From a plasmid: a stretch of 57,443 nucleotides of DNA. Below, piece after piece: positions 1-57,443 of this stretch. The notes below the pieces were generated by a model, which had not been told where the DNA came from, did not search any database, and was given only the letters and a program-made list of their open reading frames with translations. The number at the start of each line of letters is the position of its first letter. Positions within the stretch are counted from its first letter, which is position 1. A program made the position numbers and the translations under genes. The stretch lies in sequence record NZ_CP149754.1. One strand, given 5' to 3'.

Positions 1-1
1 T

Positions 2-675
2 ACTCAAGCTGTATTATTAAAAAATTCTAATGTCCTAGATAAGGACTTTAGAAAATTGCATAACACAGGTGAAAAGTTCTTAACAGAGAGTGGAGTATAT
101 AAGTTAATATTTAAATCTAAAAAAGAAGAAGCTGAGAGATTTCAAGATTGGATAAGTGATGAAGTACTTCCAGCCATTCGACAAACTGGTGCATACATAA
201 CAAATAATGCTGACCCAGAAAAGTTGAGAGAAAAAGCAAGTGAGATTGAAAAATTACAGTTGCTTATAACAGTACATCTATGTTAAAAGAATTGTTAGAT
301 GATGCAGGCTTTGACAATAAATCAAAACTATTAACAGCTAAAACATTATATAAGAAAGCAGGAATTGATTTACCAATAGAGATAAACGAAGAAGAACATT
401 ATTTTGATACAAAACAAATAGCATCTAAACTGAAAATATATTCTAAGAGTAATAAACCAGCTCAGATGGCTGTTTGTGAGATTATTAAAAAGATTGATTT
501 AGAAGATGGTGAAGTTAAAGGTGTTTGGTAAACTAATGGTTCTTGGACTGGTACTGTAAATAAATATACAAAGAGTGTAATAGATAAGGTGAGAACTTGG
601 ATAGAGGAAAATAATAGACCTACCAAGATTGCAGGTGAGAAGAAGAATTATCATGTATCTTACAAAATTGAGTAA
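2..675 (+). pseudogene. BRO-N/KilA-C family phage antirepressor, 3' part of a junction-spanning copy (5' part at 57298-57443); disrupted
   Basis: Reading frame is open from position 2 and continues in frame from the window end. Translation carries the BRO-N motif EVLPAIRQTGAYITNN and is colinear with the intact paralog at 54623-55489. A 1-nt indel in an A-run around 248-255 shifts the frame, and there is an in-frame TAA at 529-531 where the paralog has a sense codon. Confidence 0.55.
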
Positions 676-737
676 ATTTATCAGTTGTATTAAATAATTT
701 AGTTTAGTTTATTTTAGTTTTGAGGGGGATTAATACA

Positions 738-914
738 ATGTGTGAGAATTTACTTAATGAATATAATTTAAAAACTGATGAAGATGTAGAATACTTTGTA
801 AAGTTTGCTACATTATTATATAAATTAAAACAGGACAATGAAGAAAAATTTCAAGAGTATGCAGAGATATTGAGAGGTATTCTTAGGGAACAACAAGAGA
901 GAGAAAATAAGTAA
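738..914 (+). CDS. small hypothetical protein (paralog of 55544-55699), located between antirepressor gene and CRISPR array
   Basis: GAGGGGG RBS 9 nt upstream of ATG. N-terminus MCENLL and the upstream sequence are conserved with the second copy at 55544. Confidence 0.4.
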   Translation: MCENLLNEYNLKTDEDVEYFVKFATLLYKLKQDNEEKFQEYAEILRGILREQQERENK

Positions 915-916
915 AA

Positions 917-983
917 TAATATGGATAAAGCACTTGGATATTATGTTGTTTCAAGTGCTTTATTTGGTAAAAAATGGTATAAT
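917..983 (+). promoter_or_regulatory. hairpin (AAGCACTTG...CAAGTGCTT) followed by extended -10 TGGTATAAT; candidate promoter for CRISPR array 1
   Basis: Perfect 9-bp stem at 921-951. TGGTATAAT at 975-983 lies about 10 nt before the first repeat. The same arrangement precedes array 4 (55726-55767). Confidence 0.4.
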
Positions 984-992
984 ATAGGTAGG

Positions 993-1217
993 AAATTATA
1001 TTAACTAAGTGGTATGTAAAGGGAGTAGGCAAGTTTTATAAACAAATAACAGGAAGATTTTATATTAACTATGTGGTATGTAAATTATATGGTGCTTTCC
1101 AGTCTTGTGGTTTTACAGGTTCGTTTTATATTAACTATGTGGTATGTAAATGCGTTTAGGAATATGACAGCATCTATTAATACGACAAGTTTTATATTAA
1201 CTATGTGGACTTAAAAT
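993..1217 (+). CRISPR. CRISPR array 1: 4 repeats (first and last degenerate), 3 spacers of 35-37 bp; C. difficile type I-B-like 29-bp repeat
   Basis: Repeats at 993, 1057, 1123 and 1189. The degenerate repeat lies at the distal end. Confidence 0.9.
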
Positions 1218-1230
1218 TAAAAATAATTCA

Positions 1231-1262
1231 AAAACACTTACAAATGAGTAAGTGTTTTTTTA
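1231..1262 (+). terminator. rho-independent terminator after array 1
   Basis: AACACTTAC...GTAAGTGTT stem followed by a T7 run. Confidence 0.5.
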
Positions 1263-1345
1263 ATGAAAGGAGGTGATAATGATGTAAAAATTTTACTGAT
1301 ATAGTATAATAATCCTATAAATTCATTATAATAAAGGGGGATATT

Positions 1346-2119
1346 ATGGGATTATTTAGTGGAAATGAAAGTTGTTGTATATGTGGAGAAAAAGGTAAAC
1401 AAAAAATATCTGATGGTGTAATATGTTCTGAATGTTTAAAAAAATATAAAGATACATTTTCTATAGTCGAACCAACAGATGTAATTAAAAAAATATCTTC
1501 TGAGGAAATAAAAAAATCAATAAGATTAACACTTGAAAATAAAAAAAGATTTGAATCTTTTAACGCAAGTAAAAAAGTAGGAATTTATTTATTAGTAGAT
1601 GAAAATAAAAAACAATTAATTATATCTGATAAAATAAGCAATTTAAATAAGAATAAGAGAGTATATGACTTTAGGGATATTATTTCATTTGAACTTTTAG
1701 AAGATGATGAATCTATAATTAAAAGTGGATTAGGTGGTGCTATTGGAGGAGGTCTTTTATTTGGCGAAACAGGAGCTATAGCTGGAAGTATATTAGGAAA
1801 GAAAAAAATAAAAACTTATGTAAATAGTTTAAAGATAAAAATTACAATTAATAATATAAAGAATTCTACAAAGTATATATATTTAATTAATTCTAAAATT
1901 TCTACAAATTCAAGTTTATATAAAGAATCTTATAATTATGCCCAAGAGATTTTATCAACTTTGTCTATAATAACAAGTTCTAAGAGTATAGAAGATAAAA
2001 AAGAGTCTATATCTAGTTCTACAGCTGATGAAATATTAAAATATAAGAATTTGTTAAATATGGAAGCTATTACACAAGAAGAATTTGATGCTAAGAAAAA
2101 AGAATTGCTAAATTTATAA
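1346..2119 (+). CDS. hypothetical protein with N-terminal zinc ribbon (CxxC..CxxC), glycine-zipper segment and C-terminal SHOCT-like motif
   Basis: AGGGGGA RBS. N-terminus CCICGEKG...CSEC; C-terminus EAITQEEFDAKKKELLNL resembles a SHOCT domain. Confidence 0.5.
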   Translation: MGLFSGNESCCICGEKGKQKISDGVICSECLKKYKDTFSIVEPTDVIKKISSEEIKKSIRLTLENKKRFESFNASKKVGIYLLVDENKKQLIISDKISNLNKNKRVYDFRDIISFELLEDDESIIKSGLGGAIGGGLLFGETGAIAGSILGKKKIKTYVNSLKIKITINNIKNSTKYIYLINSKISTNSSLYKESYNYAQEILSTLSIITSSKSIEDKKESISSSTADEILKYKNLLNMEAITQEEFDAKKKELLNL

Positions 2120-2185
2120 TATATAAGCACTTACTTAAAAATAAGTAAGTGCTTATATTATGTTAAAAAAGAAAGGAGGTTAAAA

Positions 2186-4474
2186 ATGGCAACTATACAA
2201 ACATCTATCCGAATTTTCGACGGAATGACACCTGCTTTTAGACACATGACTAATGCTATGAATATTGTATTAAGTTCATTCGAGCAATTACAAAGAACAT
2301 CTAGCAATGCTATAGATGCTAATAGTATTAGAACAGCTAGAGAAGAACTAGCACGTGCAGAAGCTGGGTTTGATAGATTAGAACAACAAATAAGAGAAGC
2401 TGATGAACAACAAAAAAGATTTAATGATGATGTTAGAAAAGGAGCAAGTAGTACAGATAAGTTAGTAGAAAATGCTAAAAGATTAGTAGCAACTTATATT
2501 GGATTGAGAAGTGTTGGTGGTTTGATTAATTTAAGTGACCAAATGACGAGTACTAATGCGAGACTAGCTATGATAAATGACGGGCAACAATCTGATGGAG
2601 GACTCAACAAAATGATATTTCAATCAGCGGAAAGAGCAAGAGCATCTTATTTAGATACTGCAAAAATTGTAAGCAGAGTGGGCATGAATGCAGGCAAAGC
2701 ATTTAGTAGTACAAAAGAAATAGTAGCATTCGCGGAACAACTTAACAAGAAATTTGTAATTGCAGGAGCAACAACAGAAGAAACTAATTCAGCACTTTTA
2801 CAACTTACACAAGGTTTAGGAAGTGGCGTGTTAAGAGGCGAGGAACTAAATGCTGTGTTTGAGTCAGCACCTAATATTATTCAGTCTATTGCCGATTATC
2901 TCGAGGTCGATATAGGGAAGATAAGAGGTATGGCAAGTGAAGGAATGTTAACAGCAGATATTGTAAAAAACTCCTTACTTTCAGCGGCGGAGCAGACTAA
3001 TGCAGAGTTCGAGAAGATGCCTTATACATTTGGACAGATTTGGACATCAATAAAAAATAATGCAGTCATGATTTTTGGTGTTATACAGAAAAAAATAGAA
3101 CAATCTATGTCTAGCCGAGGTTTCCGAACCTTTATAGATAATTTTATCAGCGGATTATATGTTTTAGGTAATGTATTTTTTAACATTTTTAATGGAATTA
3201 TAAGTATATTAGGGAGCCCAGCTTTTCAAAGTTTTTCAAACACAATGATTGTTGGGATAAGTTTAATTTCACAAGCACTAGGCTGGATAGTAACACAAGC
3301 ATTAAACCTTGCTAATATATTTGCACAAAATTGGAGTATAATAGGTCCAATTATAGCAGGGGTTGTAGGGATTTTAGGTACTTATTTGATTGCATTAGGA
3401 AGTATATGGCTTTGGGAAACTTTATGCAAAATATCAAAAAATGCCTTAGCAATTGCTTCTGCAATACATGCTTTAGCAATACATGCAGAATTAACAGAAA
3501 CTCAAATGGCTACAGTTGCTCAATGGGGTTTAAATGCAGCTATTTTGGCGTGTCCGATTTTTTGGATAGTTGCAGGAATAATAGCTTTAGTAGCAGTCTT
3601 ATTTGTAGGAGTAGCAATATTCAATCATTTTGCAGGGACTAGTGTATCTGCTATAGGTATAGTTGCAGGTGCAATATCAGTTGCAGCTGCTTTTGTAGGA
3701 AATTTATTTATTGCAACAGGGAACTTAATTATAGATATTGTAGCTTTAATTTATAATAGTTTAGCAAACTTTGCAGAGTTCTTTGCTAACTTTTTAGACG
3801 ACCCGATCGGCTCTGTCATAAGGGCGGTATCTAGAATGGCTGATGCGGTATTAGGTATATTAAGAAGCATAGCATCTGCAATAGATACCATATTTGGCTC
3901 AAATCTAGCAAATGCAGTGAGTGGTTGGCAAGATAAATTACAAGGGTGGACTGACAAAGTAGCAGGAGAAGCTAAGATAAAAGTTGAACTAATGGACCCT
4001 AATAAACTGCATTTTGACAGATTTAATTGTGGAAAAGCTTGGGATGCAGGATATAAATGGGGAGATAAATTAGAAACTAATATAAAAGATAAATTCGATA
4101 TTAGCAAAATAGCAGAAAAGGCAAAAAAAGATTTAGGTCTAGATGACCTTTGGGATGACAAATATGGATTAGGAGATGGATTTGGTTCAGCAGGTCTTAA
4201 TTCACCTTTAAATGACGCAGCAAAAGGAGCAAAAGATACAGCAGGAAATACAGCTAAAATGGCTAAAACAATGGATAAAAGTCAAGAAGACTTAAAATAT
4301 CTTAGAGATATTGCAGAACAGGAAACAATAAACCGATTTACAGGGGTAAACATAAAAATTGATATGAACAATACAAATAACATAAGTAAAGATACAGATG
4401 TTGATGGAATAGTTAATGTCTTAACTGAAAAACTGAATGATGCTATGATTGTATCAGCAGAAGGAATAGTTTAG
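2186..4474 (+). CDS. phage tail tape measure protein
   Basis: 762 aa. N-terminal coiled-coil region, central hydrophobic TM-rich region, TP901-type core ([13 protein letters not shown]). Position after the tail chaperone is the expected one. Confidence 0.85.
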
Positions 4475-4489
4475 AAAGGAGGGATATAA

Positions 4490-5179
4490 ATGGCTTATGA
4501 CTTTTATTTAGATGGAGTACAATTACCAATACCTCCGCCAAAGTTAGAGATTAAAGTTACAAATAAAAACAAGACAGTTGATTTGATAAATACTGGAGAA
4601 GTAAACATACTAAAAAAAGAAGGATTATCTGAAATAAGTTTTGAAGCAGAATTTACACATAATAAGTTGCCATTCTATCGTGGAGCTTTTAGGGATGTTC
4701 AATTCTTTTTAAGTAAACTGGAACTATTAAAAACTGATTGTAAGCCATTTCAATTTATTGTATCGAGGGAATTAGGTAATAAAGTACTATTTAACACTAA
4801 TATAAAAGTATCTCTTGAAGAGTATGCTATTTCAGAAGATGCAGAAAATGGCTCAGATACAAAAGTTGCAATAAAGTTAAAGCAATATAGAGATTACTCA
4901 ACTAAAAAGTTAGTTCTTGCCCCTCCTAAAAATGAGACTGGTAGACCTAATGTAAAGATAGAGCCAAAACGAGTTGATTCAGTCAATGCCACAAACACTA
5001 AAACATATACAGTAAAAGCAGGGGATAGCCTTTGGTCAATTTGTCAGAAACAACTTGGTAATGGTTCATTATATAAGAAAGTATACGAATTAAATAAATC
5101 TATGATGGATAAGGCAAATAAGGGGAAGAATTTAAGTAAATACACCATCTATAAAGGGCAGGTGTTAAAACTTGGTTGA
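4490..5179 (+). CDS. XkdP-like tail protein with C-terminal LysM domain
   Basis: C-terminus YTVKAGDSLWSICQKQLGNG...YKGQVLKL matches a LysM domain. Confidence 0.7.
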   Translation: MAYDFYLDGVQLPIPPPKLEIKVTNKNKTVDLINTGEVNILKKEGLSEISFEAEFTHNKLPFYRGAFRDVQFFLSKLELLKTDCKPFQFIVSRELGNKVLFNTNIKVSLEEYAISEDAENGSDTKVAIKLKQYRDYSTKKLVLAPPKNETGRPNVKIEPKRVDSVNATNTKTYTVKAGDSLWSICQKQLGNGSLYKKVYELNKSMMDKANKGKNLSKYTIYKGQVLKLG

Positions 5180-7064
5180 TGAATTAGTGTTAGCAAATGA
5201 TAGAGATGTAAGATTAGTAATAGCTCATTGGGAAGATTTCTACGAACCTGCTGTCATTGATGGTATCACATGGGAGATAGAAAGAAGAGGAACACCTTCT
5301 AAGTTAGAATTTACAATAGTTATGGATGATATATTAGAGTTTTGCGAAGGAAATTCTGTAAGGCTGTATTATAAAGGAATAGGTATCTTCTATGGATATA
5401 TATTTCAGAAGAAAAGAGATAAAGAAAATCACATAAAAATTGTTGCTTACGACCAGTTGAGATATTTTAAGAATAAAGATACTTATGTATATAATAATCA
5501 AACTGCATCTGAACTTGTAAAGATGTTAGCTAAAGATTTTAATTTAAAATACAATGTCATAGAAGATACTAAGTATAAAATATCTAGGATAGAAGAAAAT
5601 AAAACACTCTTTGACATGATACTAACAGCACTAGATGATACTCTAAGAGAGAAAAAAGAAATGTATGTTTTATATGATGATTTTGGAAGAATAACATTAA
5701 AGAATGTTGCTTCTATGAAACTTGATACGGTTATGAACAATGATGTAATTGAGGACTTTGACTACAATTCTTCTATTGATAGTGATACTTACACAAAGAT
5801 TAAACTTGTGAGAGATAATGAAGAAACAGGGAAAAGAGATGTATATATTGCACAAGACTCTACACATATGAGGAGTTGGGGAATACTTCAAATGTTTGAT
5901 ACAGTAGATAAAAACATGAGTGAAGCAGAAATAAAACAAAAGTGTGATATACTTCTAAAACTATATAATAAGAAAACTAAGTCATTAAGTTTAAAAAATG
6001 TACTTGGAGATATTAGAGTAAGAGCAGGTTGTTTAGTACCTGTTTTTTTAAATCTAGGAGATATTAAACTTCAAAATTATATGTTAGTTGAGAAAGTAAA
6101 ACATACATTTGAAAATAATTCACATTTCATGGATTTGACTCTTGTTGATGGAGATGAATTTGCTTCTTATTCTTCAAGCTCATATTCAAGTGGAAATACT
6201 AACAATAAGGATGAAAAGAAAAATGGTCCTGCACAAAGTACTACGAAAAAAAATACAGGTAAAAAAGTTCCTGCTATATTTACTGCATATTATCCAGGGA
6301 ACAATGCAATGGAAGGTGGAAAAACAGATTGCAATGGAAAGCCACTTGATGTAAAATCAAGAACTGTTGCTGGTCCAATGAATCGAGAAGGAGTTAAGAA
6401 AACTTGGTATACTGATGATTTTCTAAAGAAACATCCAGTTTTTGAATATGGAGATAAAGTAAAAATTATACTTCCTGGTACTGCCTATGACAACAAAGTA
6501 TATACAGTTAAAGATAATGGAGGAAGAATATATGTTGAAACAAACGGAACATATCATATAGATATACTATTAGCTAATGCTAGTGAATGTAAAAAATTTG
6601 GTAGAAAGAATGGCTATATAATTATAGGTGGAGATGAAGAACAAACATATCAAGTTGAAGGTAATAACCAAAGTAGTACAAATAATAACTCTAAAGAAGA
6701 TAAATTAATTAGTGTAGCAAAAAGTAAACTGGGTTGTAATTATGTGTATGGAGCAGAAGGTCCTAATAATTTTGATTGCAGTGGGTTTACTCAATGGTGT
6801 TATAAACAAATAGGTATAAAAATTCCTCGTACTGCTTCTGCACAAAGTAAAGCAGGAAAAGCAGTAGATTTAAAAGATAGAAGCAAGTGGAAAGCAGGAG
6901 ACTTATTATGTAGAATTGGTGGAGGAAGTAGTAATCATGTTGTAATGTACATTGGAAACAATCAAATAATTCATTCACCACAAACAGGAGATGTGGTAAA
7001 AATAGAGTCTGTTAATTCTTATAGAAAAGGAAAAGCATACACACATGTGAGAAGATTTATATAA
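5172..7064 (+). CDS. XkdQ-like tail-associated protein with 3D (MltA-like) domain and C-terminal NlpC/P60 endopeptidase domain
   Basis: NlpC/P60 Cys motif NFDCSGFTQWCY with His in HVVMYIG. The 3D-like region is YYPGNNAMEGGKTDCNGKPL...YHIDILL. Confidence 0.7.
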   Translation: MVDELVLANDRDVRLVIAHWEDFYEPAVIDGITWEIERRGTPSKLEFTIVMDDILEFCEGNSVRLYYKGIGIFYGYIFQKKRDKENHIKIVAYDQLRYFKNKDTYVYNNQTASELVKMLAKDFNLKYNVIEDTKYKISRIEENKTLFDMILTALDDTLREKKEMYVLYDDFGRITLKNVASMKLDTVMNNDVIEDFDYNSSIDSDTYTKIKLVRDNEETGKRDVYIAQDSTHMRSWGILQMFDTVDKNMSEAEIKQKCDILLKLYNKKTKSLSLKNVLGDIRVRAGCLVPVFLNLGDIKLQNYMLVEKVKHTFENNSHFMDLTLVDGDEFASYSSSSYSSGNTNNKDEKKNGPAQSTTKKNTGKKVPAIFTAYYPGNNAMEGGKTDCNGKPLDVKSRTVAGPMNREGVKKTWYTDDFLKKHPVFEYGDKVKIILPGTAYDNKVYTVKDNGGRIYVETNGTYHIDILLANASECKKFGRKNGYIIIGGDEEQTYQVEGNNQSSTNNNSKEDKLISVAKSKLGCNYVYGAEGPNNFDCSGFTQWCYKQIGIKIPRTASAQSKAGKAVDLKDRSKWKAGDLLCRIGGGSSNHVVMYIGNNQIIHSPQTGDVVKIESVNSYRKGKAYTHVRRFI

Positions 7065-7077
7065 GTGAGGTGGCAAT

Positions 7078-7338
7078 ATGAGCCAAGATTTATTACAGAT
7101 AATAAAAAAAGCTGCAATGGATGCAGTAGAAACAAGCAACCCAATGAGGGTTGTATTTGGAACAATAGAAAGTATTAGTCCTCTAAGAGTTAAGATAGAA
7201 CAAAAACTATCTATTGGTGAAATTTTTCTAATACAAACAGATACATTTAAAAGATATACAGATAAAAAAATAGGAGATAAATTAGTCTTAATTCGTATGC
7301 AAGGAGGACAACAATACTTGATTTTAGATAGGATGTGA
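7078..7338 (+). CDS. small baseplate-associated protein (XkdR-like)
   Basis: 86 aa ORF with RBS, in the conserved position of PBSX-like tail modules. Confidence 0.5.
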   Translation: MSQDLLQIIKKAAMDAVETSNPMRVVFGTIESISPLRVKIEQKLSIGEIFLIQTDTFKRYTDKKIGDKLVLIRMQGGQQYLILDRM

Positions 7339-7342
7339 TGAA

Positions 7343-7762
7343 GTGTTACCAAGCGATAATTTAGATTATGACATTGAAGATGTATCAATAATTAATTTTG
7401 ATGTAAGGCAAGAACCAAGTAAGACCTTTAAATTAAATATAGAAAAATCTAAGATAGATGGTATTTGTGATGATGTTGAAGCATTAAAACAAACCATCTT
7501 TTTAATTTTAAACACAGAGAGATACCAACATCTAATATATAGTTGGAATTATGGAGTCGAGTTGAACGACCTTATTGGAGAGCCTATATCCTTTGTAATC
7601 CCCGAACTTGAAAGACGAATCAAAGAAGCACTAATTCAAGATGATAGGGTTGAAAATGTAGATAATTTTGAGTTTCAAAATGTAAAGGGTAAAGTACATT
7701 GTAAGTTCACAGTTTACAGTAAATATGGAGATATAAAAGCAGAGAAGGTGGTGAGTGTATAA
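7343..7762 (+). CDS. baseplate protein (XkdS-like)
   Basis: 139 aa ORF, in synteny with PBSX-like modules. Confidence 0.5.
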   Translation: MLPSDNLDYDIEDVSIINFDVRQEPSKTFKLNIEKSKIDGICDDVEALKQTIFLILNTERYQHLIYSWNYGVELNDLIGEPISFVIPELERRIKEALIQDDRVENVDNFEFQNVKGKVHCKFTVYSKYGDIKAEKVVSV

Positions 7763-8812
7763 TTGTTTGAGTTAATGACATTTGAAAATATAATTAAAAG
7801 AATGTTAGATAGTGTACCAGATACTTTTGATAAAAGGGAAGGTTCTATAATATACAATGCTCTTGCTCCTGTTGCAGTGGAGCTTACAGAAACATACATT
7901 GCAATGGATGAATTACTAGACCAAACATTCGTAGATACTGCTAGTTATTACTATTTAGAGAAGAGATGTAAAGAGAGAGGTATTACACCTTTACCTGCAA
8001 CCAATACAATTGCAAAAGGAGTTTTTAATATAGATATTCCTATTGATTCAAGATTCAACTTAGGAGAGTACAATTATGTGGCAATTGAGAGAATATCTGA
8101 AAAAACATATAAAATGAAATGTGAAACTGCTGGACCTATATTTGAGTTAGGGCAATTAATACCTATCGAATATATAGATGCTCTTGAAACTGCTGAGTTA
8201 ACAGAAATACTAATAAATGGAGAAGATGAAGAATCAGAGGACAGTCTAAGGCAACGATACTATGATAGTTTAAACTCACAAAGTTTCGGTGGTAATATAC
8301 AGAATTATAAGGATGAAGTTAATAAATTGCCTGACGTTGGGGGAGTTAAAGTATATCCAGTTTGGAACGGTGGAGGTACTGTTAAGTTAGTAATAATTAA
8401 TTCTAACTTCAAAGTTCCATCTAGTGATTTAGTTAATTTAGTTCAAGAAGAAATTGATCCTCTACAAAACCAAGGAGAAGGTCTTGGATTAGCACCAATT
8501 GGACACCGAGTCACAGTTGAAGGAGTTACAAGTACAACTATAAATATATCAGCAGAGATAACATACAAAAATGGCTACACTTGGGAGAATATAAAATCAA
8601 TTGCAGAAGAAGCAATAGACGACTATTTAAATGAACTTAACATGAGTTGGGAAGATGAAGAAAACTTAATAGTCCGTATATCTCAGATAGAAACTCGTTT
8701 GTTAAGTATAGATGGAGTGTTAGATATTACAAACACAATGATAAATGAGGTTAAATCTAATCTAACAATAAATAGTAACAGTATAGTAGTGAGAGGTGAG
8801 GTAGTTGGATAA
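7763..8812 (+). CDS. baseplate J-like protein (XkdT-like)
   Basis: 349 aa; size and position are typical of baseplate J. Confidence 0.6.
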   Translation: MFELMTFENIIKRMLDSVPDTFDKREGSIIYNALAPVAVELTETYIAMDELLDQTFVDTASYYYLEKRCKERGITPLPATNTIAKGVFNIDIPIDSRFNLGEYNYVAIERISEKTYKMKCETAGPIFELGQLIPIEYIDALETAELTEILINGEDEESEDSLRQRYYDSLNSQSFGGNIQNYKDEVNKLPDVGGVKVYPVWNGGGTVKLVIINSNFKVPSSDLVNLVQEEIDPLQNQGEGLGLAPIGHRVTVEGVTSTTINISAEITYKNGYTWENIKSIAEEAIDDYLNELNMSWEDEENLIVRISQIETRLLSIDGVLDITNTMINEVKSNLTINSNSIVVRGEVVG

Positions 8813-9422
8813 AGAGATTAATCTAATAAATTACTTACCACAAATTCTGCAAGATAAAGAAGAATATATAAAAGTATTTAATGTAGAAAATAAAGAAATA
8901 AAAACACTACATGAAAAATTAAATGACCTATCAAATGACCAGTTTTTAGAGGATTTAACTCCAAGTGGCATAAAAAGATGGGAAAAGATAATGTCTATAA
9001 CTCCTAAAAGTAATGAGAGTTTAGAAGATAGAAGGTTTAGGATTTTTAGTAAATATATAAGTAAATTACCTTACTCAGAGAGATTTTTAAGGAACTGGCT
9101 AGATAATGTAGTTGGAGAAGGCAATTATGAATTAACTATTAATAATGCTACTTATAACATACACCTTGAGAGTGATGCTAGAAATCAAGATTGGTTTGAG
9201 GAGGTTCATTCTTTTGTAAGTAGTATTAAACCTTGCAACATGACTTTAGATTACACTAGAGTGCTTGTAAGTAAAGACAATTATATGAATTTTGGTATAA
9301 CAACCCTAATAGGTCAAGAAATAACTATATACCCTTGGAGTCCACCAGATATAGAAACTTATGGAGAAATTGATGTATTAACTGGCAATGGAGTTGGATA
9401 CCAAGAGATAACAATATTTTAG
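8805..9422 (+). CDS. tail protein (XkdU-like)
   Basis: 205 aa ORF overlapping the upstream gene (operon-type coupling), in synteny. Confidence 0.5.
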   Translation: MDKEINLINYLPQILQDKEEYIKVFNVENKEIKTLHEKLNDLSNDQFLEDLTPSGIKRWEKIMSITPKSNESLEDRRFRIFSKYISKLPYSERFLRNWLDNVVGEGNYELTINNATYNIHLESDARNQDWFEEVHSFVSSIKPCNMTLDYTRVLVSKDNYMNFGITTLIGQEITIYPWSPPDIETYGEIDVLTGNGVGYQEITIF

Positions 9423-9433
9423 GAGGTGATATA

Positions 9434-10210
9434 TTGGCTATAGATAAAAGTTATTACACTATAATTACAGATGTAGGAAAAGCAAAGATAGCAAATGCAA
9501 GTATCACAGGTAATAAAGTGGGATTTGTAAAAATTCAACTTGGTGATGGAGGAGGGAGTGAATATACTCCAACTGAGAGTCAGACAGCTCTCAAAAATGT
9601 GGTATGGGAAGGCAATATCGGAAATACAACCACAGATGAAACTGCACCAAATTGTATAATATTAGAGAGTTTAATACCATCAAGTGTAGGCGGGTTTATG
9701 ATAAGAGAAATAGGATATTTAGATGATGAAAATAATTTAATTGCCATTTCTAAATACAAAGAGTGTTATAAACCTTCTATAGAACAAGGTGCAGTGGTAG
9801 ACATGAAGGTTAAAACTGTGCTTATTGTATCTAATGTAAATAATATAGAACTTAAAATTGACCCAACAATAATCTTTGCAACACTCAAAGATATACAGGA
9901 CTTAGAAACTAAAATAGGTACTGTTAATACTAAAATTGATACAACTAAAACAGAGTTAAACAGCAAAGTAGGAGACACAACACTACTTACTACAACAGAT
10001 AAAACAAATATAGTTAATGCATTAAATGAGGTAAAAAAAACTAGTGTAGATAGTATAGAAACAACAGCAGAGAAAACAAGTTATAATAATGCAACAAGTA
10101 AACTTAATGCTACAAATGTTCAAGGGGCGATTGATGAAATAGTAGCAGAGGTAAGAGGTAATAGAAGTAGTATTATATCTAGTATAAATGATAATTTGAT
10201 ACCAATGTAG
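9434..10210 (+). CDS. tail fiber / structural protein
   Basis: 258 aa, Thr/Asn-rich, consistent with a fibre protein. Confidence 0.45.
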   Translation: MAIDKSYYTIITDVGKAKIANASITGNKVGFVKIQLGDGGGSEYTPTESQTALKNVVWEGNIGNTTTDETAPNCIILESLIPSSVGGFMIREIGYLDDENNLIAISKYKECYKPSIEQGAVVDMKVKTVLIVSNVNNIELKIDPTIIFATLKDIQDLETKIGTVNTKIDTTKTELNSKVGDTTLLTTTDKTNIVNALNEVKKTSVDSIETTAEKTSYNNATSKLNATNVQGAIDEIVAEVRGNRSSIISSINDNLIPM

Positions 10211-10225
10211 AAAGGATGTGATTAA

Positions 10226-11686
10226 ATGCCTCCAGCGGAGACGTTCATATGTAATAGAATTGTTAAAAAAAGAAGAGGTTATTATTCAGAACGAGATGTT
10301 TTTCTTTCACCTTGTCCTTATGTTTATGGAGAAGGCGGTATGTATGAGTCAACTTACTATGGTGAGTTTGATTTAAGTAATTCTAAATATATAACAGTTC
10401 CTACAAGTACCAAATATGAAAAAACTGCAACTCGTGTTTATTTTATATCTGGTGGAAATATGATAACTAGTAGTAGTGGAATGAAACAAGCTATTACTCT
10501 TGAACTTATACCAGACCCTAATATTATTATAAATGATGATTTAGGTGTTATTAGTGATTCTTGTAATATAAATTATAGGATTCCAGACAGTAATACAAGT
10601 GTAAAATTTGATGTAACTGAAAAATTAAATGGTGTTGTAATATCTAAAAAAAACTATGCTCTTGATGGCAATTATACTTTAAATCTTACAGATGAACATT
10701 TATCAACTTTAAGTTTTAACTCTACAAATAATATAACTATAGAACTTAGTACTTATCAAGGGGGTAAGTTTTTAGAAAAAACGGTTACATTTACAAAAGG
10801 TAATACTAAACCAAAATTAAATATAACTTCTTATAATTCAACTACTGCAATCTTTACAGCAATAGACATAGATAATAACTTGTCTAAAATAGAGTGGTTC
10901 ATTGATGATGTATTAAAAGAAACAATAACAACAGATTTGTATTTAGAGAAAACAATCAACTATGAACTTACAGACAATGCAATACACACATTAAAAATAG
11001 TTGCTACAGATGCAGAAAATGCAACTGTTGAGAAGGTTTTAAGTATAAGCAAAGAGATAATGCCACTTCAAGAAGATGCTAGTTTAAGTGATATATCAAC
11101 TAAGTTAGCAGAGATTGGAGAAGAGTTTAGAAATGGTAAAACAAGTATTATAAATACTTTAGCATTAAAGAATATAGAAGCAAGTTTGAATAACACACTT
11201 GTTGAGTTATCAGAGAAAATAAAAACAAGTTTTGATAGTTCAGACGCTAGTGTGCAGGATTTGCAAAATAGAATAACAGAATTGAATAATCAGCTTAGTC
11301 AAAGAAAAAAATGGGCTACAGGTAGATATACATTTACAGATTTAGATATTTCAAATTTTACCTTAAACTCTGAATCAATTGTTCAGACGAAATCAATTAT
11401 AACAGATTTAAGTTTCACACCAAGTATAATAATAATTGATTCTATACAAATGAAAAGTGGAACTGATAGAGTTTATTTTCGATCTATAACAAATTTAGAT
11501 ATTACTATTGGTGCAAAATATACAAATTCATCCCTTCCAGTAGGAGGAAGTGGATATATTTATATACAAAAACCTACACCTAGTAATAATTTTTTATTAA
11601 TTTTAACCAGATTAGATGGTCAGGGAAGAGAAATAAGCTTTAGTCCAATTGTTGGGGAGACTTTGACATGGTATGCATTTGAATAA
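10226..11686 (+). CDS. tail fiber protein (XkdV-like); shares a ~140 aa internal module with 12367-14142
   Basis: Segment LNITSYNST...KIVATDAENATVEKVLSISKEIMPL...SLNNTLVELSEKIK is about 65% identical to a segment of the Gly-rich fibre. Confidence 0.65.
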   Translation: MPPAETFICNRIVKKRRGYYSERDVFLSPCPYVYGEGGMYESTYYGEFDLSNSKYITVPTSTKYEKTATRVYFISGGNMITSSSGMKQAITLELIPDPNIIINDDLGVISDSCNINYRIPDSNTSVKFDVTEKLNGVVISKKNYALDGNYTLNLTDEHLSTLSFNSTNNITIELSTYQGGKFLEKTVTFTKGNTKPKLNITSYNSTTAIFTAIDIDNNLSKIEWFIDDVLKETITTDLYLEKTINYELTDNAIHTLKIVATDAENATVEKVLSISKEIMPLQEDASLSDISTKLAEIGEEFRNGKTSIINTLALKNIEASLNNTLVELSEKIKTSFDSSDASVQDLQNRITELNNQLSQRKKWATGRYTFTDLDISNFTLNSESIVQTKSIITDLSFTPSIIIIDSIQMKSGTDRVYFRSITNLDITIGAKYTNSSLPVGGSGYIYIQKPTPSNNFLLILTRLDGQGREISFSPIVGETLTWYAFE

Positions 11687-11701
11687 TAAGGAGGTAATAA
11701 A

Positions 11702-12049
11702 ATGAATAGAGGAAATAGAATAATTTATAATCAAGACGGAAAGATATTACTCCAAACAGGAGAAGCAACAGGAGATATATTAGAACACGACACAATAACA
11801 GAATTAAATTTCATAGATTTAGAATTTGGAAGTATAGACTATAGTAAACAGTATATAGAGTCTATAAATCCAGTTACAAAAGAACCAGTTTTAAAAAATA
11901 TAGAGATTGTTTTGACTAATGAACAAAAGAGATTAGAAGTATTAGAAAAAGAGCTAAGCATGTTAAAAGAAGAAAATAAAAATAGAGATAGTGAGATAGT
12001 AAACACTGCTTTTGAAATAGAAAATATAAAATTAAATAATAACATATAG
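11702..12049 (+). CDS. XkdW-like small tail protein (coiled coil)
   Basis: 115 aa, position directly after the fibre gene. Confidence 0.45.
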   Translation: MNRGNRIIYNQDGKILLQTGEATGDILEHDTITELNFIDLEFGSIDYSKQYIESINPVTKEPVLKNIEIVLTNEQKRLEVLEKELSMLKEENKNRDSEIVNTAFEIENIKLNNNI

Positions 12050-12060
12050 GAGGAATTAAC

Positions 12061-12231
12061 ATGTATAATTTATTAAAACTTATGATAGAACAAAAGAACT
12101 ATAGTACTAAAGAGGATTTGCAACACAAAATGGATGTATTCTATGCAGTAAATAGGATTACAGAAGAACAATATTTAGAACTAACAAGTTTATTAAAGAA
12201 AGAAGAAATACCAGCAGAACCAACAGTTTAA
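12061..12231 (+). CDS. XkdX-like small protein (56 aa), not in the supplied ORF track
   Basis: AGGAGG RBS 6 nt upstream of ATG at 12061. The stop is followed by a hairpin terminator (AGAACC...GGTTCT plus T run). Confidence 0.5.
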   Translation: MYNLLKLMIEQKNYSTKEDLQHKMDVFYAVNRITEEQYLELTSLLKKEEIPAEPTV

Positions 12232-12366
12232 GAGAGGTTCTTTTTTTATTTCTAAAAATATATAAATTCATTTACATTTTGCCTACACTTCATCTACACT
12301 TTGTAGACGTTTATAGTTTTAAAATTAGGTACAATAAAACTATAAATTAAGAAAGAGGTGGATTAA

Positions 12367-14142
12367 ATGGCAACAGTTTATGAATTTAATTATACAGGAA
12401 GTGAACAACGTGCTACATTAAAACCCGGCAAGTATAAATTAGAATGTTGGGGGGCTTGTGGTGGTAGATATAAAGCTGATGATTTTACTACTTGTGCAAA
12501 AGGTGGTTATGCAAAAGGTGAAATTATATTAAAAGAGAAAACTAATTTTCGTATTTGTGTTGGTCAGTCAGGTTATGAAAAAGTTCTATCTACTTCTTCT
12601 TTTACTAGAACTGGTTATAATGGTGGTGGTGCTGGTGGATATTCTAATTTTGCTCCTTACAAATGGTCATTTGATGGTGGTGGTTCAACTGATATAAGAC
12701 TTTCTAGTGGTAATTCTTCTTGGGATGATTTAGAAGGTTTGCTTTCACGTATACTTATAGCAGGTGGTGGCGGTGGTGCTAGTGAATCTTCTGTTAGTAA
12801 ACTTGGTCATGGTGGTGGCTTAAATGGTGATAACGGAATTGGTTATCAAGGTAATTTCGCAGGTGGTGGCACACAATATCAAGGTGGTATTAATAATAGT
12901 TCAGATTTTGATGGTTTATTTGGTAAAGGTGGTAGTTATAATAAACATATAGGTGGTGGTGGTGGATGGTTTGGTGGTGCAGGTTGTGTTACAACTCAAA
13001 GTGCTGCTGGTGGTGGAAGTGGTTACGCACTAACTAAAGATAGTTACAAACCACAAGGATATATTCCATCATCAGAATATTGGCTAGAAAATGTAGTTAT
13101 GACCGCTGGAGGTAATACTACTAAAGCGGATGGTTATGCTAAAATAACATTACTACAAGCATTACCATTTTTGAATATATCCTCATATAATTCCACACAG
13201 GCAATATTTAAGGCTGACCACACAGACCCTACACTATTAACTAAGATAGAATATTTTATAGATGATACATTAAAAGAAACTATAACAACAGACTTAACAA
13301 CAGAGAAAACAATTAACTATACATTAGAAGATAATGCTCTACACACACTTAAAATAGTTGTTACAGACAATGCCAATGCTACAGCAGAAAAAGTTGTAAG
13401 TATAAGCAAAAATATAATGCCATTAGAGGATGGTGCTAGTTTACAGGATATAGCAACTAAAGTTAGCGAAATGAAAGATGGCTTAAAAAGCGGAAAAAGA
13501 AGTATTGTAAATGTATTAACATTAAAGGATATAGATGCAAGTTTAAACAATACATTTGTTGAATTATCTGAAAAGGTAAAAGATTATTTTGATAACGCAG
13601 ATTATTTTTTCCAAGAGGCTAACAAAGGAAAAGAATTAATTGCAACTACCATTGGTTCACCTGCAACAAAAGAAAATACTTATCAAGAATTATCAAGTTA
13701 TATAACTGAATTTAAAAATACTATAGGTACACTGACTACTCAACTTGAAAGTGCTAACAATAAACTGACAGACCCTTATATTACAAAAGTGAATAACAGA
13801 GGTGTTCCAAGTACTTTTACAGTTGATTTTCGCATGTATTATCCATCATCATCATTTACTCGTAGAAGTACTTGTATATATGTTGATGCTACTTTTATTC
13901 ACTATACTACACCAGGAGATATGAGTACAGGTGTTCATAAAAGTGTTAAATATGTTAAAACTGATACTAAAGATTTGAATGGTTATCGAATATTTTATGA
14001 TGGTGATGGAACTCTCAGCTTAACTTATGAAAATAATTCTGTGAGGGTTGTTATACAAGGAGGATATACAAGTTCACCTGGAAGAAAAAAATCTGATGTT
14101 TATTCTTATAATGTTCGTATGGTGAATACTTATTGGGATTAA
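12367..14142 (+). CDS. glycine-rich tail fiber / receptor-binding protein
   Basis: N-terminal GGGxGG repeats, a shared fibre module in the middle, and a unique C-terminus. Confidence 0.65.
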   Translation: MATVYEFNYTGSEQRATLKPGKYKLECWGACGGRYKADDFTTCAKGGYAKGEIILKEKTNFRICVGQSGYEKVLSTSSFTRTGYNGGGAGGYSNFAPYKWSFDGGGSTDIRLSSGNSSWDDLEGLLSRILIAGGGGGASESSVSKLGHGGGLNGDNGIGYQGNFAGGGTQYQGGINNSSDFDGLFGKGGSYNKHIGGGGGWFGGAGCVTTQSAAGGGSGYALTKDSYKPQGYIPSSEYWLENVVMTAGGNTTKADGYAKITLLQALPFLNISSYNSTQAIFKADHTDPTLLTKIEYFIDDTLKETITTDLTTEKTINYTLEDNALHTLKIVVTDNANATAEKVVSISKNIMPLEDGASLQDIATKVSEMKDGLKSGKRSIVNVLTLKDIDASLNNTFVELSEKVKDYFDNADYFFQEANKGKELIATTIGSPATKENTYQELSSYITEFKNTIGTLTTQLESANNKLTDPYITKVNNRGVPSTFTVDFRMYYPSSSFTRRSTCIYVDATFIHYTTPGDMSTGVHKSVKYVKTDTKDLNGYRIFYDGDGTLSLTYENNSVRVVIQGGYTSSPGRKKSDVYSYNVRMVNTYWD

Positions 14143-14245
14143 TAAAGATATTAAAAAAGTATAGGTGTTTGTATGCCAATAGAATTAAATAAAAAGAGCT
14201 TAGATAATTCTAAGTTCTTTTTTTATGTAAAAATTAGGAGGTAGT

Positions 14246-14536
14246 ATGGAAGAAATCAGCATAAATCTATTATGTGCAGTAGCAGGGGTTATAATATCCT
14301 ACTTAGCATTTAGAAATAGCTCAAACAGAAAGATACAAGATGAAACAGAAACAACTACAAAATTAGAACAACAAATAACTTTTCTGTGTGAGAATGTAAG
14401 AGATATAAAGCATGATGTAGCGAAGTTTAATACTAGTTTCTTAGATATTAGTGAACGAGTTGCAAAAGTAGAAGCAAGTACAAAACAAGCACATCTTAGA
14501 ATTGATGAAATTATAAATAGAATTGGAGGAAAATAA
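14246..14536 (+). CDS. XhlA-like / holin-associated small membrane protein
   Basis: One N-terminal TM helix followed by coiled coil; sits immediately before the holin. Confidence 0.45.
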   Translation: MEEISINLLCAVAGVIISYLAFRNSSNRKIQDETETTTKLEQQITFLCENVRDIKHDVAKFNTSFLDISERVAKVEASTKQAHLRIDEIINRIGGK

Positions 14537-14539
14537 AAG

Positions 14540-14797
14540 ATGGATAATTTAATAAGTTTTATACCAGAGCAGTTGCTAATTTTAGTAGCTGCTCTCTCTA
14601 TTATAGGCAAAGGTTGTAAAAAATATAAGCAATTAGATAATAAATACATTCCAATTATATTACTTGTGTTGGGAATTGGATTTTCAATATGGATGCTAGG
14701 ATTTAACCCTTCATCAATTTTACAAGGTATTTTATGTTGGGGAGTTGCAATAGGAGCAAATCAAGTTTATAAACAGTTGAAGGAGGAAAATAAATAA
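14540..14797 (+). CDS. holin
   Basis: 85 aa with two TM segments, directly upstream of the endolysin and overlapping its start. Confidence 0.7.
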   Translation: MDNLISFIPEQLLILVAALSIIGKGCKKYKQLDNKYIPIILLVLGIGFSIWMLGFNPSSILQGILCWGVAIGANQVYKQLKEENK

Positions 14798-15603
14798 TGA
14801 AAGTAGTAGTAGTACCAGGACATACACTAACAGGAAAAGGAACAGGGGCAGTTGGTTATATAGATGAAGGAAAAGAAAACAGAATTTTAACTGATTTAAT
14901 TGTAAAATGGTTGAAACAAGGTGGAGCTATTGTGTATACTGGAAAAGTAGATAAATCTAATAACTATTTAGCAGAACAATGTGAAATTGCCAATAGGCAA
15001 AATGTAGACTTAGCAGTACAAATCCATTTCAACGCAAATAAAACAACTCTAAATCCTATGGGTACAGAGACAATATACAAAACTAACAATGGTAAGGTAT
15101 ATGCTGAAAGAGTTAACAAAAAACTATCAACAATATTTAAAAATAGAGGTGCAAAATCGGACGCAAGAGGTCTTTACTGGCTTAGTCATACAAAAGCACC
15201 AGCAATATTAATAGAAGTGTGCTTCGTAGATAGTAAAGCAGATACAGACTATTATATCAGACATAAAGACATAGTTGCTAAATTAATAGCAGAAGGTATT
15301 TTAAATAAGACAATAGATAATAAAGAGAATGGTGAGGGGAAAATCATGTACAAACATACAATCGTTTATGATGGAGAAGTTGACAAAATCCCTGCAACTG
15401 TAGTTGGTTGGGGTTATAATGATGGGAAAATACTGATATGTGATATAAAAGATTACGTACCAGGTCAGACGCAAAATCTTTATGTTGTAGGCGGTGGAGC
15501 ATGTGAGAAGATAGGTTCTATTACTAAAGAGCATTACACAATGATAAAAGGTAATGATAGATTTGATACACTTTATAAGGCATTAGATTTTATTGATAGA
15601 TAG
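14797..15603 (+). CDS. endolysin, N-acetylmuramoyl-L-alanine amidase (Amidase_3), CD27L-like
   Basis: MKVVVVPGH...FKNRGAKSDARGLYWLSHTKAPAILIEVCFVDSKADTDYY...AEGILNK is closely similar to the C. difficile phage endolysin CD27L catalytic domain. Confidence 0.85.
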   Translation: MKVVVVPGHTLTGKGTGAVGYIDEGKENRILTDLIVKWLKQGGAIVYTGKVDKSNNYLAEQCEIANRQNVDLAVQIHFNANKTTLNPMGTETIYKTNNGKVYAERVNKKLSTIFKNRGAKSDARGLYWLSHTKAPAILIEVCFVDSKADTDYYIRHKDIVAKLIAEGILNKTIDNKENGEGKIMYKHTIVYDGEVDKIPATVVGWGYNDGKILICDIKDYVPGQTQNLYVVGGGACEKIGSITKEHYTMIKGNDRFDTLYKALDFIDR

Positions 15604-15855
15604 ATTGAGGATTGAATAAAATCCATTTACACTTTTCTTACATTTCATTTACACTTTTAATACAAATATACTATAAAAATACGATATAATTAAGACAGTT
15701 AAATTTATAATTAATATTAGTAAGAATCTTTAAAATAAATATAGCAACAGGTATATCATAACAAATAAATGACGAGAATTAGAGATAGTTAATCATGAGG
15801 ATAACTGTCTCTTTTTTATTGTCGAATAAATCAGAGAGTGAAGGGATTGAATAGA

Positions 15856-17115
15856 ATGAGAAAACTTGATAATATTAAGAAGGGCACTATAATTTTAGAT
15901 ATAATTCCTAATAGTGCAAATGGGAGAGATGCAATGAAAATTGAAAAAATTGAAATTAAAGGTATTGGTGGAATAAAAGAATTAAGTCTGAGGTTTAATA
16001 AAGGACTTAATATAATATGTGGTGCAAATGGTATAGGAAAGACAACTATTTTAGAAGTTATTTCACATCTTTTTTCTATACAATCTTCTGATTTAAAGAA
16101 AAATGCAAAATTTGATTTAGGAGAAGCAATAGCGGATTATTCGTTTGAAGATATAGAAGCTGTACATAAAAGTACTTATCAAATCAATGATTTCAATGCT
16201 TCTGTGAAAGAACTTATTTTTGATAATCGAGATAAAAAAAAATATAGTAAATTTGTGTTGTTTTTTAAGACACATAGAGAATTAAATTATTCAAAATTGG
16301 ATGGAATAACTGGAGATGAAACATATAGTGATGATAGTACATCTTATATGGCTGATTTAGGTATAGATTCAAGTAAAATAAAAAATTGGTTTATTAATAG
16401 ACTTCTTTTTTCTAAGCAAGAAGGTTCTCTTACAAAAGAACAATTATGTAATTTAGACTTAGCAATAGAAATGATTAGTATTTTAGATAAGAATGTATCA
16501 TATTCTAGAATTGTATCAGATTCTTTAGATTTAATGATAAATACTCCTCAAGGAGAAATTTATATAGAATATTTATCATCAGGATATAAATCATGTTTTT
16601 ATATATTATTAGGTATAATTAAGGAATTAGAATATAGATTTACTAAACCTTATATTGAAGTTAAGGATTTTGATGGTGTCATACTAATTGATGAGTTAGA
16701 CTTACATCTACATCCAGAATGGCAAGTTAAAATTGTAAATGCATTAAAAGTATTGCTTCCAAAGGCACAAATTATAGCAACAACACATAGCCCTAATATG
16801 ATACAAACACTATCACCAGATGAAATTATACCATTAACCATGGATGAAAATGGTAATGTGCGTAAAAAAGACTTAGAGTTAGGTGAATATGGATTGCAAG
16901 GATGGACTATTGAAGAAATATTGACAGATGTCATGGGAATGAAAACAACTTCTTCTGAGTTATATTTAGATACAATGAAAAAATTTGATAGAGCTATGGA
17001 TAAAGAGAATGTAGATGAAATCAAGAAATACTATGATATCTTGATGAAAATGTTACATCCAAATAGTACACTTAGAACAATACTGAAAATACAAGTGGCA
17101 GGAATAATAGATTGA
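15856..17115 (+). CDS. ptuA: AAA_15/AAA_21-type ABC ATPase, Septu PtuA-like
   Basis: Walker A GANGIGKTT near the N-terminus. Walker B/D-loop ILIDELDLHLHPEWQ...IATTHSP is typical of OLD/AAA_21 ATPases. The stop overlaps the next gene start (ATGA). Confidence 0.55.
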   Translation: MRKLDNIKKGTIILDIIPNSANGRDAMKIEKIEIKGIGGIKELSLRFNKGLNIICGANGIGKTTILEVISHLFSIQSSDLKKNAKFDLGEAIADYSFEDIEAVHKSTYQINDFNASVKELIFDNRDKKKYSKFVLFFKTHRELNYSKLDGITGDETYSDDSTSYMADLGIDSSKIKNWFINRLLFSKQEGSLTKEQLCNLDLAIEMISILDKNVSYSRIVSDSLDLMINTPQGEIYIEYLSSGYKSCFYILLGIIKELEYRFTKPYIEVKDFDGVILIDELDLHLHPEWQVKIVNALKVLLPKAQIIATTHSPNMIQTLSPDEIIPLTMDENGNVRKKDLELGEYGLQGWTIEEILTDVMGMKTTSSELYLDTMKKFDRAMDKENVDEIKKYYDILMKMLHPNSTLRTILKIQVAGIID

Positions 17116-17870
17116 TAAAAATAAATAGAACAAGAAAGCCTATTGAATTAACAGAAGAAGTTCAGAAACAATTAACAGAAGAATTTAAAAATAATAAAGA
17201 AAAAAGCGTGTGGAGGAAAAAGTATATTACAAATGCTCTACTTGAGATGTCTCATGGAAAATGTTGTTATTGTGAAATGAAATTGATAGAAGAGGGCAAA
17301 TCACTGAATGTAGAGCATTTTCACCACAAAGACAAATATCCTGATGAAGTAGTGAAATGGGAAAATTTATTGCCATCTTGTGGGAGATGCAATAGTGAAA
17401 AGGGTACTCATGACACTAAATTAGAACCTATAATAAATCCTGCAATAAATAACCCAAAAGATTATTTATATTTATATAATTATAGATATAAAAGTAAAAA
17501 TAGAAATAAACTTGGTAGTGATACAATTGATATATTATATTTGAATGATACAGACAAATTAATTAAACCAAGAGTAAATATTTGCATGGCTTTATTCAAA
17601 AGGTTAGAGTCTATAAAAACATTTGTTGAAGATTATCAAAATGGTACAGGAACACATACAAGAAGAAAAAATAAAATTATAAACGAAGTAAAAGGTGTAT
17701 TAAGATGCGCTCAACCAACTGAAGAATATAGTGCTATTGTGGCAAATGTTATAGTAAATGATGATGATTATAAATACATAAAAGAAATAATGTCAGAATT
17801 TAACTTGTGGGATAATGAACTAGAAGAATTAGAAAGTAAAGCAAAAGAAATAATGTTAGATTCAGAATGA
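17112..17870 (+). CDS. ptuB: HNH nuclease, Septu PtuB-like
   Basis: HNH signature CCYCE...EHFHHKDKYP...WENLLPSCGRCNSEKG. Translationally coupled to the upstream ATPase. Confidence 0.55.
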   Translation: MIKINRTRKPIELTEEVQKQLTEEFKNNKEKSVWRKKYITNALLEMSHGKCCYCEMKLIEEGKSLNVEHFHHKDKYPDEVVKWENLLPSCGRCNSEKGTHDTKLEPIINPAINNPKDYLYLYNYRYKSKNRNKLGSDTIDILYLNDTDKLIKPRVNICMALFKRLESIKTFVEDYQNGTGTHTRRKNKIINEVKGVLRCAQPTEEYSAIVANVIVNDDDYKYIKEIMSEFNLWDNELEELESKAKEIMLDSE

Positions 17871-17942
17871 AATACATATTAAAATAACTAGATACAATTA
17901 AATTTGAAAGTATAAAAAAAGAAGGTGATAAAAATTTCTTTA

Positions 17943-18431
17943 TCATCTTCTTTTTTTATACTTTCTTTCTTTAAGTTTTTTCTTTTTCATATCTTCTAAT
18001 ACATCTAATGCAGTAGTATAAAATTGTATTTCATCTCTGTAAGGCACAGCTATATCAAGAGATGTATTAATAGCTATAAATATGAGCACTATTATAGATG
18101 AGGATTGCAGAATTAAATTTATATAATTATCTTTAATATTTAATGAACTTAAAAATAAATTAGCAAGTAATGAAAAAACAACAGCCATAAGGGAGAAAAA
18201 CAATGCATTACCAGGATTATTATTTTTCTCTAACTGACCTTTAATTCTAGTTTGCTCAATTTCTATCTTTCTAATTGTATTAATATTCTTAATTTCATTG
18301 TAATGATTATAAATTTTTGTGTAATATTCTTGATAATTTATTACACTTTCTTTATTTCCCTTAAAGTATTTTATATCCTTCTTGATTTGTTTTTTCTTTT
18401 TTATATTTTTAAACCAATATTTCAAACTCAT
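17943..18431 (-). CDS. hypothetical 2-TM membrane protein (N-terminal basic coiled-coil region, C-terminal two TM helices)
   Basis: GGAGGGG RBS precedes the ATG at 18431; the ORF-track start at 18476 lacks an RBS. Convergent with the Septu-like operon and shares a bidirectional terminator near 17915-17960. Confidence 0.5.
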   Translation of the reverse strand: MSLKYWFKNIKKKKQIKKDIKYFKGNKESVINYQEYYTKIYNHYNEIKNINTIRKIEIEQTRIKGQLEKNNNPGNALFFSLMAVVFSLLANLFLSSLNIKDNYINLILQSSSIIVLIFIAINTSLDIAVPYRDEIQFYTTALDVLEDMKKKKLKERKYKKRR

Positions 18432-18760
18432 AACCCCTCCATAAATCCATATAATATACTTTAATTTATAACACACTTAATAATATATATCAGCAATTTG
18501 TCGAACGATTTTAAATAAAAATAGAGCCAGGATACAAGAGAAAAATTTACAGAGATTTATTCTGATGATGTGTGGTCAACAATGGATAAGGCTAGATAAT
18601 TTGTAAAGACAAAATTATAAGTTTTATATTTATAAAGATAAAGCTTTGATATATTTCATTTATAGTTTTCAAAAACTTATACAAAAAAGAGTGTTTCATC
18701 TTTCTAAACACTCTTTTTATAAGAATTTGAATAATAATTTTTTAAAAATTGATAATATGG

Positions 18761-19144
18761 TTATTTCTTTTTCAAGTTTATAGTTTCCTCATTTCCATTC
18801 CAAGATATAATTAGCTTGTAACTAGATTCTCTATTTGAATAAAGACCTGGTCTTTGTATTTTTATTGCTTTTTCTTGACCTGCTTCTAAAATTTCATTTT
18901 TTACAACTACAACTGCATCTTCACCATCTATAAATTGATAGGAATAATTAAATTTTTGTTCAACTACATCTTTACTATTTTTATATTTTATTTCTAATTT
19001 TGAGTGTCCTTCAGTAGTTACAAATTTAGCTTTCCAATTTTCTGATTCTCCAATAAAGACATTTTTATCATTTTTTATATTAAGTATAGCTATCACAGAG
19101 ATTATTAAAACTATAAGAATACCTATAAAAAATTTTTTCCTCAT
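18761..19144 (-). CDS. hypothetical secreted/membrane-anchored protein
   Basis: AAGGAGGG RBS and an N-terminal TM/signal segment. Confidence 0.5.
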   Translation of the reverse strand: MRKKFFIGILIVLIISVIAILNIKNDKNVFIGESENWKAKFVTTEGHSKLEIKYKNSKDVVEQKFNYSYQFIDGEDAVVVVKNEILEAGQEKAIKIQRPGLYSNRESSYKLIISWNGNEETINLKKK

Positions 19145-19291
19145 ATCAATCCCTCCTTTGAATAATTATATGTATTATAACATGAAAACAGTTATCCAAC
19201 ATCATTATTATGAATTTTCTGAATTTTTTTGATATTTATATTCTATCATGATAGAATATGTGGTATAATTAATAAAAAAGTAAGGATTAAT

Positions 19292-20034
19292 ATGAATTAT
19301 AGGTTAAAAAAATCTGTAACAACTATTTTATCTTTACTCATAATGACAATACTATTACCAACAAATGCAAGTGCTAGTAAGGTAGAAGATTCATCTATGA
19401 AAGTAATGTATTCAGAGAAACAAGTAACAGACATGGACAAATTATACGATATGGCTAAAAATGGAATTACTGATGTTAAAAGTTCCAATGAAAAAGGTAT
19501 AATCAAAAATGCAAGAACAGGAGAGTCCATATACGTTGATTCTATATCAACAACTCAATTATTAGAAGTTAAACAATCTAAAAATTTAACATCAAAGATA
19601 TATTCTAAGACAGTTTTTTTGATACTAATACAATAAAGCCTCTTAGAAAAGCAAGTATATCAGAAGATGGATGGGATAAAACTGGTGGTGTAAAAGCATC
19701 TGGTACAGTTACATATACAATATCAAAAGGAGATGGAGCATTTCAATATATTTCCGTTAGTAAAGTTTCTGGAAACTGGTCTATTGCAGACGGCCAGATT
19801 CGTGTAACAAATAGAAGGGTGCATATAAATCAAACTGGATTTATTTCTAATGAGCTAGGAATTAAGCAGCAACAAAAGAAAGAGCCAACATCAAATTCTT
19901 TCTCATATAATGCACCTTCTAGTTGGAAACCAGTAGGTAGAGATTCAGTTCAATACAATTGTGGGTTTGAATTAATTGCAACATTAGTAAGAGGAGGAAG
20001 TTCTTGGGCATTCAATTTCATTGTTCAACCTTAA
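19292..20034 (+). pseudogene. secreted protein gene interrupted by a frameshift in a T7 homopolymer (19614-19620)
   Basis: Promoter TGGTATAAT at 19262-19270. Signal peptide MNYRLKKSVTTILSLLIMTILLPTNASA. The frame is open until TAA at 19634; the +2 frame is open from 19609 to 20034, giving a continuous product if one T is removed. Confidence 0.5.
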
Positions 20035-20380
20035 AATATTTTAAGTGAATTTTATTAAAATCAAAGATATATTGACACCATAAAGATATAATAAAAAATA
20101 AAATTATAGTAAAAATTGTAATAATAAAGCGAACGAAAATTATCATACTAAAACATAAGACATGTTATAATTGTATTATATATACATTAACATACACCAA
20201 AGCACTCTTATAAAAAGAGTGCTTTTAGTGTATATTTTTTTACTTTTTTGAATGATTTTTGTCGTATGAATATATTCTGAATAAGGCTTTATGATAAAAT
20301 AAATTTAAAGGAGTCTTTTTATATTAAAAATTAATATTTTAAATATTTAGAATTTATAAAACTTTAGGGAGATAAAACTG

Positions 20381-30084: not shown

Positions 30085-30405
30085 TTATTTTTTTAGTGTT
30101 TTTTTCATCAATCCAATGACATATTCTTTTGTTTCATCATCAACTTCTAGAAATAACTGAGCAAATTCTTTGATTTCTTTATTATTAATATCATCAAGTT
30201 TATTCAGATTAGGTTTGTCATCAAAATCATCTAATGTGCAATCTAATACTCTAGCAATTGATTTCAAAGTCTCGAGTTTTGGATCTTTCGTAACACCAGT
30301 CAATATTTTGTCAAGTGTACCTTTTGGAACACCAGATAATTTAGACAACTGCTCAGATGTAAGACCTCTTTCTTTTCTCAATTCATTAATTTTTTCAAGC
30401 CCCAT
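30085..30405 (-). CDS. XRE-family phage repressor (CI-like)
   Basis: LTSEQLSKLSGVPKGTLDKILTG matches HTH_3. Transcribed divergently from the Cro-like gene. Confidence 0.7.
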   Translation of the reverse strand: MGLEKINELRKERGLTSEQLSKLSGVPKGTLDKILTGVTKDPKLETLKSIARVLDCTLDDFDDKPNLNKLDDINNKEIKEFAQLFLEVDDETKEYVIGLMKKTLKK

Positions 30406-30439
30406 AAAAAGATTACTCCTTTCTAGATAATAATAATAT

Positions 30440-30562
30440 ATAATATTTCCATTGTCAATAATAATATTTCCATTAACGGAAAAAATAATTCTAAAAAAAG
30501 GTTGAATATATCCGTTGAAGGTGAAATAGTAAAAGAGTAATATCCATCAACGGAAAAGGAAG
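30440..30562. promoter_or_regulatory. divergent switch region with four operator-like repeats (ATTTCCATTGTC, ATTTCCATTAACGGAAAA, ATATCCGTTGAAGG, ATATCCATCAACGGAAAAGG)
   Basis: Imperfect palindrome TTCCATTAACGGAA and related half sites lie between the divergent repressor and cro-like genes. Confidence 0.45.
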
Positions 30563-30787
30563 GTGAGAGAATTGTACAGAGAGCTACTAGGTGAGATGGC
30601 AAGAAATGATTTGAATAGAAAAAAATTAGCATCAAAATTAGGTGTATCTCCAAAAACACTTTCTAACAAACTTAAAGGTAACACAGAGTTCACATGGAAA
30701 GAGGTGAAGCAAATTAGAGATATAGTTGCACCTAACAAAACATTAGAAGAGCTTTTTAGACATGAAAAAGAAAGTGTAAATAATTAG
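30563..30787 (+). CDS. Cro-like HTH regulator (start uncertain: GTG 30563, TTG 30572 or ATG 30596)
   Basis: LNRKKLASKLGVSPKTLSNKLKG matches an HTH motif. Confidence 0.55.
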   Translation: MRELYRELLGEMARNDLNRKKLASKLGVSPKTLSNKLKGNTEFTWKEVKQIRDIVAPNKTLEELFRHEKESVNN

Positions 30788-30798
30788 GAGGAAGATGT

Positions 30799-31092
30799 TA
30801 TGAAAGAATTATCAAATGTAACAACCAATGAAGAACTTGGAGTTAAAGTTAAATTAAGTATGAAGATGGAAGTATAGGAATTAATGTAGAAGATACAGCT
30901 ATAGGGTTTGGATGGTGTCAGACACAGAATAAAAATGGTAAGCAATATGTATCAATTAGATGGGAAACCATCAATAAATACTGTAAAGAATTTAGTTTCC
31001 CCAATTTGTTGGGGAAAGATGACTGGAGTAGGTTTATTAGGTGTCATTCAAACCGACACCAAAATAAAAAGCTAGGGAGGAAGAAATTATGA
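30799..31092 (+). pseudogene. small gene apparently frameshifted near 30860-30876 (or two overlapping short ORFs)
   Basis: MKELSNVTTNEELGVKVKLSMKMEV* is followed by an open +2 frame DGSIGINVEDTAIGFGW...RKKL* that ends by overlapping the next ATG. Confidence 0.25.
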
Positions 31093-31415
31093 GTAATAAT
31101 CTACAAATATTTAAAAATAATGATTTTGGAGAAATAAGAACAGTTGAAATTGATGGTAAACTATATTTTGTAGCCACAGATATTGCTAGATGTTTAGGTT
31201 ATAAAGATACAACTAATGCAATTAAACAACATTGTAAGTGGGTGGTGAAACACCACATACCACATCCACAAAGTAAAACTAAGACCTTGGAAGTAAATGT
31301 AATACCAGAAGGTGATATGTATAGATTAATTACAAATAGCGAATTACCAAGCGCTGAAAAATTTGAGCGTTGGGTATTTGATGAAGTTCTACCATCAATA
31401 AGAAAAACAGGTTAA
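31089..31415 (+). CDS. BRO-N domain protein
   Basis: IRTVEIDGKLYFVATDIARCLGY...FERWVFDEVLPSIRKTG is the BRO-N signature. Confidence 0.7.
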   Translation: MSNNLQIFKNNDFGEIRTVEIDGKLYFVATDIARCLGYKDTTNAIKQHCKWVVKHHIPHPQSKTKTLEVNVIPEGDMYRLITNSELPSAEKFERWVFDEVLPSIRKTG

Positions 31416-31524
31416 AGTACATAGAAACAAAAAATATACAATTAATGTTTTTCTCGAATCTAAGTACTGAATATCTTTTTGAAATTGAAGATGAAGTTAA
31501 AGAAAAATATAGGGGGTAACAAAC

Positions 31525-32310
31525 ATGAATAACTTACAAGTAATAGAAAGAAATAACAAAAGAGTTTTAACTACACAGCAACTAGCAGATGTATATGAAA
31601 CAGATGTAAGAAATATAAGCAACAATTTTAACAATAACAAAGATAGATTTATTGAAGGTAAACATTATTTTTTATTACAAGGTGATGATTTAAAGAATTT
31701 TAAAGGTATTCATACAGAATATGAAAACCTAAAATTTACTTCAAAAATGTATCTTTGGACTGAAAGAGGAGCAAATAGACACTGCAAAATATTGGATACT
31801 GACAAAGCTTGGGAGCAGTTTGATAACTTAGAAGAGTCTTACTTTAACAAAAAGAAAGATACCTTAATTACAAATCAATTAAGTCCAGAATTGCAAATGT
31901 TTAAACAAATATTTGATACTGTAGCAAAACAAGAAATAGAGCAAAAGCAAATAAAACAAGAGATAACAGAAACTAAACAAGAAATACAAAGCATAAAAGA
32001 TGTAGTTACATTGAATACAACTGATTGGAGAGAAGAAACAAGAAGATTATTAGTATCAATGTCGCAAAACTTAGGTGGAAATGAATATATAAATACTCTT
32101 AGAAAAGAAAGTTATGAATTTCTTTGTAAAAGATTTAATGTTGACTTGAAGCGAAGATTAAATAATAGAAGAAGAAAAATGGCAGAAGAAGGTGTATGCA
32201 AGTCTAGAAGGGAAAAATTTAATTATCTGGATGTTATACAAGAACAAAATTATTTAATAGAAGGTTATGTAATTGTAATAAAGGATTTAGCTTTAAAATA
32301 TAGAATATAA
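31525..32310 (+). CDS. ORF6N-domain antirepressor-like protein
   Basis: KRVLTTQQLADVYETDVRNISNNFNNNKDRFIEGKHYFLL matches the ORF6N pattern. Confidence 0.55.
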   Translation: MNNLQVIERNNKRVLTTQQLADVYETDVRNISNNFNNNKDRFIEGKHYFLLQGDDLKNFKGIHTEYENLKFTSKMYLWTERGANRHCKILDTDKAWEQFDNLEESYFNKKKDTLITNQLSPELQMFKQIFDTVAKQEIEQKQIKQEITETKQEIQSIKDVVTLNTTDWREETRRLLVSMSQNLGGNEYINTLRKESYEFLCKRFNVDLKRRLNNRRRKMAEEGVCKSRREKFNYLDVIQEQNYLIEGYVIVIKDLALKYRI

Positions 32311-32360
32311 AGTGATTTTAAGTAAAAATTGTAACAATTAAATAAGTATAAGACAAGTTT

Positions 32361-32612
32361 ATGAGTTCATATTTTATAACAAGGGGTGATGTTATGAAAA
32401 TACTACAACAATTTAAACCATACAAATATGATAAAGAAAAAAATATAGAATATGATGAAAAAATTATAGCTAATCAAAACACAGAAGTTTATATAGTATA
32501 TCCACGTATATCTGATGAAGAAAATAGGAGAAGATGGGAAGAGTTCAATGAAGTAGCTAAAGAAGTAGCTATTAATATAGCTATGAAGAAAGTTGAGACA
32601 GTAGAAAGTTAA
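32361..32612 (+). CDS. hypothetical protein
   Basis: 83 aa ORF in the early region. Confidence 0.35.
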   Translation: MSSYFITRGDVMKILQQFKPYKYDKEKNIEYDEKIIANQNTEVYIVYPRISDEENRRRWEEFNEVAKEVAINIAMKKVETVES

Positions 32613-33087
32613 GAGAATAGAGAAGTTGCTAATACTTAGCACTTTCTCATAGAAGAAAATTGGACAACTATTTTTAAATAATTAGGAATAAAAAAGCGAT
32701 AGTATGTTTGAAAGAAGGTGATGAAATTGCTTAGTCTTGATATTAGTAAGAAAAATGTGATGACTCTTAAAAAAGATGGTAAGTTTTTAGTAAATATAGT
32801 ATTTAAGGATATTAAAACTGGTAAAAAATATCATTTAGACTATTAAATAAAAAAGTGCTGGTCAAAGTAGCAACACAATAAATAAAAAAACCCAAATAGA
32901 GTATAACACAAAAAGGGGGAGATTTAAAATAGGAAATCTAACATTTTAAAAGATTTAAATATGTCATAATGATAGCAATTTAGAATGAATTAACTTTAGG
33001 TTATGCTGCTAAAGAAAGGAGGTGTAACAATTATTAACTTTAGAAGATTCTTAGAACTGTAATTATGATAAATTAGGAGGGATTTAA

Positions 33088-33330
33088 ATGGAAACAGCTA
33101 GATTGATAGCAATAGGTCAAATTAAACAGGCTGAAAAAGAAATAAGTAGATTACAAGGTACAAAAAATAATAGTAGTTTAATGTGGTGGGAAGCCGTGAA
33201 ATTTGCTAGCCAAAATATATTAGAGGGTCTTGAACATGATATTGAGTTAGAAGCATCAACTGAATTTAGGGAGTTTATGATAATACAAGAAGAACTTGAA
33301 AGAGATAGACCAATAGATGTCCAGCTATAA
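33088..33330 (+). CDS. hypothetical protein
   Basis: AGGAGGG RBS; 80 aa. Confidence 0.4.
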   Translation: METARLIAIGQIKQAEKEISRLQGTKNNSSLMWWEAVKFASQNILEGLEHDIELEASTEFREFMIIQEELERDRPIDVQL

Positions 33331-33460
33331 GAAAAGAGCCTATGCCAAGGCTCAATTCAGTAAAACAATAAATTATATTTATTAAATTATATATCAAAAC
33401 AATAATATTATGCAAATAAAAAATTAGATTATACATATAGTAGAAAGTTTAGGTGATATT

Positions 33461-33778
33461 GTGAATGTTGTAAAAGGGTGTAATAAACAATTGCATGTAA
33501 CATTAAATAGCACTTGTTTGCAAGATAATAATCTAAGTTGGCAAGCTAAGGGTCTTCATTTATATTTAATGACTAAGGCAGAAAATGAAACAATATACTT
33601 AGAAGATTTAAAAAATAAAAGTAGCAATGGTAGAGATTCAACAGCAAATATTTTAAATGAACTTATAGAAAAAGGTTATGTAAGTAGAGAGATAAGAAGA
33701 GATGCCTTAACAGGTAAAGTACTTGGGGGGTATGAGTACAAAATATATGAAGAGTCACTTAAAAATATTGAAAAGTAG
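33461..33778 (+). CDS. winged-helix protein, replication-module N-terminal component
   Basis: GTG start with AGGTGA RBS. wHTH-like ILNELIEKGYVSREIRRD. Confidence 0.4.
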   Translation: MNVVKGCNKQLHVTLNSTCLQDNNLSWQAKGLHLYLMTKAENETIYLEDLKNKSSNGRDSTANILNELIEKGYVSREIRRDALTGKVLGGYEYKIYEESLKNIEK

Positions 33779-33786
33779 GTGATATA

Positions 33787-34722
33787 TTGAACTTTGATAA
33801 CGAAACATATTTTCATATAAATTTTGAAGACCCTTTTACAAGGGTTCCAAATGCGATATTAGATAATAAAAATCTAACTTATTCAGCTATAGGGGTAGTG
33901 ACACAAATGTTAAGATTTCAAAAGTCAGGGAGCCACAAAATATATGCAAAATCATTAATTAGTTATAGAAAAGATAGTAAATCAAGGATAAGCAGTGCTT
34001 TAAATGAGCTTATAAATGAAGGATTTGTAATAAGAAGTAAAATAAGAAATGATAAGGGTCAAATAAAAGGATATAGATATGATATATTTGATACCCCTCA
34101 AATTAAAATAGAAGAAAAAGAAGATGTTAAAAGTCAACCGTGTTTCAATATACCGAATACGGTTAATCCCGAAATCGGAAAACCAGGAAGCGAAAAAACC
34201 GGCGACAGTAAAACTGAAATCCAGTTTTTCGGCAACATAAAAGAAAATAGTATAAAAGAAAATAATAATACTATTATTACTATTAATAAGGAGCAAGAAG
34301 AAAGCGCATATATAAAAAAATATTATGAAACTTATATAGGTTTAATTACACCTAATAATTTTATAGAGCTAGCAGGTTATTTAGATGATGGAATGGAGGT
34401 TGATGTAATTATAAGAGCTATTGATGAAGCAACATCAAATGGAGTTAAAAATTATAGATACATAAAGACTATATTAAATAACTGGATAGAATCCGGTGTG
34501 AAGACAAATTTAGATTTAACAGAGTATCAGAATGAATATGAAAAGAAAAAAAGAAAAAGTAATAGTTTGGGAGGAGTAAAAAATGACAAACAAGGAAAAA
34601 GAAATTCTCAAACAAAGAGTACAGAATTTGATTTTAACAGTAAAGAAACAAGAATCAATGACAACGAACTTGAAAGAGCAAGACAGGCACTTAGAGACAT
34701 TGGAGTTGAACCAAGATACTGA
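33787..34722 (+). CDS. phage replication initiation / replisome organiser protein, DnaD-domain
   Basis: N-terminal wHTH. C-terminal region YYETYIGLITPNNFIELAGYLDDGMEVDVIIRAIDEA...ILNNWIESGVKT is DnaD-like. Confidence 0.6.
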   Translation: MNFDNETYFHINFEDPFTRVPNAILDNKNLTYSAIGVVTQMLRFQKSGSHKIYAKSLISYRKDSKSRISSALNELINEGFVIRSKIRNDKGQIKGYRYDIFDTPQIKIEEKEDVKSQPCFNIPNTVNPEIGKPGSEKTGDSKTEIQFFGNIKENSIKENNNTIITINKEQEESAYIKKYYETYIGLITPNNFIELAGYLDDGMEVDVIIRAIDEATSNGVKNYRYIKTILNNWIESGVKTNLDLTEYQNEYEKKKRKSNSLGGVKNDKQGKRNSQTKSTEFDFNSKETRINDNELERARQALRDIGVEPRY

Positions 34723-35395
34723 ATATAAATGTTTAAAATGTAAGGATAGACTTTTCATAGAAACCGATGAAGGTTTTAAAGAATGTAAATGTAGGAAACT
34801 TAGGATAGCAGAAAATATTTTAAAAAATAGTGGAGTAAGTGAAGAATTTAGGAAATTAAAGTTTGATAATTTTAATTACCAAGTGGATTCTTCAGTAGCA
34901 AAAGCATTTACTAAAGCTATTGAGTACTCAAATTATTTTGAACAAATAAGAGAGATTAGAAGAAATTCAATTATATTTATGGGACAAGTAGGAAGTGGTA
35001 AAACTCATTTATCACTAGCAATAGCTAATAGTCTAATGAATAGGTCTATAAGTGTTATTTATATGCCTTATAGAGATTCTATGACATTAATAAAGCAAAA
35101 TATAATGGATGAAGAAACTTATAGAAGAGAAGTTGGAAAGTATAAATCAGCTAAGGTTTTATTAATTGATGATTTATATAAAGGCAATATAACAAATAGT
35201 GACATAAATATAATGTTTGAAATAATTAATTATAGATATTTAAATAAAATGCCATTGATTGTATCAACAGAAAAAAATTTTGATGAGCTTCTCGAAATAG
35301 ATGAAGCTATTGGAAGTAGATTAATTGAAATGAGTAAAAATTATTTGATTGAATTAAAGGGCAAAAGATTGAATTATAGAATTTATGGGGGATAA
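34583..35395 (+). CDS. DnaC/IstB-like helicase loader ATPase (true start probably downstream of 34583)
   Basis: Walker A MGQVGSGKTHLS and Walker B LLIDDL. N-terminal Cys cluster CLKCKDR...CKC. Confidence 0.7.
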   Translation: MTNKEKEILKQRVQNLILTVKKQESMTTNLKEQDRHLETLELNQDTEYKCLKCKDRLFIETDEGFKECKCRKLRIAENILKNSGVSEEFRKLKFDNFNYQVDSSVAKAFTKAIEYSNYFEQIREIRRNSIIFMGQVGSGKTHLSLAIANSLMNRSISVIYMPYRDSMTLIKQNIMDEETYRREVGKYKSAKVLLIDDLYKGNITNSDINIMFEIINYRYLNKMPLIVSTEKNFDELLEIDEAIGSRLIEMSKNYLIELKGKRLNYRIYGG

Positions 35396-36053
35396 AAATA
35401 TGGATAAAAATAAAATGCTGAAAACGTTAGTTAGAAAGGCTCAAAGTGGAGATGAATTAGCTTTTAATGATATACTAAATGTTCTTGATAAAGAGATAAA
35501 AATTAATGCATCTATTTATGCAAAATATTTAGAAGGTATTTTTGAAAAGGATGATTTAATAGCAGAAGCACAAGCAGGATTATGGAAATCTATAATGAAT
35601 TATAAAATTGAAATAGAATATGTGAGTGCTTATTTTCAAAAAGTTATAAAAAATAACATACTTAGATTAGTAAATAAAAGTAAAACAAAAAAGTTTACAA
35701 ATGAGATTTTAGTTTTAAATAAAAATGTAGATTCTAATGAATATACAGAACTTATAGAGTTTATACAAGATGAAGGCTTATTGGTAGATGAAGTTATAAT
35801 TGAGAAGGAAAGAGCAGAAGAAATAGAAGCTGAGAAAAAATTACAAATGAAAATAGTGAAAAGAAAAATTAGATATATTCCTCAGCCACAAAAGGAAATT
35901 ATAAGAATGTATCTAAAAGGATATGACACAGAAAAAATATCAAAAAAAATAAATAAATCTTATAACGCAATATATAGTAGTAAATATAGAGCAGTACAAA
36001 ATCTTAAAGAAATGTGTTTACCAGAAATAAGTAAGTATAATATAACTATATAA
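35385..36053 (+). CDS. sigma-70 family (ECF-like) phage sigma factor
   Basis: Region 2-like DLIAEAQAGLWKSIMNY and region 4 HTH RMYLKGYDTEKISKKINKSYNAIYSSKYRAVQNL. An alternative ATG at 35400 has the better RBS. Confidence 0.6.
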   Translation: MGDKNMDKNKMLKTLVRKAQSGDELAFNDILNVLDKEIKINASIYAKYLEGIFEKDDLIAEAQAGLWKSIMNYKIEIEYVSAYFQKVIKNNILRLVNKSKTKKFTNEILVLNKNVDSNEYTELIEFIQDEGLLVDEVIIEKERAEEIEAEKKLQMKIVKRKIRYIPQPQKEIIRMYLKGYDTEKISKKINKSYNAIYSSKYRAVQNLKEMCLPEISKYNITI

Positions 36054-36130
36054 TACCTAGTATAAAAATAAAATAGGATATACAAATATTGTATATCCTA
36101 TTAAAAAATGATTATTTTGGAGGAATTAAT

Positions 36131-37048
36131 ATGATAACTGCGTTTAAAACAAAAGAAGAAAGAGAAAAAGAAGTATTGGAAAAAGCATTAAATTCTTTTT
36201 CTGGAATTCAAAAGGATAGAGCAAGAATTTATCTTACTGAGAATAAGGTTAATGATAGATTATTTTTAAGTAATTTATTAGTGAAATACAAGTTTGAAAT
36301 AAGAGATAACTTAAAGGATATGGAAAGAATAAGAGATGAAATACGAGAATATAAATCGTATTTAAAGCAAGAGCTTGGTAATAAGACTAAGATAAAAGAG
36401 TATATAAACTATTTAGAAGGTTTACTTGATAGTTGTGAATCTCTTATATGTGCCTATGGAAATGCTTTAATACCATTATTTGATAGTATAAATAAAGAAT
36501 TTACTAAAAAAGAAATATGTCAATTGATTGGAGCTAATGAAAAGATATTAGATGAATACTATGAATTTATGAAAAAACATTCTAAAGAAGAAATGAGCAA
36601 AGATTTTAATTTTATATATGAATTAATCTTTGTTCATCATGGAGAATATAGATGGAGAAAAGGAAGATATAAAGATTTTGTTGATTGTCCAGATTGGGAA
36701 ATGCCACTATTTAATGCTTTATGGAGTCATATGGATAATTTTATAGAAAATAATAAAGAAATACAAGAAAGTATGCATTCTGTATTTGATGAAGTATTTG
36801 GAGATATATCTTACTTTATGAATGGTGATGGTACAATGGAAAAATCAGTACAAGAAATAAATATAAAAGAATTAATAAGTAATTATAGAGATTATGGAAA
36901 TAGCACTGTAGTATTTCAGTTGAAGAAAAAATCAATTATAGATATAACAATAAATTACAAGCTCAAAAGACAAAGAGGTGATGTTTTAATCTATAAAGTC
37001 TTTGATAGTGAAGATAATGAACTTGGAGAGGTACATAAGATTATATAA
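36131..37048 (+). CDS. hypothetical protein
   Basis: GGAGGAA RBS precedes ATG 36131; the track start at 36089 lacks an RBS. Confidence 0.5.
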   Translation: MITAFKTKEEREKEVLEKALNSFSGIQKDRARIYLTENKVNDRLFLSNLLVKYKFEIRDNLKDMERIRDEIREYKSYLKQELGNKTKIKEYINYLEGLLDSCESLICAYGNALIPLFDSINKEFTKKEICQLIGANEKILDEYYEFMKKHSKEEMSKDFNFIYELIFVHHGEYRWRKGRYKDFVDCPDWEMPLFNALWSHMDNFIENNKEIQESMHSVFDEVFGDISYFMNGDGTMEKSVQEINIKELISNYRDYGNSTVVFQLKKKSIIDITINYKLKRQRGDVLIYKVFDSEDNELGEVHKII

Positions 37049-37090
37049 GCTTAATATGAAATTTAAAGATAAATAAAAGGAGCTGTTTAA

Positions 37091-37570
37091 GTGGATAAAG
37101 AAAGTATAAAAGAAATTGTAAGAGAATTGAGAAAAGAAGAAAGAGAAGATAGAAAAAAAGGAGTCTTATATAATACTAGATTATTAATGAAACATTATAA
37201 TGATTTTAAAAGACATATAAACTTAGCATTAAGTGAAGCTAAAGAAGTAAATTATTTAGAAGAAGATTTGTCTGATTTTGAAGATGAAGAGTTGTATATT
37301 TTAAGTATTAAAAAAAGTAAAACAAGAACTATTATTATGATAGCTCATATAGATTCAGCATTAAAAACATTAAAGTTAAGACAAGAGAGATTACAATCAT
37401 ATGAAAAATATAGAGCATTAGAGCTTTACTATTTTGATGAAAAAACTTATGAAGAAATAGCAGAAATATTAAACTGTGGAGTAGTTACATCAAGACGTTG
37501 GGTTAATGAGATGATAACAGAGCTTGGTATATATTTATTTGGTGTAGATGGTCTAAAATCAATTGTTTGA
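37091..37570 (+). CDS. ArpU/RinA-like late transcriptional regulator (sigma-70 region-4-like HTH)
   Basis: YYFDEKTYEEIAEILNCGVVTSRRWVNEM at the C-terminus. Confidence 0.5.
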   Translation: MDKESIKEIVRELRKEEREDRKKGVLYNTRLLMKHYNDFKRHINLALSEAKEVNYLEEDLSDFEDEELYILSIKKSKTRTIIMIAHIDSALKTLKLRQERLQSYEKYRALELYYFDEKTYEEIAEILNCGVVTSRRWVNEMITELGIYLFGVDGLKSIV

Positions 37571-37717
37571 TAAATATATGATAAAAAGATGATATTTTAA
37601 TGATATTTTAATCCTGTTATAATGGTAGTATGAAACAAGTGTATAATATACTCCTTAAAAAAGACTAAGTACCCCTAACTTAGTCTTTTTTATATTTACA
37701 ACAAAGGAGAATAAAAA

Positions 37718-37921
37718 ATGAACATGATTAATTTAAGAGAAAAGATAATAAAAGAACTAAATGAATTTAATATAAAAGCAGATAATGTTTTTTTAGAATA
37801 TGCAGTTAAACATATTGAAAATTTTATGAATGAAGGTATAGATGATGAAGAGTTATTAATAAGAGGTGTTGTGCTTGGAGCTAGTTATGTAGTTAATATA
37901 GAAAATAAAGACTTAGATTAA
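37718..37921 (+). CDS. hypothetical protein
   Basis: AAAGGAG RBS; 67 aa. Confidence 0.35.
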   Translation: MNMINLREKIIKELNEFNIKADNVFLEYAVKHIENFMNEGIDDEELLIRGVVLGASYVVNIENKDLD

Positions 37922-37992
37922 TTTCTAGGTCTTTTACATTTTATAGGTTAAGTTTGTGGTAAAATGTACTAAATGAATTAGGGGTGATAACT

Positions 37993-38343
37993 ATGAAGAA
38001 AAATATCTTAGGAGTATTGCTACCATTATTAACAATGATTATAATATTTTTTCTATCATTTGAAAATACAATAACTAATAATTTAGGATTAAGTGAGATG
38101 GATATAAAAGGAATCCTTATTTCAGGTGTAGTATTGTATATACCAGTTTCATTTTTAGTTAATGGTATAATATGTGCTAAAAAACAAATAAATTGGAAAA
38201 TTCCAGCTTTAATATCACTTTTAGGTTCAGTTGTTATAATGATGTATCTAAGATTTGATAGTACTGAAATGGCATTGTATTTATCATATTATTCTATGTC
38301 TTATTGTATTGGATATTGGATAACTAGTGTAATGAAGAAATAA
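37993..38343 (+). CDS. hypothetical membrane protein (3-4 TM)
   Basis: TAGGGGTG RBS precedes the ATG at 37993. Confidence 0.4.
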   Translation: MKKNILGVLLPLLTMIIIFFLSFENTITNNLGLSEMDIKGILISGVVLYIPVSFLVNGIICAKKQINWKIPALISLLGSVVIMMYLRFDSTEMALYLSYYSMSYCIGYWITSVMKK

Positions 38344-38408
38344 AATTAAAAGATTACTTTTATATATTATGGTAATATGAAAGAAAGTAATTATTAGGGG
38401 GTATAAAT

Positions 38409-38621
38409 ATGAAATGTCCTAATTGTGGTAGCGAAAATATAGAACAAGGTATTTCTACAGTTAGTGAATCAGGATTCGTTATATATAGAACTGGTTTAGA
38501 ATACAATACAAGATTTTCCACTAAGGTATCTAAAACATATTCTGACTTATGCTTAGATTGTGGTGAAATAGTTAGAACTTATATAAAGGGTGAGACTGAC
38601 AGGAATTGGTGTAAAGATTAG
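38409..38621 (+). CDS. small zinc-ribbon protein
   Basis: CPNCGSEN...CLDCGE. Confidence 0.4.
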   Translation: MKCPNCGSENIEQGISTVSESGFVIYRTGLEYNTRFSTKVSKTYSDLCLDCGEIVRTYIKGETDRNWCKD

Positions 38622-38639
38622 AAATAAAAATACATAAGA

Positions 38640-38690
38640 TTTAGACTATCTTTATAGATGGTCTTTTTTATGCAATAAATTAAAAAGATA
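38640..38690 (+). terminator. hairpin plus T-run terminator; first copy of a ~45-bp direct repeat
   Basis: AGACTATCTTTATAGATGGTCTTTTTTAT; a near-identical copy lies at 38950-38979. Confidence 0.4.
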
Positions 38691-38944
38691 ATGATAAATA
38701 TGTTATAGGTTAAGGTTTTGAACTTGTGAAACAGAGTAACAGAACTTAATAGGAATTAGCTTTATTCTTTATTATATGGTATAATGTAAAATAGAGATAA
38801 GGAAGTGGTTAGTATAGGAATATTAAAAAGTGCTGAATTAGTTAGAAAGATAGCACAAAGAATTGCTAGAGAAAAAGGAATAAGAGAGCAAGAAGCATGA
38901 AATGATGCTGTTACAGAGTACAAGCAAAAACATATATACTTAGT

Positions 38945-38995
38945 CTAGAGAATCATCTTTATAGATGGTCTTTTTTTATACAATAAATTAAAGAA
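38945..38995 (+). terminator. hairpin plus T-run terminator; second copy of the repeat
   Basis: CATCTTTATAGATGGTCTTTTTTTATACAATAAATTAAAGAAGA. Confidence 0.4.
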
Positions 38996-39142
38996 GAGCA
39001 TTATTTAGAATTATTTTGTAGTTGTCGAACGATTGTTGAAGGATATTGACCTTTAAAGTTGAATCTTATACTTTGGAGGGGATAATGCAGAATAAATTAA
39101 TGAGAGTGAATAATAGATAGGTGTATTTAGGAGGGATAAAAA

Positions 39143-40162
39143 TTGAGCATTAAAGTTAAAGTATGGGCTAAATTACCATATATTATAAAACTAGAAGAAG
39201 AGAAAGATTATGAATTTAGTTTTCTATTTGATGATTTTGATTTATTTAAGCTTAATATGAGGTTTAATGATGAAAATGATTTTTTAATTTATAATAATGA
39301 ATATCCTGGTAATGTGTGTCAGCATATAGAATTAGAAGTAATTTATAAATATGTTGATTATACAAAATATAAAACTACAAAATGTATTAATAGTAATGAC
39401 AATTATTTTGAAGTAGAGGTGCCATTAGATAAAACTACAGAGATTTTTGGATGCATGAATAAAAGACTTAATGAAATATTAAATTTTTTAAGAGAGAAGT
39501 CTAATATGTTTTGGATTGATGAATTTAATCTTACACATATAAATTATCATTCTGAGAATGAGGTACGTTTTAACTTTTATTCTCCGAATGTAAATCCAAG
39601 TTCTGTTGTAACTAGTTTTATAGAACATACAGATTACTATATGATTTCTAAAAACTTCAAAACAAATAATGTTGGTGAAGATACCTTTAAAAACTTTGAT
39701 TCTAATAAGATAAAAATGAAGGTTTTTAATGAATATATAGACAAAGCAGAGAAAGCACTGTATGAATATAATTATGAAAATTTTATAATATATTGTAGTA
39801 TATCAGTTGAATCATTTATTATTCAATATATAGATGAAATAGCTAATCAAGACGATATTATTTATAAACAACTTGAAAAAACAAACTCTAATTATATAAA
39901 TTTGTATTATAATGTGTTATTAAAATATCTAACAGGCAAAAGCCTTATAGAAGTTGATAAAAAAGCATGTACACATTTAACAAGACTTTATAGATTAAGA
40001 AATTCATTAATGCATAAGGGAATTATAGATAGTAAATCATTAGAAAAAGCAGGTATAATGAAACTTGATTTTAATGAGTGTAATAAAATTTTAGATTCAG
40101 CAAAGACAAGTTTTAAATTAGTAAAGAGTATAACAGTTAAACCTAAGAATGATATTAATTAA
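39143..40162 (+). CDS. HEPN-motif protein, candidate abortive-infection protein (AbiD/AbiF/Abi_2-like size)
   Basis: 339 aa, TTG start with TAGGAGGG RBS. C-terminal RLYRLRNSLMHKG contains the R-N-x3-H HEPN motif. Confidence 0.35.
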   Translation: MSIKVKVWAKLPYIIKLEEEKDYEFSFLFDDFDLFKLNMRFNDENDFLIYNNEYPGNVCQHIELEVIYKYVDYTKYKTTKCINSNDNYFEVEVPLDKTTEIFGCMNKRLNEILNFLREKSNMFWIDEFNLTHINYHSENEVRFNFYSPNVNPSSVVTSFIEHTDYYMISKNFKTNNVGEDTFKNFDSNKIKMKVFNEYIDKAEKALYEYNYENFIIYCSISVESFIIQYIDEIANQDDIIYKQLEKTNSNYINLYYNVLLKYLTGKSLIEVDKKACTHLTRLYRLRNSLMHKGIIDSKSLEKAGIMKLDFNECNKILDSAKTSFKLVKSITVKPKNDIN

Positions 40163-40243
40163 TAAAAATAATAATTACTGGAAAAGAACTCAATAAATAG
40201 GGTTCTTTTTTTATTCCCAAAACGACAAAAACGAGGTGGTGGT

Positions 40244-40669
40244 GTGGCAAAATATGAATACTGGATAACAGAAGAAGGATTAATTAAGATTGAAGGATGG
40301 GCAAGAGATGGGCTTACAGATGAACAAATAGCATTTAATATTGGAATAAATGTCAAAACACTATATGACTGGAAAAAGAAGTATAGTAATATTTGTAATG
40401 CCTTAAAAAAGGGAAAAGAAGTAATTGACAGGCAGGTTGAAAATGCCCTATTAAAAAGAGCATTAGGTTATGAATATGATGAGATAACATATGAAGAAGG
40501 TCAAGAAACTAAAAGAGTAACTAAACAAGTAGTACCAGATACTACAGCACAGATATTCTGGTTGAAAAATAGAAAACCAGCGGAATGGAGGGATAAAAGA
40601 GATATTGAACATAGTGGTAATCTAGGAGATATTACAATAAAGGTAGGCGATGAGGAATATGGCAATTAA
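40244..40669 (+). CDS. terS: terminase small subunit
   Basis: GTG start with GAGGTGGTG RBS. HTH-containing N-terminus (GLTDEQIAFNIGINVKTLYDWKKKY) and ENALLKRALGY motif. Immediately upstream of the large subunit. Confidence 0.75.
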   Translation: MAKYEYWITEEGLIKIEGWARDGLTDEQIAFNIGINVKTLYDWKKKYSNICNALKKGKEVIDRQVENALLKRALGYEYDEITYEEGQETKRVTKQVVPDTTAQIFWLKNRKPAEWRDKRDIEHSGNLGDITIKVGDEEYGN

Positions 40670-41900
40670 TTTAGAAATTAATCCAGATGTATTTAATCCA
40701 ATATATTTGAAGCATCAACTTAATAATAACAATAGGTATCAGATTTACTTTGGTGGTTCATCCTCGGGTAAATCTTTTTCTTTAGCTCAAAGAACAGTAT
40801 TAGATGTATTTAAGGGGAATAGGAATTATTTAATTGTTAGAAATGTTCAAAGCACTCTAAAGAGGTCCTGTTTAAATGAGATAACAAAGGCTATTAATAA
40901 TTTTAAGTTAAATGAGTATTTTCAAGTAAATAAAACCGATATGATAATAACTTGTAAGCTAAATAATAAACAGATATTATTTTGTGGCTTAGATGATGTT
41001 GAGAAAGTTAAATCAATAACTCCAATAGATGGTGTAATAACTGATATATGGGTAGAAGAAGCAACAGAGACAGATTATAAAGCCGTCAAACAACTTGATA
41101 AGAGACTTAGAGGAAAGTCTAAAGTAGTAAAAAGACTAACATTAAGCTTCAATCCAATACTTAAAGACCATTGGCTATATACAGAGTATTTTGATATATG
41201 GGAAGATGATAAACAGTATGTAGAAAAAGATAATGTAAGTATTCTAAAAACTACATATAAAGATAATAAATTCTTGGCAGAAGATGATATAAAAGCTTTA
41301 GAAAATGAAAGTGATAAATATTATTATGAAGTTTACACTCTTGGAAATTGGGGTGTACTTGGTGCTGTCATATTTAAGAATTGGAGAGTTGAGGATTTCT
41401 CAGATATTGAAAGTACATTTGATAACTTTAGGCATGGAATTGATTGGGGATTTGCTGATGACCCATTTGCATATGTAAAATCACACTATGATAGGATGAG
41501 AAGAAAATTATATATATGTGATGAAATAGAAGCAGTTGGATTATTAAATAGAGAAGCTGCACCTTTGGTTAGTAAAAAAGCGAATGGAGATTTAGTTATC
41601 TGTGATAATGCAAGTCCAAAAGATGTAGCTGAATTTAGTGACTTAAGAATCAATGCAGTTTCAGCAAGAAAAGGAGCTGGTTCTATTGAATATGGTATTA
41701 AATTTTTACAAGGGCTTGAAATTATAATACATCCAAGATGCCAAAACTTCAAAAATGAGATAAATAAATATAAATATAAAGAGGATAAGAATGGAAATAT
41801 CTTACCTATTGCAGTAGATAAAGATAACCATTTAATAGATGCACTGAGATATAGCTTAGAAAATGATATGGAGTATGGAGGAATAAGCTTCTTAAAGTAA
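40650..41900 (+). CDS. terL: terminase large subunit
   Basis: Walker A YFGGSSSGKSFSLAQ. C-terminal nuclease domain with Asp-rich motifs. Confidence 0.85.
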   Translation: MRNMAINLEINPDVFNPIYLKHQLNNNNRYQIYFGGSSSGKSFSLAQRTVLDVFKGNRNYLIVRNVQSTLKRSCLNEITKAINNFKLNEYFQVNKTDMIITCKLNNKQILFCGLDDVEKVKSITPIDGVITDIWVEEATETDYKAVKQLDKRLRGKSKVVKRLTLSFNPILKDHWLYTEYFDIWEDDKQYVEKDNVSILKTTYKDNKFLAEDDIKALENESDKYYYEVYTLGNWGVLGAVIFKNWRVEDFSDIESTFDNFRHGIDWGFADDPFAYVKSHYDRMRRKLYICDEIEAVGLLNREAAPLVSKKANGDLVICDNASPKDVAEFSDLRINAVSARKGAGSIEYGIKFLQGLEIIIHPRCQNFKNEINKYKYKEDKNGNILPIAVDKDNHLIDALRYSLENDMEYGGISFLK

Positions 41901-41904
41901 GGAG

Positions 41905-43344
41905 GTGTTAAATATTTATATAAGTGAAACAGATTTAATAAAAGCTCAGCTAAAAAAAGAGAGTACTTTTAATCTGGCGAAAGTTATAGAGCATTATATT
42001 TTAAAGCATAGACCAGAAAAGTATCAAGAAGGAGAAGCATACTATTATGGTAATGCTAATATAAAAAATAAAAGAAGATATTATATTTTAGATGGTGCTA
42101 AGGTTGATGATTTTACTAAAGTTAATAATAAAGCAGTTAATAATTATCATAAGCTTTTAGTTGACCAAAAGGTAGGCTACAGTGTTGGAAAACCAATAGT
42201 ATTTAATGCAGATGATAATAATTTTACTAAGCTTTTAAATGAATTATTAGGAGAAGAATTTGATGATACAATAACAGAACTCTATCTCAATGCAAGCAAT
42301 AAGGGAATAGAATGGTTACATCCATATATTAATAGAAAAGGAGAGTTTAAATATGTAATAATACCAGCAGAAGAAGCTATTCCTATTTGGGATAACAAGA
42401 GGCAAAATGAATTAGTTGCCTTTATTAGATTTTACTTTATTGAGGATATAGATGGAAATAAGATAAAAAGAGTTGAATACTATACAGAAAATGAAGTAAT
42501 TTACTTTATTGAAAAAGGAAATAGTTTTGTTCAAGAACTTTTATATGATGAATATGGAAAATTAACAGAGATACAAGAGGGTCATTTTAGAGTAAATAAC
42601 AAAGAGCAAGGATGGGGTAAAGTTCCATTTATACCATTTAAAAACAATGAGAAAAGCGTATCTGATTTAACTTTTTACAAGTCTTTAATTGATATATATG
42701 ATAATAACATTTCTACTCTTGCAGATAACCTAGATGAAGTACAAGAAGCTATGTACATACTAAAAGAGTATGGAGGTACTGATTTAGTAGAATTTGCAAA
42801 TAACATAAGATATTATAAAGCCATTAAAGTAGGAGCTAATGGAGGGGTAGATAAGCTGGAGATAAATATACCAGTTGAAGCTAAAAAGGAGCTTCTTAAT
42901 AGATTGGAAAAGAATATAATTATCTTTGGTCAAGGAGTTAATCCAGAATCTCAAAACACAGGTGACAAATCGGGTGTAGCACTTAAATTTTTATATTCAC
43001 TACTTGACTTAAAATGTTCTAAGACTGAAAAGAAGTTTAAAAAAGCAATTAGAGAGCTTTTATGGTTTGTGTGTGAGTATTTAAAGATAAGTGGTAGTAA
43101 GAGCTATGATTATAAAACAGTTCAAATTACTTTTAATCACTCTATGATAATAAATGAAGCTGAAAAGATAGATATGGCAGTTAAATCAACTGGAATTGTA
43201 TCAGATGAAACTATTGTTTCCAATCATCCTTGGGTTGAGGATGTTAATGACGAACTTGAGAGACTTAAAAAACAGGAAGATACTCAAAAAGAGTATGATG
43301 ATTTAATTCCTAATAATCAAGATGGTGTTATAGATGAAATATAA
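41905..43344 (+). CDS. portal protein (SPP1 gp6-like)
   Basis: 479 aa, directly after terL. The start codon is uncertain. Confidence 0.75.
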   Translation: MLNIYISETDLIKAQLKKESTFNLAKVIEHYILKHRPEKYQEGEAYYYGNANIKNKRRYYILDGAKVDDFTKVNNKAVNNYHKLLVDQKVGYSVGKPIVFNADDNNFTKLLNELLGEEFDDTITELYLNASNKGIEWLHPYINRKGEFKYVIIPAEEAIPIWDNKRQNELVAFIRFYFIEDIDGNKIKRVEYYTENEVIYFIEKGNSFVQELLYDEYGKLTEIQEGHFRVNNKEQGWGKVPFIPFKNNEKSVSDLTFYKSLIDIYDNNISTLADNLDEVQEAMYILKEYGGTDLVEFANNIRYYKAIKVGANGGVDKLEINIPVEAKKELLNRLEKNIIIFGQGVNPESQNTGDKSGVALKFLYSLLDLKCSKTEKKFKKAIRELLWFVCEYLKISGSKSYDYKTVQITFNHSMIINEAEKIDMAVKSTGIVSDETIVSNHPWVEDVNDELERLKKQEDTQKEYDDLIPNNQDGVIDEI

Positions 43345-44731
43345 AGATTATTGGAGAAAGAGATTTGAACAATTAGAAGAAGTTCAAAATAACAAAAGTG
43401 TAAAATATTATCTTGAATTAGAAAAGCAATATAAACTAGCTATGAATAGTATAGAAAAAGATATATTATCATGGTACAACAGATTTACTGAAAGTGAAGG
43501 CATATCTTTATTGGAAGCTAAGAAACTACTAAATACAAGAGAACTAGAAGAGTTTAAATGGAGCGTTGAAGAATATATTAAATATGGTAAAGAAAATGCT
43601 ATAAATCAAAAGTGGATGAAAGAGTTAGAAAATGCTAGTGCAAGAGTTCATATAACAAGACTTGAAGCTTTAAAGTTACAAATACAGCAACAAGTAGAAG
43701 TTTTATATGGAAATGAACTTGATGGTATTGATAAACTAATGAGAGATATTTATACAAGTGGATATTATCATACAGCTTTTAATGTTCAACAAGGAGTAAA
43801 CGTTGGTTGGAGTTTAATGAGTCTTGATACTAATAGAATAAATAAAATTATCTCTAAACCATGGGCAACAGATGGATTAAACTTTAGTGAAAGAATTTGG
43901 GGTAAGCATAGACTTGCTTTAGTAAATGCATTACATACTAAGCTAACTCAATCAATTATTAGAGGTGAAAATCCAAAGAACCTAGTAAATGACTTTTCTA
44001 AGAGGTTTAATGTATCTAAATCACAAGCTAAGAATTTAATAATGACTGAATCAGCTTTCTTTGCATCAGCAAGTAGAAAAGATTGTTTTAGTGATTTAGA
44101 TGTAGAGAAATATGAGATTATTGCTACATTAGATTTAAGAACTTCAAATATATGCAGAGAGTTAGATGGAAAAGTATTTGATATGAAAGATTATCAAGTT
44201 GGAATAACAGCTCCACCATTTCATTGTCGTTGTAGGACAACAACAGCTCCTTTTTTTAGTGATGAAGAAGGCTATAGAGCAGCAAGAGGAGAAGATGGAA
44301 AAACATATTATGTACCATCTAGTATGAAGTATAATGAGTGGTATGAGAAGTATGTTAAACATAATAGTATCTTAGAAATAAAAAATAGTGCTATAATAGA
44401 TAGCATAAAAGAAGATATTAAAAATGGTAAATATAATTTAAATATTCATGATGGAAAACAAGGAAAACATTTAAAAGAGCATAATAATTATATAGAAGGA
44501 AGAAGCTATTTAACTATAACAAAAGAAGAAGCTCAAGAACTTGTGAATAAGCATGCTGGCAATGGAATCATAAAATTTAATCGAAGTGGAGAATGGGATA
44601 AAAAAGAACTTATAGAAGTTGATAAGAATATAGGGGTCAATGTTAATAATATTACGGGTGAAAAAACTCTTACAAATAAGTTTAAGATACATTATTCCAA
44701 AACTGGAACACATATAGTACCAGCTTTATAA
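43334..44731 (+). CDS. MuF-like head morphogenesis protein with ~120 aa C-terminal extension
   Basis: MuF/gp7 core GITAPPFHCRCRTTTAPFF. The extra C-terminal domain is ...NIHDGKQGKHLKEHNNY...KTGTHIVPAL. Confidence 0.65.
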   Translation: MKYKDYWRKRFEQLEEVQNNKSVKYYLELEKQYKLAMNSIEKDILSWYNRFTESEGISLLEAKKLLNTRELEEFKWSVEEYIKYGKENAINQKWMKELENASARVHITRLEALKLQIQQQVEVLYGNELDGIDKLMRDIYTSGYYHTAFNVQQGVNVGWSLMSLDTNRINKIISKPWATDGLNFSERIWGKHRLALVNALHTKLTQSIIRGENPKNLVNDFSKRFNVSKSQAKNLIMTESAFFASASRKDCFSDLDVEKYEIIATLDLRTSNICRELDGKVFDMKDYQVGITAPPFHCRCRTTTAPFFSDEEGYRAARGEDGKTYYVPSSMKYNEWYEKYVKHNSILEIKNSAIIDSIKEDIKNGKYNLNIHDGKQGKHLKEHNNYIEGRSYLTITKEEAQELVNKHAGNGIIKFNRSGEWDKKELIEVDKNIGVNVNNITGEKTLTNKFKIHYSKTGTHIVPAL

Positions 44732-44745
44732 GGAGGAAAAATAAA

Positions 44746-44946
44746 ATGAAATTATGGGAATATGTAGGGAAAAATGTTCAAATAACTTGTGTAGATAAGC
44801 AAATAATAAGAGGAAAGTGTGATGGATATACACAAGCTTTAGATAATGAACCAGAAATAGCAAGTATATCAATAGCTAGGGATGGTTATGGAATTGAAGT
44901 TTATGAAAATGAAATAGAATCTATCGAAAATATAAATAAGGAATGA
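44746..44946 (+). CDS. small acidic protein immediately downstream of MuF gene (immunity-like candidate)
   Basis: AAGGAGG RBS; 66 aa; followed by a hairpin terminator. Confidence 0.4.
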   Translation: MKLWEYVGKNVQITCVDKQIIRGKCDGYTQALDNEPEIASISIARDGYGIEVYENEIESIENINKE

Positions 44947-45011
44947 CTAAGCATGTACTTAAAAATAAGTAGATGCTTTTATTTTGTAAAAAATGAAAGG
45001 AGAAATTTAAA

Positions 45012-45575
45012 ATGGATTGGTTAAAAGAATTGCTAGAAGGAATAAAAGTAGAGGATAACAAAATTGATGTAGCTTCTCTTCAAAAATCTATAGAAAAGAA
45101 AATAAAGGAGACTACAGTTACTCAAGAAGATTATGCAAATATTGAAACACAACTTAATACAGCTAATGAAGCTATTAAAAAGTTTGAAGGAGGTATGACA
45201 AAAGAAGATGTAGAGAATCTAAAAACAACTTATGAAACTGATAAGAAAACTTTGGAAGAAACCTACAAAAAAGAAATTGAAGAAAAAGATTTTAATTACT
45301 GGTTAGGTGATGCTTTTAAATCTGTTAAATGTAGAGATGAAATAGCATTAAAAGCTCATTTAGATATAGAAGCACTAAGAAATAGTAAAGATAGACAAAA
45401 AGCTTTTGAAGAGCAAATAAACCCTTTGAAACAGGATAAAGATTATTTGTTTAATGCAACACTAGAAGGTGAAGAGCCTAAAATAGATACTATAACACCA
45501 GGGCAAGAGCCTAAGATAAATGATTTTGGTTTTAATTTTACTGGGGTAAGACCTCATGAAAATAATAATAAATAG
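45012..45575 (+). CDS. scaffolding protein
   Basis: E/K-rich coiled-coil protein located between the MuF-like and capsid genes. Confidence 0.6.
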   Translation: MDWLKELLEGIKVEDNKIDVASLQKSIEKKIKETTVTQEDYANIETQLNTANEAIKKFEGGMTKEDVENLKTTYETDKKTLEETYKKEIEEKDFNYWLGDAFKSVKCRDEIALKAHLDIEALRNSKDRQKAFEEQINPLKQDKDYLFNATLEGEEPKIDTITPGQEPKINDFGFNFTGVRPHENNNK

Positions 45576-45586
45576 GAGGAAATAAA

Positions 45587-46486
45587 ATGGCAGCACTAAA
45601 TTATGCAAAAGAATATTCAAATGTTTTAGCACAAGCATATCCTTATACTTTAAACTTCGGGGATTTGTATGCAACACCAAATAATGGAAGATATAGATGG
45701 ACTGGTTCTAAAACAATAGAAATACCAACTATATCTACAACTGGAAGAGTAGATTCAAACAGAGATACAATAGCAGTAGCTCAAAGAAACTATGATAATG
45801 CTTGGGAACCTAAGGTATTAACTAATCAAAGGAAATGGTCAACATTGGTTCATCCAGCAGATATAAACCAAACTAATTATGTGGCTTCAATAGGCAATAT
45901 AACAAAAGTATATAATGAGGAACAAAAGTTTCCAGAGATGGATGCTTACTGTATATCTAAAATATATGCTGATTGGACCGCATTAGGTAATACAGCAGAT
46001 ACAACTGTTCTTACAACAACAAACGTATTAGAAGTATTTGATAAGTTAATGGAAAAAATGACAGAAGCTAGAGTACCTGAAAATGGAAGAATATTGTATG
46101 TTACTCCAGTAGTAAATACACTTATCAAAAATGCAAAAGAGATACAAAGAACAGTAAATATAAAGGATGCAGGAACTTCTCTTAATCGTCAAACAACTGA
46201 TATTGACACAGTTAAAATAATTAAAGTACCATCTAATCTAATGAAAACTGCATATGATTTTACAACTGGATGGAAAGTAGGAGCAGGAGCTAAACAAATC
46301 TTTATGTCCTTAGTTCACCCAAGTGCAATAATTACACCTGTTTCTTATCAGTTCTCTAAGTTAGACGAACCAACAGCAGTTACAGAGGGAAAATACTTCT
46401 ACTTTGAAGAAAGTTTTGAGGATGTATTTATATTAAATAAAAAAGCTGATGCAATACAATTTGTTGTTGAAGGAGCTGGAGCATAA
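45587..46486 (+). CDS. major capsid protein
   Basis: 299 aa with a strong RBS, directly after the scaffold gene. Confidence 0.7.
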   Translation: MAALNYAKEYSNVLAQAYPYTLNFGDLYATPNNGRYRWTGSKTIEIPTISTTGRVDSNRDTIAVAQRNYDNAWEPKVLTNQRKWSTLVHPADINQTNYVASIGNITKVYNEEQKFPEMDAYCISKIYADWTALGNTADTTVLTTTNVLEVFDKLMEKMTEARVPENGRILYVTPVVNTLIKNAKEIQRTVNIKDAGTSLNRQTTDIDTVKIIKVPSNLMKTAYDFTTGWKVGAGAKQIFMSLVHPSAIITPVSYQFSKLDEPTAVTEGKYFYFEESFEDVFILNKKADAIQFVVEGAGA

Positions 46487-46719
46487 TGGCACAAGTAAGG
46501 AAATTAAATAGAATATTAACTATAGAAGAATGTAAAATAGATGATTTCTTAGAGATGGGATATGATTTGATAGATGAAACTGGTAAGGCAGTAAAGTATG
46601 GCAAGTCATTAAATGTAAAAGATTTAATAGCTGAAAATAATATTTTAAGGTCAAAAGTTGAGTCTTTAGAAGAAGAAAATAAGCAGCTTAAAGAGAAAAA
46701 TAAACTTACTAAAAAGTAG
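46486..46719 (+). CDS. small head-associated protein (coiled coil)
   Basis: ATG overlaps the capsid stop; 77 aa. Confidence 0.4.
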   Translation: MAQVRKLNRILTIEECKIDDFLEMGYDLIDETGKAVKYGKSLNVKDLIAENNILRSKVESLEEENKQLKEKNKLTKK

Positions 46720-46728
46720 GTGAAAATT

Positions 46729-47130
46729 ATGGAAAATAATATAATTGATGAAATAGAAAAAAGACTTGAAAGTTTTGGATATATATTAAAAGATGGAGAT
46801 AAGTGGTTAATAGGTTTTGTAAGAGAAAAAATAGAAAATATTATTAAACTAGATTGTAATATAAAAACTATGCCAATTGAATTGAAAGAAATTGAAGTTG
46901 ATATGATAGTTGGAGAGTTCTTATTTACCAAGAAAAATATGGGTCAATTAGATATAGAAAGCATTAACTTTGAAGCTGTAGAAAAGTCTATATCAGAAGG
47001 TGATACAAAGGTAGATTTTGCTATAGGAAGTGGTTCTCAAACACCAGAACAACGCTTTGATAGCTTAATAGCTTATCTTACTACTTATGGTAAGAATAAG
47101 ATATTAACCTTTAGGTGCTTAAGATGGTAA
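46729..47130 (+). CDS. head-tail connector/adaptor protein
   Basis: AGTAGGTG RBS; in synteny. Confidence 0.45.
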   Translation: MENNIIDEIEKRLESFGYILKDGDKWLIGFVREKIENIIKLDCNIKTMPIELKEIEVDMIVGEFLFTKKNMGQLDIESINFEAVEKSISEGDTKVDFAIGSGSQTPEQRFDSLIAYLTTYGKNKILTFRCLRW

Positions 47131-47471
47131 GTAAAACTAGAAAAGCAATAGAAATGTTATATAGAGATAAATGTACTATAGTTGAGTATCAGCCAATTAA
47201 AGACCCTGTAACAAAACGAACTAACAATAAAGAAGTGATTGTATTAGAAAATCAACCATGTAAACTTTCATATAAAAATATAGTTTCTGCTACAGAAGGG
47301 AAATTAGCTAAGCTAGAGCAAACTATTAAACTCTTTATATCTCCAGATATAGAAATTAAAGCAGGTTCAAAACTTATTATAAATGATAAAGAGTATGTAA
47401 GAAGTGGAGAATCAGCTATATATCCAAATCATCAAGAAATAATACTTGAGCTATTTAAGGATAAAGCATAA
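47124..47471 (+). CDS. head closure / head-tail joining protein
   Basis: In synteny; translationally coupled. Confidence 0.45.
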   Translation: MVSKTRKAIEMLYRDKCTIVEYQPIKDPVTKRTNNKEVIVLENQPCKLSYKNIVSATEGKLAKLEQTIKLFISPDIEIKAGSKLIINDKEYVRSGESAIYPNHQEIILELFKDKA

Positions 47472-47761
47472 TGGCTAGATGGGGCAGTGTTGATTTTAGA
47501 GAGTTTAAAAGAGTTTGTAAAAAGATGGAGAAGCTTACAAAGATTGATTTAGATAAGTTTTGCAAGGATGCAGCAAGAGAATTAGCAGCACGATTACTTG
47601 GGAAAGTAATTAGAAGAACACCAGTTGATACAGGATTCTTAAGACAAGGATGGAATGGAGTGGCTTACGCTAGGTCGCTTCCTGTGTATAAACAAGGAAA
47701 TAATTATATTATAGAGGTTGTTAATCCGACTGAATATGCCTTAACACAATGGGGCATATAA
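47471..47761 (+). CDS. HK97 gp10-like tail component, 5' exon (product truncated without splicing)
   Basis: ...PVDTGFLRQGW...NPTEYA matches the gp10-family core. The ORF terminates prematurely and the remaining C-terminal motif is encoded 1.1 kb downstream. Confidence 0.55.
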   Translation: MARWGSVDFREFKRVCKKMEKLTKIDLDKFCKDAARELAARLLGKVIRRTPVDTGFLRQGWNGVAYARSLPVYKQGNNYIIEVVNPTEYALTQWGI

Positions 47762-48880
47762 AACCCAGCAAAATCGGTAAACGCTAAGTGTAATAGTGTT
47801 ACATTATAAAGTAGGTAGAATATGGACATAGAATAACTCTTGATTTATAATGTATAAAAGAGGTGATTTTATGGCAAAATTTTTAGATATTACAGGAAAA
47901 AAATTTGGAAGGCTAAGAGTCATTAAATTTTCTAAAGAGATAAAAAGTGGTAAAAGAAATAGAAAATATTGGTTATGTAAGTGTGATTGTGGAAATTTCA
48001 AAGAAATAAGAACTGACTCTTTAACTAGTGGCTTAGTACAATCTTGTGGATGTTTAAAAAAAGAACAAGATAAATTAAATTTAACAGACAAATACCAATT
48101 TAAAAAGAAATATAAGGTTCAAAATAAAAGACTTTACAGTATATGGAAGGGTATAATATCTAGATGTACAGATAAAAATAATAAAAGATACAATAGATAT
48201 GGTGAAAGGAATATAATTGTGTGTGATGAATGGTTTTGCTATGATAATTTTGCAAATTGGGCATTGAGTAATGGATATTCAGAGAAACTTACAATTGATA
48301 GAATAAATAATGAAGGAAATTATGAATCAAGCAATTGTAGATGGGTGGATATAAAGACACAATGTAGAAATAGGTCAACAAATATATTAGTAAAGCATGA
48401 AGAAAAAGAAATTACATTGATAGAGCTTTCTGAAAAAACAGGTATTTCATATTCTTGCTTAAGAAGTAGATATTCTAAGGGATTAGTAGGAAATAAGCTT
48501 ATAGAAAAAGTTAAGATTATTGAAGAAAGCAGAGCTAAGTTATCTATTGAGGATGTAAAAGAAATTAGAAAAAAGTATTCTGATGGATATACAATAAAAC
48601 AACTAAGTGAAATATATCCTGTAACATATTCATCTATATCAAATATAGTCCATAGAAGAACATGGAAAAATATTTAATTAATTATATATGCCAATACCGA
48701 GGAAAACCTATAGATTGCGAATAGGCTATAGGTTTCCGTAGAGCGTAGAGAGTGAATAAATATAATCTCTCCAAGAGTGCTGGGCAACTAAATAAAGTTT
48801 ATTTTGTTGATGATGTACGCCGAACTTATAGGAAACTATAAGAGCTAGAGGATAAAAAGCCTTTAGGATAACAAAATGCA
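47736..48880 (+). mobile_element. putative group I intron (boundaries +/-5 nt) carrying a homing endonuclease ORF
   Basis: Splits the gp10-like gene. Contains a free-standing HEG with its own RBS. The 3' ~200 nt is non-coding and stem-rich (AACCTATAG...CTATAGGTT). A splice joining U47735 to the nucleotide after G48878 restores the frame. Confidence 0.5.
47850..48677 (+). CDS. AP2-domain HNH-type homing endonuclease with C-terminal HTH (NUMOD-like) modules
   Basis: GRLRVI...WLCKCDCGNFKEIRTDSLTSGLVQSCGC followed by YSIWKGIISRC...YNRYGERNIIVCDEW...LTIDRINNEGNYESSNCRW. Confidence 0.7.
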   Translation: MYKRGDFMAKFLDITGKKFGRLRVIKFSKEIKSGKRNRKYWLCKCDCGNFKEIRTDSLTSGLVQSCGCLKKEQDKLNLTDKYQFKKKYKVQNKRLYSIWKGIISRCTDKNNKRYNRYGERNIIVCDEWFCYDNFANWALSNGYSEKLTIDRINNEGNYESSNCRWVDIKTQCRNRSTNILVKHEEKEITLIELSEKTGISYSCLRSRYSKGLVGNKLIEKVKIIEESRAKLSIEDVKEIRKKYSDGYTIKQLSEIYPVTYSSISNIVHRRTWKNI

Positions 48881-49033
48881 TATGTTGAGTTTGGGCATAG
48901 AACTAAAAGTGGTAAGGGATGGGTTAAAGGACAACATTTCTTAACAATTTCAGAGATGGAACTACAAAGCCAAATTGATAAGATTATAGAGAAAAAGTTA
49001 TTAATATTACTTAAAGGAGTATTTGATGCTTAA
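48881..49033 (+). CDS. 3' exon of gp10-like gene (YVEFGHRTKSGKGWVKGQHF...)
   Basis: The frame is open only from 48872 and has no start codon or RBS. Encodes the C-terminal motif expected to follow NPTEYA. Its stop overlaps the ATG of the next gene. Confidence 0.5.
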   Translation, partial: YVEFGHRTKSGKGWVKGQHFLTISEMELQSQIDKIIEKKLLILLKGVFDA

Positions 49034-49463
49034 TAATATAATTGATGGAATATCTATTAAATTAGATAAAACATTTGGAGAGAGTTATACAATTTATAGT
49101 GAAGATGTGGAGCAAGGTATAAATGAACCTTGTTTTTTTATTTGCCCTCTAAATCCAAGTAAGACATCTTATCCAAATGGTAGAACACTAAAAAAGAACT
49201 CTTTTGATGTACATTATTTTCCTCGTTCAAAAGATAAGAGTTTTGAAATAAATGAGGTAGCTGAGATGCTACTTGAGGAATTAGAGTATATAGAAATTGA
49301 TGGAGATTTAGTTAGAGGCACAAATATGAATTTTGAAATTATAGATAATGTTCTTCATTTCTTCGTTGATTATAACTACTTCACTATAAAAAGTAATGAT
49401 ACAGAAAAAATGAATGATGTTGAATTATTTGGTGGTTTGAAGAGAGGTGATAATTTTGAATAA
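49026..49463 (+). CDS. tail completion / minor structural protein
   Basis: 146 aa, in synteny before the sheath gene. Confidence 0.45.
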   Translation: MLNNIIDGISIKLDKTFGESYTIYSEDVEQGINEPCFFICPLNPSKTSYPNGRTLKKNSFDVHYFPRSKDKSFEINEVAEMLLEELEYIEIDGDLVRGTNMNFEIIDNVLHFFVDYNYFTIKSNDTEKMNDVELFGGLKRGDNFE

Positions 49464-49632
49464 AACATTAAGCAAAGAAGATGACTACAAGTTTACTAAG
49501 GAGCAAATAGTTAATTCTAAGAAGTATGTAAATAGAAAAGACTTATTAAATGCAATTTTAAAAGAAAATGAGTTATATTCCTTCTCAGAAGTAGAGGAAA
49601 TAATAAATAATTTTATGAAAGGAGTGAGTTAG
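49456..49632 (+). CDS. small hypothetical protein
   Basis: TTG start with AGAGGTGA RBS; 58 aa. Confidence 0.3.
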   Translation: MNKTLSKEDDYKFTKEQIVNSKKYVNRKDLLNAILKENELYSFSEVEEIINNFMKGVS

Positions 49633-50943
49633 ATGGCTTTAGGTGGAGGAACATTTGTAACACAAAATAAGGTCCTACCTGGTGCATATATAAATTTTGT
49701 AAGTGCTACAAGGGCAACCAGTTCATTATCGGATAGAGGTATTGTTGCAATGCCTTTAGAGTTAGATTGGGGCATAGATGAAGAAATTTTCACAGTAACC
49801 AGTGATGATTTTGAGAAGTATTCAACTAAGTATTTTGGATATGATTATACTCATGAGAAGCTGAAAGGTTTGAGAGATTTATTCAAAAATATAAGGTTGG
49901 GATATTTTTATAAATTGAATAAAGGTGTTAAAGCTAGTTGCAGTATTGCTACAGCTAAGTACTCAGGTACTAGAGGTAATGATTTAAAAGTTATAGTTAC
50001 AACAAACATTGATGATAACACTAAGTTTGATGTTGTAACACTTTTGGATAATAAGAAAGTAGATACCCAAATAGCAAAAGTTATTACAGACTTACAGGAC
50101 AATGACTATATTACTTGGAAGAAGGATACAACACTAGAAGCAAGTGCAGGGCTTGTATTTACTGGTGGAACTAATGGCGAATCAGTCACAGGAGCAGAGT
50201 ATCAAGCTTTCTTGGATAAAATAGAAAGCTACTCATTTAATGCACTAGGCAGTTTGGCTACAACAGCAGAAATTAAAAGTTTATTTGTAGAGTTTACTAA
50301 AAGAATGAGAGATAAAGTAGGAGCTAAGTTTCAAACTGTACTATATAAAAAGAATGATGCAGATTACGAAGGTGTAGTATCTGTAGAAAATAAAGTTAAA
50401 GATACTGGGTTATTAGAATCTAGTTTAGTTTATTGGACTACTGGAGCTATAGCAGGATGCGATATAAATAAATCTAATACTAATAAAAAGTATGATGGTG
50501 AGTTTGATGTTGATGTAAATTACACACAAATACAACTTGAAGAAGCACTAAAGAGTGGTAAATTTATATTTCATAAAGTTGGTGATGAAGTTCATGTGTT
50601 AGAGGACATAAATACTTTTGTATCATTTACAGATGATAAAAATGACGATTTTTCAAGTAACCAAAGTGTTAGAGTACTTGACCAAATTGCTAATGATATT
50701 GCAACTTTATTTAATGAAAAGTATTTAGGTAAAGTTCCGAATGATAAGGCAGGAAGAATAAGTTTCTGGAATGATGTTGTTAAACACCATAAAGAATTAG
50801 AGAATATAAGGGCAATAGAAGATTTTAAAACTGATGATGTTAGTGTAGAGCTTGGAAATGATAAGAAAACTGTCATAGTATCTGATGCTGTTAAGGTTAT
50901 AAATGCTATGAGTAAGCTTTATATGACTGTTTCAGTTAGTTAA
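49633..50943 (+). CDS. tail sheath protein (XkdK-like)
   Basis: MALGGGTFVTQNKVLPGAYINFVS is the typical sheath N-terminus; 436 aa. Confidence 0.8.
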   Translation: MALGGGTFVTQNKVLPGAYINFVSATRATSSLSDRGIVAMPLELDWGIDEEIFTVTSDDFEKYSTKYFGYDYTHEKLKGLRDLFKNIRLGYFYKLNKGVKASCSIATAKYSGTRGNDLKVIVTTNIDDNTKFDVVTLLDNKKVDTQIAKVITDLQDNDYITWKKDTTLEASAGLVFTGGTNGESVTGAEYQAFLDKIESYSFNALGSLATTAEIKSLFVEFTKRMRDKVGAKFQTVLYKKNDADYEGVVSVENKVKDTGLLESSLVYWTTGAIAGCDINKSNTNKKYDGEFDVDVNYTQIQLEEALKSGKFIFHKVGDEVHVLEDINTFVSFTDDKNDDFSSNQSVRVLDQIANDIATLFNEKYLGKVPNDKAGRISFWNDVVKHHKELENIRAIEDFKTDDVSVELGNDKKTVIVSDAVKVINAMSKLYMTVSVS

Positions 50944-50959
50944 GAGAGGAGTGTGATAT

Positions 50960-51430
50960 ATGTTTCAGCAAATAAAAGCAAGAGATACAATAAGTGCATC
51001 TAAGGCAGAATGCTATGTTACTATCGAGGGTAAAAGATATAATTTTATGCAAGCTATTAACTTAGAAGCTAAGATGGAAAAAAATAAAAGTGAAGTTCCT
51101 ATCTTAGGTAGCACTACAAAAGGGAATAAAAGTACTGGAAGCAAATACACAGGAAGTGCAACATTTCACTACAATACTTCTATATTTAGAGAGCTTCTTT
51201 ATAGGTACAAAGAGACTGGTGAAGATATTTATTTTGATATACAGGTAACAAATGAAGACCCAACGAGTTCAGCTGGACGTCAAACTATAATACTTAAGGA
51301 TTGCAACATGGACAGTGGAATTATAGTTAAATTTGATGCAGATGGTGAGTATCTTGATGAAGATATGGACTTTACATGCGAGGATTGGGAATTGGTTGAA
51401 AAGTTCAATATAATAAATGGAATGGAATAA
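50960..51430 (+). CDS. tail tube protein (XkdM-like)
   Basis: 156 aa, directly after the sheath gene. Confidence 0.7.
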   Translation: MFQQIKARDTISASKAECYVTIEGKRYNFMQAINLEAKMEKNKSEVPILGSTTKGNKSTGSKYTGSATFHYNTSIFRELLYRYKETGEDIYFDIQVTNEDPTSSAGRQTIILKDCNMDSGIIVKFDADGEYLDEDMDFTCEDWELVEKFNIINGME

Positions 51431-51500
51431 AACACACATTTATAAATTATAGATGTGTTTTTTTATATAAAAAATTAAAATAAAAGGAGATTAGGATAAT

Positions 51501-51941
51501 ATGAGTAATTTAAGTGCTTTTTTAAGTCAAAATGCAATAAAGGTTGATAATGTAAAATATATAGCAAGTGATAGATTTTTAGACGAAGAAGGAAAGCCAG
51601 TTGAATGGGAATTAAAAGTTTTATCTTCTGAGGAAGATGAAGTATTAAGAAGAAATTGTACCAAAAGAGTAAAAGTGATTGGCAATAACGGGAAGCCAAC
51701 AGGTCAATTCACAAGTGAAATTGATTATAACAGTTATGTAGCTGAATTATGTGTAGCATCTACAGTATTTCCAGATTTAAAGGATGCCGAACTCCAAAAT
51801 AGTTATGGAGTGATGGGAGAAGCTCAGTTATTAAAGACAATGCTTACAGCAGGTGAGTATGTCAACTATACAGTAAAAGTTAATGAGGTTAATGGATTTG
51901 ATACAACATTTGAAGATAAAGTAGAAGAAGCAAAAAACTAA
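51501..51941 (+). CDS. XkdN-like tail assembly chaperone
   Basis: 146 aa. The slippery heptamer AAAAAAC sits at 51932-51938, just before the stop. Confidence 0.7.
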   Translation: MSNLSAFLSQNAIKVDNVKYIASDRFLDEEGKPVEWELKVLSSEEDEVLRRNCTKRVKVIGNNGKPTGQFTSEIDYNSYVAELCVASTVFPDLKDAELQNSYGVMGEAQLLKTMLTAGEYVNYTVKVNEVNGFDTTFEDKVEEAKN

Positions 51942-52135
51942 TTAGGGGCGGCGATTTTGATGCTAGTATCACGCATTATTGTATCCAAAAATTAAAGTGG
52001 AAACCAGGTGATTATATGGGATTAGAGATTAATGAGAGAGCATTAGCAGCCGCCTCAATACTTATTAAGATAGAGGATGAAGAGGAAGCAATGAAAGAAG
52101 CTGAAAGAGAGAGAAAGAGGGGTAGAAGAAGATAG
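51920..52135 (+). CDS. -1 frameshift extension of tail assembly chaperone (G/GT-like)
   Basis: The -1 frame is open from 51920 to TAG 52133-52135 and encodes a charged tail (...EEEAMKEAERERKRGRRR). Confidence 0.55.
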   Translation, partial: SRRSKKLIRGGDFDASITHYCIQKLKWKPGDYMGLEINERALAAASILIKIEDEEEAMKEAERERKRGRRR

Positions 52136-52283
52136 CAAAATAAAAAAATAAATATAGAATAGGTAAAATATGTAATAATTATATGTTATAATATTTTTAG
52201 CAAGAAGATGTAATCTACAATTTATAGAGTGGAGTTCATACAAAAGATTATCCTCCCAACGTATAGAAGGGAGGTGAATATGT

Positions 52284-52445
52284 ATGGATAATTTTTTGAT
52301 TGGTGTATTAGCTAGTTTAACAGCTAGTCTAATCGGTTACATAGTTTGTCTATGTATCAAAAAAGTAAAAAGCCACTCTGTGCAAGAGAGTGACTTAGAT
52401 GTTGAGCTTAAATTTTCATTTAAGTTCAAAAAAAATAAGCATTAA
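52284..52445 (+). CDS. type I toxin, second copy (53 aa)
   Basis: MDNFLIGVLASLTASLIGYIVCLCIKKVKSHSVQESDLDVELKFSFKFKKNKH. The 5' UTR hairpin (CCTCCC...GGGAGG) and promoter are conserved with 28085-28237. Confidence 0.65.
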   Translation: MDNFLIGVLASLTASLIGYIVCLCIKKVKSHSVQESDLDVELKFSFKFKKNKH

Positions 52446-52490
52446 ATTGTTTAGAACTTCACTCTACTTCCAAATAGATTGTAGTTTTTC
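52330..52490 (-). ncRNA. putative antisense antitoxin RNA, second copy (approximate)
   Basis: Minus-strand extended -10 TTTGTAGTATAAT at plus coordinates 52498-52510. Confidence 0.3.
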
Positions 52491-52726
52491 TTGATTTTAT
52501 TATACTACAAATTGGTACAGATATTTAAAAATAATATATTCATAATATTATAAAAATGTAGAGATTTTGCAGTGTTCGATTTTTGTAATAAAATATGGTT
52601 TAACAATTGGAATACAAGGCATTGAGGGTGTGTGATAAATGTTATCAATTGCACTACTCATGGTTCACTGCAAATTTGAGAGAGGTGTGTATGTGTAGGT
52701 ATTGGAAATGCTAAGTTTATTTTGGG

Positions 52727-53220
52727 GTTTTAGATTAACTATATGGAATGTAAATTTTGTATAAACAGGAGTAGTCCAACCACCAGCAACCTTGTTTTAG
52801 ATTAACTATATGGAATGTAAATATTTCATTCATACAATATTCGTGCAATGTAGGATGAGTTTTAGATTAACTATATGGAATGTAAATCAAATAGTCCAGC
52901 GAATTTAATTCATCAGTATAAACAATAGTTTTAGATTAACTATATGGAATGTAAATAACTTTTCGAGAGTCTCAATTTACAGAAGAAATTGGAGTTTTAG
53001 ATTAACTATATGGAATGTAAATTGTAATTAAGTTAGATATGGCAAAAGAAATAGCTATGCGTTTTAGATTAACTATATGGAATGTAAATTTTAATGATTC
53101 TACAACTCTTACAGACTCAGATGATGTTTTAGATTAACTATATGGAATGTAAATGGGTGGGAGATATGGCAACTATCCACACATGAAATTGGTTTTAGAT
53201 TAACTATGTGGATTCAAAAT
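52727..53220 (+). CRISPR. CRISPR array 3: 8 repeats (variant GTTTTAGATTAACTATATGGAATGTAAAT), 7 spacers (36-40 bp); terminal repeat degenerate
   Basis: Repeats at 52727, 52794, 52859, 52928, 52994, 53061, 53126 and 53192. Conserved leader upstream; hairpin terminator at 53228-53262. Confidence 0.9.
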
Positions 53221-53289
53221 TAAATAAACAAAGAAAGCACTTACAAACATGTAGGTGCTTTTGTTATGTAAAAAAATAGAGGTGATTAA

Positions 53290-53487
53290 ATGAATAAAGA
53301 TATAGAATTTATTGCCTGTTCAATGAGGTTAAAAATTTTGATACAAGCAAGAGAAGACTTAATTGAAAATATAAATAAATATTCAACTAAGTCTTATGAA
53401 AAAAATATTGATAATTATAAAAAATTAGATATGATTTTCGAAGATGCTATAAAGTTTGAAGCTATACTCCTATCATCTTTAAAATAA
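53290..53487 (+). CDS. hypothetical protein
   Basis: AGAGGTGA RBS; 65 aa. Confidence 0.4.
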   Translation: MNKDIEFIACSMRLKILIQAREDLIENINKYSTKSYEKNIDNYKKLDMIFEDAIKFEAILLSSLK

Positions 53488-53827
53488 CACTAGATGCAAC
53501 ACTGCCTATAACTTCTAAAGAGGCGGAAGATGCAAAATTACCTAATTGTTTTTTAGTTTTATTCCAAACAGTGTCATCTCTTATATTGTCAAGATAATCA
53601 TAACCAAAGGAGGTTATCCTCTTAACAATATAATGTTTATATAAGCATCTTTGAACACCCATTGGTGTAGCTTCAATAAAGCCAACATCCAATAATAATT
53701 GTAAATGATAAGAAATAGTTCTTTCATCGTAGACATCAGTCATGAAATCACTGATAGACATTCTATCAGCATCAGATTCTTCCATTTTGATTAGAATATC
53801 TCTTATCAATTCTAAATCACGTTTCAT
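53462..53827 (-). CDS. hypothetical protein (YjcQ/DUF2513-like)
   Basis: AAAGGATGGTG RBS. A 12-bp inverted repeat operator (TTAATTTAGGAA/TTCCTAAATTAA) lies in its upstream region at 53853-53890. Confidence 0.4.
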   Translation of the reverse strand: MKRDLELIRDILIKMEESDADRMSISDFMTDVYDERTISYHLQLLLDVGFIEATPMGVQRCLYKHYIVKRITSFGYDYLDNIRDDTVWNKTKKQLGNFASSASLEVIGSVASSVILKMIGV

Positions 53828-54265
53828 TATATCACCATCCTTTCATAATTAATTTAGGAAGTATCTACTAATATTTCCTAAATTAATTATAGCATGGTAT
53901 ATTAGGGAGATTTGTTTATATTAAGAATAATATGTGGATATTTTATGTATGTAGTATATGAACTAAATAGATAATATAGTAAGCACTTACAAATATGTAG
54001 GTGCTTTTATAAAATATTTGAAATGATAGCACATTCCCGTTTTGGGAACATGGTCAAAACTCAAACTATATTACTAGTATATTAAATATGTAGTATCAAA
54101 ATTAAATAAAGAAAAGGAAGCACTTACTTTTGGTAGGTGCTTTTGTTTTGCTCAAATTTGGTCGGTTGGGTAAAATAATTAGAAAAAAAGATATAGCTGA
54201 GGTAGTGTTTTACGACGCTAGCTTCAATAAAATTTTATTTGCAAAATATTCCAAAATAGCTTGAC

Positions 54266-54306
54266 TGTAACTCGTTACAATATTATTATTAATGTAACGA
54301 GTTACA
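54266..54306. promoter_or_regulatory. promoter (-35 TTGACT) with inverted repeat operator TGTAACTCGTTACA...TGTAACGAGTTACA
   Basis: 14-bp arms separated by 13 bp, lying between the -35 and the RBS of the RHH-like gene. Confidence 0.45.
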
Positions 54307-54323
54307 GAAAAGAGGTGAATAAA

Positions 54324-54503
54324 ATAGCAACTAAAAGTAGGGCAGAGTATATGAAAAATCGTCGAAAAGATAAAAGAGGTTTTAGTGTACTTTTAGACAA
54401 AGAAAAGTTAGATAAATTTGATGAAGTATTAGAGGAAAAGAATCTAACCAAGAAAGAATGGCTAGAAGAAAAAATCGACGAGGAACTGGAACAAAAGGAA
54501 TAA
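54324..54503 (+). CDS. small RHH-like (ribbon-helix-helix) regulator; probable non-AUG (AUA) start, alternative AUG at 54351
   Basis: Strong RBS AAAAGAGGTG 6 nt before ATA. Conserved with the paralog at 56998-57180, which has no in-frame ATG/GTG/TTG. Beta-strand-like KRGFSVLLDKE followed by helices. Confidence 0.45.
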   Translation: MATKSRAEYMKNRRKDKRGFSVLLDKEKLDKFDEVLEEKNLTKKEWLEEKIDEELEQKE

Positions 54504-54547
54504 AAAATAAGGGTCACTCCCACCGACCAAAGTTTGAGTAACCCCTA

Positions 54548-54586
54548 TGACGTATACTATACATCAACTAACTATAGTATACGTCA
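54548..54586. promoter_or_regulatory. perfect 14-bp inverted repeat TGACGTATACTATA-N11-TATAGTATACGTCA upstream of antirepressor gene
   Basis: Lies 35 bp upstream of the BRO gene start; the paralogous site is at 57226-57262. Confidence 0.5.
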
Positions 54587-54622
54587 TTCCTTAAAAAATT
54601 TCAATTAAGGAGTGTAATAGTT

Positions 54623-55489
54623 ATGAAAAATTTAATAGTAAAAGAGTTCAATGGAAGTCAAATTTATACTTTTATGTGGAAAGAAAAATCTTGTTGGATA
54701 GCTAATCAAATAGTTGGATTATTCGATTATGCTGATGTATCTAAAACAATACAGGATTGCATAAAAGCAGAAGACTTTGAGATTGAACAAGAGTATGATG
54801 TATTGAAAGGAAATGAATTTAATGATTTTGTAACTACTTTAAATGTAGTCGCAAATAATATAATTAGTAATAAAGCTAGAAGTATAACTATTTTTTATGA
54901 AGATGGTTTATATGGATTTTTACAATACACAGACAAACCTATTGGTGTACAGTTTAGGAAATGGCTTAGACGAGAAGTTTTACCAGCTATTCGACAACAT
55001 GGTGCATACATAACAAATAACGCTGACCCTCAAGCATTAAGAGAAAAAGCAAATGAAATAGAAAGTTTAGATACAGTTAATAAGACTATAGAAATACTAA
55101 CTCCATTCTTAGATAATGCTGGAATAGATGAAAAAGCAAAATTACTTACAGCAAAGACTATCTACAAAAAGGCAGGAATAGAGTTACCTCTTGAAATAGA
55201 AGAGAAGGAACATTTCTTTGATACTGTACAAATAGCAACTAAGTTAAATGTTTATTCTAAGTCTAATAAACCTGCATTTCATGCAATAGGTGAAATTATT
55301 AAGAAGTTAGATATACAAGATAATGAAAAGTTAGTAGTACTAGAGAGTAAAAGAGGTTGGAGTGGAAGTGTCAATAAGTATTCACAGAGTGTAATAGATA
55401 AAATAAGACATTGGATAGAGGAGAATAATAGACCTACTAAGATACAAGGTGAGAAGAAGAATTTTCATGTGGTTTATAAAATTGAGTAA
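54623..55489 (+). CDS. BRO-N / KilA-C phage antirepressor (intact copy)
   Basis: BRO-N motif FRKWLRREVLPAIRQHGAYITNN. 288 aa. AAGGAG RBS. Confidence 0.75.
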   Translation: MKNLIVKEFNGSQIYTFMWKEKSCWIANQIVGLFDYADVSKTIQDCIKAEDFEIEQEYDVLKGNEFNDFVTTLNVVANNIISNKARSITIFYEDGLYGFLQYTDKPIGVQFRKWLRREVLPAIRQHGAYITNNADPQALREKANEIESLDTVNKTIEILTPFLDNAGIDEKAKLLTAKTIYKKAGIELPLEIEEKEHFFDTVQIATKLNVYSKSNKPAFHAIGEIIKKLDIQDNEKLVVLESKRGWSGSVNKYSQSVIDKIRHWIEENNRPTKIQGEKKNFHVVYKIE

Positions 55490-55543
55490 ATTTATCAGTT
55501 GTATTAAATAATATATTTTAGTTTATTTTGGGGGGTTAATACA

Positions 55544-55699
55544 ATGTGTGAGAATTTACTTGATATGGATAGAATAGAACTTATTAGAGAACTTGGAAGT
55601 ATCTTTGAAAAAATGAGAAATGAAAATCCAGATAAATTTTATAGATTTGTAAGTTTAGTGAAAGAAGAATGTAGGAAAAAAGAAGAGAAAAATAAGTAA
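55544..55699 (+). CDS. small hypothetical protein (51 aa), paralog of 738-914
   Basis: GGGGGG RBS. MCENLL N-terminus conserved. Confidence 0.4.
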   Translation: MCENLLDMDRIELIRELGSIFEKMRNENPDKFYRFVSLVKEECRKKEEKNK

Positions 55700-55796
55700 A
55701 TAATATAAATAAAGCACTTGGATATTATGTTGTTTCAAGTGCTTTGTTTGTTAAAAAGTGGTATAATAAAAATATAGAAATCTATAAACACAAGTC

Positions 55797-56156
55797 GTTT
55801 TATATTAACTAAGTGGTATGTAAATCGTACAGATAGTATTGCATTAGAGGAAAGTTTAAAAGCGTTTTAGATTAACTATATGGAATGTAAATGTTTTTAA
55901 AGCTTCTTCAAGTTGTATTTGTGTATAATGTTTTAGATTAACTATATGGAATGTAAATCCAACTGAATAAACAATAATTTTATCAATTTCTTTAGTTTTA
56001 GATTAACTATATGGAATGTAAATTATTTTACAGATGAACAATTACAATTACTTCTTGCATGTTTTATATTAACTAAGTGGTATGTAAATAAATCAAAAGA
56101 TAGGAATGATAATTTTAAAACTCCAAACTTTTATATTAACAATGTGGAGAAAAACT
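55797..56156 (+). CRISPR. CRISPR array 4: 6 repeats mixing two repeat variants, 5 spacers; terminal repeat degenerate
   Basis: Repeats at 55797 (ATATTAACTAAGTGGTATG type), 55864, 55930 and 55995 (AGATTAACTATATGGAATG type), 56061 (first type) and 56128 (degenerate). Promoter TGGTATAAT at 55759-55767. Confidence 0.9.
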
Positions 56157-56289
56157 AAATAGAAGAAAGAAGCACTTATTTTTGGTAGGTGCTTTTATTT
56201 TGCTCAAAATATTTTAAATCAATAGACTAAGTTCTTATTTTTAGATAGAATTATATTTGAATAAAGAATTTAATAGGGGAGAGTTCATT

Positions 56290-56814
56290 ATGTGGGGAAA
56301 ATTTAAAAAATTAAGTTTGTTGAAGAAAATTTTAGTGATATTTTTAATATACTTTGTTGTATTTACAGTATCAATGATGATTCATCAAGCGATACGAGAT
56401 TCAAAAAATAGAGATGAAGTAAATGAAGGAAATATTACAAAAGAAAATATAATTAGCGAAAGAGAAAAAGAAGATATTTATAAACAAGAGATGCAAGCAA
56501 AAGTAGACTCTATGATACCAGAAGACTTAAAAGATAAAACAACATATTATGTTAACATATTAAACCCAACAAAAGGTGAGGGATATATAGTTAGTATTCA
56601 AGTGGAAAATTCTAGGTTTAATGATGAAAATGAGTGTAGAAACTTTACTAAAGAATTTGTAAACAATATAAAAGATATGAATGATATCCATTCAGTGAGA
56701 ATAAGCTTTATTGTTGATGTGACACTCACTTATAATGTATTTTTAGATGATTGGAATAATATAAAAAATAATGTAAATTTAATTGATGATTTGGATTTCT
56801 CGTCTGGAAATTAG
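56290..56814 (+). CDS. hypothetical membrane-anchored protein
   Basis: GGGGAGAG RBS. An N-terminal TM helix follows a short basic segment. Confidence 0.5.
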   Translation: MWGKFKKLSLLKKILVIFLIYFVVFTVSMMIHQAIRDSKNRDEVNEGNITKENIISEREKEDIYKQEMQAKVDSMIPEDLKDKTTYYVNILNPTKGEGYIVSIQVENSRFNDENECRNFTKEFVNNIKDMNDIHSVRISFIVDVTLTYNVFLDDWNNIKNNVNLIDDLDFSSGN

Positions 56815-56997
56815 GTGAATACTTTATTTTAAAATTAAATCTGTTATATAGAAAGCACTTACTTTTTGGTAGGTGCTTTTGTTTTGCTCAAAATTGGTCG
56901 GTTGAGTAAAATAATTAGAAAAAATTAGTAAAAACTCTTGAAAAGTGTCGCGATACAATGTATAATTATATTATCGCGATACAGAAAAGAGGTGAAA

Positions 56998-57180
56998 ATT
57001 ATTACTGATAGCAGTAGAGCAGATTACTTCAAGCAGAGACGACAGAATAAGAAAACTTTTAGTGTTCTACTAGATAGAGAGAAAGTAGAAAAAATTGAAG
57101 AACATTTAAAAAAGCAGAACAAGACTAAAACTATTTGGCTTGAAGAAAAGATTAATGAAGAGTTAGAAAAAGAGGAATAA
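56998..57180 (+). CDS. small RHH-like regulator, second paralog; only AUU codons available as start
   Basis: RBS GAGGTG at 56989-56994. No ATG/GTG/TTG anywhere in frame up to the stop. Operator repeats TGTCGCGATACA / TATCGCGATACA lie at 56946-56983. Confidence 0.4.
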   Translation: MITDSSRADYFKQRRQNKKTFSVLLDREKVEKIEEHLKKQNKTKTIWLEEKINEELEKEE

Positions 57181-57225
57181 AAAATAAGAGACGTTCTCCC
57201 CGACCAAAGATTGAACATCCCTTAT

Positions 57226-57262
57226 TGACGTATATTATATACACTAACTATAGTATACGTCA
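57226..57262. promoter_or_regulatory. inverted repeat TGACGTATATTATA-N10-TATAGTATACGTCA upstream of second antirepressor gene
   Basis: Paralogous to 54548-54586 with one arm mismatch. Confidence 0.5.
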
Positions 57263-57297
57263 TTCCTTAAAAAAATTCAATTAAGGAGTGTAATATT

Positions 57298-57443: not shown

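Follow-up and report, generated by a model that had tools for sequence, protein, structure and literature searches.

Four cas-less CRISPR arrays on a circular phiC2-like phage genome of C. difficile, probably directed against competing phages

Phages of C. difficile are known to carry CRISPR arrays of their own. The phiC2-like prophages have two to four arrays with 7-24 spacers, located between xkdN and the tape-measure gene (PMC4173771). Among them are CRISPR 3/4 and 15/16 of phiCD630-1/-2 and CRISPR 13/14 of phi027, which are cas-less, belong to the same 29-bp repeat family as the arrays described here, lie by Bro-N genes, have adjacent type I toxin-antitoxin genes and match targets with a CCW protospacer-adjacent motif (PAM) in other C. 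difficile phages. In strains 630 and R20291, the arrays within prophages belong to the most strongly expressed ones and have no cas genes, and the use of host Cas proteins was proposed for them (PMC4556805). A phage-delivered mini-array made of the 630 CR11 leader and repeat redirects the endogenous Cas3 (PMC7064742), and both reports support the usage of host Cas by such arrays.

Related arrays occur in other settings. The lytically propagated phage CDKM15, of a phiCD119-like lineage, carries a single cas-less array with a 215-bp leader by a Bro-N gene before the tail module, with the repeat ATTTTATATTAACTATGTGGTATGTAAAT and the PAM CCN (Rashid 2016, PMC5127024). The skin(Cd) element, a remnant of about 14 kb, has an array (CRISPR 6 in 630, CRISPR 10 in R20291) together with the CD1233.1/SQ808 module. 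Phage-borne arrays in conflicts between mobile elements are also found in Vibrio phage ICP1 and in phiCD211, the latter with a Cas3 fragment. However, ICP1 itself encodes a full type I-F cas set and is aimed at a host island, whereas the arrays described here are cas-less and aimed at rival phages.

The window, which is the whole stretch of 57,443 nucleotides analysed (NZ_CP149754.1), is a closed circle of 57.4 kb with a full set of phage modules. Its structural genes are 87-91% identical to those of the C. difficile myoviruses phiC2, CDMH1 and phiCDKH02, in agreement with the initial annotation, which had placed the arrays inside a phage genome. When the circle is closed, arrays 3, 4 and 1 lie between the homologue of the CDMH1 XkdN-like gene (51501-51941), the product of which is Phage_TAC_5 in sister prophages, and the tape-measure gene (2186-4474), in the vicinity of Bro-N/ORF6N genes. 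This is the site known from the phiC2-like prophages, and the numbers of arrays and spacers are within their range. The anatomy and counts match those of Hargreaves 2014 and Boudry 2015, so that the arrays belong to an established kind, as had been annotated. The window differs from the phiC2-like prophages in its spacers, in a duplicated BRO-plus-array cassette, and in integration into sigK by a serine recombinase instead of a tyrosine integrase. A further difference is that array 2, with its own toxin-antitoxin module, is outside the tail-gene island, in a skin(Cd)-type lysogeny module; ppBI9_1 is a precedent for this.

A repeat scan of the whole window and a separate parser gave identical positions for four arrays with 24 copies of the 29-bp repeat and 20 spacers, the same arrays that had been annotated at first. 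On the plus strand, array 1 (993-1217) has four repeats and three spacers (1022-1056, 1086-1122 and 1152-1188), array 2 (28526-28885) six repeats and five spacers, array 3 (52727-53220) eight repeats and seven spacers, and array 4 (55797-56156) six repeats and five spacers. The spacers are 35-40 nt long, with a repeat-to-repeat spacing of 64-69 nt, and all 20 are distinct, no pair sharing 12 nt or more. Nineteen copies in the window had at most three mismatches to the repeat consensus, compared with 0.00 expected from 100 dinucleotide-preserving shuffles, and the gathering score of RF01327 (CRISPR-DR14) in Rfam was reached by 15 repeats.

Some details had been absent from the initial annotation, namely two repeat variants, a chimera in array 4, a truncated or hybrid repeat in array 1 and a fifth, vestigial repeat. 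The variants are GTTTTATATTAACTA[T/A]GTGGTATGTAAAT, the A-first form of which is in array 2, and GTTTTAGATTAACTATATGGAATGTAAAT; array 3 consists of the G-variant, and array 4 mixes both variants as a T-G-G-G-T-degenerate chimera. In array 1 the first repeat, which begins with AAATTATATT, is either truncated at its 5' end or a hybrid; compared with array 4, a 20-bp deletion has removed the short leader together with the initial bases of this repeat. Because of the truncation, the first crRNA of array 1 may be made inefficiently. The G-variant agrees at every base with the consensus of the 630 CR11 array and is also the repeat of 630 prophage 1 (compared with PMC7064742 and PMC5127024), and the A-first variant, that of the array 2 internal repeats, is identical to the CDKM15 repeat (PMC5127024). 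Exact copies of the repeat were present in C. difficile chromosomes, but also in Hathewaya limosa, C. baratii and C. culturomicium. The reading as a C. difficile I-B repeat is thus right for the identity of the repeat, but not if it is meant as exclusive to C. difficile.

The right-hand terminal repeat is degenerate in all four arrays, with 4, 8, 5 and 8 mismatches in arrays 1-4, and a hairpin with a U run or a terminator follows each of them on the plus strand. These are at 1230-1262 after array 1 (terminator-like; -13 kcal/mol in the folded segment 1205-1275; called by the terminator scan on the minus strand only), at 28882-28912 after array 2 (-15.7 kcal/mol, segment 28870-28935), at 53234-53266 after array 3 (-17.1 kcal/mol, segment 53208-53285) and at 56168-56205 after array 4 (-14.2 kcal/mol, segment 56145-56215; also in the terminator scan). 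A degenerate distal repeat and a terminator had been annotated for every array and are there; a promoter-bearing leader had been annotated for every array as well, but the canonical leader is found at arrays 2 and 3 only. The region 28322-28525 before array 2 contains the promoter TTCAAA-17-TGATATAAT (28322-28350) and a canonical leader of about 170 nt that ends with TTTATTTTGGG, and the region 52524-52726 before array 3 contains a promoter-like site (TTTAAA-16-TATTAT) and a canonical leader, likewise of about 170 nt, with the same motif TTTATTTTGGG. Identity to the leader of 630 CR11, which was used functionally in PMC7064742, is 82% for array 2 and 79% for array 3. Arrays 1 and 4 have no conserved leader and only a bare extended -10 box TGGTATAAT upstream, predicted on the plus strand by a match to the consensus at 975-983, which is 9 nt upstream of array 1 and after a hairpin at 928-963, and at 55759-55767, which is 29 nt upstream of repeat 1 of array 4.

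The direction of array transcription is fixed as the plus strand because the CCW motif is 5' of the protospacers only in this orientation. Rfam places CRISPR-DR14 on the minus strand, and we rejected this reading, which is also against the right-hand degenerate repeats and the plus-strand terminators. The Rfam call is regarded as a model convention, outweighed by the PAM and the terminal-repeat evidence.

The initial annotation had supposed that the spacers target competing phages, and it proposed a search against phages, plasmids and the window itself, with a CCW PAM beside the hits. This search returned external protospacers for 15 of the 20 spacers, in C. difficile phages, phage-plasmids, plasmids, viral contigs or conjugative-type elements, and one near-self match; the other five spacers were without a target in the sequences searched. 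CCA or CCT was at positions -3 to -1 in 14 of the 15 matched spacers, compared with 1.8% in the background, and in the fifteenth the CCA was shifted by 1 nt, while the 3' flanks of these 15 protospacers had no motif. The motif agrees with the experimentally defined I-B PAM of C. difficile (PMC4556805), and its presence at 14 of the 15 protospacers ties the arrays to the I-B system of this species. Seed mismatches or a shifted PAM were found in six of the 15 with respect to the sequences searched, and the criteria of Boudry 2015 predict interference for only nine of the spacers. The targets include the closest relatives of the window phage, phiCDKH02 and CDMH1. The best match of A3s5 was an antirepressor gene of a Streptococcus phage with four mismatches, which is probably a conserved Bro/Ant segment rather than the true target. 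Pfam gave no domain for the 577-aa ORF matched by A2s3 or for the 105-aa ORF matched by A4s4. A seeming protospacer of A1s2 in L072 belongs, as a spacer, to another array; it is on the opposite strand with a 28-nt overlap and was left uncounted.

The near-self match, the only one among the 20 spacers in the window, is that of A4s2 in the tail-sheath gene (50519-50555, minus strand). The CCA PAM is kept there and the five mismatches are at positions 1, 3, 8, 9 and 33, of which three fall in the seed, whereas the sheath genes of phiCDKH02 and CDMH1 match A4s2 perfectly. To judge from these positions, the sheath gene of the window phage would evade its own spacer through the seed mismatches. The closest deposited phage, phiCDKH02 (PP767789.1), with structural genes about 90% identical to those of the window, carries two arrays that lack annotation, at ~34898-35254 and ~37119-37408 of its record and within the same island, but differs in having a tyrosine integrase and other early genes. 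Eight of its nine spacers differ from those of the window, and one is shared (A4s4, two mismatches). Since a phiCDKH02 spacer matches the window at 56691-56727 (plus strand) with two mismatches (positions 25 and 31) and a CCA PAM, the two phages target each other reciprocally.

There are also signs of spacer turnover. Array 3 differs at the leader end among the sigK prophages of different chromosomes: the leader-proximal spacer A3s1 is missing from otherwise identical arrays in other genomes, and the window thus has one extra spacer, which matches CDMH1 perfectly with a CCA PAM. The spacer content of array 4 was invariant across all related prophages examined.

It might be supposed that the arrays are inert hitch-hikers, that is, decaying copies of chromosomal arrays which were gained by recombination and are neither expressed nor used. 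Decay is indeed visible, in that one array is already reduced to a remnant (54074-54144, plus strand) of a single terminal-type repeat (54074-54102), which is degenerate and has 84% identity to the array 3 end, and a terminator (54116-54144), the first repeat of array 1 is truncated, array 4 is chimeric with frozen spacers, and the BRO paralogue nearby is a pseudogene. However, the internal repeats of the arrays are perfectly conserved and a promoter-like box and a terminator have been kept at every array. Five of the matched spacers fit extant phages or plasmids perfectly with the correct PAM, and array 3 has gained a spacer at its leader compared with the sister prophages. Moreover, in 630 and R20291 the homologous arrays of prophages show high transcription and are processed (PMC4556805). 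We therefore consider it improbable that the arrays are inert.

The window was initially annotated as having no cas genes, and the scans gave the same result: Pfam detected no Cas family in 40 ORFs, nor did NCBIfam in 10 of these, and the remaining genes are homologues of structural genes annotated in relatives. In C. difficile, no cas genes were seen beside the exact repeat in 8-kb stretches around six arrays, the ORFs being domain-scanned in three. Among the loci fetched, cas1-cas2 adjoin the identical G-variant repeat in C. culturomicium only, and the cas association in C. difficile therefore rests on the literature. In a scan of all 79 ORFs, Septu was revealed in the window among the best 25 of 228 PADLOC families.

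A full dependence on host Cas would also be expected if the arrays worked against the host, either by titrating away Cas complexes as decoys or by guiding them to defence islands, like those of ICP1. Two spacers, A3s6 and A4s1, match conjugative or plasmid-type rather than phage genes, and the five unmatched ones leave some room for such a role. However, 13 of the 15 matched spacers are directed at phage or phage-like DNA or at extrachromosomal DNA that is unclassified (viral contigs, large plasmids), and none of the 15 recognisably matched a host core or defence gene in the sequences searched. A temperate phage that needs the Cas activity of its host would have no gain from crippling it. The acrIB2 locus (phiCD38-2 gp25-27, three genes downstream of the endolysin) had no homologue in the window by tblastn, and an anti-CRISPR gene of this kind was rejected. 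A role against the host is accordingly very unlikely.

Instead, we suggest with considerable confidence that these are bona fide cas-less I-B arrays of a temperate phiC2-like myovirus, which borrows the Cas proteins of its host as a weapon of superinfection exclusion. From the literature on homologous arrays, each array would be read on the plus strand from its own promoter and would end at its own terminator. Host Cas6 would cut the pre-crRNA within the 29-nt repeat to leave an 8-nt 5' tag, and the crRNAs would load into the host I-B Cascade/Cas3, which may then destroy incoming DNA that has a matching protospacer beside a 5' CCW PAM. The likely targets are rival temperate phages, including the closest kin of the window phage, phiCD119-type myoviruses, phiCD38-2-type siphoviruses and phiCD211-type giant phage-plasmids, and further plasmids and conjugative-type elements. 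Such superinfection exclusion would benefit the prophage and the lysogen alike. Arrays 2 and 3, which have the canonical leader, could still grow at the leader end via host Cas1-Cas2-Cas4 and appear to move jointly with a type I toxin-antitoxin module, as one cassette, while arrays 1 and 4, with a minimal promoter only, seem to be fixed and to serve for expression only.

The finding is genuine, but nothing out of the ordinary, because cas-less arrays are a well-documented habit of this phage group, and no new CRISPR principle is involved. It provides a clean and well-resolved case of warfare between phages with borrowed Cas proteins, in which reciprocal targeting of sister phages, self-escape by seed mutation and a growing array with a canonical leader versus frozen arrays with minimal promoters are combined. 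Such spacer sets help to forecast which phages of C. difficile, engineered or meant for therapy, will not succeed on lysogens.

The relationship with skin(Cd) may matter more. Array 2 has the same position as the skin(Cd) array, and the order of recombinase, TPR protein, Cwp26, toxin and array is common to both. The segment 21663-23755 has 100% and the segment 23816-28321 has 99.9% identity to the corresponding end of the chromosomal skin(Cd); together they span the recombinase, Cwp26, the toxin and the place where array 2 lies. The region of the CD1231-type large serine recombinase is 99.9% identical to the chromosomal skin, and the recombination directionality factor CD1234 is identical in 72 of 72 aa, with a SpoIIID box TGTAACAAT at 32330. 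The leader and array 2 themselves are only about 78% identical to the skin copy examined, with zero shared spacers. In spite of the identical ends, it is hardly credible that the window is the chromosomal sigK-intervening skin(Cd) element with ordinary host arrays, as its genes for packaging, head, tail, lysis and replication form a complete set with homology to plaque-forming C. difficile myoviruses, and as it carries attP and not attL or attR and has three of the four arrays in the xkdN-to-tape-measure island typical of phiC2-like phages.

The 57.4-kb window is also unlike a defective remnant of about 14 kb and 19 genes, as which skin(Cd) is known. Its sole integrase is the sigK-type serine recombinase, and the 12-bp attP core TTATTTCATTAC is also that of attL and attR. 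The window is a full-length phage genome in its circular attP form, an unexpected by-product of the analysis, and this phage integrates into sigK by the skin(Cd) recombination module. Identity with phi027 was rejected, as this phage has its own integrase CDR20291_1415, and so was identity with phiCD630-1/-2, as the 630 prophages are elsewhere in the chromosome; phi027 likewise has another chromosomal position. The part 15601-40600 had almost no matches among phages and plasmids. We raise, as a tentative possibility that we hold with less than even confidence, that a complete and possibly still infectious phiC2-like myovirus is present in the window in its excised attP form, and that the skin(Cd) of about 14 kb in reference strains, with its array and toxin-antitoxin module, is a deletion derivative of this phage. 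If this is true, a 57-kb phage genome armed with CRISPR arrays would be excised whenever the mother cell rebuilds sigK during sporulation, in the many strains whose sigK carries the full-length element. The observation connects the sporulation-controlled skin(Cd) with a full-length phage found commonly among sequenced strains, and the origin that it suggests for the skin array and its toxin-antitoxin module can be tested.

The toxin-antitoxin module upstream of array 2 (27985-28326) begins with an extended -10 box TGTTATAAT (27985-27993) and includes a toxin ORF of 50 aa on the plus strand (28085-28237; NF047374 CD_typeI_toxin of NCBIfam, 73.5 bits with a cutoff of 60). A hairpin in the 5'UTR of the toxin, in which CCTCCC at 28055 pairs with GGGAGG at 28069-28077, hides the ribosome-binding site. 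A putative convergent antisense unit is on the minus strand, with a promoter (28326-28297) and a terminator (28197-28171) predicted from consensus matches. This predicted layout matches that of the CRISPR-adjacent type I modules with RCd antisense RNA described by Maikova 2018 (PMC5961336). The second module, upstream of array 3 (52184-52545), is 85-92% identical to the first and has a toxin ORF of 53 aa on the plus strand (52284-52445; NF047374, 65.9 bits with a cutoff of 60), inside which a consensus match gives a putative antisense terminator (52396-52370, minus strand). Both toxins have the hydrophobic N-terminus and the lysine-rich C-terminus of this family of 50-53-aa proteins, and NCBI lists the exact 53-aa protein as a 'type I toxin-antitoxin system toxin'.

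In line with the initial annotation, the four arrays are best explained as expressed, cas-less I-B arrays that would exclude rivals by using the Cas6, Cascade and Cas3 of the lysogen. In the proposed mechanism, the arrays would be transcribed and then processed by host Cas6 to crRNAs with the 8-nt 5' tag ATGTAAAT, and host Cascade and Cas3 would be guided against competing phages and other mobile elements. The anatomy of the arrays, their targets and PAM statistics, the avoidance of self, the reciprocal targeting and the polymorphism were observed directly, and we infer transcription and processing from the prophage arrays of strains 630 and R20291, which rank among the most abundant CRISPR transcripts (PMC4556805). 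Homologous systems also suggest that a phage-delivered leader-repeat-spacer unit would be sufficient to direct endogenous Cas3: Selle 2020 (PMC7064742) achieved this by phage delivery of a unit with a nearly identical leader and with the very G-variant repeat found in array 3. Pfam scans of 40 window ORFs, with NCBIfam added for 10 of them, found no Cas domain, in agreement with the absence of cas genes reported in the initial annotation.

All four arrays lie on the + strand: array 1 at 993-1217 (4 repeats, 3 spacers), array 2 at 28526-28885 (6 repeats, 5 spacers), array 3 at 52727-53220 (8 repeats, 7 spacers) and array 4 at 55797-56156 (6 repeats, 5 spacers). On rescanning, these coordinates and the 20 spacers agreed exactly with the initial annotation, and the degenerate distal repeat that it had described was seen at the right-hand end of every array. 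Nineteen repeat copies had at most 3 mismatches to GTTTTATATTAACTATGTGGTATGTAAAT, compared to none in 100 dinucleotide-preserving shuffles of the window, and 15 repeats passed the gathering score of Rfam CRISPR-DR14. The spacers were 35-40 nt long (n=20) and no pair had 12 nt or more in common. Arrays 1 and 2 use a 'T' repeat variant, GTTTTATATTAACTA[T/A]GTGGTATGTAAAT, with the A-first form within array 2; array 3 uses a 'G' variant, GTTTTAGATTAACTATATGGAATGTAAAT, and the repeats of array 4 are a T-G-G-G-T chimera of both. The description of this 29-bp repeat as characteristic of C. difficile has to be softened with respect to exclusivity, because there are matches in other species. The exact G-variant repeat occurs in C. 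culturomicium (contig L030), directly 3' of cas1-cas2. A degenerate 29-nt pattern with four variable positions was also matched in Hathewaya limosa, Clostridium baratii, C. bornimense and Caloranaerobacter, where the matches represent a related variant absent from the window. The locus at 54074-54144 consists of a single degenerate repeat, similar to the last repeat of array 3, with a terminator after it; it is probably a fifth, decayed array stripped of all its spacers.

Arrays 2 and 3 form the 3' part of a ~900-bp cassette present in two copies (27979-28553 versus 52178-52754, 85-92% identity). The first part of both copies is a type I toxin-antitoxin module, whose toxins of 50 aa and 53 aa both score above the NCBIfam equivalog cutoff for CD_typeI_toxin. 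A hairpin in the toxin 5'UTR is predicted to sequester the ribosome-binding site, and a predicted promoter and terminator on the - strand would suit a convergent antisense RNA. The same co-localisation of arrays and toxin-antitoxin modules was described by Maikova 2018 (PMC5961336). The second part of the cassette is a putative promoter and then a ~170-nt leader with TTTATTTTGGG at its end; relative to the leader of CR11, an array of strain 630, identity is 82% for array 2 and 79% for array 3. Arrays 1 and 4 belong to another cassette type, likewise duplicated, in the order small ORF, BRO gene, small ORF, hairpin, TGGTATAAT box, array and terminator. The distance from the extended -10 box to the first repeat is just 29 nt in array 4 and 9 nt in array 1, in which a 20-bp deletion took out the short leader along with the initial bases of repeat 1. 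The promoter-bearing leader that had been proposed for each array is present in canonical form in arrays 2 and 3, and arrays 1 and 4 have only the minimal extended -10 box. The terminators proposed after each array were found 3' of all four as a stable hairpin with a U run, and the folded downstream segments ranged from -13 to -17 kcal/mol.

Targets of the 20 spacers were sought in INPHARED (phages), PLSDB (plasmids) and IMG/VR, and the flanks of the matches were then read. This check of spacer targets, suggested in the initial annotation together with one for an adjacent CCW PAM, yielded protospacers for 15 of the 20 spacers, which are numbered here by array and from the leader end. Perfect matches were obtained for A2s3 (577-aa ORF in eight viral contigs; CCA), A3s1 (CDMH1 gp30 and ~33-kb phage-plasmids; CCA), A4s2 (tail-sheath gene of phiCDKH02 and CDMH1; CCA), A4s3 (phosphoesterase gene of phiCD211-type ~130-kb phage-plasmids; CCA) and A3s6 (gene in NC_017177.1 by PrgI and ATPase genes, type IV secretion-like; CAA, with CCA one base out). 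A2s4 matched the 62-kb plasmid pCd5_2 with one mismatch (CCT). Two mismatches separated A1s1 from an NlpC/P60 tail hydrolase gene (CCA), A2s5 from repR of phiCD119/phiCDHM19 (CCT), A3s4 from gp25 of phiCD38-2 and relatives (CCA), A4s1 from a type IA topoisomerase gene on a 306-kb plasmid (CCA), A4s4 from a 105-aa ORF in viral contigs (CCT or CCA) and A4s5 from 136-145-kb plasmids (CCT). A1s3 matched the tape-measure gene of phiCDKH02 with three mismatches (CCT), and A3s3 and A3s5 matched the small terminase gene of phiCD146 and an antirepressor gene, respectively, with four each (both CCA). A1s2, A2s1, A2s2, A3s2 and A3s7 had no target among INPHARED, PLSDB and IMG/VR. CCW, which has been established by experiment as the C. 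difficile I-B PAM (PMC4556805), occupied positions -3 to -1 in 14 of the 15 matched spacers, compared to a background of 1.8%, and no motif was found in the 3' protospacer flanks of these 15. Because the PAM is 5' and no motif is 3', the direction of transcription of the arrays is settled. By the Boudry criteria (a CCW PAM, a seed free of mismatches except at position 6 and at most 5 mismatches in the distal part), nine spacers would be expected to act on sequences that the databases already contain. In an IMG/VR contig (L072, 1152-1196), a different C. difficile phage array has, at its trailer end, a spacer that shares a 28-nt overlap with A1s2 on the opposite strand, and the two spacers were apparently drawn from the same target region.

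A search for self-targets, likewise suggested at the outset, returned a single near-self match, that of A4s2 to the sheath gene of the phage itself (50519-50555, - strand). This site keeps its CCA PAM, but mismatches at positions 1, 3, 8, 9 and 33 break the seed, whereas A4s2 matches the sheath genes of the two closest relatives perfectly. In the other direction, a spacer of phiCDKH02 (L002, 5992-6028) matches 56691-56727 of the window, within an ORF of the phage's CRISPR island; the site has a CCA PAM and differs at two positions, both distal. phiCDKH02 is matched in turn by A4s2 and A1s3, and thus the two phages target each other.

We compared the arrays with seven related island copies, all of which encode an identical BRO protein; insertion in sigK was shown for two of the seven (chromosomal). 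Array 4 had the same five spacers in all copies compared, and array 1 had lost its middle spacer in some copies and carried two different spacers in one contig (L047). Array 3 varied at the leader end, with s1-s7 in the window versus s2-s7 in two genomes, and the extra spacer s1 is the perfect match to CDMH1. The pattern of array 3 fits polarised acquisition at a canonical leader during the prophage state, and the data also fit minimal-promoter arrays without acquisition.

By sequence comparison, the window belongs to the phiC2/CDMH1/phiCDKH02 group of C. difficile myoviruses. Its structural genes are 87-91% identical in nucleotides to this group, its other genes have annotated homologues among packaging, head, tail and lysis genes, and any one deposited phage covers at most 54% of either window half. 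The window is a closed circle opened at an arbitrary point, because a BRO-family ORF spans the 57443-to-1 join and contig L020 is colinear across it. This second BRO-family gene (57298-57443 joined to 1-~716), a paralogue of 54623-55489, is broken in the window by a frameshift and an in-frame stop, and sister prophages have an intact 273-aa form. L020 is a MAG contig named 'uncultured Veillonella sp.', but in view of its 82-95% identity to the CRISPR island of the phage it evidently comes from a C. difficile phage and was mis-binned.

After closure of the circle, arrays 3, 4 and 1 lie in one ~7.7-kb accessory island between an XkdN-like tail chaperone gene (51501-51941) and the tape-measure gene (2186-4474), which is the exact site of the arrays of phiC2-like prophages (Hargreaves, PMC4173771). 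In all phiC2-like prophages, according to Hargreaves 2014, the region from xkdN to the tape-measure gene contains 2-4 arrays and 7-24 spacers; cas genes are absent, Bro-N/ORF6N genes are neighbours and the spacers are directed against other C. difficile phages. One prophage, ppBI9_1, had an additional array elsewhere. The four arrays and 20 spacers of the window are within this range, and identical copies of the window proteins are found on hundreds of publicly available C. difficile contigs. The window is therefore a well-resolved case of an already-known array type. Near-identical terminator hairpins (GCACTTAC...GTAGGTGCTTTTGTTTTGCTCA) dot the island at 53236-53262, 53983-54008, 54116-54144, 56168-56196 and 56851-56880, and also occur at 2109-2178 and 44933-45002; they may be module boundaries or recombination substrates.

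Directly 3' of the endolysin gene is a Septu-type defence pair, consisting of a PtuA AAA ATPase (15838-17115, PADLOC E = 4e-167) and a PtuB HNH nuclease (17112-17870, E = 4e-102), which is a second anti-phage system of the same prophage. In the tail-fibre region, the genes at 10226-11686 and 12367-14142 contain a 300-bp direct repeat (10884-11183 versus 13241-13540, 73% identity), which suggests a shared domain or a recombination substrate.

The lysogeny module of the phage can be identified, from its sequence, as the skin(Cd) element, which was termed a decayed prophage remnant in the literature searched. The right end of the sigK-intervening element in the chromosome matches window positions 21663-23755 at 100% identity, and the left end matches 23816-28321 at 99.9%. 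From the 3' side of sigK, the chromosomal element carries genes for a recombinase, a TPR protein, Cwp26 and a toxin and then a CRISPR array, beyond which are a BlaI-like repressor gene, VanZ and a 64-aa ORF. Both ends are joined in the window at 23798-23845 in the excised configuration, attP, where the junction ACATATAAAGAGTAGTGT-TTATTTCATTAC-ACACTACTCTTTATATGT is a perfect inverted repeat about a 12-bp core that is also present at attL and attR in chromosomes. This organisation agrees with that of Serrano 2016. A directionality-factor gene of the CD1234 type (32394-32612) encodes a product identical to the skin factor at 72 of 72 residues, and the SpoIIID box upstream of it, TGTAACAAT (32330-32338), matches the published box. 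Full-length prophages lie within sigK in several complete C. difficile chromosomes, e.g. CP016133.1, and in these integrated copies the tail, lysis and Septu genes lead to the VanZ end and then to the sigK 5' fragment. Among deposited phages, no recombinase was more than 53% identical to that of the window, and the recombinase of the C. perfringens sigK phage PhiS63 was 47% identical. Because the module is the skin(Cd) element, array 2 corresponds in position to the skin array (CRISPR 6 of 630, CRISPR 10 of R20291). The cargo of the skin-type module (21766-22984 and 25496-27935) comprises genes for a repressor of the BlaI/MecI type and a protein resembling VanZ, together with those for a TPR protein and the cell-wall protein Cwp26, and a phage with such a module could carry these genes between strains.

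Follow-up and report, generated by a model that had tools for sequence, protein, structure and literature searches.

[quoted passage not shown] It combines regulator genes and an addiction toxin gene with CRISPR arrays that lack cas genes. The classification of the arrays as cas-less is based on annotations of relatives and on the literature. The locus as a whole is very probably best explained as a hotspot for accessory genes that is already known from the phiC2-like temperate myophages of C. difficile. The island is real, yet such islands have been described for the phiC2-like group since 2014, when every phiC2-like prophage was reported to have two to four arrays in the interval from xkdN to TMP, next to Bro-N genes (Hargreaves 2014, PMC4173771). 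[quoted passage not shown] Only the modular grammar of the island, its two leader classes, and its recombination footprints are novel here. Positions refer to the window, which is the whole stretch of 57,443 nucleotides analyzed; the island extends across its ends (Table 1). All elements listed in the first-pass annotation were found in the places it had assigned to them.

Table 1 Features of the accessory island and its flanks, ordered 5' to 3' across the window ends
Feature	Position	Strand	Evidence or remark
XkdN-like tail assembly chaperone, left flank	51501-51941	+	Pfam Phage_TAC_5, E 3.3e-49
Slippery heptamer A_AAA_AAC (51932-51938) and 65-aa -1 frameshift extension of chaperone	51932-52135	+	-1 frame open to 52135
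Predicted toxin promoter region and 5' UTR	52170-52283	+	Promoter putative
Type I toxin, 53 aa	52284-52445	+	NCBIfam NF047374 CD_typeI_toxin (equivalog), 65.9 bits, cut-off 60
Predicted antisense antitoxin RNA	52358-52497	-	Terminator-like site on - strand; fold z -2.1
Type-1 CRISPR leader	52557-52726	+	Aligns with fourth-array leader (28380-28525)
First CRISPR array, 8 repeats, 7 spacers	52727-53220	+	Last repeat degenerate
Intrinsic terminator 3' of first array	53233-53262	+	-17.1 kcal/mol, z -5.1
65-aa ORF	53290-53487	+	phrog_13038
DUF2513 protein, 121 aa	53462-53827	-	Pfam DUF2513, E 3e-24
Array-less remnant: degenerate terminal repeat and terminator	53939-54008	+	Aligns with array trailers; hairpin z -5.3
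Second array-less trailer and terminator	54078-54145	+	Trailer alignment, hairpin fold, terminator-like site
Promoter-like site TTGACT-17-TATTAT, overlapped by 26-nt inverted repeat (putative operator)	54260-54312	+	Putative function
First small regulator, 62 aa, basic/acidic	54315-54503	+	phrog_3896, E 4e-33
BRO1, BRO family protein, 288 aa, intact	54623-55489	+	Pfam Bro-N, E 1.8e-7
51-aa small ORF	55544-55699	+	phrog_2435
Terminator of 51-aa small ORF and type-2 CRISPR leader (TGGTATAAT)	55712-55796	+	Hairpin z -7.5; leader alignment
Second CRISPR array, 6 repeats, 5 spacers	55797-56156	+	Chimeric in repeat variants
Intrinsic terminator 3' of second array	56168-56196	+	
174-aa protein with N-terminal hydrophobic helix	56290-56814	+	phrog_20098
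Intrinsic terminator	56851-56880	+	Edge of module common to other loci at 96-97%
Best promoter match of island, TTGAAA-17-TATAAT, flanked by GTGTCGCGATA / TATCGCGATAC repeats	56938-56982	+	
Second small regulator	56992-57180	+	56% identical to first
BRO2 pseudogene, 5' part	57299-57443	+	Runs off window end
BRO2 pseudogene, 3' part	1-675	+	1-nt deletion near 264, GAA>TAA at 529-531
58-aa small ORF	738-914	+	phrog_2435
Terminator and shortened type-2 leader	923-992	+	Hairpin fold, leader alignment
Third CRISPR array, 4 repeats, 3 spacers	993-1217	+	First and last repeats degenerate
Terminator 3' of third array	1230-1259	+	
Zinc-ribbon (DUF4428-like) / SHOCT protein, 257 aa	1346-2119	+	SHOCT 28.1 bits, cut-off 27
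17-bp hairpin 27 nt 5' of TMP start codon	2124-2158	+	z -7.95
Tape measure protein, right flank	2186-4474	+	Pfam TMP_3, E 3e-43

Boundaries and variability of the island

The island starts after position 52135, at the end of the -1 frameshift extension of the chaperone. The slippery site GCAAAAAACT(A/G)A shows no variation across 74 loci, among them relatives whose XkdN is 41% identical, and the frameshift extensions of these loci are conserved with lengths of 58–65 aa. The first-pass annotation had assumed that XkdN normally adjoins TMP, and the gap between them is indeed 176 nt in phiCD119 and 187–205 nt in the relatives with 41% identical XkdN; it is formed by the conserved extension alone. 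Counted from the XkdN stop, 7,687 nt precede the TMP start in the window; counted from the end of the extension, the distance is 7,493 nt. The closest "empty" relatives, L005 and L010, have the zinc-ribbon/SHOCT gene as the sole gene at the site. The island exceeds them by 6.59 kb, and the right-hand edge of this excess is at approximately position 1281; the size of 6.3 kb proposed initially is too small.

The island spans the window ends, one of which falls within a gene, as might happen if the insert were an artefact of window cutting or assembly and the ends were not neighbors. That reading, which has next to no probability, was rejected. A single alignment of 6,967 nt to an independent contig (99.4%) crosses the junction, and the same gene order continues without a break in five independent contigs and several chromosome-level assemblies. 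The BRO2 frame reads uninterrupted across the junction in chromosomal assemblies, including as an intact allele.

A comparison of 59 loci gave 52 distinct sequences for this site and 39 architectures of genes and arrays, with lengths of 1,103–8,928 nt and zero to four arrays. The relatives thus carry non-uniform inserts, as expected of the variable hotspot that had been proposed. The island boundaries are precise relative to the "empty" relatives, and junctions between arrays were also observed. The boundaries of modules fall at terminators, and solo trailers are present. Homologous recombination at shared sequences (CRISPR repeats, trailer/terminator elements, leaders, and regulator modules) probably accounts for the gain, loss, and shuffling of units. 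The island (27.1% GC) and the genome (27.9% GC) are alike in base composition, and therefore the composition shows no sign of foreign origin.

CRISPR arrays and their targets

The three CRISPR arrays reported in the first pass are present, and all are of type I-B. The array repeat has 12 matches, compared to none expected in shuffled sequences, and reaches the gathering score of Rfam CRISPR-DR14. Seven repeats of the first array and three of the second are identical. A type-1 leader is positioned upstream of 44 of the 71 arrays in related loci. The window contains a fourth array outside the island, at 28526-28885.

Six of the 20 spacers in the window, five of them from island arrays, match known C. 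difficile phages, and no target was found among these phages for the remaining 14. Spacers 1, 3, and 4 of the first array match C. difficile phages with CCA PAMs. Spacer 2 of the second array is a perfect match to the sheath gene of phiCDKH02, and spacer 3 has its match in phiCD211-like phages; the PAM is CCA in both cases. The targets belong to four phage groups (CDMH1/phiCDKH02, phiCD38-2-like, phiCD211-like, and phiCD119-like) and also include phage-plasmids. All six protospacers have 5'-CCA or CCT (CCW PAM) on the strand equal to the + strand spacer; with a CCW background frequency of 0.018, the probability of this occurring by chance is approximately 3e-11. The PAM fixes the orientation of the arrays and indicates that the spacers were acquired by I-B machinery. 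Near-identical prophages have kept the trailer spacers and differ in leader-end spacer content, including that of the first array, and one spacer of the third array is absent from some of them.

The canonical PAMs, the leader-end spacer turnover, and the identical repeats argue against the arrays being inert relics that hitch-hike with the prophage, as does the published finding that homologous arrays in prophages are expressed and processed (PMC4556805). The third array is short and its terminal repeats are degenerate, solo trailers indicate that arrays decay at the site, and most spacers have no known target, but it is nevertheless very improbable that the arrays are inert relics. In functional arrays, each leader would start transcription on the + strand, and host Cas proteins would process and use the transcripts. 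This scheme follows an earlier study, in which the PAM was CCW, crRNAs from prophages were abundant, and the arrays relied on host Cas (PMC4556805). The spacers probably target other phages of C. difficile, and phage-plasmids, for interference, and the prophage would thereby shield both its host and itself from competitors.

Type I toxin–antitoxin module

The identification of a type I toxin beside a CRISPR array holds, since the protein scores above the NCBIfam equivalog cut-off; it also matches phrog_738 (E 5e-23). The N-terminus of the toxin is hydrophobic and its C-terminus is lysine-rich. In the 5' UTR, CCUCCC (52252-52257) pairs with the Shine-Dalgarno sequence GGGAGG (52269-52274). The hairpin sequestering the Shine-Dalgarno sequence has a folding energy of -23.8 kcal/mol (z -2.7), and none of 200 shuffled sequences is equally stable. 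The terminator of the predicted antitoxin RNA (52396-52370) falls within the toxin ORF, and its putative 5' end was placed by analogy with RCd9/RCd10 (PMC5961336). The membrane toxin would be restrained by the antisense RNA. Other type I TA modules of phiCD630-1 contribute to the maintenance of that prophage (Peltier 2020, PMC7699646), and by analogy the island module probably penalizes the loss of its own prophage.

Regulator–BRO cassettes

Two cassettes consist of genes for a small regulator, a BRO protein, and a small ORF product. The 62-aa regulator, labeled "RHH" in the first-pass annotation, has no significant match in Pfam or PDB searches; its AF2 monomer contains three helices (pLDDT 73) and has no Foldseek match. 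BRO1 matches the profile phrog_2011, which is labeled "anti-repressor Ant" (E 6e-131). A PDB search identified no relative of BRO1, and Bro-N is the only domain detected, with no ANT/KilAC domain. The phrog_2435 small ORF invariably follows BRO, and its sister family smB has 20/10/27 variable columns per codon position, which is consistent with coding. In each BRO operon, an inverted repeat of its own overlaps the promoter-like site, as would suit an autoregulated operon. The BRO1 operon is intact, and the BRO2 operon is decaying: BRO2 is a true pseudogene, as previously proposed, with two lesions relative to an intact allele of 273 aa that is present in CP016133.1 and further assemblies.

Hargreaves et al. 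(PMC4173771) suggested a role in crRNA production for DNA-binding genes next to arrays. It is conceivable, if improbable, that the regulator–BRO–small ORF operon and the array with a type-2 leader constitute one unit, in which BRO or the small protein controls or aids crRNA production. An array is located directly behind 26 of 36 BRO cassettes, 23 of the 27 type-2 leaders in related loci follow the small ORF, and CDKM15 has the same neighborhood at another site. However, 10 cassettes have no array, 44 arrays have the other leader and no BRO, and in CDKM15 the array is upstream of the cassette. Furthermore, a terminator and a separate promoter are positioned between the small ORF and the array, and the array behind BRO2 was kept even though BRO2 is a pseudogene. 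The linkage may reflect common descent of the block.

Other genes and transcription

The small ORFs mentioned in the first pass are present and include a gene encoding a DUF2513 protein on the minus strand, for which a PADLOC search returned no match. The 174-aa phrog_20098 product is predicted to be membrane-anchored. The zinc-ribbon/SHOCT protein was confirmed, with a DUF4428 score of 22.1 bits, under the cut-off for that family.

The units are self-contained and arranged in a chain, each closed by an intrinsic terminator. The island contains nine hairpin terminators: five copies of the AAGCACTTAC...GTAGGTGCTTTT hairpin, recognized already in the first pass, and four others, all of which are stable (z -2.7 to -8). 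There are eight terminator-like sites, compared to 1.1 expected. A promoter scan was uninformative in this AT-rich DNA (41 sites, 41.5 expected).

The location of an essential gene, TMP, downstream of nine + strand terminators argues for terminator-resistant late transcription. The island could be mainly a passenger of the late operon, with read-through of all its terminators and production of crRNAs, BRO, and the other products chiefly during the lytic cycle. These products would act on co-infecting phages or resident prophages, and expression in the lysogen would be compatible with this. The 27 nt between the last hairpin and TMP leave no room for a TMP promoter, which indirectly favors lytic read-through. 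In all C. difficile-type architectures examined, a hairpin directly precedes the ribosome-binding site of TMP, whichever accessory gene is last, and all units, including the three arrays, are on the late strand, except for the DUF2513 gene and the antisense antitoxin RNA. However, transcripts of prophage arrays and TA modules of phiCD630 and phi027 are abundant in uninduced lysogens and have their own start sites (PMC4556805, PMC5961336). A promoter within the last accessory gene is possible, and no antiterminator was identified here. A predominantly lytic role is unlikely, and a hotspot of units that would be expressed in the lysogen is preferred.

Comparison with known systems

The island differs in nothing of kind from the arrays of phiC2-like phages (PMC4173771). 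They share the site, the two to four arrays each, the lack of cas genes, the adjacent Bro-N and DNA-binding genes, and spacers with matches in other phages of C. difficile, some of them in sheath and TMP genes. An additional array outside the site is present in one of these prophages, ppBI9_1, and likewise in the window analyzed here. The unit grammar, two leader classes, solo trailers, and exact insertion boundaries are not part of that description.

Functional type I TA modules adjoin prophage arrays (PMC5961336): phiCD630-1/-2 and phi027 have CRISPR 3/4, 16/15, and 13/14 with the TA modules CD0956.2-RCd10 / CD2907.1-RCd9 (PMC4556805, PMC5961336, PMC7699646). Common to these prophages and the island are the CCW PAM and, immediately 5' of the first array, a toxin of 53 aa that belongs to the same NCBIfam family and is paired with an antisense RNA, which in the island is a predicted one. 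The island repeat is identical to that quoted for phiCD630-1 (PMC5127024). The island toxin is approximately 50% identical to the phiCD630-type toxin match in relatives, whereas the phiC2/CDMH1 variant is closer, at 76%.

In phiCD119 and CDKM15 (PMC5127024), XkdN is followed directly by TMP, and the accessory island is located downstream of TMP, before the LysM/XkdP gene. The phiCD119 island contains a SHOCT protein and a stretch matching the toxin/array region of the window. That of CDKM15 contains a SHOCT protein, a CRISPR array, a CopG-type regulator, Bro-N, and small ORFs.

The island resembles the morons of lambdoid and other temperate phages (Juhala et al. 2000, Hendrix et al.), self-contained units that have a promoter and a terminator of their own and sit between genes that are neighbors in related phages. 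Morons are active in the prophage state and are of advantage to the lysogen. In contrast to them, the island stacks several units, some of them RNA genes (the arrays and the antitoxin), and has no contrast in GC content. The arc-ant region of P22 immI has a small autoregulating repressor gene in front of an "antirepressor" gene of approximately 300 aa, placed among late structural genes and in the same direction. The layout of a small putative regulator and BRO in the island is alike, but BRO has only Bro-N and not ANT/KilAC. Mini-arrays of archaeal viruses and other phage-borne arrays are cas-less, depend on host Cas, and have spacers against related viruses. Unlike the virus-borne mini-arrays, the island arrays are full-size and linked to a TA module, and their spacer turnover is polarized.

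The accessory island between the tail chaperone and tape measure genes

The region belongs to the tail module of a temperate Clostridioides difficile myophage of the phiC2/CDMH1-like type, and the best GenBank phages match only parts of it, at 81–86%. The island between the XkdN-like tail chaperone gene and the tape measure gene is very probably a stack of moron-like units, which comprise a toxin-antitoxin module, CRISPR arrays, BRO operons, and single genes and which recombination between repeated elements shuffles. The first-pass annotation listed the content of the island accurately, but its size of 6.3 kb is too small: 7,687 nt separate the XkdN stop codon from the start of the tape measure gene, and 7,493 nt remain after the frameshift extension of the chaperone. 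The two nearest relatives classified as empty (L005 and L010), with an XkdN identical to that of the window, match it to position 52134 and resume at 1282. They retain the zinc-ribbon/SHOCT gene alone, and the excess of the window over them is 6.59 kb.

The ends of the window fall inside the second BRO gene (BRO2), so that the island crosses them. Contiguity at this junction, on which the initial description depended, is established by an independent viral contig (L009), which aligns as a single 6,967-nt block at 99.4%, starting at 52794, crossing the window ends, and stopping at 2315, and by the BRO2 reading frame, which spans the window ends. The same gene order is present in four more contigs, and the locus also occurs in chromosome-level C. 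difficile assemblies (CP016133.1, CP068558.1, CP129979.1, and others). BRO2 is intact in several assemblies, forming a 273-aa ORF with the frame unbroken across the junction. Compared to the intact allele, the window copy lacks 1 nt near 264 and has TAA in place of GAA at 529-531, and BRO2 is therefore a true pseudogene, as had been proposed. The window's BRO protein occurs unchanged in 599 indexed blocks of public assemblies, and the island is common among sequenced strains.

Features of the island and its flanks, in the order in which they follow each other across the window ends
Feature	Coordinates	Remarks
Tail terminator	49023-49463	
Sheath	49633-50943	
Tube	50960-51430	DUF2001
XkdN-like chaperone	51501-51941	Phage_TAC_5, E 3e-49
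Predicted toxin ORF	52284-52445	promoter/UTR before it
First array, 8 repeats	52727-53220	type-1 leader before, terminator after; coordinates of array
65-aa ORF and DUF2513 gene	53290-53827	DUF2513 53462-53827, minus strand
Array-less degenerate repeat and terminator	53939-54008	remnant; aligns with genuine array trailers
Array-less degenerate repeat and terminator	54078-54145	remnant; aligns with genuine array trailers
Promoter-like site	54260-54312	26-nt inverted repeat
Small regulator	54315-54503	
BRO1	54623-55489	
Small ORF	55544-55699	followed by terminator
Second array, 6 repeats	55797-56156	short type-2 leader before, terminator after; coordinates of array
Membrane-anchored protein	56290-56814	followed by terminator
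Promoter-like site	56938-56982	TTGAAA-17-TATAAT flanked by GTGTCGCGATA/TATCGCGATAC
Second small regulator	56992-57180	followed by BRO2 pseudogene; coordinates of regulator
Small ORF behind BRO2	738-914	followed by terminator
Third array, 4 repeats	993-1217	followed by terminator
Zinc-ribbon/SHOCT protein	1346-2119	
Hairpin between zinc-ribbon/SHOCT and tape measure genes	2124-2158	
Tape measure	2186-4474	TMP_3
LysM protein	4490-5179	

None of the island proteins matched a PADLOC defence-system model. The 65-aa ORF (+ strand) and the DUF2513 gene (− strand) are convergent, overlap by 26 nt, and travel together in other loci, such as L040. Among solved structures, the DUF2513 protein has solely a weak match to a penicillinase repressor (E 0.14).

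Frameshift extension of the chaperone and the left boundary

The XkdN gene terminates with the codons GCA AAA AAC TAA, which include the heptamer A_AAA_AAC at positions 51932-51938. This heptamer is a classical −1 slippery site. The −1 frame that follows it is open for 65 codons, up to position 52135. The heptamer is invariant in 74 of 74 related loci, including those with an XkdN only 41% identical to that of the window, and the frameshift extension of 58–65 aa is conserved at the protein level in the 74 loci. The slippery site and the conserved overlapping −1 ORF indicate a putative G/GT-type chaperone pair expressed by programmed −1 frameshifting. Because the −1 frame is open and conserved to its end, the accessory DNA begins at position 52136. 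The chaperone pair is positioned immediately 5′ of the tape measure gene only in distant relatives and in phiCD119.

A 275-aa cysteine-rich ORF without a Pfam match is located upstream of the tail terminator gene (47850-48677). Its 41% identical paralogue is positioned between the tube and XkdN genes in some relatives (L001, at 3020-3640, L054, L057, and L050), and carries a dUTPase annotation in phiCDKH02. The ORF has the appearance of another mobile gene that can occupy different sites in the tail module.

Variability of the site among related prophages

The site was compared in 72 loci fetched from IMG/VR using the XkdN protein and in four GenBank phages. The gap between the XkdN and tape measure genes is 187–205 nt in relatives with a 41% identical XkdN and 176 nt in phiCD119, which corresponds to the frameshift extension alone. 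The two genes are thus normally adjacent, as the first-pass annotation had stated. The phiC2-type prophages of C. difficile have gaps of 1,103–8,928 nt, with a median of approximately 4.8 kb. The 59 loci with both flanks represent 52 distinct sequences and 39 architectures, and the earlier description of the site as a variable hotspot is right. The numbers of distinct sequences with zero, one, two, three, and four arrays are 12, 11, 17, 6, and 2. The island separates two genes that are neighbours in related phages, as expected for a moron, and it can be considered moron-like on this basis. Unlike a typical moron, however, it lacks a contrast in base composition, with a GC content of 27.1% compared to 27.9% for the genome.

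The architectures follow a common grammar. The frameshift extension is followed by a unit of toxin, type-1 leader, array, and terminator. The middle part contains zero to two units, each composed of a small CopG-like or Xre-like regulator, BRO, small ORF, type-2 leader, array, and terminator. An optional membrane protein or lipoprotein and one of three last genes precede the tape measure gene. Only two types of leader were found among 71 arrays: type-1 at 44 arrays, 31 of which are directly behind the toxin, and type-2 at the other 27, of which 23 are directly behind the small ORF. An array follows 26 of the 36 BRO cassettes. Modules of these kinds are also present in phiCD119 and CDKM15, but behind the tape measure gene. 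They comprise a SHOCT protein and a toxin-like region in phiCD119 (L083, 6458-8270), and a SHOCT protein, an array, a CopG-type regulator, Bro-N, and small ORFs in CDKM15 (L004, 3766-7317).

A 461-aa TnpB-like protein with OrfB_IS605 and Cas12f1-like TNB domains is encoded in the gap of three loci (L018, at 3029-4414, L021, and L070). Its gene lies behind BRO and the small ORF, at the position of the array in other loci, and at most a solo repeat is left there.

Probable footprints of recombination

In one relative (L023), the match to the window extends to 52824 and resumes at 1123, joining the first array straight to the third; another locus (L069) is similar. Such joins would be expected if repeats of different arrays recombined with each other. 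The second array is chimeric: its repeats 1 and 5 have the sequence GTTTTATATTAACTAAGTGGTATGTAAAT, whereas repeats 2–4 have the sequence GTTTTAGATTAACTATATGGAATGTAAAT, which is also the repeat variant of the first array. Such a mixture would not arise if the leader-proximal repeat were copied during adaptation, which suggests that the second array is recombinant in origin. The two solo trailers can be interpreted as marks of lost arrays.

Blocks shared with other loci at 93–97% begin at terminators. One exchangeable block extends from a terminator through a promoter and a regulator to the first codons of BRO; in BRO itself, the loci differ in the Bro-N part and have the C-terminal part in common. 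These footprints, which come from related loci and carry no statistical claim, fit homologous recombination at repeated elements. A count of breakpoints at arrays (11 of 65 in 15% of the length) was rejected as a measure of enrichment because the loci are not independent.

CRISPR arrays and their targets

Arrays were recognized by 29-nt direct repeats of the Rfam CRISPR-DR14 family, unique spacers of 34–40 nt, and regular spacing. Fifteen repeats match CRISPR-DR14 at or above the gathering score; 12 repeat matches were found compared to none expected in shuffled sequences, and the spacers are 35–40 nt long. The arrays have leaders of two conserved types at one end, and degenerate last repeats followed by terminators at the other. 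Repeats, leader, degenerate end, and protospacer-adjacent motif (PAM) together assign them as predicted C. difficile type I-B arrays. There are no cas genes among the ORFs of the island, in agreement with previous reports on such prophages (PMC4173771, PMC4556805).

Six of the 20 spacers in the window, 15 of which belong to the island, match known C. difficile phages. These six are directed at a glycine-rich structural protein of CDMH1, the phiCDKH02 sheath, a phiCD211-like phosphoesterase, a gene of the phiCD38-2 group, the small terminase of phiCD146, and the phiCD119 repressor. Extrachromosomal phage-plasmids are also among the spacer targets. A search of the plasmid collection with the island returned mostly protospacer matches; a 48-kb C. 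difficile record, NZ_CP149725.1, matches approximately 39% of the island at 80%, over a Bro-N gene.

All six protospacers have a 5′-CCW PAM (CCA in five, CCT in one) on the strand that is identical in sequence to the spacer as read on the + strand. With a CCW background frequency of 0.018, the chance of six out of six is about 3e-11, and the motif agrees with the experimentally defined I-B PAM (PMC4556805). The side of the PAM indicates that the arrays are transcribed from the + strand, in the direction of the tail genes. Rfam RF01327 places all repeats on the minus strand, which is a convention of orientation; the PAMs, degenerate terminal repeats, and downstream terminators all point to transcription on the + strand.

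The related phage phiCDKH02 has, in its sheath gene, a perfect match to spacer 2 of the second array. The corresponding sequence in the sheath gene of the window itself (50519-50555, − strand) is flanked by a CCA PAM and carries five mismatches to the spacer, four of them among the first nine positions. In prophages with 98.6–99.4% identity elsewhere, the two trailer-proximal spacers of the first array are constant, the leader end differs, and one internal spacer is variably present. This pattern is the one expected from ongoing polarised acquisition with occasional deletion. Judged by sequence comparison, the arrays look live and aimed at other phages. Transcription, Cas6 processing, and interference were shown for homologous prophage arrays (PMC4556805).

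In one near-identical prophage contig (L012, 2267-2800), the first array holds spacers of the second array and one duplicated spacer, which reflects either inter-array recombination or short-read misassembly.

Toxin modules

The 53-aa ORF at the start of the island scores 65.9 bits against the NCBIfam equivalog NF047374 (cut-off 60), and its sequence has a hydrophobic N-terminus and a lysine-rich C-terminus. It is a predicted small toxin of the C. difficile type I family, of the CD0956.2/RCd10 type. In the predicted fold, the Shine-Dalgarno sequence pairs with an upstream CCUCCC (z −2.7). A terminator-like hairpin is positioned on the − strand inside the ORF, and the antisense fold has a z of −2.1, with a guessed promoter. 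The predicted antisense antitoxin of approximately 130 nt resembles RCd9/RCd10 (PMC5961336). Toxicity neutralised by RNA and stabilisation of the prophage were shown for relatives (PMC5961336, PMC7699646).

A search of the whole window for further short toxin variants found only one, at 28085-28237. Together with a type-1 leader and the fourth array of six repeats, this 62% identical toxin forms a unit outside the tail module (28085-28885), flanked by a CWB2/PepSY cell-wall-binding gene (26508-27935, +) and an Xre-type HTH gene (28927-29145, −). One spacer of the fourth array matches the phiCD119 repressor gene, with the CCT PAM.

BRO units and small regulators

Bro-N is the sole Pfam domain of BRO1 (E 1.8e-7); a C-terminal ANT/KilAC domain was not detected in Pfam, and the PDB contains no structural relatives. 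The protein belongs to phrog_2011, annotated as 'anti-repressor Ant' (E 6e-131), and this label is the basis of the putative antirepressor function. The small regulators upstream of the BRO genes have no significant Pfam or PDB match; the best Pfam match at a lax threshold is RepB-RCR_reg (E 0.13), and the alternative regulator at the same position in relatives matches DUF6290 (E 2.6e-4) and RepB-RCR_reg (E 0.009). An AlphaFold2 monomer computed from a two-sequence alignment has three helices (pLDDT 72.8) and no Foldseek match, and a monomer model is unable to form the strand pair of a ribbon-helix-helix protein. The ribbon-helix-helix identity of the regulators is plausible from their sequence pattern. 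In each BRO unit, an inverted repeat overlaps the promoter-like site, and the repeats of the two units differ; this arrangement suggests that each unit regulates itself, with a specificity of its own.

It is improbable, in our estimate, that the regulator-BRO-small protein operon and the array with a type-2 leader constitute one mobile, co-functioning cassette moving between hotspots of the tail operon. If so, BRO or the small protein would modulate crRNA production or act in parallel with it; a rival prophage might, for instance, be forced out of repression and then destroyed by crRNAs. Recombination at CRISPR repeats and at trailer/terminator elements would carry the cassette between the positions before (phiC2-like) and after (phiCD119-like) the tape measure gene, and the site would behave somewhat like a cassette platform.

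Transcription of the island

Nine + strand hairpins are stably folded (z −2.7 to −8), and terminator-like sites are strongly over-represented (8 observed compared to 1.1 expected). A promoter scan was uninformative, with 41 sites compared to 41.5 expected; the two best matches precede the regulators. Lysogens express homologous prophage arrays and toxin-antitoxin modules at a high level without induction (PMC4556805, PMC5961336), and by analogy this fits autonomous units. In every C. difficile-type architecture, whichever gene precedes, the ribosome-binding site of the tape measure gene lies 10–25 nt behind a hairpin. The proximity of the hairpin leaves no room for a promoter, and therefore the essential tape measure gene must be transcribed either by polymerases that pass these terminators or from a promoter situated within the last accessory gene. 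The concern that late transcription may read through the island unless its terminators insulate it is reasonable.

Comparison with known C. difficile prophages

In the most probable reading, a stack of units shuffled at repeated elements, the toxin-antitoxin module would probably stabilise the prophage, and the type I-B arrays, without cas genes of their own, would serve conflict between phages. A temperate phage can carry a memory of adaptive immunity without cas genes, borrowing the host machinery against competitors, while an addiction module would lock the island in. This bears on phage therapy of C. difficile and on strain typing, because lysogens would inherit resistance to whole phage groups. 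All these points have already been published for the phiC2-like group.

The additions made here, namely exact boundaries, unit grammar, two leader classes, and recombination footprints, are modest, as the arrangement itself is already known for phiC2-like phages. All phiC2-like prophages were reported to have two to four arrays, located between xkdN and the tape measure gene, and no cas genes; Bro-N and other DNA-binding genes adjoin the arrays, whose spacers have matches in other phages (Hargreaves et al. 2014, PMC4173771). Array expression, dependence on host Cas proteins, and the CCW PAM were described by Boudry et al. (2015, PMC4556805), and a functional type I toxin-antitoxin module adjoining these prophage arrays by Maikova et al. 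(2018, PMC5961336). Type I modules inside phiCD630-1 contribute to its stability, and toxin homologues are present in all C. difficile phage genomes examined in that study (Peltier et al. 2020, PMC7699646). CDKM15 has an array near Bro-N (Rashid et al. 2016, PMC5127024), and the repeat of the window is the same as the CD630 prophage repeat quoted in that paper.

What the first reader, a model, noticed from the sequence alone, without database searches (positions are those of the whole stretch)
15856..17870. Septu-like two-gene defence system in the endolysin-integrase cargo slot
A 419-aa AAA_15/21-type ATPase (GANGIGKTT; ILIDELDLHLHPEWQ...THSP) is translationally coupled (ATGA overlap) to a 252-aa HNH nuclease (CxxC, EHFHHKD, N, CGRCNSEKG). 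This is the PtuA/PtuB architecture of Septu. It sits directly after the endolysin, where temperate phages carry superinfection-exclusion cargo, and is followed by a bidirectional terminator. Not previously expected in phiCD119-like phages. It may protect lysogens from unrelated phages.
Basis: partly seen in the sequence, partly recalled or inferred. Interest (0 to 1): 0.7.

Follow-up and report, generated by a model that had tools for sequence, protein, structure and literature searches.

The report
Septu defence pair on C. difficile prophage
A temperate Clostridioides difficile phage carries, just after its lysis genes, a two-gene Septu anti-phage system (an ATPase plus an HNH nuclease); this is a correct but fairly ordinary find, because the same cassette is already in many public C. 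difficile prophage sequences without being labelled Septu.

Summary
ORF A (15856/15934..17115) matches a PADLOC PtuA model end to end (E 3e-167). ORF B (17112..17870) matches a PtuB model end to end (E 4e-102). All ATPase and HNH/zinc-finger motifs are intact. The predicted folds match only solved PtuA and PtuB chains. There is no reverse transcriptase nearby, so this is a stand-alone type I Septu, not a retron I-A.

Corrections:
- The gene overlap is TTGA (TTG start), not ATGA.
- ptuA has two in-frame starts, giving 419 or 393 aa.
- The nearest phages are phiC2, CDMH1 and phiCDKH02.

The pair is part of a ~2.9-kb cassette (15607..~18530). It recurs directly after the endolysin in several different C. 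difficile prophages, in at least three allelic forms. No sequenced C. difficile phage in INPHARED has it. Related pairs sit in C. perfringens and C. botulinum prophages and in about 30 IMG/VR contigs.

The one new point is a conserved leader upstream of ptuA, with a promoter-like block followed by a terminator hairpin. Its layout resembles the RCd22-AbiF arrangement in related phages.

Verdict: new member of a known kind; interest about 0.3. Defence activity is inferred, not shown.

The parts
15617..15660 (+). Two tandem 22-nt repeats (core CATTTACACTTT) at the start of the cassette. Candidate regulator-binding or promoter-upstream element.
   Evidence: Found by the repeat finder. A second copy of the same block lies at 12264-12338, upstream of gene 12367. 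The core motif occurs 6 times against 1.2 expected. It is conserved in all C. difficile loci.
15685..15690 (+). TATAAT, a -10-like box within an invariant 21-mer (ACGATATAATTAAGACAGTTA). The predicted transcription start is near 15697.
   Evidence: Invariant in 6 loci, including the divergent L015. The same 19-mer lies 17 nt downstream of a TTGACA/TTGACG box in four different unrelated sequence contexts among IMG/VR contigs. The start site is inferred, not mapped.
15771..15824 (+). Leader hairpin with a T-run (core stem 15782-15791 / 15802-15811, T-run 15812-15817). Intrinsic-terminator-like, 38 nt upstream of ATG 15856.
   Evidence: RNA fold. The consensus fold keeps the hairpin in 6 variants, with 3 pairs changed on both sides, all in the L015 lineage. 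No Rfam family matches.
15856..17115 (+). ptuA, the Septu ABC/SMC-type ATPase. 419 aa from ATG 15856; an alternative in-frame start at ATG 15934 gives the 393-aa family core.
   Evidence: PADLOC PtuA1 E 3.3e-167. Pfam AAA_15, AAA_21, AAA_23 and SMC_N. PDB PtuA 8ee4 E 1.4e-20. Fold 8eea_C E 2e-21. Invariant Walker A, signature, Walker B and H-loop.
17112..17870 (+). ptuB, the Septu HNH nuclease (252 aa). TTG start overlaps the ptuA stop by 4 nt.
   Evidence: PADLOC PtuB1 E 4.3e-102. TIGR02646 50.3 bits and NF041761 77.7 bits, both below cutoff. AF2 model pLDDT 94; the only significant PDB folds are PtuB chains. Invariant C51, H69, N85, C93 and N94.
17912..17959 (.). Bidirectional intrinsic terminator shared by ptuAB and the convergent gene.
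   Evidence: A 20-pair hairpin flanked by an A-run and a T-run; sequence.
17943..18431 (-). Convergent 162-aa gene for a protein with two predicted membrane-spanning segments (phrog_14014). It travels with the cassette in C. difficile but is probably not a Septu component.
   Evidence: No Pfam or PADLOC hit. Two hydrophobic segments. The family is confined to C. difficile. A 99% copy is always next to ptuAB. Distant 154-aa homologues occur without ptuAB. It is absent from the ptuAB loci of C. perfringens, C. botulinum and other IMG/VR contigs.

Best explanation
This is a stand-alone type I Septu anti-phage system (ptuA-ptuB). It is carried as accessory cargo on a temperate phiC2/CDMH1-like myophage of Clostridioides difficile.

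Shown here:
- Both proteins are full-length members of the PtuA and PtuB families with all catalytic motifs intact.
- They form an overlapping two-gene unit bounded by hairpin terminators.
- The unit is part of a ~2.9-kb cassette inserted exactly after the endolysin stop codon, and the cassette recurs at that position in different C. difficile prophages.

Inferred from work on other Septu systems: PtuA oligomers hold the PtuB HNH nuclease inactive through the PtuA C-terminal helices and the PtuB helical C-terminal domain. Infection by a heterologous phage releases or activates PtuB, through a trigger that differs between homologues (tail fibre, SSB). PtuB then cuts nucleic acid: supercoiled DNA nicking in vitro, and tRNA-Tyr variable-loop cleavage in E. 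coli Septu and retron-Eco7. This stops phage replication, with growth arrest at high multiplicity of infection. The lysogen, and so the prophage, would be protected from competing phages.

Also inferred: expression is kept low because transcripts from the conserved upstream promoter-like block must read through a leader terminator before reaching ptuA.
For: Family assignment: PADLOC PtuA1 E 3.3e-167 and PtuB1 E 4.3e-102, both end to end. Pfam AAA_15, AAA_21 and SMC_N are above cutoff. PDB sequence hits are PtuA 8ee4 (E 1.4e-20) and PtuB 9l7p/8ee7. AF2 models (pLDDT 94 and 86) hit E. coli Septu PtuA first, and for PtuB only PtuB chains.

Motifs: invariant G30xNGxGK36T, LSxGYK, IDE252-254 and TTHSP in PtuA. 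C51/C54/C90/C93, H69, N85 and N94 in PtuB.

Operon: a 4-nt overlap. ptuB lies directly downstream in 31 of 35 related IMG/VR loci.

Stand-alone status: no RT homologue in the window, no RT domain in the cargo genes scanned with Pfam (14797-27935), and no retron RNA among the Rfam gathering-score hits.

Cargo status: phage homology stops at 15604-15606. The shared block 15275..~18530 occurs in prophages with different holins and integrases.

Mechanism from the literature: PMC13096335 (Walker A/B and HNH mutants abolish defence; tRNA-Tyr cleavage), PMC12819146 (hexameric PtuAB, DNA nicking, ATP inhibition, CTE-CTD interface), PMC12184496 (SSB and tail-fibre escape mutants).
Against: No functional data exist for this or any clostridial Septu. 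Neither the trigger nor the substrate can be inferred from sequence, and published homologues differ in both.

Identity to characterised PtuA and PtuB is only about 16-22%. NCBIfam PtuA/PtuB equivalog models, built on retron Ec78, score below cutoff. Pfam HNH is below the gathering score.

Expression in the lysogen is not shown. The promoter-like block is shared with a gene in the late tail-fibre region (12367). In C. perfringens and C. botulinum prophages the pair sits inside late operons. Expression may therefore be late or lytic rather than lysogenic.
Confidence: 0.85

Rival explanations
1. The pair serves the phage's own lytic cycle, for example by degrading host DNA or tRNA or excluding co-infecting genomes during late infection, rather than protecting the lysogen.
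For: The repeat/promoter block ahead of ptuA is duplicated upstream of gene 12367 in the late tail-fibre region. This suggests co-regulation with late genes. In C. perfringens the pair lies between the minor capsid and scaffold/capsid genes. In C. botulinum it lies between the tail fibre and the XhlA/holin/lysin genes. In both it is on the same strand as the late genes.
Against: All characterised PtuAB systems act as host-protective defence (PMC13096335, PMC12819146). In C. difficile the pair is separated from the lysis genes by a terminator-ended leader and has its own downstream terminator. The pair is dispensable, since close relatives such as phiCDKH02 and phiC2 lack it.
Confidence: 0.08
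2. The cassette acts mainly as an addiction or stabilisation module: a toxic nuclease held in check, whose loss kills cured cells. Its role would be to keep the prophage in place rather than to defend against phages.
For: PtuAB is toxic when deregulated in retron systems (PMC12819146). The leader layout resembles RCd22-AbiF, which was proposed to contribute to prophage stabilisation (PMC12373285).
Against: There is no labile antitoxin gene. Stand-alone Septu is tolerated without a partner (PMC13096335). The leader shows no abiF motif.
Confidence: 0.05
3. It belongs to a different or larger system: a retron type I-A effector module, an OLD/Gabija/PARIS-type ATPase system, or a three-gene system that includes the linked 162-aa membrane protein.
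For: NCBIfam's nearest named models are the retron Ec78 PtuA and PtuB. AriA models hit at E 1e-25. The 162-aa gene accompanies ptuAB in every C. difficile locus examined that extends past ptuB. One relative (L002) has an RcaT-like gene plus an RT gene 1.5 kb away.
Against: There is no RT in the window, and no Toprim domain was found in PtuA, PtuB or the cargo genes scanned. The retron models score far below cutoff (133.9 against 500; 77.7 against 150). The PtuA hit is about 140 orders of magnitude better than the AriA hit. The membrane-protein family occurs without ptuAB, and ptuAB occurs without it outside C. difficile.
Confidence: 0.03

Closest known systems
Septu type I (PtuA/PtuB) of Bacillus and E. 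coli (structures 8EE4, 8EE7, 8EEA; Septu EcB88)
   Same: Same two-gene architecture: an ABC/SMC-like ATPase followed by an HNH nuclease. All catalytic motifs are present. PtuA has C-terminal helices and PtuB has a helical C-terminal domain. There is no RT. These are the best PDB matches by sequence and fold.
   Different: PtuA is compact (393-aa core against 465 aa in 8ee4). Identity is only 16-22%. In C. difficile and some other clostridia PtuA has an optional 26-aa N-terminal extension. The signature motif is LSSGYK (Tyr where E. coli Septu has Leu and retron PtuA has Gln). The system is phage-borne and preceded by a terminator-ended leader.
Retron type I-A (Ec78/Eco7, Ec83) PtuAB effector
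   Same: Homologous ATPase and nuclease. These PtuB chains are the closest solved relatives by sequence (9l7p E 6e-8).
   Different: There is no RT, ncRNA or msDNA. PtuA is much shorter than the 550-aa retron PtuA, so it probably lacks the retron-specific N-terminal extension and helical flap described in PMC12819146 (inferred from length and weaker matches, not checked residue by residue). The equivalog models are below cutoff.
RCd22-AbiF of C. difficile phages phi027, phiC2 and phiCD2301 (PMC12373285)
   Same: A phage-borne defence gene in the lysis-module region of the same phage group. Upstream layout is promoter, then a ~120-130-nt RNA ending in an intrinsic terminator, with no obvious promoter between terminator and gene. 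The TSS-to-ATG distance is about 159 nt here against 168 nt there.
   Different: A different effector family. There is no abiF motif (RF03085) and no sequence similarity between the leaders (with a positive control). Transcription of the ptuA leader has not been shown.
Burkholderia phage KS9 gp32/gp33
   Same: The only cultured-phage genome in INPHARED with a full-length homologous pair.
   Different: Identity is 28-30%, and the host and genome position are unrelated.

Membership tests
Septu type I | PtuA: an ABC/AAA_15-type ATPase recognised by PtuA profiles over its full length | tested here: met
   PDLC00305 E 3.3e-167, residues 1-392 against profile 1-390 of 392. AAA_15 87 bits and AAA_21 81 bits, both above cutoff.
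Septu type I | Intact Walker A, ABC signature, Walker B and H-loop in PtuA (needed for defence in Septu EcB88) | tested here: met
   GANGIGK36TT, LSSGYK, ILIDE254 and TTH285SP are present and invariant in 27 homologues. They align to 8ee4.
Septu type I | PtuB: an HNH nuclease recognised by PtuB profiles, with the PtuB fold | tested here: met
   PDLC00342 E 4.3e-102 over the full length. AF2 pLDDT 94. The only PDB folds with E<=1e-3 are eight PtuB chains, including Septu 8eea_G. Pfam HNH alone is below cutoff.
Septu type I | HNH catalytic His and Asn, and the zinc-binding Cys4, in PtuB | tested here: met
   H69, N85 and N94 are invariant. C51 and C93 are invariant, and C54 and C90 are at least 90% conserved. 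They align to the retron PtuB motif.
Septu type I | ptuA and ptuB adjacent, in the same orientation, in one operon | tested here: met
   4-nt TTGA overlap. ptuB lies within -1 to +22 nt of ptuA in 31 of 35 related viral loci.
Septu type I | PtuA:PtuB assembly through the PtuA C-terminal helices and the PtuB helical C-terminal domain (6:2 complex) | not testable with these tools
   The models show three C-terminal helices in PtuA (342-388) and a helical PtuB C-terminal domain (147-247). No complex was modelled.
Septu type I | Anti-phage activity that depends on both enzymes | not testable with these tools
   This needs plaque assays in C. difficile.
Retron type I-A | A reverse transcriptase and an msr/msd ncRNA next to ptuAB | tested here: not met
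   The neighbours are an endolysin and a membrane protein. tblastn with an RT finds nothing in the window. No retron RNA appears in Rfam.
Retron type I-A | NCBIfam equivalog scores for retron Ec78 PtuA and PtuB | tested here: not met
   133.9 bits against a cutoff of 500; 77.7 bits against a cutoff of 150.
OLD / Gabija / PARIS ATPase-nuclease systems | A Toprim nuclease fused to or partnered with the ABC ATPase | tested here: not met
   There is no Toprim domain, and the partner is an HNH nuclease. AriA models hit at only 1e-25, against 1e-167 for PtuA.
abiF/RCd22-type leader RNA | abiF motif (Rfam RF03085) in the leader | tested here: not met
   No hit even at E<=10. The phiCDKH02 Abi leader gives 37.6 bits as a positive control.

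The most novel reading that the evidence does not exclude
In C. difficile prophages, Septu is controlled at the RNA level. A conserved promoter-like block drives a ~120-nt leader that ends in a structurally conserved intrinsic terminator just before ptuA. ptuAB would then be made only by read-through. This would be a safety catch, or possibly an RNA partner, analogous to RCd22-AbiF in the same phage group but with an unrelated RNA. The leader is more conserved (93-96% identity) than the ptuAB alleles it precedes (66-68% protein identity).
Probability: 0.3. Interest if true: 0.5.

Novelty: new member of a known kind. Interest (0 to 1): 0.3.

Why it matters
C. difficile phages are all temperate and are being engineered for therapy. 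Prophage-borne defence systems shape which therapeutic phages can infect which strains.

Recognising that an 'AAA family ATPase / hypothetical protein' pair present in many C. difficile prophages is a polymorphic Septu locus adds a candidate resistance determinant to check when phage host range fails. The locus has at least three alleles at one site. It also shows that this compact Septu clade is commonly phage-borne in clostridia.

Nothing here changes the understanding of Septu itself. The conserved leader is the only part that might.

Tried and rejected
- A megablast of the cassette against INPHARED phages found nothing. tblastn found only Burkholderia phage KS9 and weak partial hits.
- Literature searches for Septu in C. 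difficile found no report. The first search was swamped by 'septum'.
- The Li et al. 2024 Septu structure paper is not held, so its findings are cited second-hand through PMC12819146 and PMC13096335.
- The third gene as a Septu component was rejected.
- The leader as an abiF/RCd22 homologue was rejected.
- An upstream segment (15692-15701) that could pair with the 3' arm of the leader hairpin as an alternative structure (I1) was rejected, because the pairing is lost in L015.
- The 14-nt direct repeat 15609/15844 (D2) was rejected as a cassette boundary, because it is absent from the other loci.
- The sigma-70 consensus hit TTGATA-16-TATAAT at 15866-15893 was not relied on. Promoter-like hits in this AT-rich region are no more frequent than in shuffles, and the -10 is degraded in L015.
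- A codon-position test of the 26-aa N-terminal extension (7/6/10 differences, from the sequences) was inconclusive.
- The window contains no tRNA genes.
Full report
**What is there**

ORF A ends at TGA 17113-17115. It can start at GTG 15838 (425 aa), ATG 15856 (419 aa) or ATG 15934 (393 aa). ORF B is 17112..17870 (252 aa). All quoted motifs are present.

The overlap is TTGA, with a TTG start over the TGA stop, not ATGA. The N-terminal residues of ORF B (M1, I2, K3, R6, P10) are conserved across the family, so the TTG start is right.

Upstream is an Amidase_3 endolysin (14797..15603). Downstream is a hairpin at 17912-17959, flanked by an A-run and a T-run and shared with a convergent gene. A large serine recombinase lies at 23854..25371 on the minus strand.

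**Context**

The tail and lysis module (180..15605) is 86-90% identical to C. difficile phages phiC2, CDMH1, phiCDKH02 and phiMMP01/03. Every alignment stops at 15593-15606, the endolysin stop. phiC2 is now classed in the genus Yongloolinvirus.

In phiCDKH02 the same position holds a cell-wall-binding protein, and an Abi gene sits between holin and lysin. The region is therefore a variable cargo slot.

The window reads as a permuted phage genome: head and tail genes run off the 3' end and continue at the 5' end. No terminal repeat was found.

**Family assignment**

- PADLOC gives PtuA1 (PDLC00305, E 3.3e-167, profile 1-390 of 392) for ORF A and PtuB1 (PDLC00342, E 4.3e-102, full length) for ORF B. 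The next non-Septu family is AriA at 1e-25.
- Pfam gives AAA_15, AAA_21, AAA_23 and SMC_N above cutoff for A. For B, HNH and Endonuclease_7 are just below cutoff.
- NCBIfam's retron Ec78 PtuA and PtuB equivalogs hit both proteins but far below cutoff.
- Against PDB sequences, the best hit for A is Septu PtuA 8ee4 (E 1.4e-20). For B the hits are retron I-A PtuB chains (E 6e-8) and Septu PtuB 8ee7 (E 0.009).
- AlphaFold models built on homologue alignments are confident (PtuB pLDDT 94.4, PtuA 86.1).
- In a Foldseek search of the PDB, the PtuB model matches eight chains at E<=1e-3, and all eight are PtuB. The PtuA model matches E. coli Septu PtuA first (8eea_C, 2e-21), then retron PtuAs.
- In an alignment of 27 PtuA homologues, Walker A (G30xNGxGK36T), the signature LSxGYK, Walker B IDE252-254 and the H-loop TTHSP are invariant.
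- In an alignment of 30 PtuB homologues, the Cys4 set (C51, C54, C90, C93), H69, N85 and N94 are invariant or nearly so.
- The window contains no reverse transcriptase. No retron RNA appears in Rfam. The immediate neighbours are unrelated genes.

This is a stand-alone type I Septu, not a retron I-A.

**Distribution**

The identical PtuA is already in NCBI as 'AAA family ATPase [Clostridioides difficile]' (P0001). Variants at 88%, 68% and 66% identity also come from C. difficile.

In every C. difficile locus that includes the upstream flank, the order is endolysin, a ~250-bp gap, ptuA, ptuB overlapping by 4 nt, then a convergent 162-167-aa gene. The flanking prophages differ in holin type, tail fibres, and tyrosine versus serine integrase.

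blastn places the shared block at 15275..~18530, while phiCDKH02 homology stops at 15606. The mobile cassette is therefore about 15607-18530. A 99% copy of the 162-aa gene is listed in 54 blocks of the contig collection. In all six places shown, from 24 contigs read, it lies next to ptuAB.

Outside C. difficile the same Septu clade is again prophage-borne, but at other positions:
- In C. perfringens it lies between the minor-capsid and scaffold/capsid genes (listed in 68 blocks).
- In C. botulinum it lies between the tail fibre and XhlA/holin/lysin genes.

IMG/VR holds 35 related loci, and 31 have ptuB directly downstream. PHROGs already has families for both proteins (phrog_8323 at 1e-163, phrog_16016 at 3e-147).

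In contrast, no cultured C. difficile phage in INPHARED carries the pair. Only Burkholderia phage KS9 has a distant pair. A 2026 survey counted Septu in just 17 INPHARED genomes, mostly Lambdavirus. I found no paper reporting Septu in C. difficile.

**How it most likely works**

This section is inferred from other systems. In E. coli Septu EcB88, Walker A/B and HNH mutations abolish defence. Infection triggers cleavage of the tRNA-Tyr variable loop, and growth is retarded at high multiplicity of infection (PMC13096335). Stand-alone PtuAB forms a hexameric PtuA assembly with PtuB bound through the PtuA C-terminal extension. It nicks supercoiled DNA and is inhibited by ATP (as summarised in PMC12819146). 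Triggers differ between homologues: tail fibre in B. thuringiensis, SSB in Lactococcus (PMC12184496).

The clostridial proteins keep the catalytic residues, the C-terminal helices of PtuA and the helical C-terminal domain of PtuB. The same general scheme is therefore the best guess. Substrate and trigger remain unknown.

**The upstream leader (new here, unproven)**

The ~250 bp between the lysin and ptuA is part of the cassette and is highly conserved. The aligned region has mean column identity of 93%. The leader plus the first ~80 nt of ptuA is 93.5-96% identical even where PtuA is only 67-68% identical. The ptuAB bodies therefore seem to have been exchanged behind a constant leader.

The leader contains:
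- two tandem 22-nt repeats (15617-15660);
- an invariant TATAAT (15685-15690), whose 19-mer context follows a TTGACA/TTGACG box by 17 nt in unrelated viral contigs;
- a hairpin plus T-run (15782-15817) that keeps pairing through three double changes in the one divergent lineage.

Only 38 nt separate the T-run from ATG 15856.

The repeat/-10 block is duplicated upstream of gene 12367. There it is followed directly by an RBS, with no leader.

In related C. difficile phages the AbiF gene is preceded by RCd22. That arrangement has a SigA promoter, a 100-132-nt RNA with a terminator, no second promoter, and a transcription start 168 nt before the ATG. Read-through gives abiF mRNA, and the RNA neutralises the toxin (PMC12373285).

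The ptuA leader has the same layout (about 159 nt from the predicted start to ATG 15856). It has no abiF motif and no sequence similarity to RCd22 (with a positive control). I rate a read-through or attenuator role at about 0.3. An RNA-antitoxin role is much less likely.

**Start codon**

ATG 15934 is preceded by GGGAGAG and coincides with the start of the PADLOC profile. C. perfringens PtuA starts at the equivalent position after a GGAGG.

ATG 15856 is preceded by GAAGGGA. The 26-codon extension stays open and recognisably similar in C. difficile variants, in C. botulinum (TTG start) and in other Clostridium species. Codon-position differences between the window and L015 are 7/6/10, which is not decisive. 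Both forms may be made.

**Third gene**

The 162-aa protein with two predicted membrane-spanning segments (17943..18431, minus strand) has no Pfam or PADLOC hit. It is confined to C. difficile and always accompanies this cassette. More distant homologues are widespread without ptuAB, and ptuAB elsewhere lacks it. I treat it as a hitch-hiking accessory gene.

**Verdict**

The Septu reading is supported. This is a new member of a known kind, already present but unlabelled in public data. Interest is about 0.3. The leader is the only element with some potential for novelty.

Noticed in passing
window 15604-15855: The conserved cassette leader contains tandem 22-nt repeats, an invariant TATAAT context and a hairpin terminator 38 nt before the ptuA ATG. 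The hairpin shows compensatory changes in one lineage. The layout mirrors RCd22-AbiF, but the sequence is unrelated.
   Followed up: partly
window 12264-12338: A second copy (73% over 75 nt) of the repeat/-10 block lies directly upstream of the 591-aa glycine-rich protein gene (12367..14142). This suggests a shared phage-specific promoter or regulator site.
   Followed up: partly
window 15856-15936: ptuA has two in-frame starts, each with its own RBS. A 26-aa N-terminal extension is conserved in several Clostridium lineages but absent from C. perfringens and from the family core.
   Followed up: partly
L005, L032 and L019-L024 compared with window 15275-16083: Mosaic pattern: the lysin C-terminus, the leader and the first ~150 nt of ptuA are 88-96% identical, while the rest of ptuAB is about 79% identical at the nucleotide level (67-71% at the protein level). 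This points to allelic replacement of the defence genes behind a constant leader. At least three alleles exist in C. difficile.
   Followed up: partly
window 17943-18431 (-): A C. difficile-specific 162-aa protein with two predicted membrane-spanning segments (phrog_14014) is always linked to the cassette. Distant homologues occur in another prophage-like context without ptuAB. Its function is unknown.
   Followed up: yes
window 1123; 28526-28818; 52727-53154; 55797-56089 (all -): CRISPR-DR14 repeats lie inside the phage genome. There are 15 repeats above the Rfam gathering score, in at least three arrays plus a lone repeat. The phage therefore carries CRISPR arrays as well as Septu.
   Followed up: no
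L002 13508-15715; L003 4161-6368: In one C. difficile prophage the Septu cassette is followed about 1.5 kb downstream by an STM3845 (RcaT-like) gene and an RVT_1 reverse transcriptase gene. This is probably a retron-type defence system, which would make a small defence island in the cargo slot.
   Followed up: no
L009-L012 6001-7933; L013 6001-8012: The same Septu clade sits inside the late structural modules of C. perfringens prophages (between minor capsid and scaffold) and C. botulinum prophages (between tail fibre and lysis genes). It is on the late-gene strand.
   Followed up: partly
window 18761-22984: Other cargo lies between Septu and the integrase: two small genes for putatively secreted proteins (127 and 135 aa; inferred from hydrophobic N-termini, not tested), a 388-aa ORF with no hit in Pfam, PADLOC or PHROGs (20381..21547), a BlaI/Penicillinase_R-type repressor (21766..22155) and a VanZ-like protein (22475..22984).
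   Followed up: partly
L025-L028, L030, L031: The 19-mer GATATAATTAAGACAGTTA recurs in four different unrelated sequence contexts among IMG/VR contigs (six loci). In each it lies 17 nt after a TTGACA/TTGACG box and shortly before a gene start. This is an oddly conserved -10 plus initial-transcribed sequence.
   Followed up: no

Follow-up and report, generated by a model that had tools for sequence, protein, structure and literature searches.

A probable mobile, IA-like group I intron with an endonuclease ORF in the gp10-family gene of a Clostridioides difficile prophage

Group I introns of subgroup IA2, such as those of T4 td and Twort orf142, have a P7.1 hairpin between P7 and P3' and a 3' end of the ...ACAUAAUG/ type (slashes in sequences mark splice sites), loop the ORF of a homing endonuclease gene (HEG) out of a peripheral helix, and need a U·G wobble and a terminal G for splicing. 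The presence of P7.1 and P7.2 between P7 and P3' is the mark of subgroup IA (IA1/IA2), and T4-like phages also have genes that are split around free-standing HEGs. Regarding prophages of the Bacillus cereus group, introns have been described as TMP-IVS1-3, term-IVS1/2 and in tail tube (Tourasse & Kolsto 2008, PMC2504315). Like the IA-like intron described here, these introns of IA type interrupt late structural genes in temperate phages of Firmicutes, keep to the reading frame and sit in the best-conserved motif, with an early in-frame stop in P1 or P2, co-conversion of flanking exon bases and similar ribozymes combined with different HEGs (PMC2504315); unlike it, they occupy other host genes and hosts and most have no HEG, and the gp10 intron of C. 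difficile is not listed with them. The intron of Staphylococcus phage ROSA, already included in the 2008 survey (PMC2504315), lies between ORF049 and a C-terminal gp10 fragment and encodes ORF019, an 'HNH endonuclease', with relatives in BE28 and Rosita. In C. difficile, the IStron CdISt1, located in tcdA, joins a group I intron to an element of the IS605 type. Among intron-encoded nucleases, I-HmuI (PDB 1U3E) of Bacillus phage SPO1 is an HNH nicking homing endonuclease.

The window analysed here, the whole stretch of 57,443 nucleotides from record NZ_CP149754.1, carries a phiC2/phi027-like Clostridioides difficile prophage. Positions 47742-48878, within the gp10-family gene of this prophage, are very probably a mobile group I intron of a subgroup-IA-like type, for which we infer splicing from sequence comparison; the original prediction of a gp10-like gene split by a group I intron with an endonuclease gene agrees with exact excision, a U·G pair in P1, an omega-G and a covarying core. 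The parts of the split gene and its splice sites are as follows.

47471..47741, + strand: exon 1 of the HK97-gp10-like (tail-completion / neck) gene; PF04883 55 bits; colinear with CDMH1 gp11 and phiC2 p11
47734..47759, + strand: P1 hairpin, 8 bp between exon AUAUGCCU (47734-41) and internal guide GGGCAUAU (47752-59)
47742..48878, + strand: group I intron, 1137 nt; removal restores a 426-nt ORF, 403/426 identical to CDMH1; core covariation
48878..48878, + strand: omega-G, the last intron base; 3' splice site 48878/48879
48879..49033, + strand: second exon of the gp10-like gene; its first bases CA finish the Ser codon and are followed by YVEFGHRTKSGKGW...

The HK97-gp10-like gene begins at 47471, with head-tail adaptor genes on one side and the sheath gene on the other, in a gene order that agrees with the annotated modules of CDMH1 and phiC2, and its C-terminal third was found 1.1 kb downstream, without its own start codon. 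Exon 1 ends with ...NPTEYA and the first base (U) of a Ser codon; its unspliced reading stops at 47759-61 (intron nt 18-20), which gives a truncated product of 96 aa and bears out the ORF 47471-47761 reported as ending shortly past NPTEYA, the stop being 7 codons after this motif. Also as reported, the continuation 1.1 kb downstream has neither start codon nor RBS and ends over the start of the next gene: the frame from 48878 (AYVEFGHRTKSGKGW...) is open to the stop at 49031-33, which overlaps the ATG at 49026. Because an in-frame stop lies 3 codons upstream and no start codon precedes YVEFG, exon 2 is not translatable alone. Excision of 47742-48878 (1137 nt) yields an ORF of 426 nt encoding 141 aa, the exact length of the uninterrupted CDMH1 gp11 and phiC2 p11, with nucleotide identities of 403/426 to CDMH1 and 402/426 to phiC2 (about 94.5%), and with 137-138 of 141 amino acids identical to these intron-less homologues. 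The rejoined reading is ...NPTEYA-S-YVEFG... (in protein context ...NPTEYASYVEFG...), and Pfam PF04883 matches the rejoined protein with 69.9 bits (cut-off 21.4) at profile positions 2-78 of 78, the N-terminal half alone giving 55 bits at positions 2-72 of 78. The proposed check against intron-less gp10 homologues, in which the rejoined 426-nt gene is colinear with CDMH1 gp11 and phiC2 p11, confirms at the level of sequence that the two halves are one gene.

It is extremely improbable that a free-standing endonuclease gene split gp10 without a ribozyme, the halves being made separately and reassembling. The split genes of T4-like phages count for such an arrangement, as does the GenBank annotation of phiCDKH02, where separate hypothetical proteins are given; however, the C-terminal part has the upstream stop and lacks the start codon and RBS that separate synthesis would use, the flanking 330 nt are a covarying group I core, and the boundaries of the insert restore the gene to the nucleotide.

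Regarding the splice sites of the preferred group I intron, G48878 had been named correctly as the last intron position, but the 5' junction had been set 6 nt too far upstream, at U47735 instead of U47741. A junction at U47735 keeps the frame, but loses Tyr-Ala compared with the intron-less homologues, and the P1 partner of U47735 is an A instead of a G. The site after U47741 is set independently by the intron-less homologues, and the wobble U47741·G47752 closes P1, which folds with -11.3 kcal/mol (RNAfold, z -4.7). The junction that reproduces the homologues exactly is U47741/C48879, with the ligated sequence ...GAAUAUGCCU/CAUAUGUUGAG... (GCCU/CAUAUG), and the intron-less site in CDMH1/phiC2 gp11 is GAATATGCAAGTTATGTAAATTTCGG. 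Junctions within the repeated ATGC (47735/48876 to 47739/48880) were rejected, as they give ...EYAYVEFG, one residue short, and none combines an exon-final U with an intron-final G. The 3' end of the intron, ...GAUAACAAAAUG/, is conserved and common to its relatives. P10 can form between AUG 47749-51, directly 5' of G47752, and CAU 48879-81 of exon 2, and has 3 bp only, compared with 6 bp in the ROSA intron; P1 and P10 pairings fitted to the local exons are also found in ROSA, BE28 and two further loci, L093 and L109.

A group I core with covarying helices is made up by the non-coding flanks of the intron ORF, 129 nt on the 5' side and 201 nt on the 3' side, together 330 nt; about 200 nt of structured non-coding RNA had been noticed between the halves. 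The core consists of the following elements.

47764..47769, + strand: P3 5' strand CCCAGC; pairs with GCUGGG 48779-48784; 6/6 pairs change on both sides; 99.4% of cells paired in 29 introns
47774..47794, + strand: P4 5' strand UCGGUA (47774-79), J4/5 AA and P5 (47782-84); P4/P5 cells 92.6% paired
within 47774..47794, + strand: internal loop UAAG (47785-88) and P5a 5' strand UGUAAU (47789-94); P5a derived from family comparison (L109, L072, L019, L050)
48681..48700, + strand: P5a 3' strand AUUAUA (48681-86), loop UAU, P5 3' strand (48690-92), J5/4 AA and P4 3' strand UACCGA (48695-700)
48701..48737, + strand: P6 hairpin, 12 bp with A48706 bulged; 8/12 pairs change on both sides; in the MFE fold
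48741..48745, + strand: P7 5' strand G-(A bulge)-GCG; pairs with CGCC 48818-48821; invariant in 29/29 sequences
48748..48771, + strand: P7.1 hairpin, between P7 and P3'; 5/5 pairs change on both sides; 98.6% paired
48779..48784, + strand: P3 3' strand GCUGGG, from the alignment of 29 introns
48785..48809, + strand: P8 hairpin; outer 7 pairs 87% paired, 6 change on both sides; in the MFE fold
48810..48821, + strand: J8/7 AUGAUGUA and P7 3' strand CGCC; aligned to J8/7-P7 of Rfam RF00028 in an ORF-less relative
48825..48866, + strand: P9 (GAAA tetraloop, 48825-42) and P9.1 (48845-66); 5/7 and 7/7 pairs change on both sides; in the MFE fold

Covariation was computed on a MAFFT alignment of 29 related phage introns collected by sequence pattern. 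Across 66 pairs in these 29 introns, 89% of cells are paired, compared with 35-43% for slid partners, and changes on both sides are seen in 50 of the 66 pairs; the covariation score of 0.446 compares with 0.05-0.10 for slid partners and 0.157 for shuffles, and was reached by 0 of 500 shuffles. P7 crosses P3 to form a pseudoknot, and its invariance in 29/29 introns is partly due to its position inside the search pattern, for which reason P7 and part of J8/7 were unable to covary in this set; in the intron of Clostridium perfringens phage 1181, an A-U replaces the first G-C of P7. By sequence, P7 with its bulged A is of the form expected for the guanosine-binding helix of a group I intron, and the joining segments as read, J3/4 AAAA, J4/5 AA and J8/7 AUGAUGUA, are A-rich as expected; these segments are invariant and likewise partly inside the search pattern. 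The MFE fold of the ORF-deleted construct (z -5.5) contains P1, P3, P4, P5, P5a, P6, P7.1, P8, P9 and P9.1, reproducing every non-pseudoknot helix.

The assignment of P5 and P5a is the weakest part of the fold model: P5 in the window copy consists of 2 bp and a C·C mismatch, and P5a, which is 65% paired and weaker than P4/P5, is drawn from comparison only. A local hairpin AGUGUAA/UUACAUU (47787-47805; here the slash separates the strands) was set aside as a candidate for P5, the long-range arrangement of P5, UAAG-UAU loop and P5a being conserved in L109, L072, L019 and L050.

The window intron agrees with T4 td and Twort orf142 in P7.1, in the type of 3' end, in the ORF looped from a peripheral helix and in the U·G wobble and terminal G; it differs in having no P7.2 and no P2, in the position of the ORF in P5a, not P6a or P9.1, and in its host gene, which is structural and not one of nucleotide metabolism. 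A P7.2 between P7 and P3' was not found in the window intron, and the intron is described here as 'IA-like'.

The Rfam/Infernal scan that had been suggested for the window did not return the intron: Intron_gpI (RF00028) gave no match when the whole window was scanned at the gathering score, when 47400-49200 was scanned at E<=10, or when the scan was confined to the 3' half. An ORF-less relative in Arcanobacterium phage TPWB06 (L005) matched Intron_gpI at model positions 1-253 (E 5e-9; 39.9 bits, short of the 50-bit gathering score), and its helices are assigned as in the window intron; this match was obtained only with a 311-nt slice around the ORF-less intron, and the loci L004, L005 and L002 searched whole against RF00028 gave no match at E<=1. 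The window copy is likely missed because the 807-nt ORF sits in the P5a loop, and the Rfam negatives are read as insensitivity of the model to this insertion and to the IA family of the window intron, not as counter-evidence. Standard Rfam scanning misses this ribozyme family, which is widespread in Firmicutes and gut phages, when the ORF is present.

The missing Rfam match and the weak P5 of the window copy would also suit an intron that was once functional and no longer splices, the gp10-like gene being a pseudogene or yielding the 96-aa product and the prophage being defective or managing without the full protein. This is very unlikely, as the core helices and conserved joining segments are without exception preserved as in relatives, exon 2 is still open with 97-98% amino acid identity to intron-less proteins, and phi027, which has the same intron (6 nt differ, none in a helix), forms plaques at the high titre of 1e8-1e9 pfu/ml (PMC11222575). 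The viability of phi027 is indirect support for a working intron, and R20291/phi027, being inducible and plaque-forming, lends itself to the study, in an anaerobe, of how a group I intron of a temperate phage splices and homes.

For a working intron, the late transcript would fold into the ribozyme, exogenous guanosine would attack after U47741, held in P1 as the U·G wobble, and the freed exon 1 would attack after G48878 with P10 aligning, ligation of GCC-U and CA-UAU giving the 141-aa protein. Ribosomes on unspliced RNA would halt at 47759-61, inside P1 and before the catalytic core. When phages co-infect a cell or prophages recombine, the 268-aa endonuclease would act on intron-less alleles, cutting or nicking the conserved sequence that encodes YAxYVEFG, and repair would copy the intron with a few flanking exon bases. 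Regarding annotation, phi027 of the epidemic ribotype 027/176 strains and its relatives have been deposited with the gp10-like gene cut short as a 'hypothetical protein', the endonuclease ORF given separately and no annotation for the C-terminal part, as in the GenBank record of phiCDKH02; the real gp10-like product is predicted to be the 141-aa protein formed after RNA splicing, which would correct the record for a medically relevant prophage.

The intron is present in phiCDKH02, stated to be identical with phi027 (PMC12122855), and absent from the closest phages CDMH1, phiC2 and phiMMP01/03, so that sister phages with and without it are at hand for homing crosses. In the intron, 6/1137 positions differ between the window and phiCDKH02, and in the exons 36/426; none of the six intron differences is in a helix (the one at 48720 falls in the P6 loop). 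Compared with the intron-less alleles, 8 substitutions lie within 16 nt around the junction, and 8/8 match the flanks of the distant intron-bearing gp10 gene L109. The flanks are co-conversion-like and, together with the contrast between intron and exon divergence, fit homing.

Relatives of the intron 3' core were found by blastn in 90 phage records in GenBank, and 47/124 pattern matches in IMG/VR contigs and phage records belong to the ribozyme family. Related introns are present at the same gp10-like codon in ROSA, BE28 and several IMG/VR phages, with P1 and P10 fitted to their own exons, and the same endonuclease family occurs with the intron at this site in distant phages. A search of the window for further intron copies, using two core motifs with up to 3 mismatches, gave chance-level matches only. 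ROSA, BE28 and Rosita share with the window intron the HK97 gp10-like / tail completion host gene, the insertion codon ..YA-x-YVE(F/Y)G.., the ribozyme family (same helices, with the 3' core about 70% identical) and the endonuclease family (42% amino acid identity) in the P5 extension. The phage that hosts the ROSA intron is a Staphylococcus siphovirus, however, in contrast to the C. difficile myovirus; ROSA has a P2 with a GUAA loop, whereas the window intron has no P2; compensatory changes distinguish P3, P6, P7.1, P9 and P9.1; and the window endonuclease of 268 aa has an extra C-terminal HTH module compared with the 222 aa of ROSA. The IStron CdISt1 resembles the window element as an IA-type group I ribozyme in the same species whose insertion is kept phenotypically silent (PMC3984707), but has transposases at its 3' end and many insertion sites, whereas the window element has a HEG in P5a and one conserved phage-gene site; an IStron reading was rejected because no transposase is present.

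As anticipated for this phage group, no published report of a gp10 intron in C. difficile phages was found in a literature search. The site is less unusual than had been implied, as the same gp10 codon is occupied by related introns in Staphylococcus phages, ROSA having been listed in 2008 (PMC2504315). The intron is a new member of a well-known type of element at a host-gene site known from Staphylococcus phages, and it leaves general knowledge of group I introns unchanged.

The endonuclease gene lies between the two halves, as predicted, and is located inside the P5a loop.

47871..48677, + strand: endonuclease ORF, 268 aa, 807 nt, in the P5a terminal loop; N-terminal Cys-rich beta domain, HNH-like core, two C-terminal HTH-like modules

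The ORF is preceded by the Shine-Dalgarno sequence GAGGTGA, and its 268-aa product is likely, from sequence comparison, to be a homing endonuclease that is remotely HNH-like. Regarding the HNH label given to it, a profile comparison with I-HmuI shows a remote, marginal likeness (E 0.005), and an invariant Arg occupies the position of the catalytic His. The residues of the core are D143 R144 ... Y151 ... N155 ... N167, and the protein can be aligned with I-HmuI over the putative beta-beta-alpha motif GY..L.vD(H/R)..g...N...N.RWvt....N with Asp and Asn kept; it also resembles I-HmuI in its C-terminal HTH DNA-binding modules and in being encoded by an intron of a Firmicutes phage. D143 and N167 are invariant and align with the D of VVDH and the N of INVEN, which we take to be the metal ligands of I-HmuI. 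Arg144, invariant in 38 sequences, aligns with the general-base His75 of I-HmuI; the window protein also differs from I-HmuI in having no Pfam HNH_3 match and in its Cys-rich, SH3/Tudor-like barrel as N-terminal domain. Y151 is invariant and lies in the loop between two beta strands.

The AP2 and NUMOD-like HTH domains of the original prediction were not recovered: Pfam AP2 (PF00847) does not match the window protein at E<=1, and AP2, HNH, HNH_3 and NUMOD match 0/38 family members at E<=0.1, weak generic HTH matches (HTH_23 E 0.006, Sigma70_r4 E 0.014) being the only ones obtained. The stretch before the HNH-like core is helical in the predicted structure model. Foldseek comparison of the endonuclease model with the PDB gave no match at E<=0.001, phmmer against the PDB retrieved only an artificial repeat protein, NCBIfam gave nothing above cut-off, and tblastn within the window found no paralogue. 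The family has >3800 homologues and is strongly conserved, with no Pfam model.

Since the canonical HNH histidine is absent, endonuclease activity is not assured. The intron might splice and be immobile, the protein being a degenerate HNH relic that does not cut, or a factor that binds DNA or acts like a maturase, with spread by ordinary phage recombination only; the invariant Arg at the general-base position of I-HmuI, the Pfam nuclease domain count of 0/38 members, and the inactivity of His-Me fingers without the His, except in the PacI group (PMC5714182), point in this direction. Immobility is nonetheless unlikely. The family of >3800 homologues is conserved and keeps the presumed metal-ligand positions D143 and N167 as well as Y151, the ORFs of the window and phiCDKH02 show 5 differences that are all synonymous, which supports selection on the ORF, and this HEG family recurs together with the intron at the same position in distant phages; the divergence contrast and the flanks, which look co-converted, fit homing. 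For a mobile intron with a homing endonuclease, a tentative possibility is that the enzyme represents a His-Me finger family without the general-base His, using PacI-like tyrosine-initiated cleavage with the YAxYVEFG-coding sequence of phage gp10 genes as its target. Should the enzyme prove active, chemistry of the PacI kind, started by a tyrosine, would be at work in a homing endonuclease, and its atypical active site is possibly worth biochemical study. The arrangement of an invariant Arg144 and a loop Tyr151 has so far been described only for the restriction enzyme PacI, in which a loop tyrosine starts cleavage.

The open reading frame at 47471-47761 encodes 96 aa ending in NPTEYALTQWGI, and its product matches the Pfam HK97-gp10_like profile (PF04883; 55 bits) over profile positions 2-72 of 78 only. 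Downstream, a frame opening at 48878 reads AYVEFGHRTKSGKGWVKGQHF...GVFDA (stop codon 49031-33), with no ATG, GTG or TTG ahead of YVEFG and a stop 3 codons upstream, while an ORF of 268 aa lies between the gene halves (true start ATG 47871 after GAGGTGA, stop 48675-77). Because of these ORF ends, the start-less downstream frame and the enclosed ORF, the original prediction of a split gene with its C-terminal continuation downstream was correct.

In a megablast search of GenBank phages, phiCDKH02 was the sole phage colinear with the entire region (96% identity), and four distinct phages, CDMH1, phiC2, phiMMP01 and phiMMP03, matched the flanks only, in two pieces. The comparison with intron-less gp10 homologues that had been proposed showed one uninterrupted gene in CDMH1 and phiC2 (426 nt, 141 aa, reading ...NPTEYASYVNFGHRTKDGKGW...). 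With 47471-47741 joined to 48879-49033, the ORF is exactly 426 nt long and a Ser codon is divided as U/CA; the joined ORF is identical to CDMH1 at 403/426 nt and to phiC2 at 402/426 nt (137-138 of 141 aa in the protein), and the joined protein matches the entire PF04883 profile (70 bits). On sequence comparison, these intron-less homologues fix the junction at 47741/48879. The 3' splice site had thus been placed rightly, after G48878, and the 5' site (U47735) six bases off, since that junction keeps the frame but removes Tyr-Ala.

The insert is a genuine group I intron, best described as IA-like, with P7.1 present and neither P2 nor P7.2.

Elements of the intron (positions in the window)
47734-41 and 47752-59: P1, exon AUAUGCCU paired with GGGCAUAU, U47741·G47752 at the splice site
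AUG, three bases 5' of G47752: P10, pairing possible with CAU, the three bases that open exon 2
AAAA, downstream of P1: J3/4
47764-69 and 48779-84: P3
47774-79 and 48695-700: P4
AA: J4/5
After J4/5: P5, short, then a UAAG/UAU internal loop
47789-94 and 48681-86: P5a, endonuclease ORF in its loop
48701-37: P6
48741-45 (G-A-GCG) and 48818-21 (CGCC): P7, crossing P3
48748-71: P7.1
48785-809: P8
48825-42: P9, GAAA loop
48845-66: P9.1
G48878: last base of the intron

The P1 hairpin has a predicted folding energy of -11.3 kcal/mol (z -4.7), and the MFE fold of an ORF-deleted construct (z -5.5) contains P1 and every helix from P3 to P9.1 except P7, which forms the pseudoknot. Ribosomes would terminate within P1, at the stop codon 47759-61; an early in-frame stop is general for phage introns according to a published survey (PMC2504315). 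Within 47835-47866, a pairing of CUCUU (47835-39) with AAGAG (47856-60) is possible, the latter overlapping the Shine-Dalgarno of the endonuclease gene; by analogy with T4 intron ORFs this pairing could mask the RBS in unspliced RNA. The sequence AUAUGCC at 48687-48693 (P5 3' strand and neighbours) repeats the guide-paired end of exon 1, 47734-47740, without a change and may compete for the guide GGCAUAU as an alternative pairing or may be a coincidence.

Relatives of the 3' core were found by blastn in 90 phage records, which come from Staphylococcus, Bacillus, C. perfringens and crAss-like phages. A 14-nt core motif search yielded 118 IMG/VR contigs, and 47 of the 124 matches to this motif (these contigs plus the retrieved phage records) also contained the other two core motifs. 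The window helices were projected onto a MAFFT alignment of 29 non-redundant introns with ORFs trimmed to 24 nt each side. Standard pairs formed in 89% of cells for the proposed structure, against 35-43% with slid partners and 71% in shuffles, and the covariation score was 0.446, against 0.05-0.10 and 0.157, respectively (observed value reached by 0/500 shuffles). Changes on both sides occurred in 50/66 pairs (P3 6/6, P7.1 5/5, P9.1 7/7, P6 8/12, P9 5/7) and P5a was the weakest helix (65% paired); P7 is uninformative on covariation because it is invariant, partly through lying inside the collecting search pattern. Junction, fold and covariation bear out a group I intron with an endonuclease gene in the gp10-like gene.

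The Rfam scan that had been suggested gave no match to the window copy. An ORF-less intron of the same family lies at ~2328-2574 in the Arcanobacterium phage TPWB06, where the annotated tape-measure gene begins; it matches positions 1-253 of the Intron_gpI model (E 5e-9; 39.9 bits, below the 50-bit gathering score), with the same helix assignments as the window model, and its last 77 nt are 92% identical to the window intron. The 'hypothetical protein' annotated upstream (1114-2358) probably represents exon 1 of the tape-measure gene. In C. perfringens phage vB_CpeS-1181, the terminase large-subunit gene (839-3793) is annotated as two CDSs around a 'hypothetical protein'; its 3' flank holds a ribozyme core related to that of the window (blastn, ~76-82% identity over P4'-P3') and the protein encoded between the two CDSs shows no relation to the window endonuclease (16% identity), which looks like the same ribozyme family with a different homing-endonuclease gene (HEG).

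Regarding the encoded protein, the intron carries a HEG in P5a, and we consider it likely that the product is an active homing endonuclease. The 268-aa protein falls in PHROG 374, 'HNH endonuclease' (E 6e-82), is 42% identical to ROSA ORF019, and has >3800 homologues, nearly all of them lacking a Pfam domain. No match to Pfam AP2, HNH, HNH_3 or NUMOD was detected in the window endonuclease or 37 relatives, only weak HTH matches in the C-terminal third, and the predicted AP2 and NUMOD assignments are not retained. The relationship to HNH enzymes is remote: the family profile matches I-HmuI (1U3E; E 0.005) over GY..LTIDRIDN.GNY.P.NCRW....EQ..N, with Asp143 and Asn167 aligned to the Asp and Asn known as metal ligands of I-HmuI, but an invariant Arg144 occupies the position of the general-base His75. 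In the AF2 model (mean pLDDT 88), the N-terminal domain is a beta domain containing five conserved Cys; it is followed by a helical segment, a beta-beta-alpha unit made of strands 141-144 and 156-159 plus helix 161-166, and a pair of helical modules. Tyr151, also invariant, lies in the loop between two beta strands. Among His-Me fingers, functional replacement of the His, by a loop Tyr, occurs in the PacI group only (PMC5714182), and the resemblance of Arg144 and Tyr151 to this arrangement may serve as a lead rather than a finding.

The intron interrupts the gp10-like gene of this phi027/phiC2-like prophage at the most conserved motif of the family. In the Staphylococcus phages ROSA and BE28, the homologous gene (in BE28 annotated 'tail completion or Neck1 protein') is split at the same codon, ...(D/E)YA-I-YV(E/N)YGTG, by a related intron with a related endonuclease, the P1 (GCGAU/GUCGC, U·G) and 6-bp P10 being adapted to their own exons. 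The closest non-difficile relative of the window intron, in a metagenomic phage (L109/L120), splits a distant gp10 gene (...MTDYA-S-HVEFGHRTG...) at the identical U/CA position. Five Staphylococcus-type phages and IMG/VR contigs (L008, L033, L038, L115, L118) have related introns at a second gp10-like site, after ...YGTG-I and before YA... (exon 2 start (U)UACGCA...), with P1 adapted to the site (GGGAU/GUCCC in L115); as this lies 8 codons downstream, one conserved motif contains two adjacent homing sites. A 2008 survey had already included the ROSA intron as group I (PMC2504315, Table 3), and introns are well known from phage genes for capsid, tail, tape-measure and terminase proteins (PMC2504315, PMC3706429, PMC3984707). 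In the literature, no mention of introns was found for C. difficile phages or phi027, and the words 'intron' and 'endonuclease' are both absent from the phiCDKH02/phi027 paper. The intron is unannotated in deposited genomes and of a kind already known from other phages.

Near-identical phages vary in whether they have the intron. The window and phiCDKH02 differ at 6/1137 intron positions (0.5%) and 36/426 exon positions (8.5%), and all five differences in the endonuclease ORF are synonymous. Of the 23-24 exon differences from intron-less alleles, eight are concentrated in a 16-nt stretch at the junction (GCCU/CAUAUGUUGAGUUU versus GCAAGUUAUGUAAAUUUC), and at 8/8 of these positions the window has the same base as the intron flanks in the distant gp10 gene of L109. 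Judged from sequence, co-conversion during homing would leave such a pattern; the differences also maintain P1 and P10. phiCDKH02 is reported identical to phi027 of strain R20291 (PMC12122855), and phi027 can be induced and plaques with titres of 1e8-1e9 pfu/ml (PMC11222575); that a phage bearing this intron is viable supports splicing only indirectly.

Elsewhere in the window, the CRISPR-DR14 repeat (RF01327) has 15 matches in several short arrays inside or beside the prophage, the largest runs comprising 7 and 5 repeats; CRISPR arrays on prophages have been described in C. difficile and in phi027 (PMC11222575).

CRISPR-DR14 matches (RF01327)
1123-1151, minus strand
28526-28818, minus strand
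52727-53154, minus strand
55797-56089, minus strand
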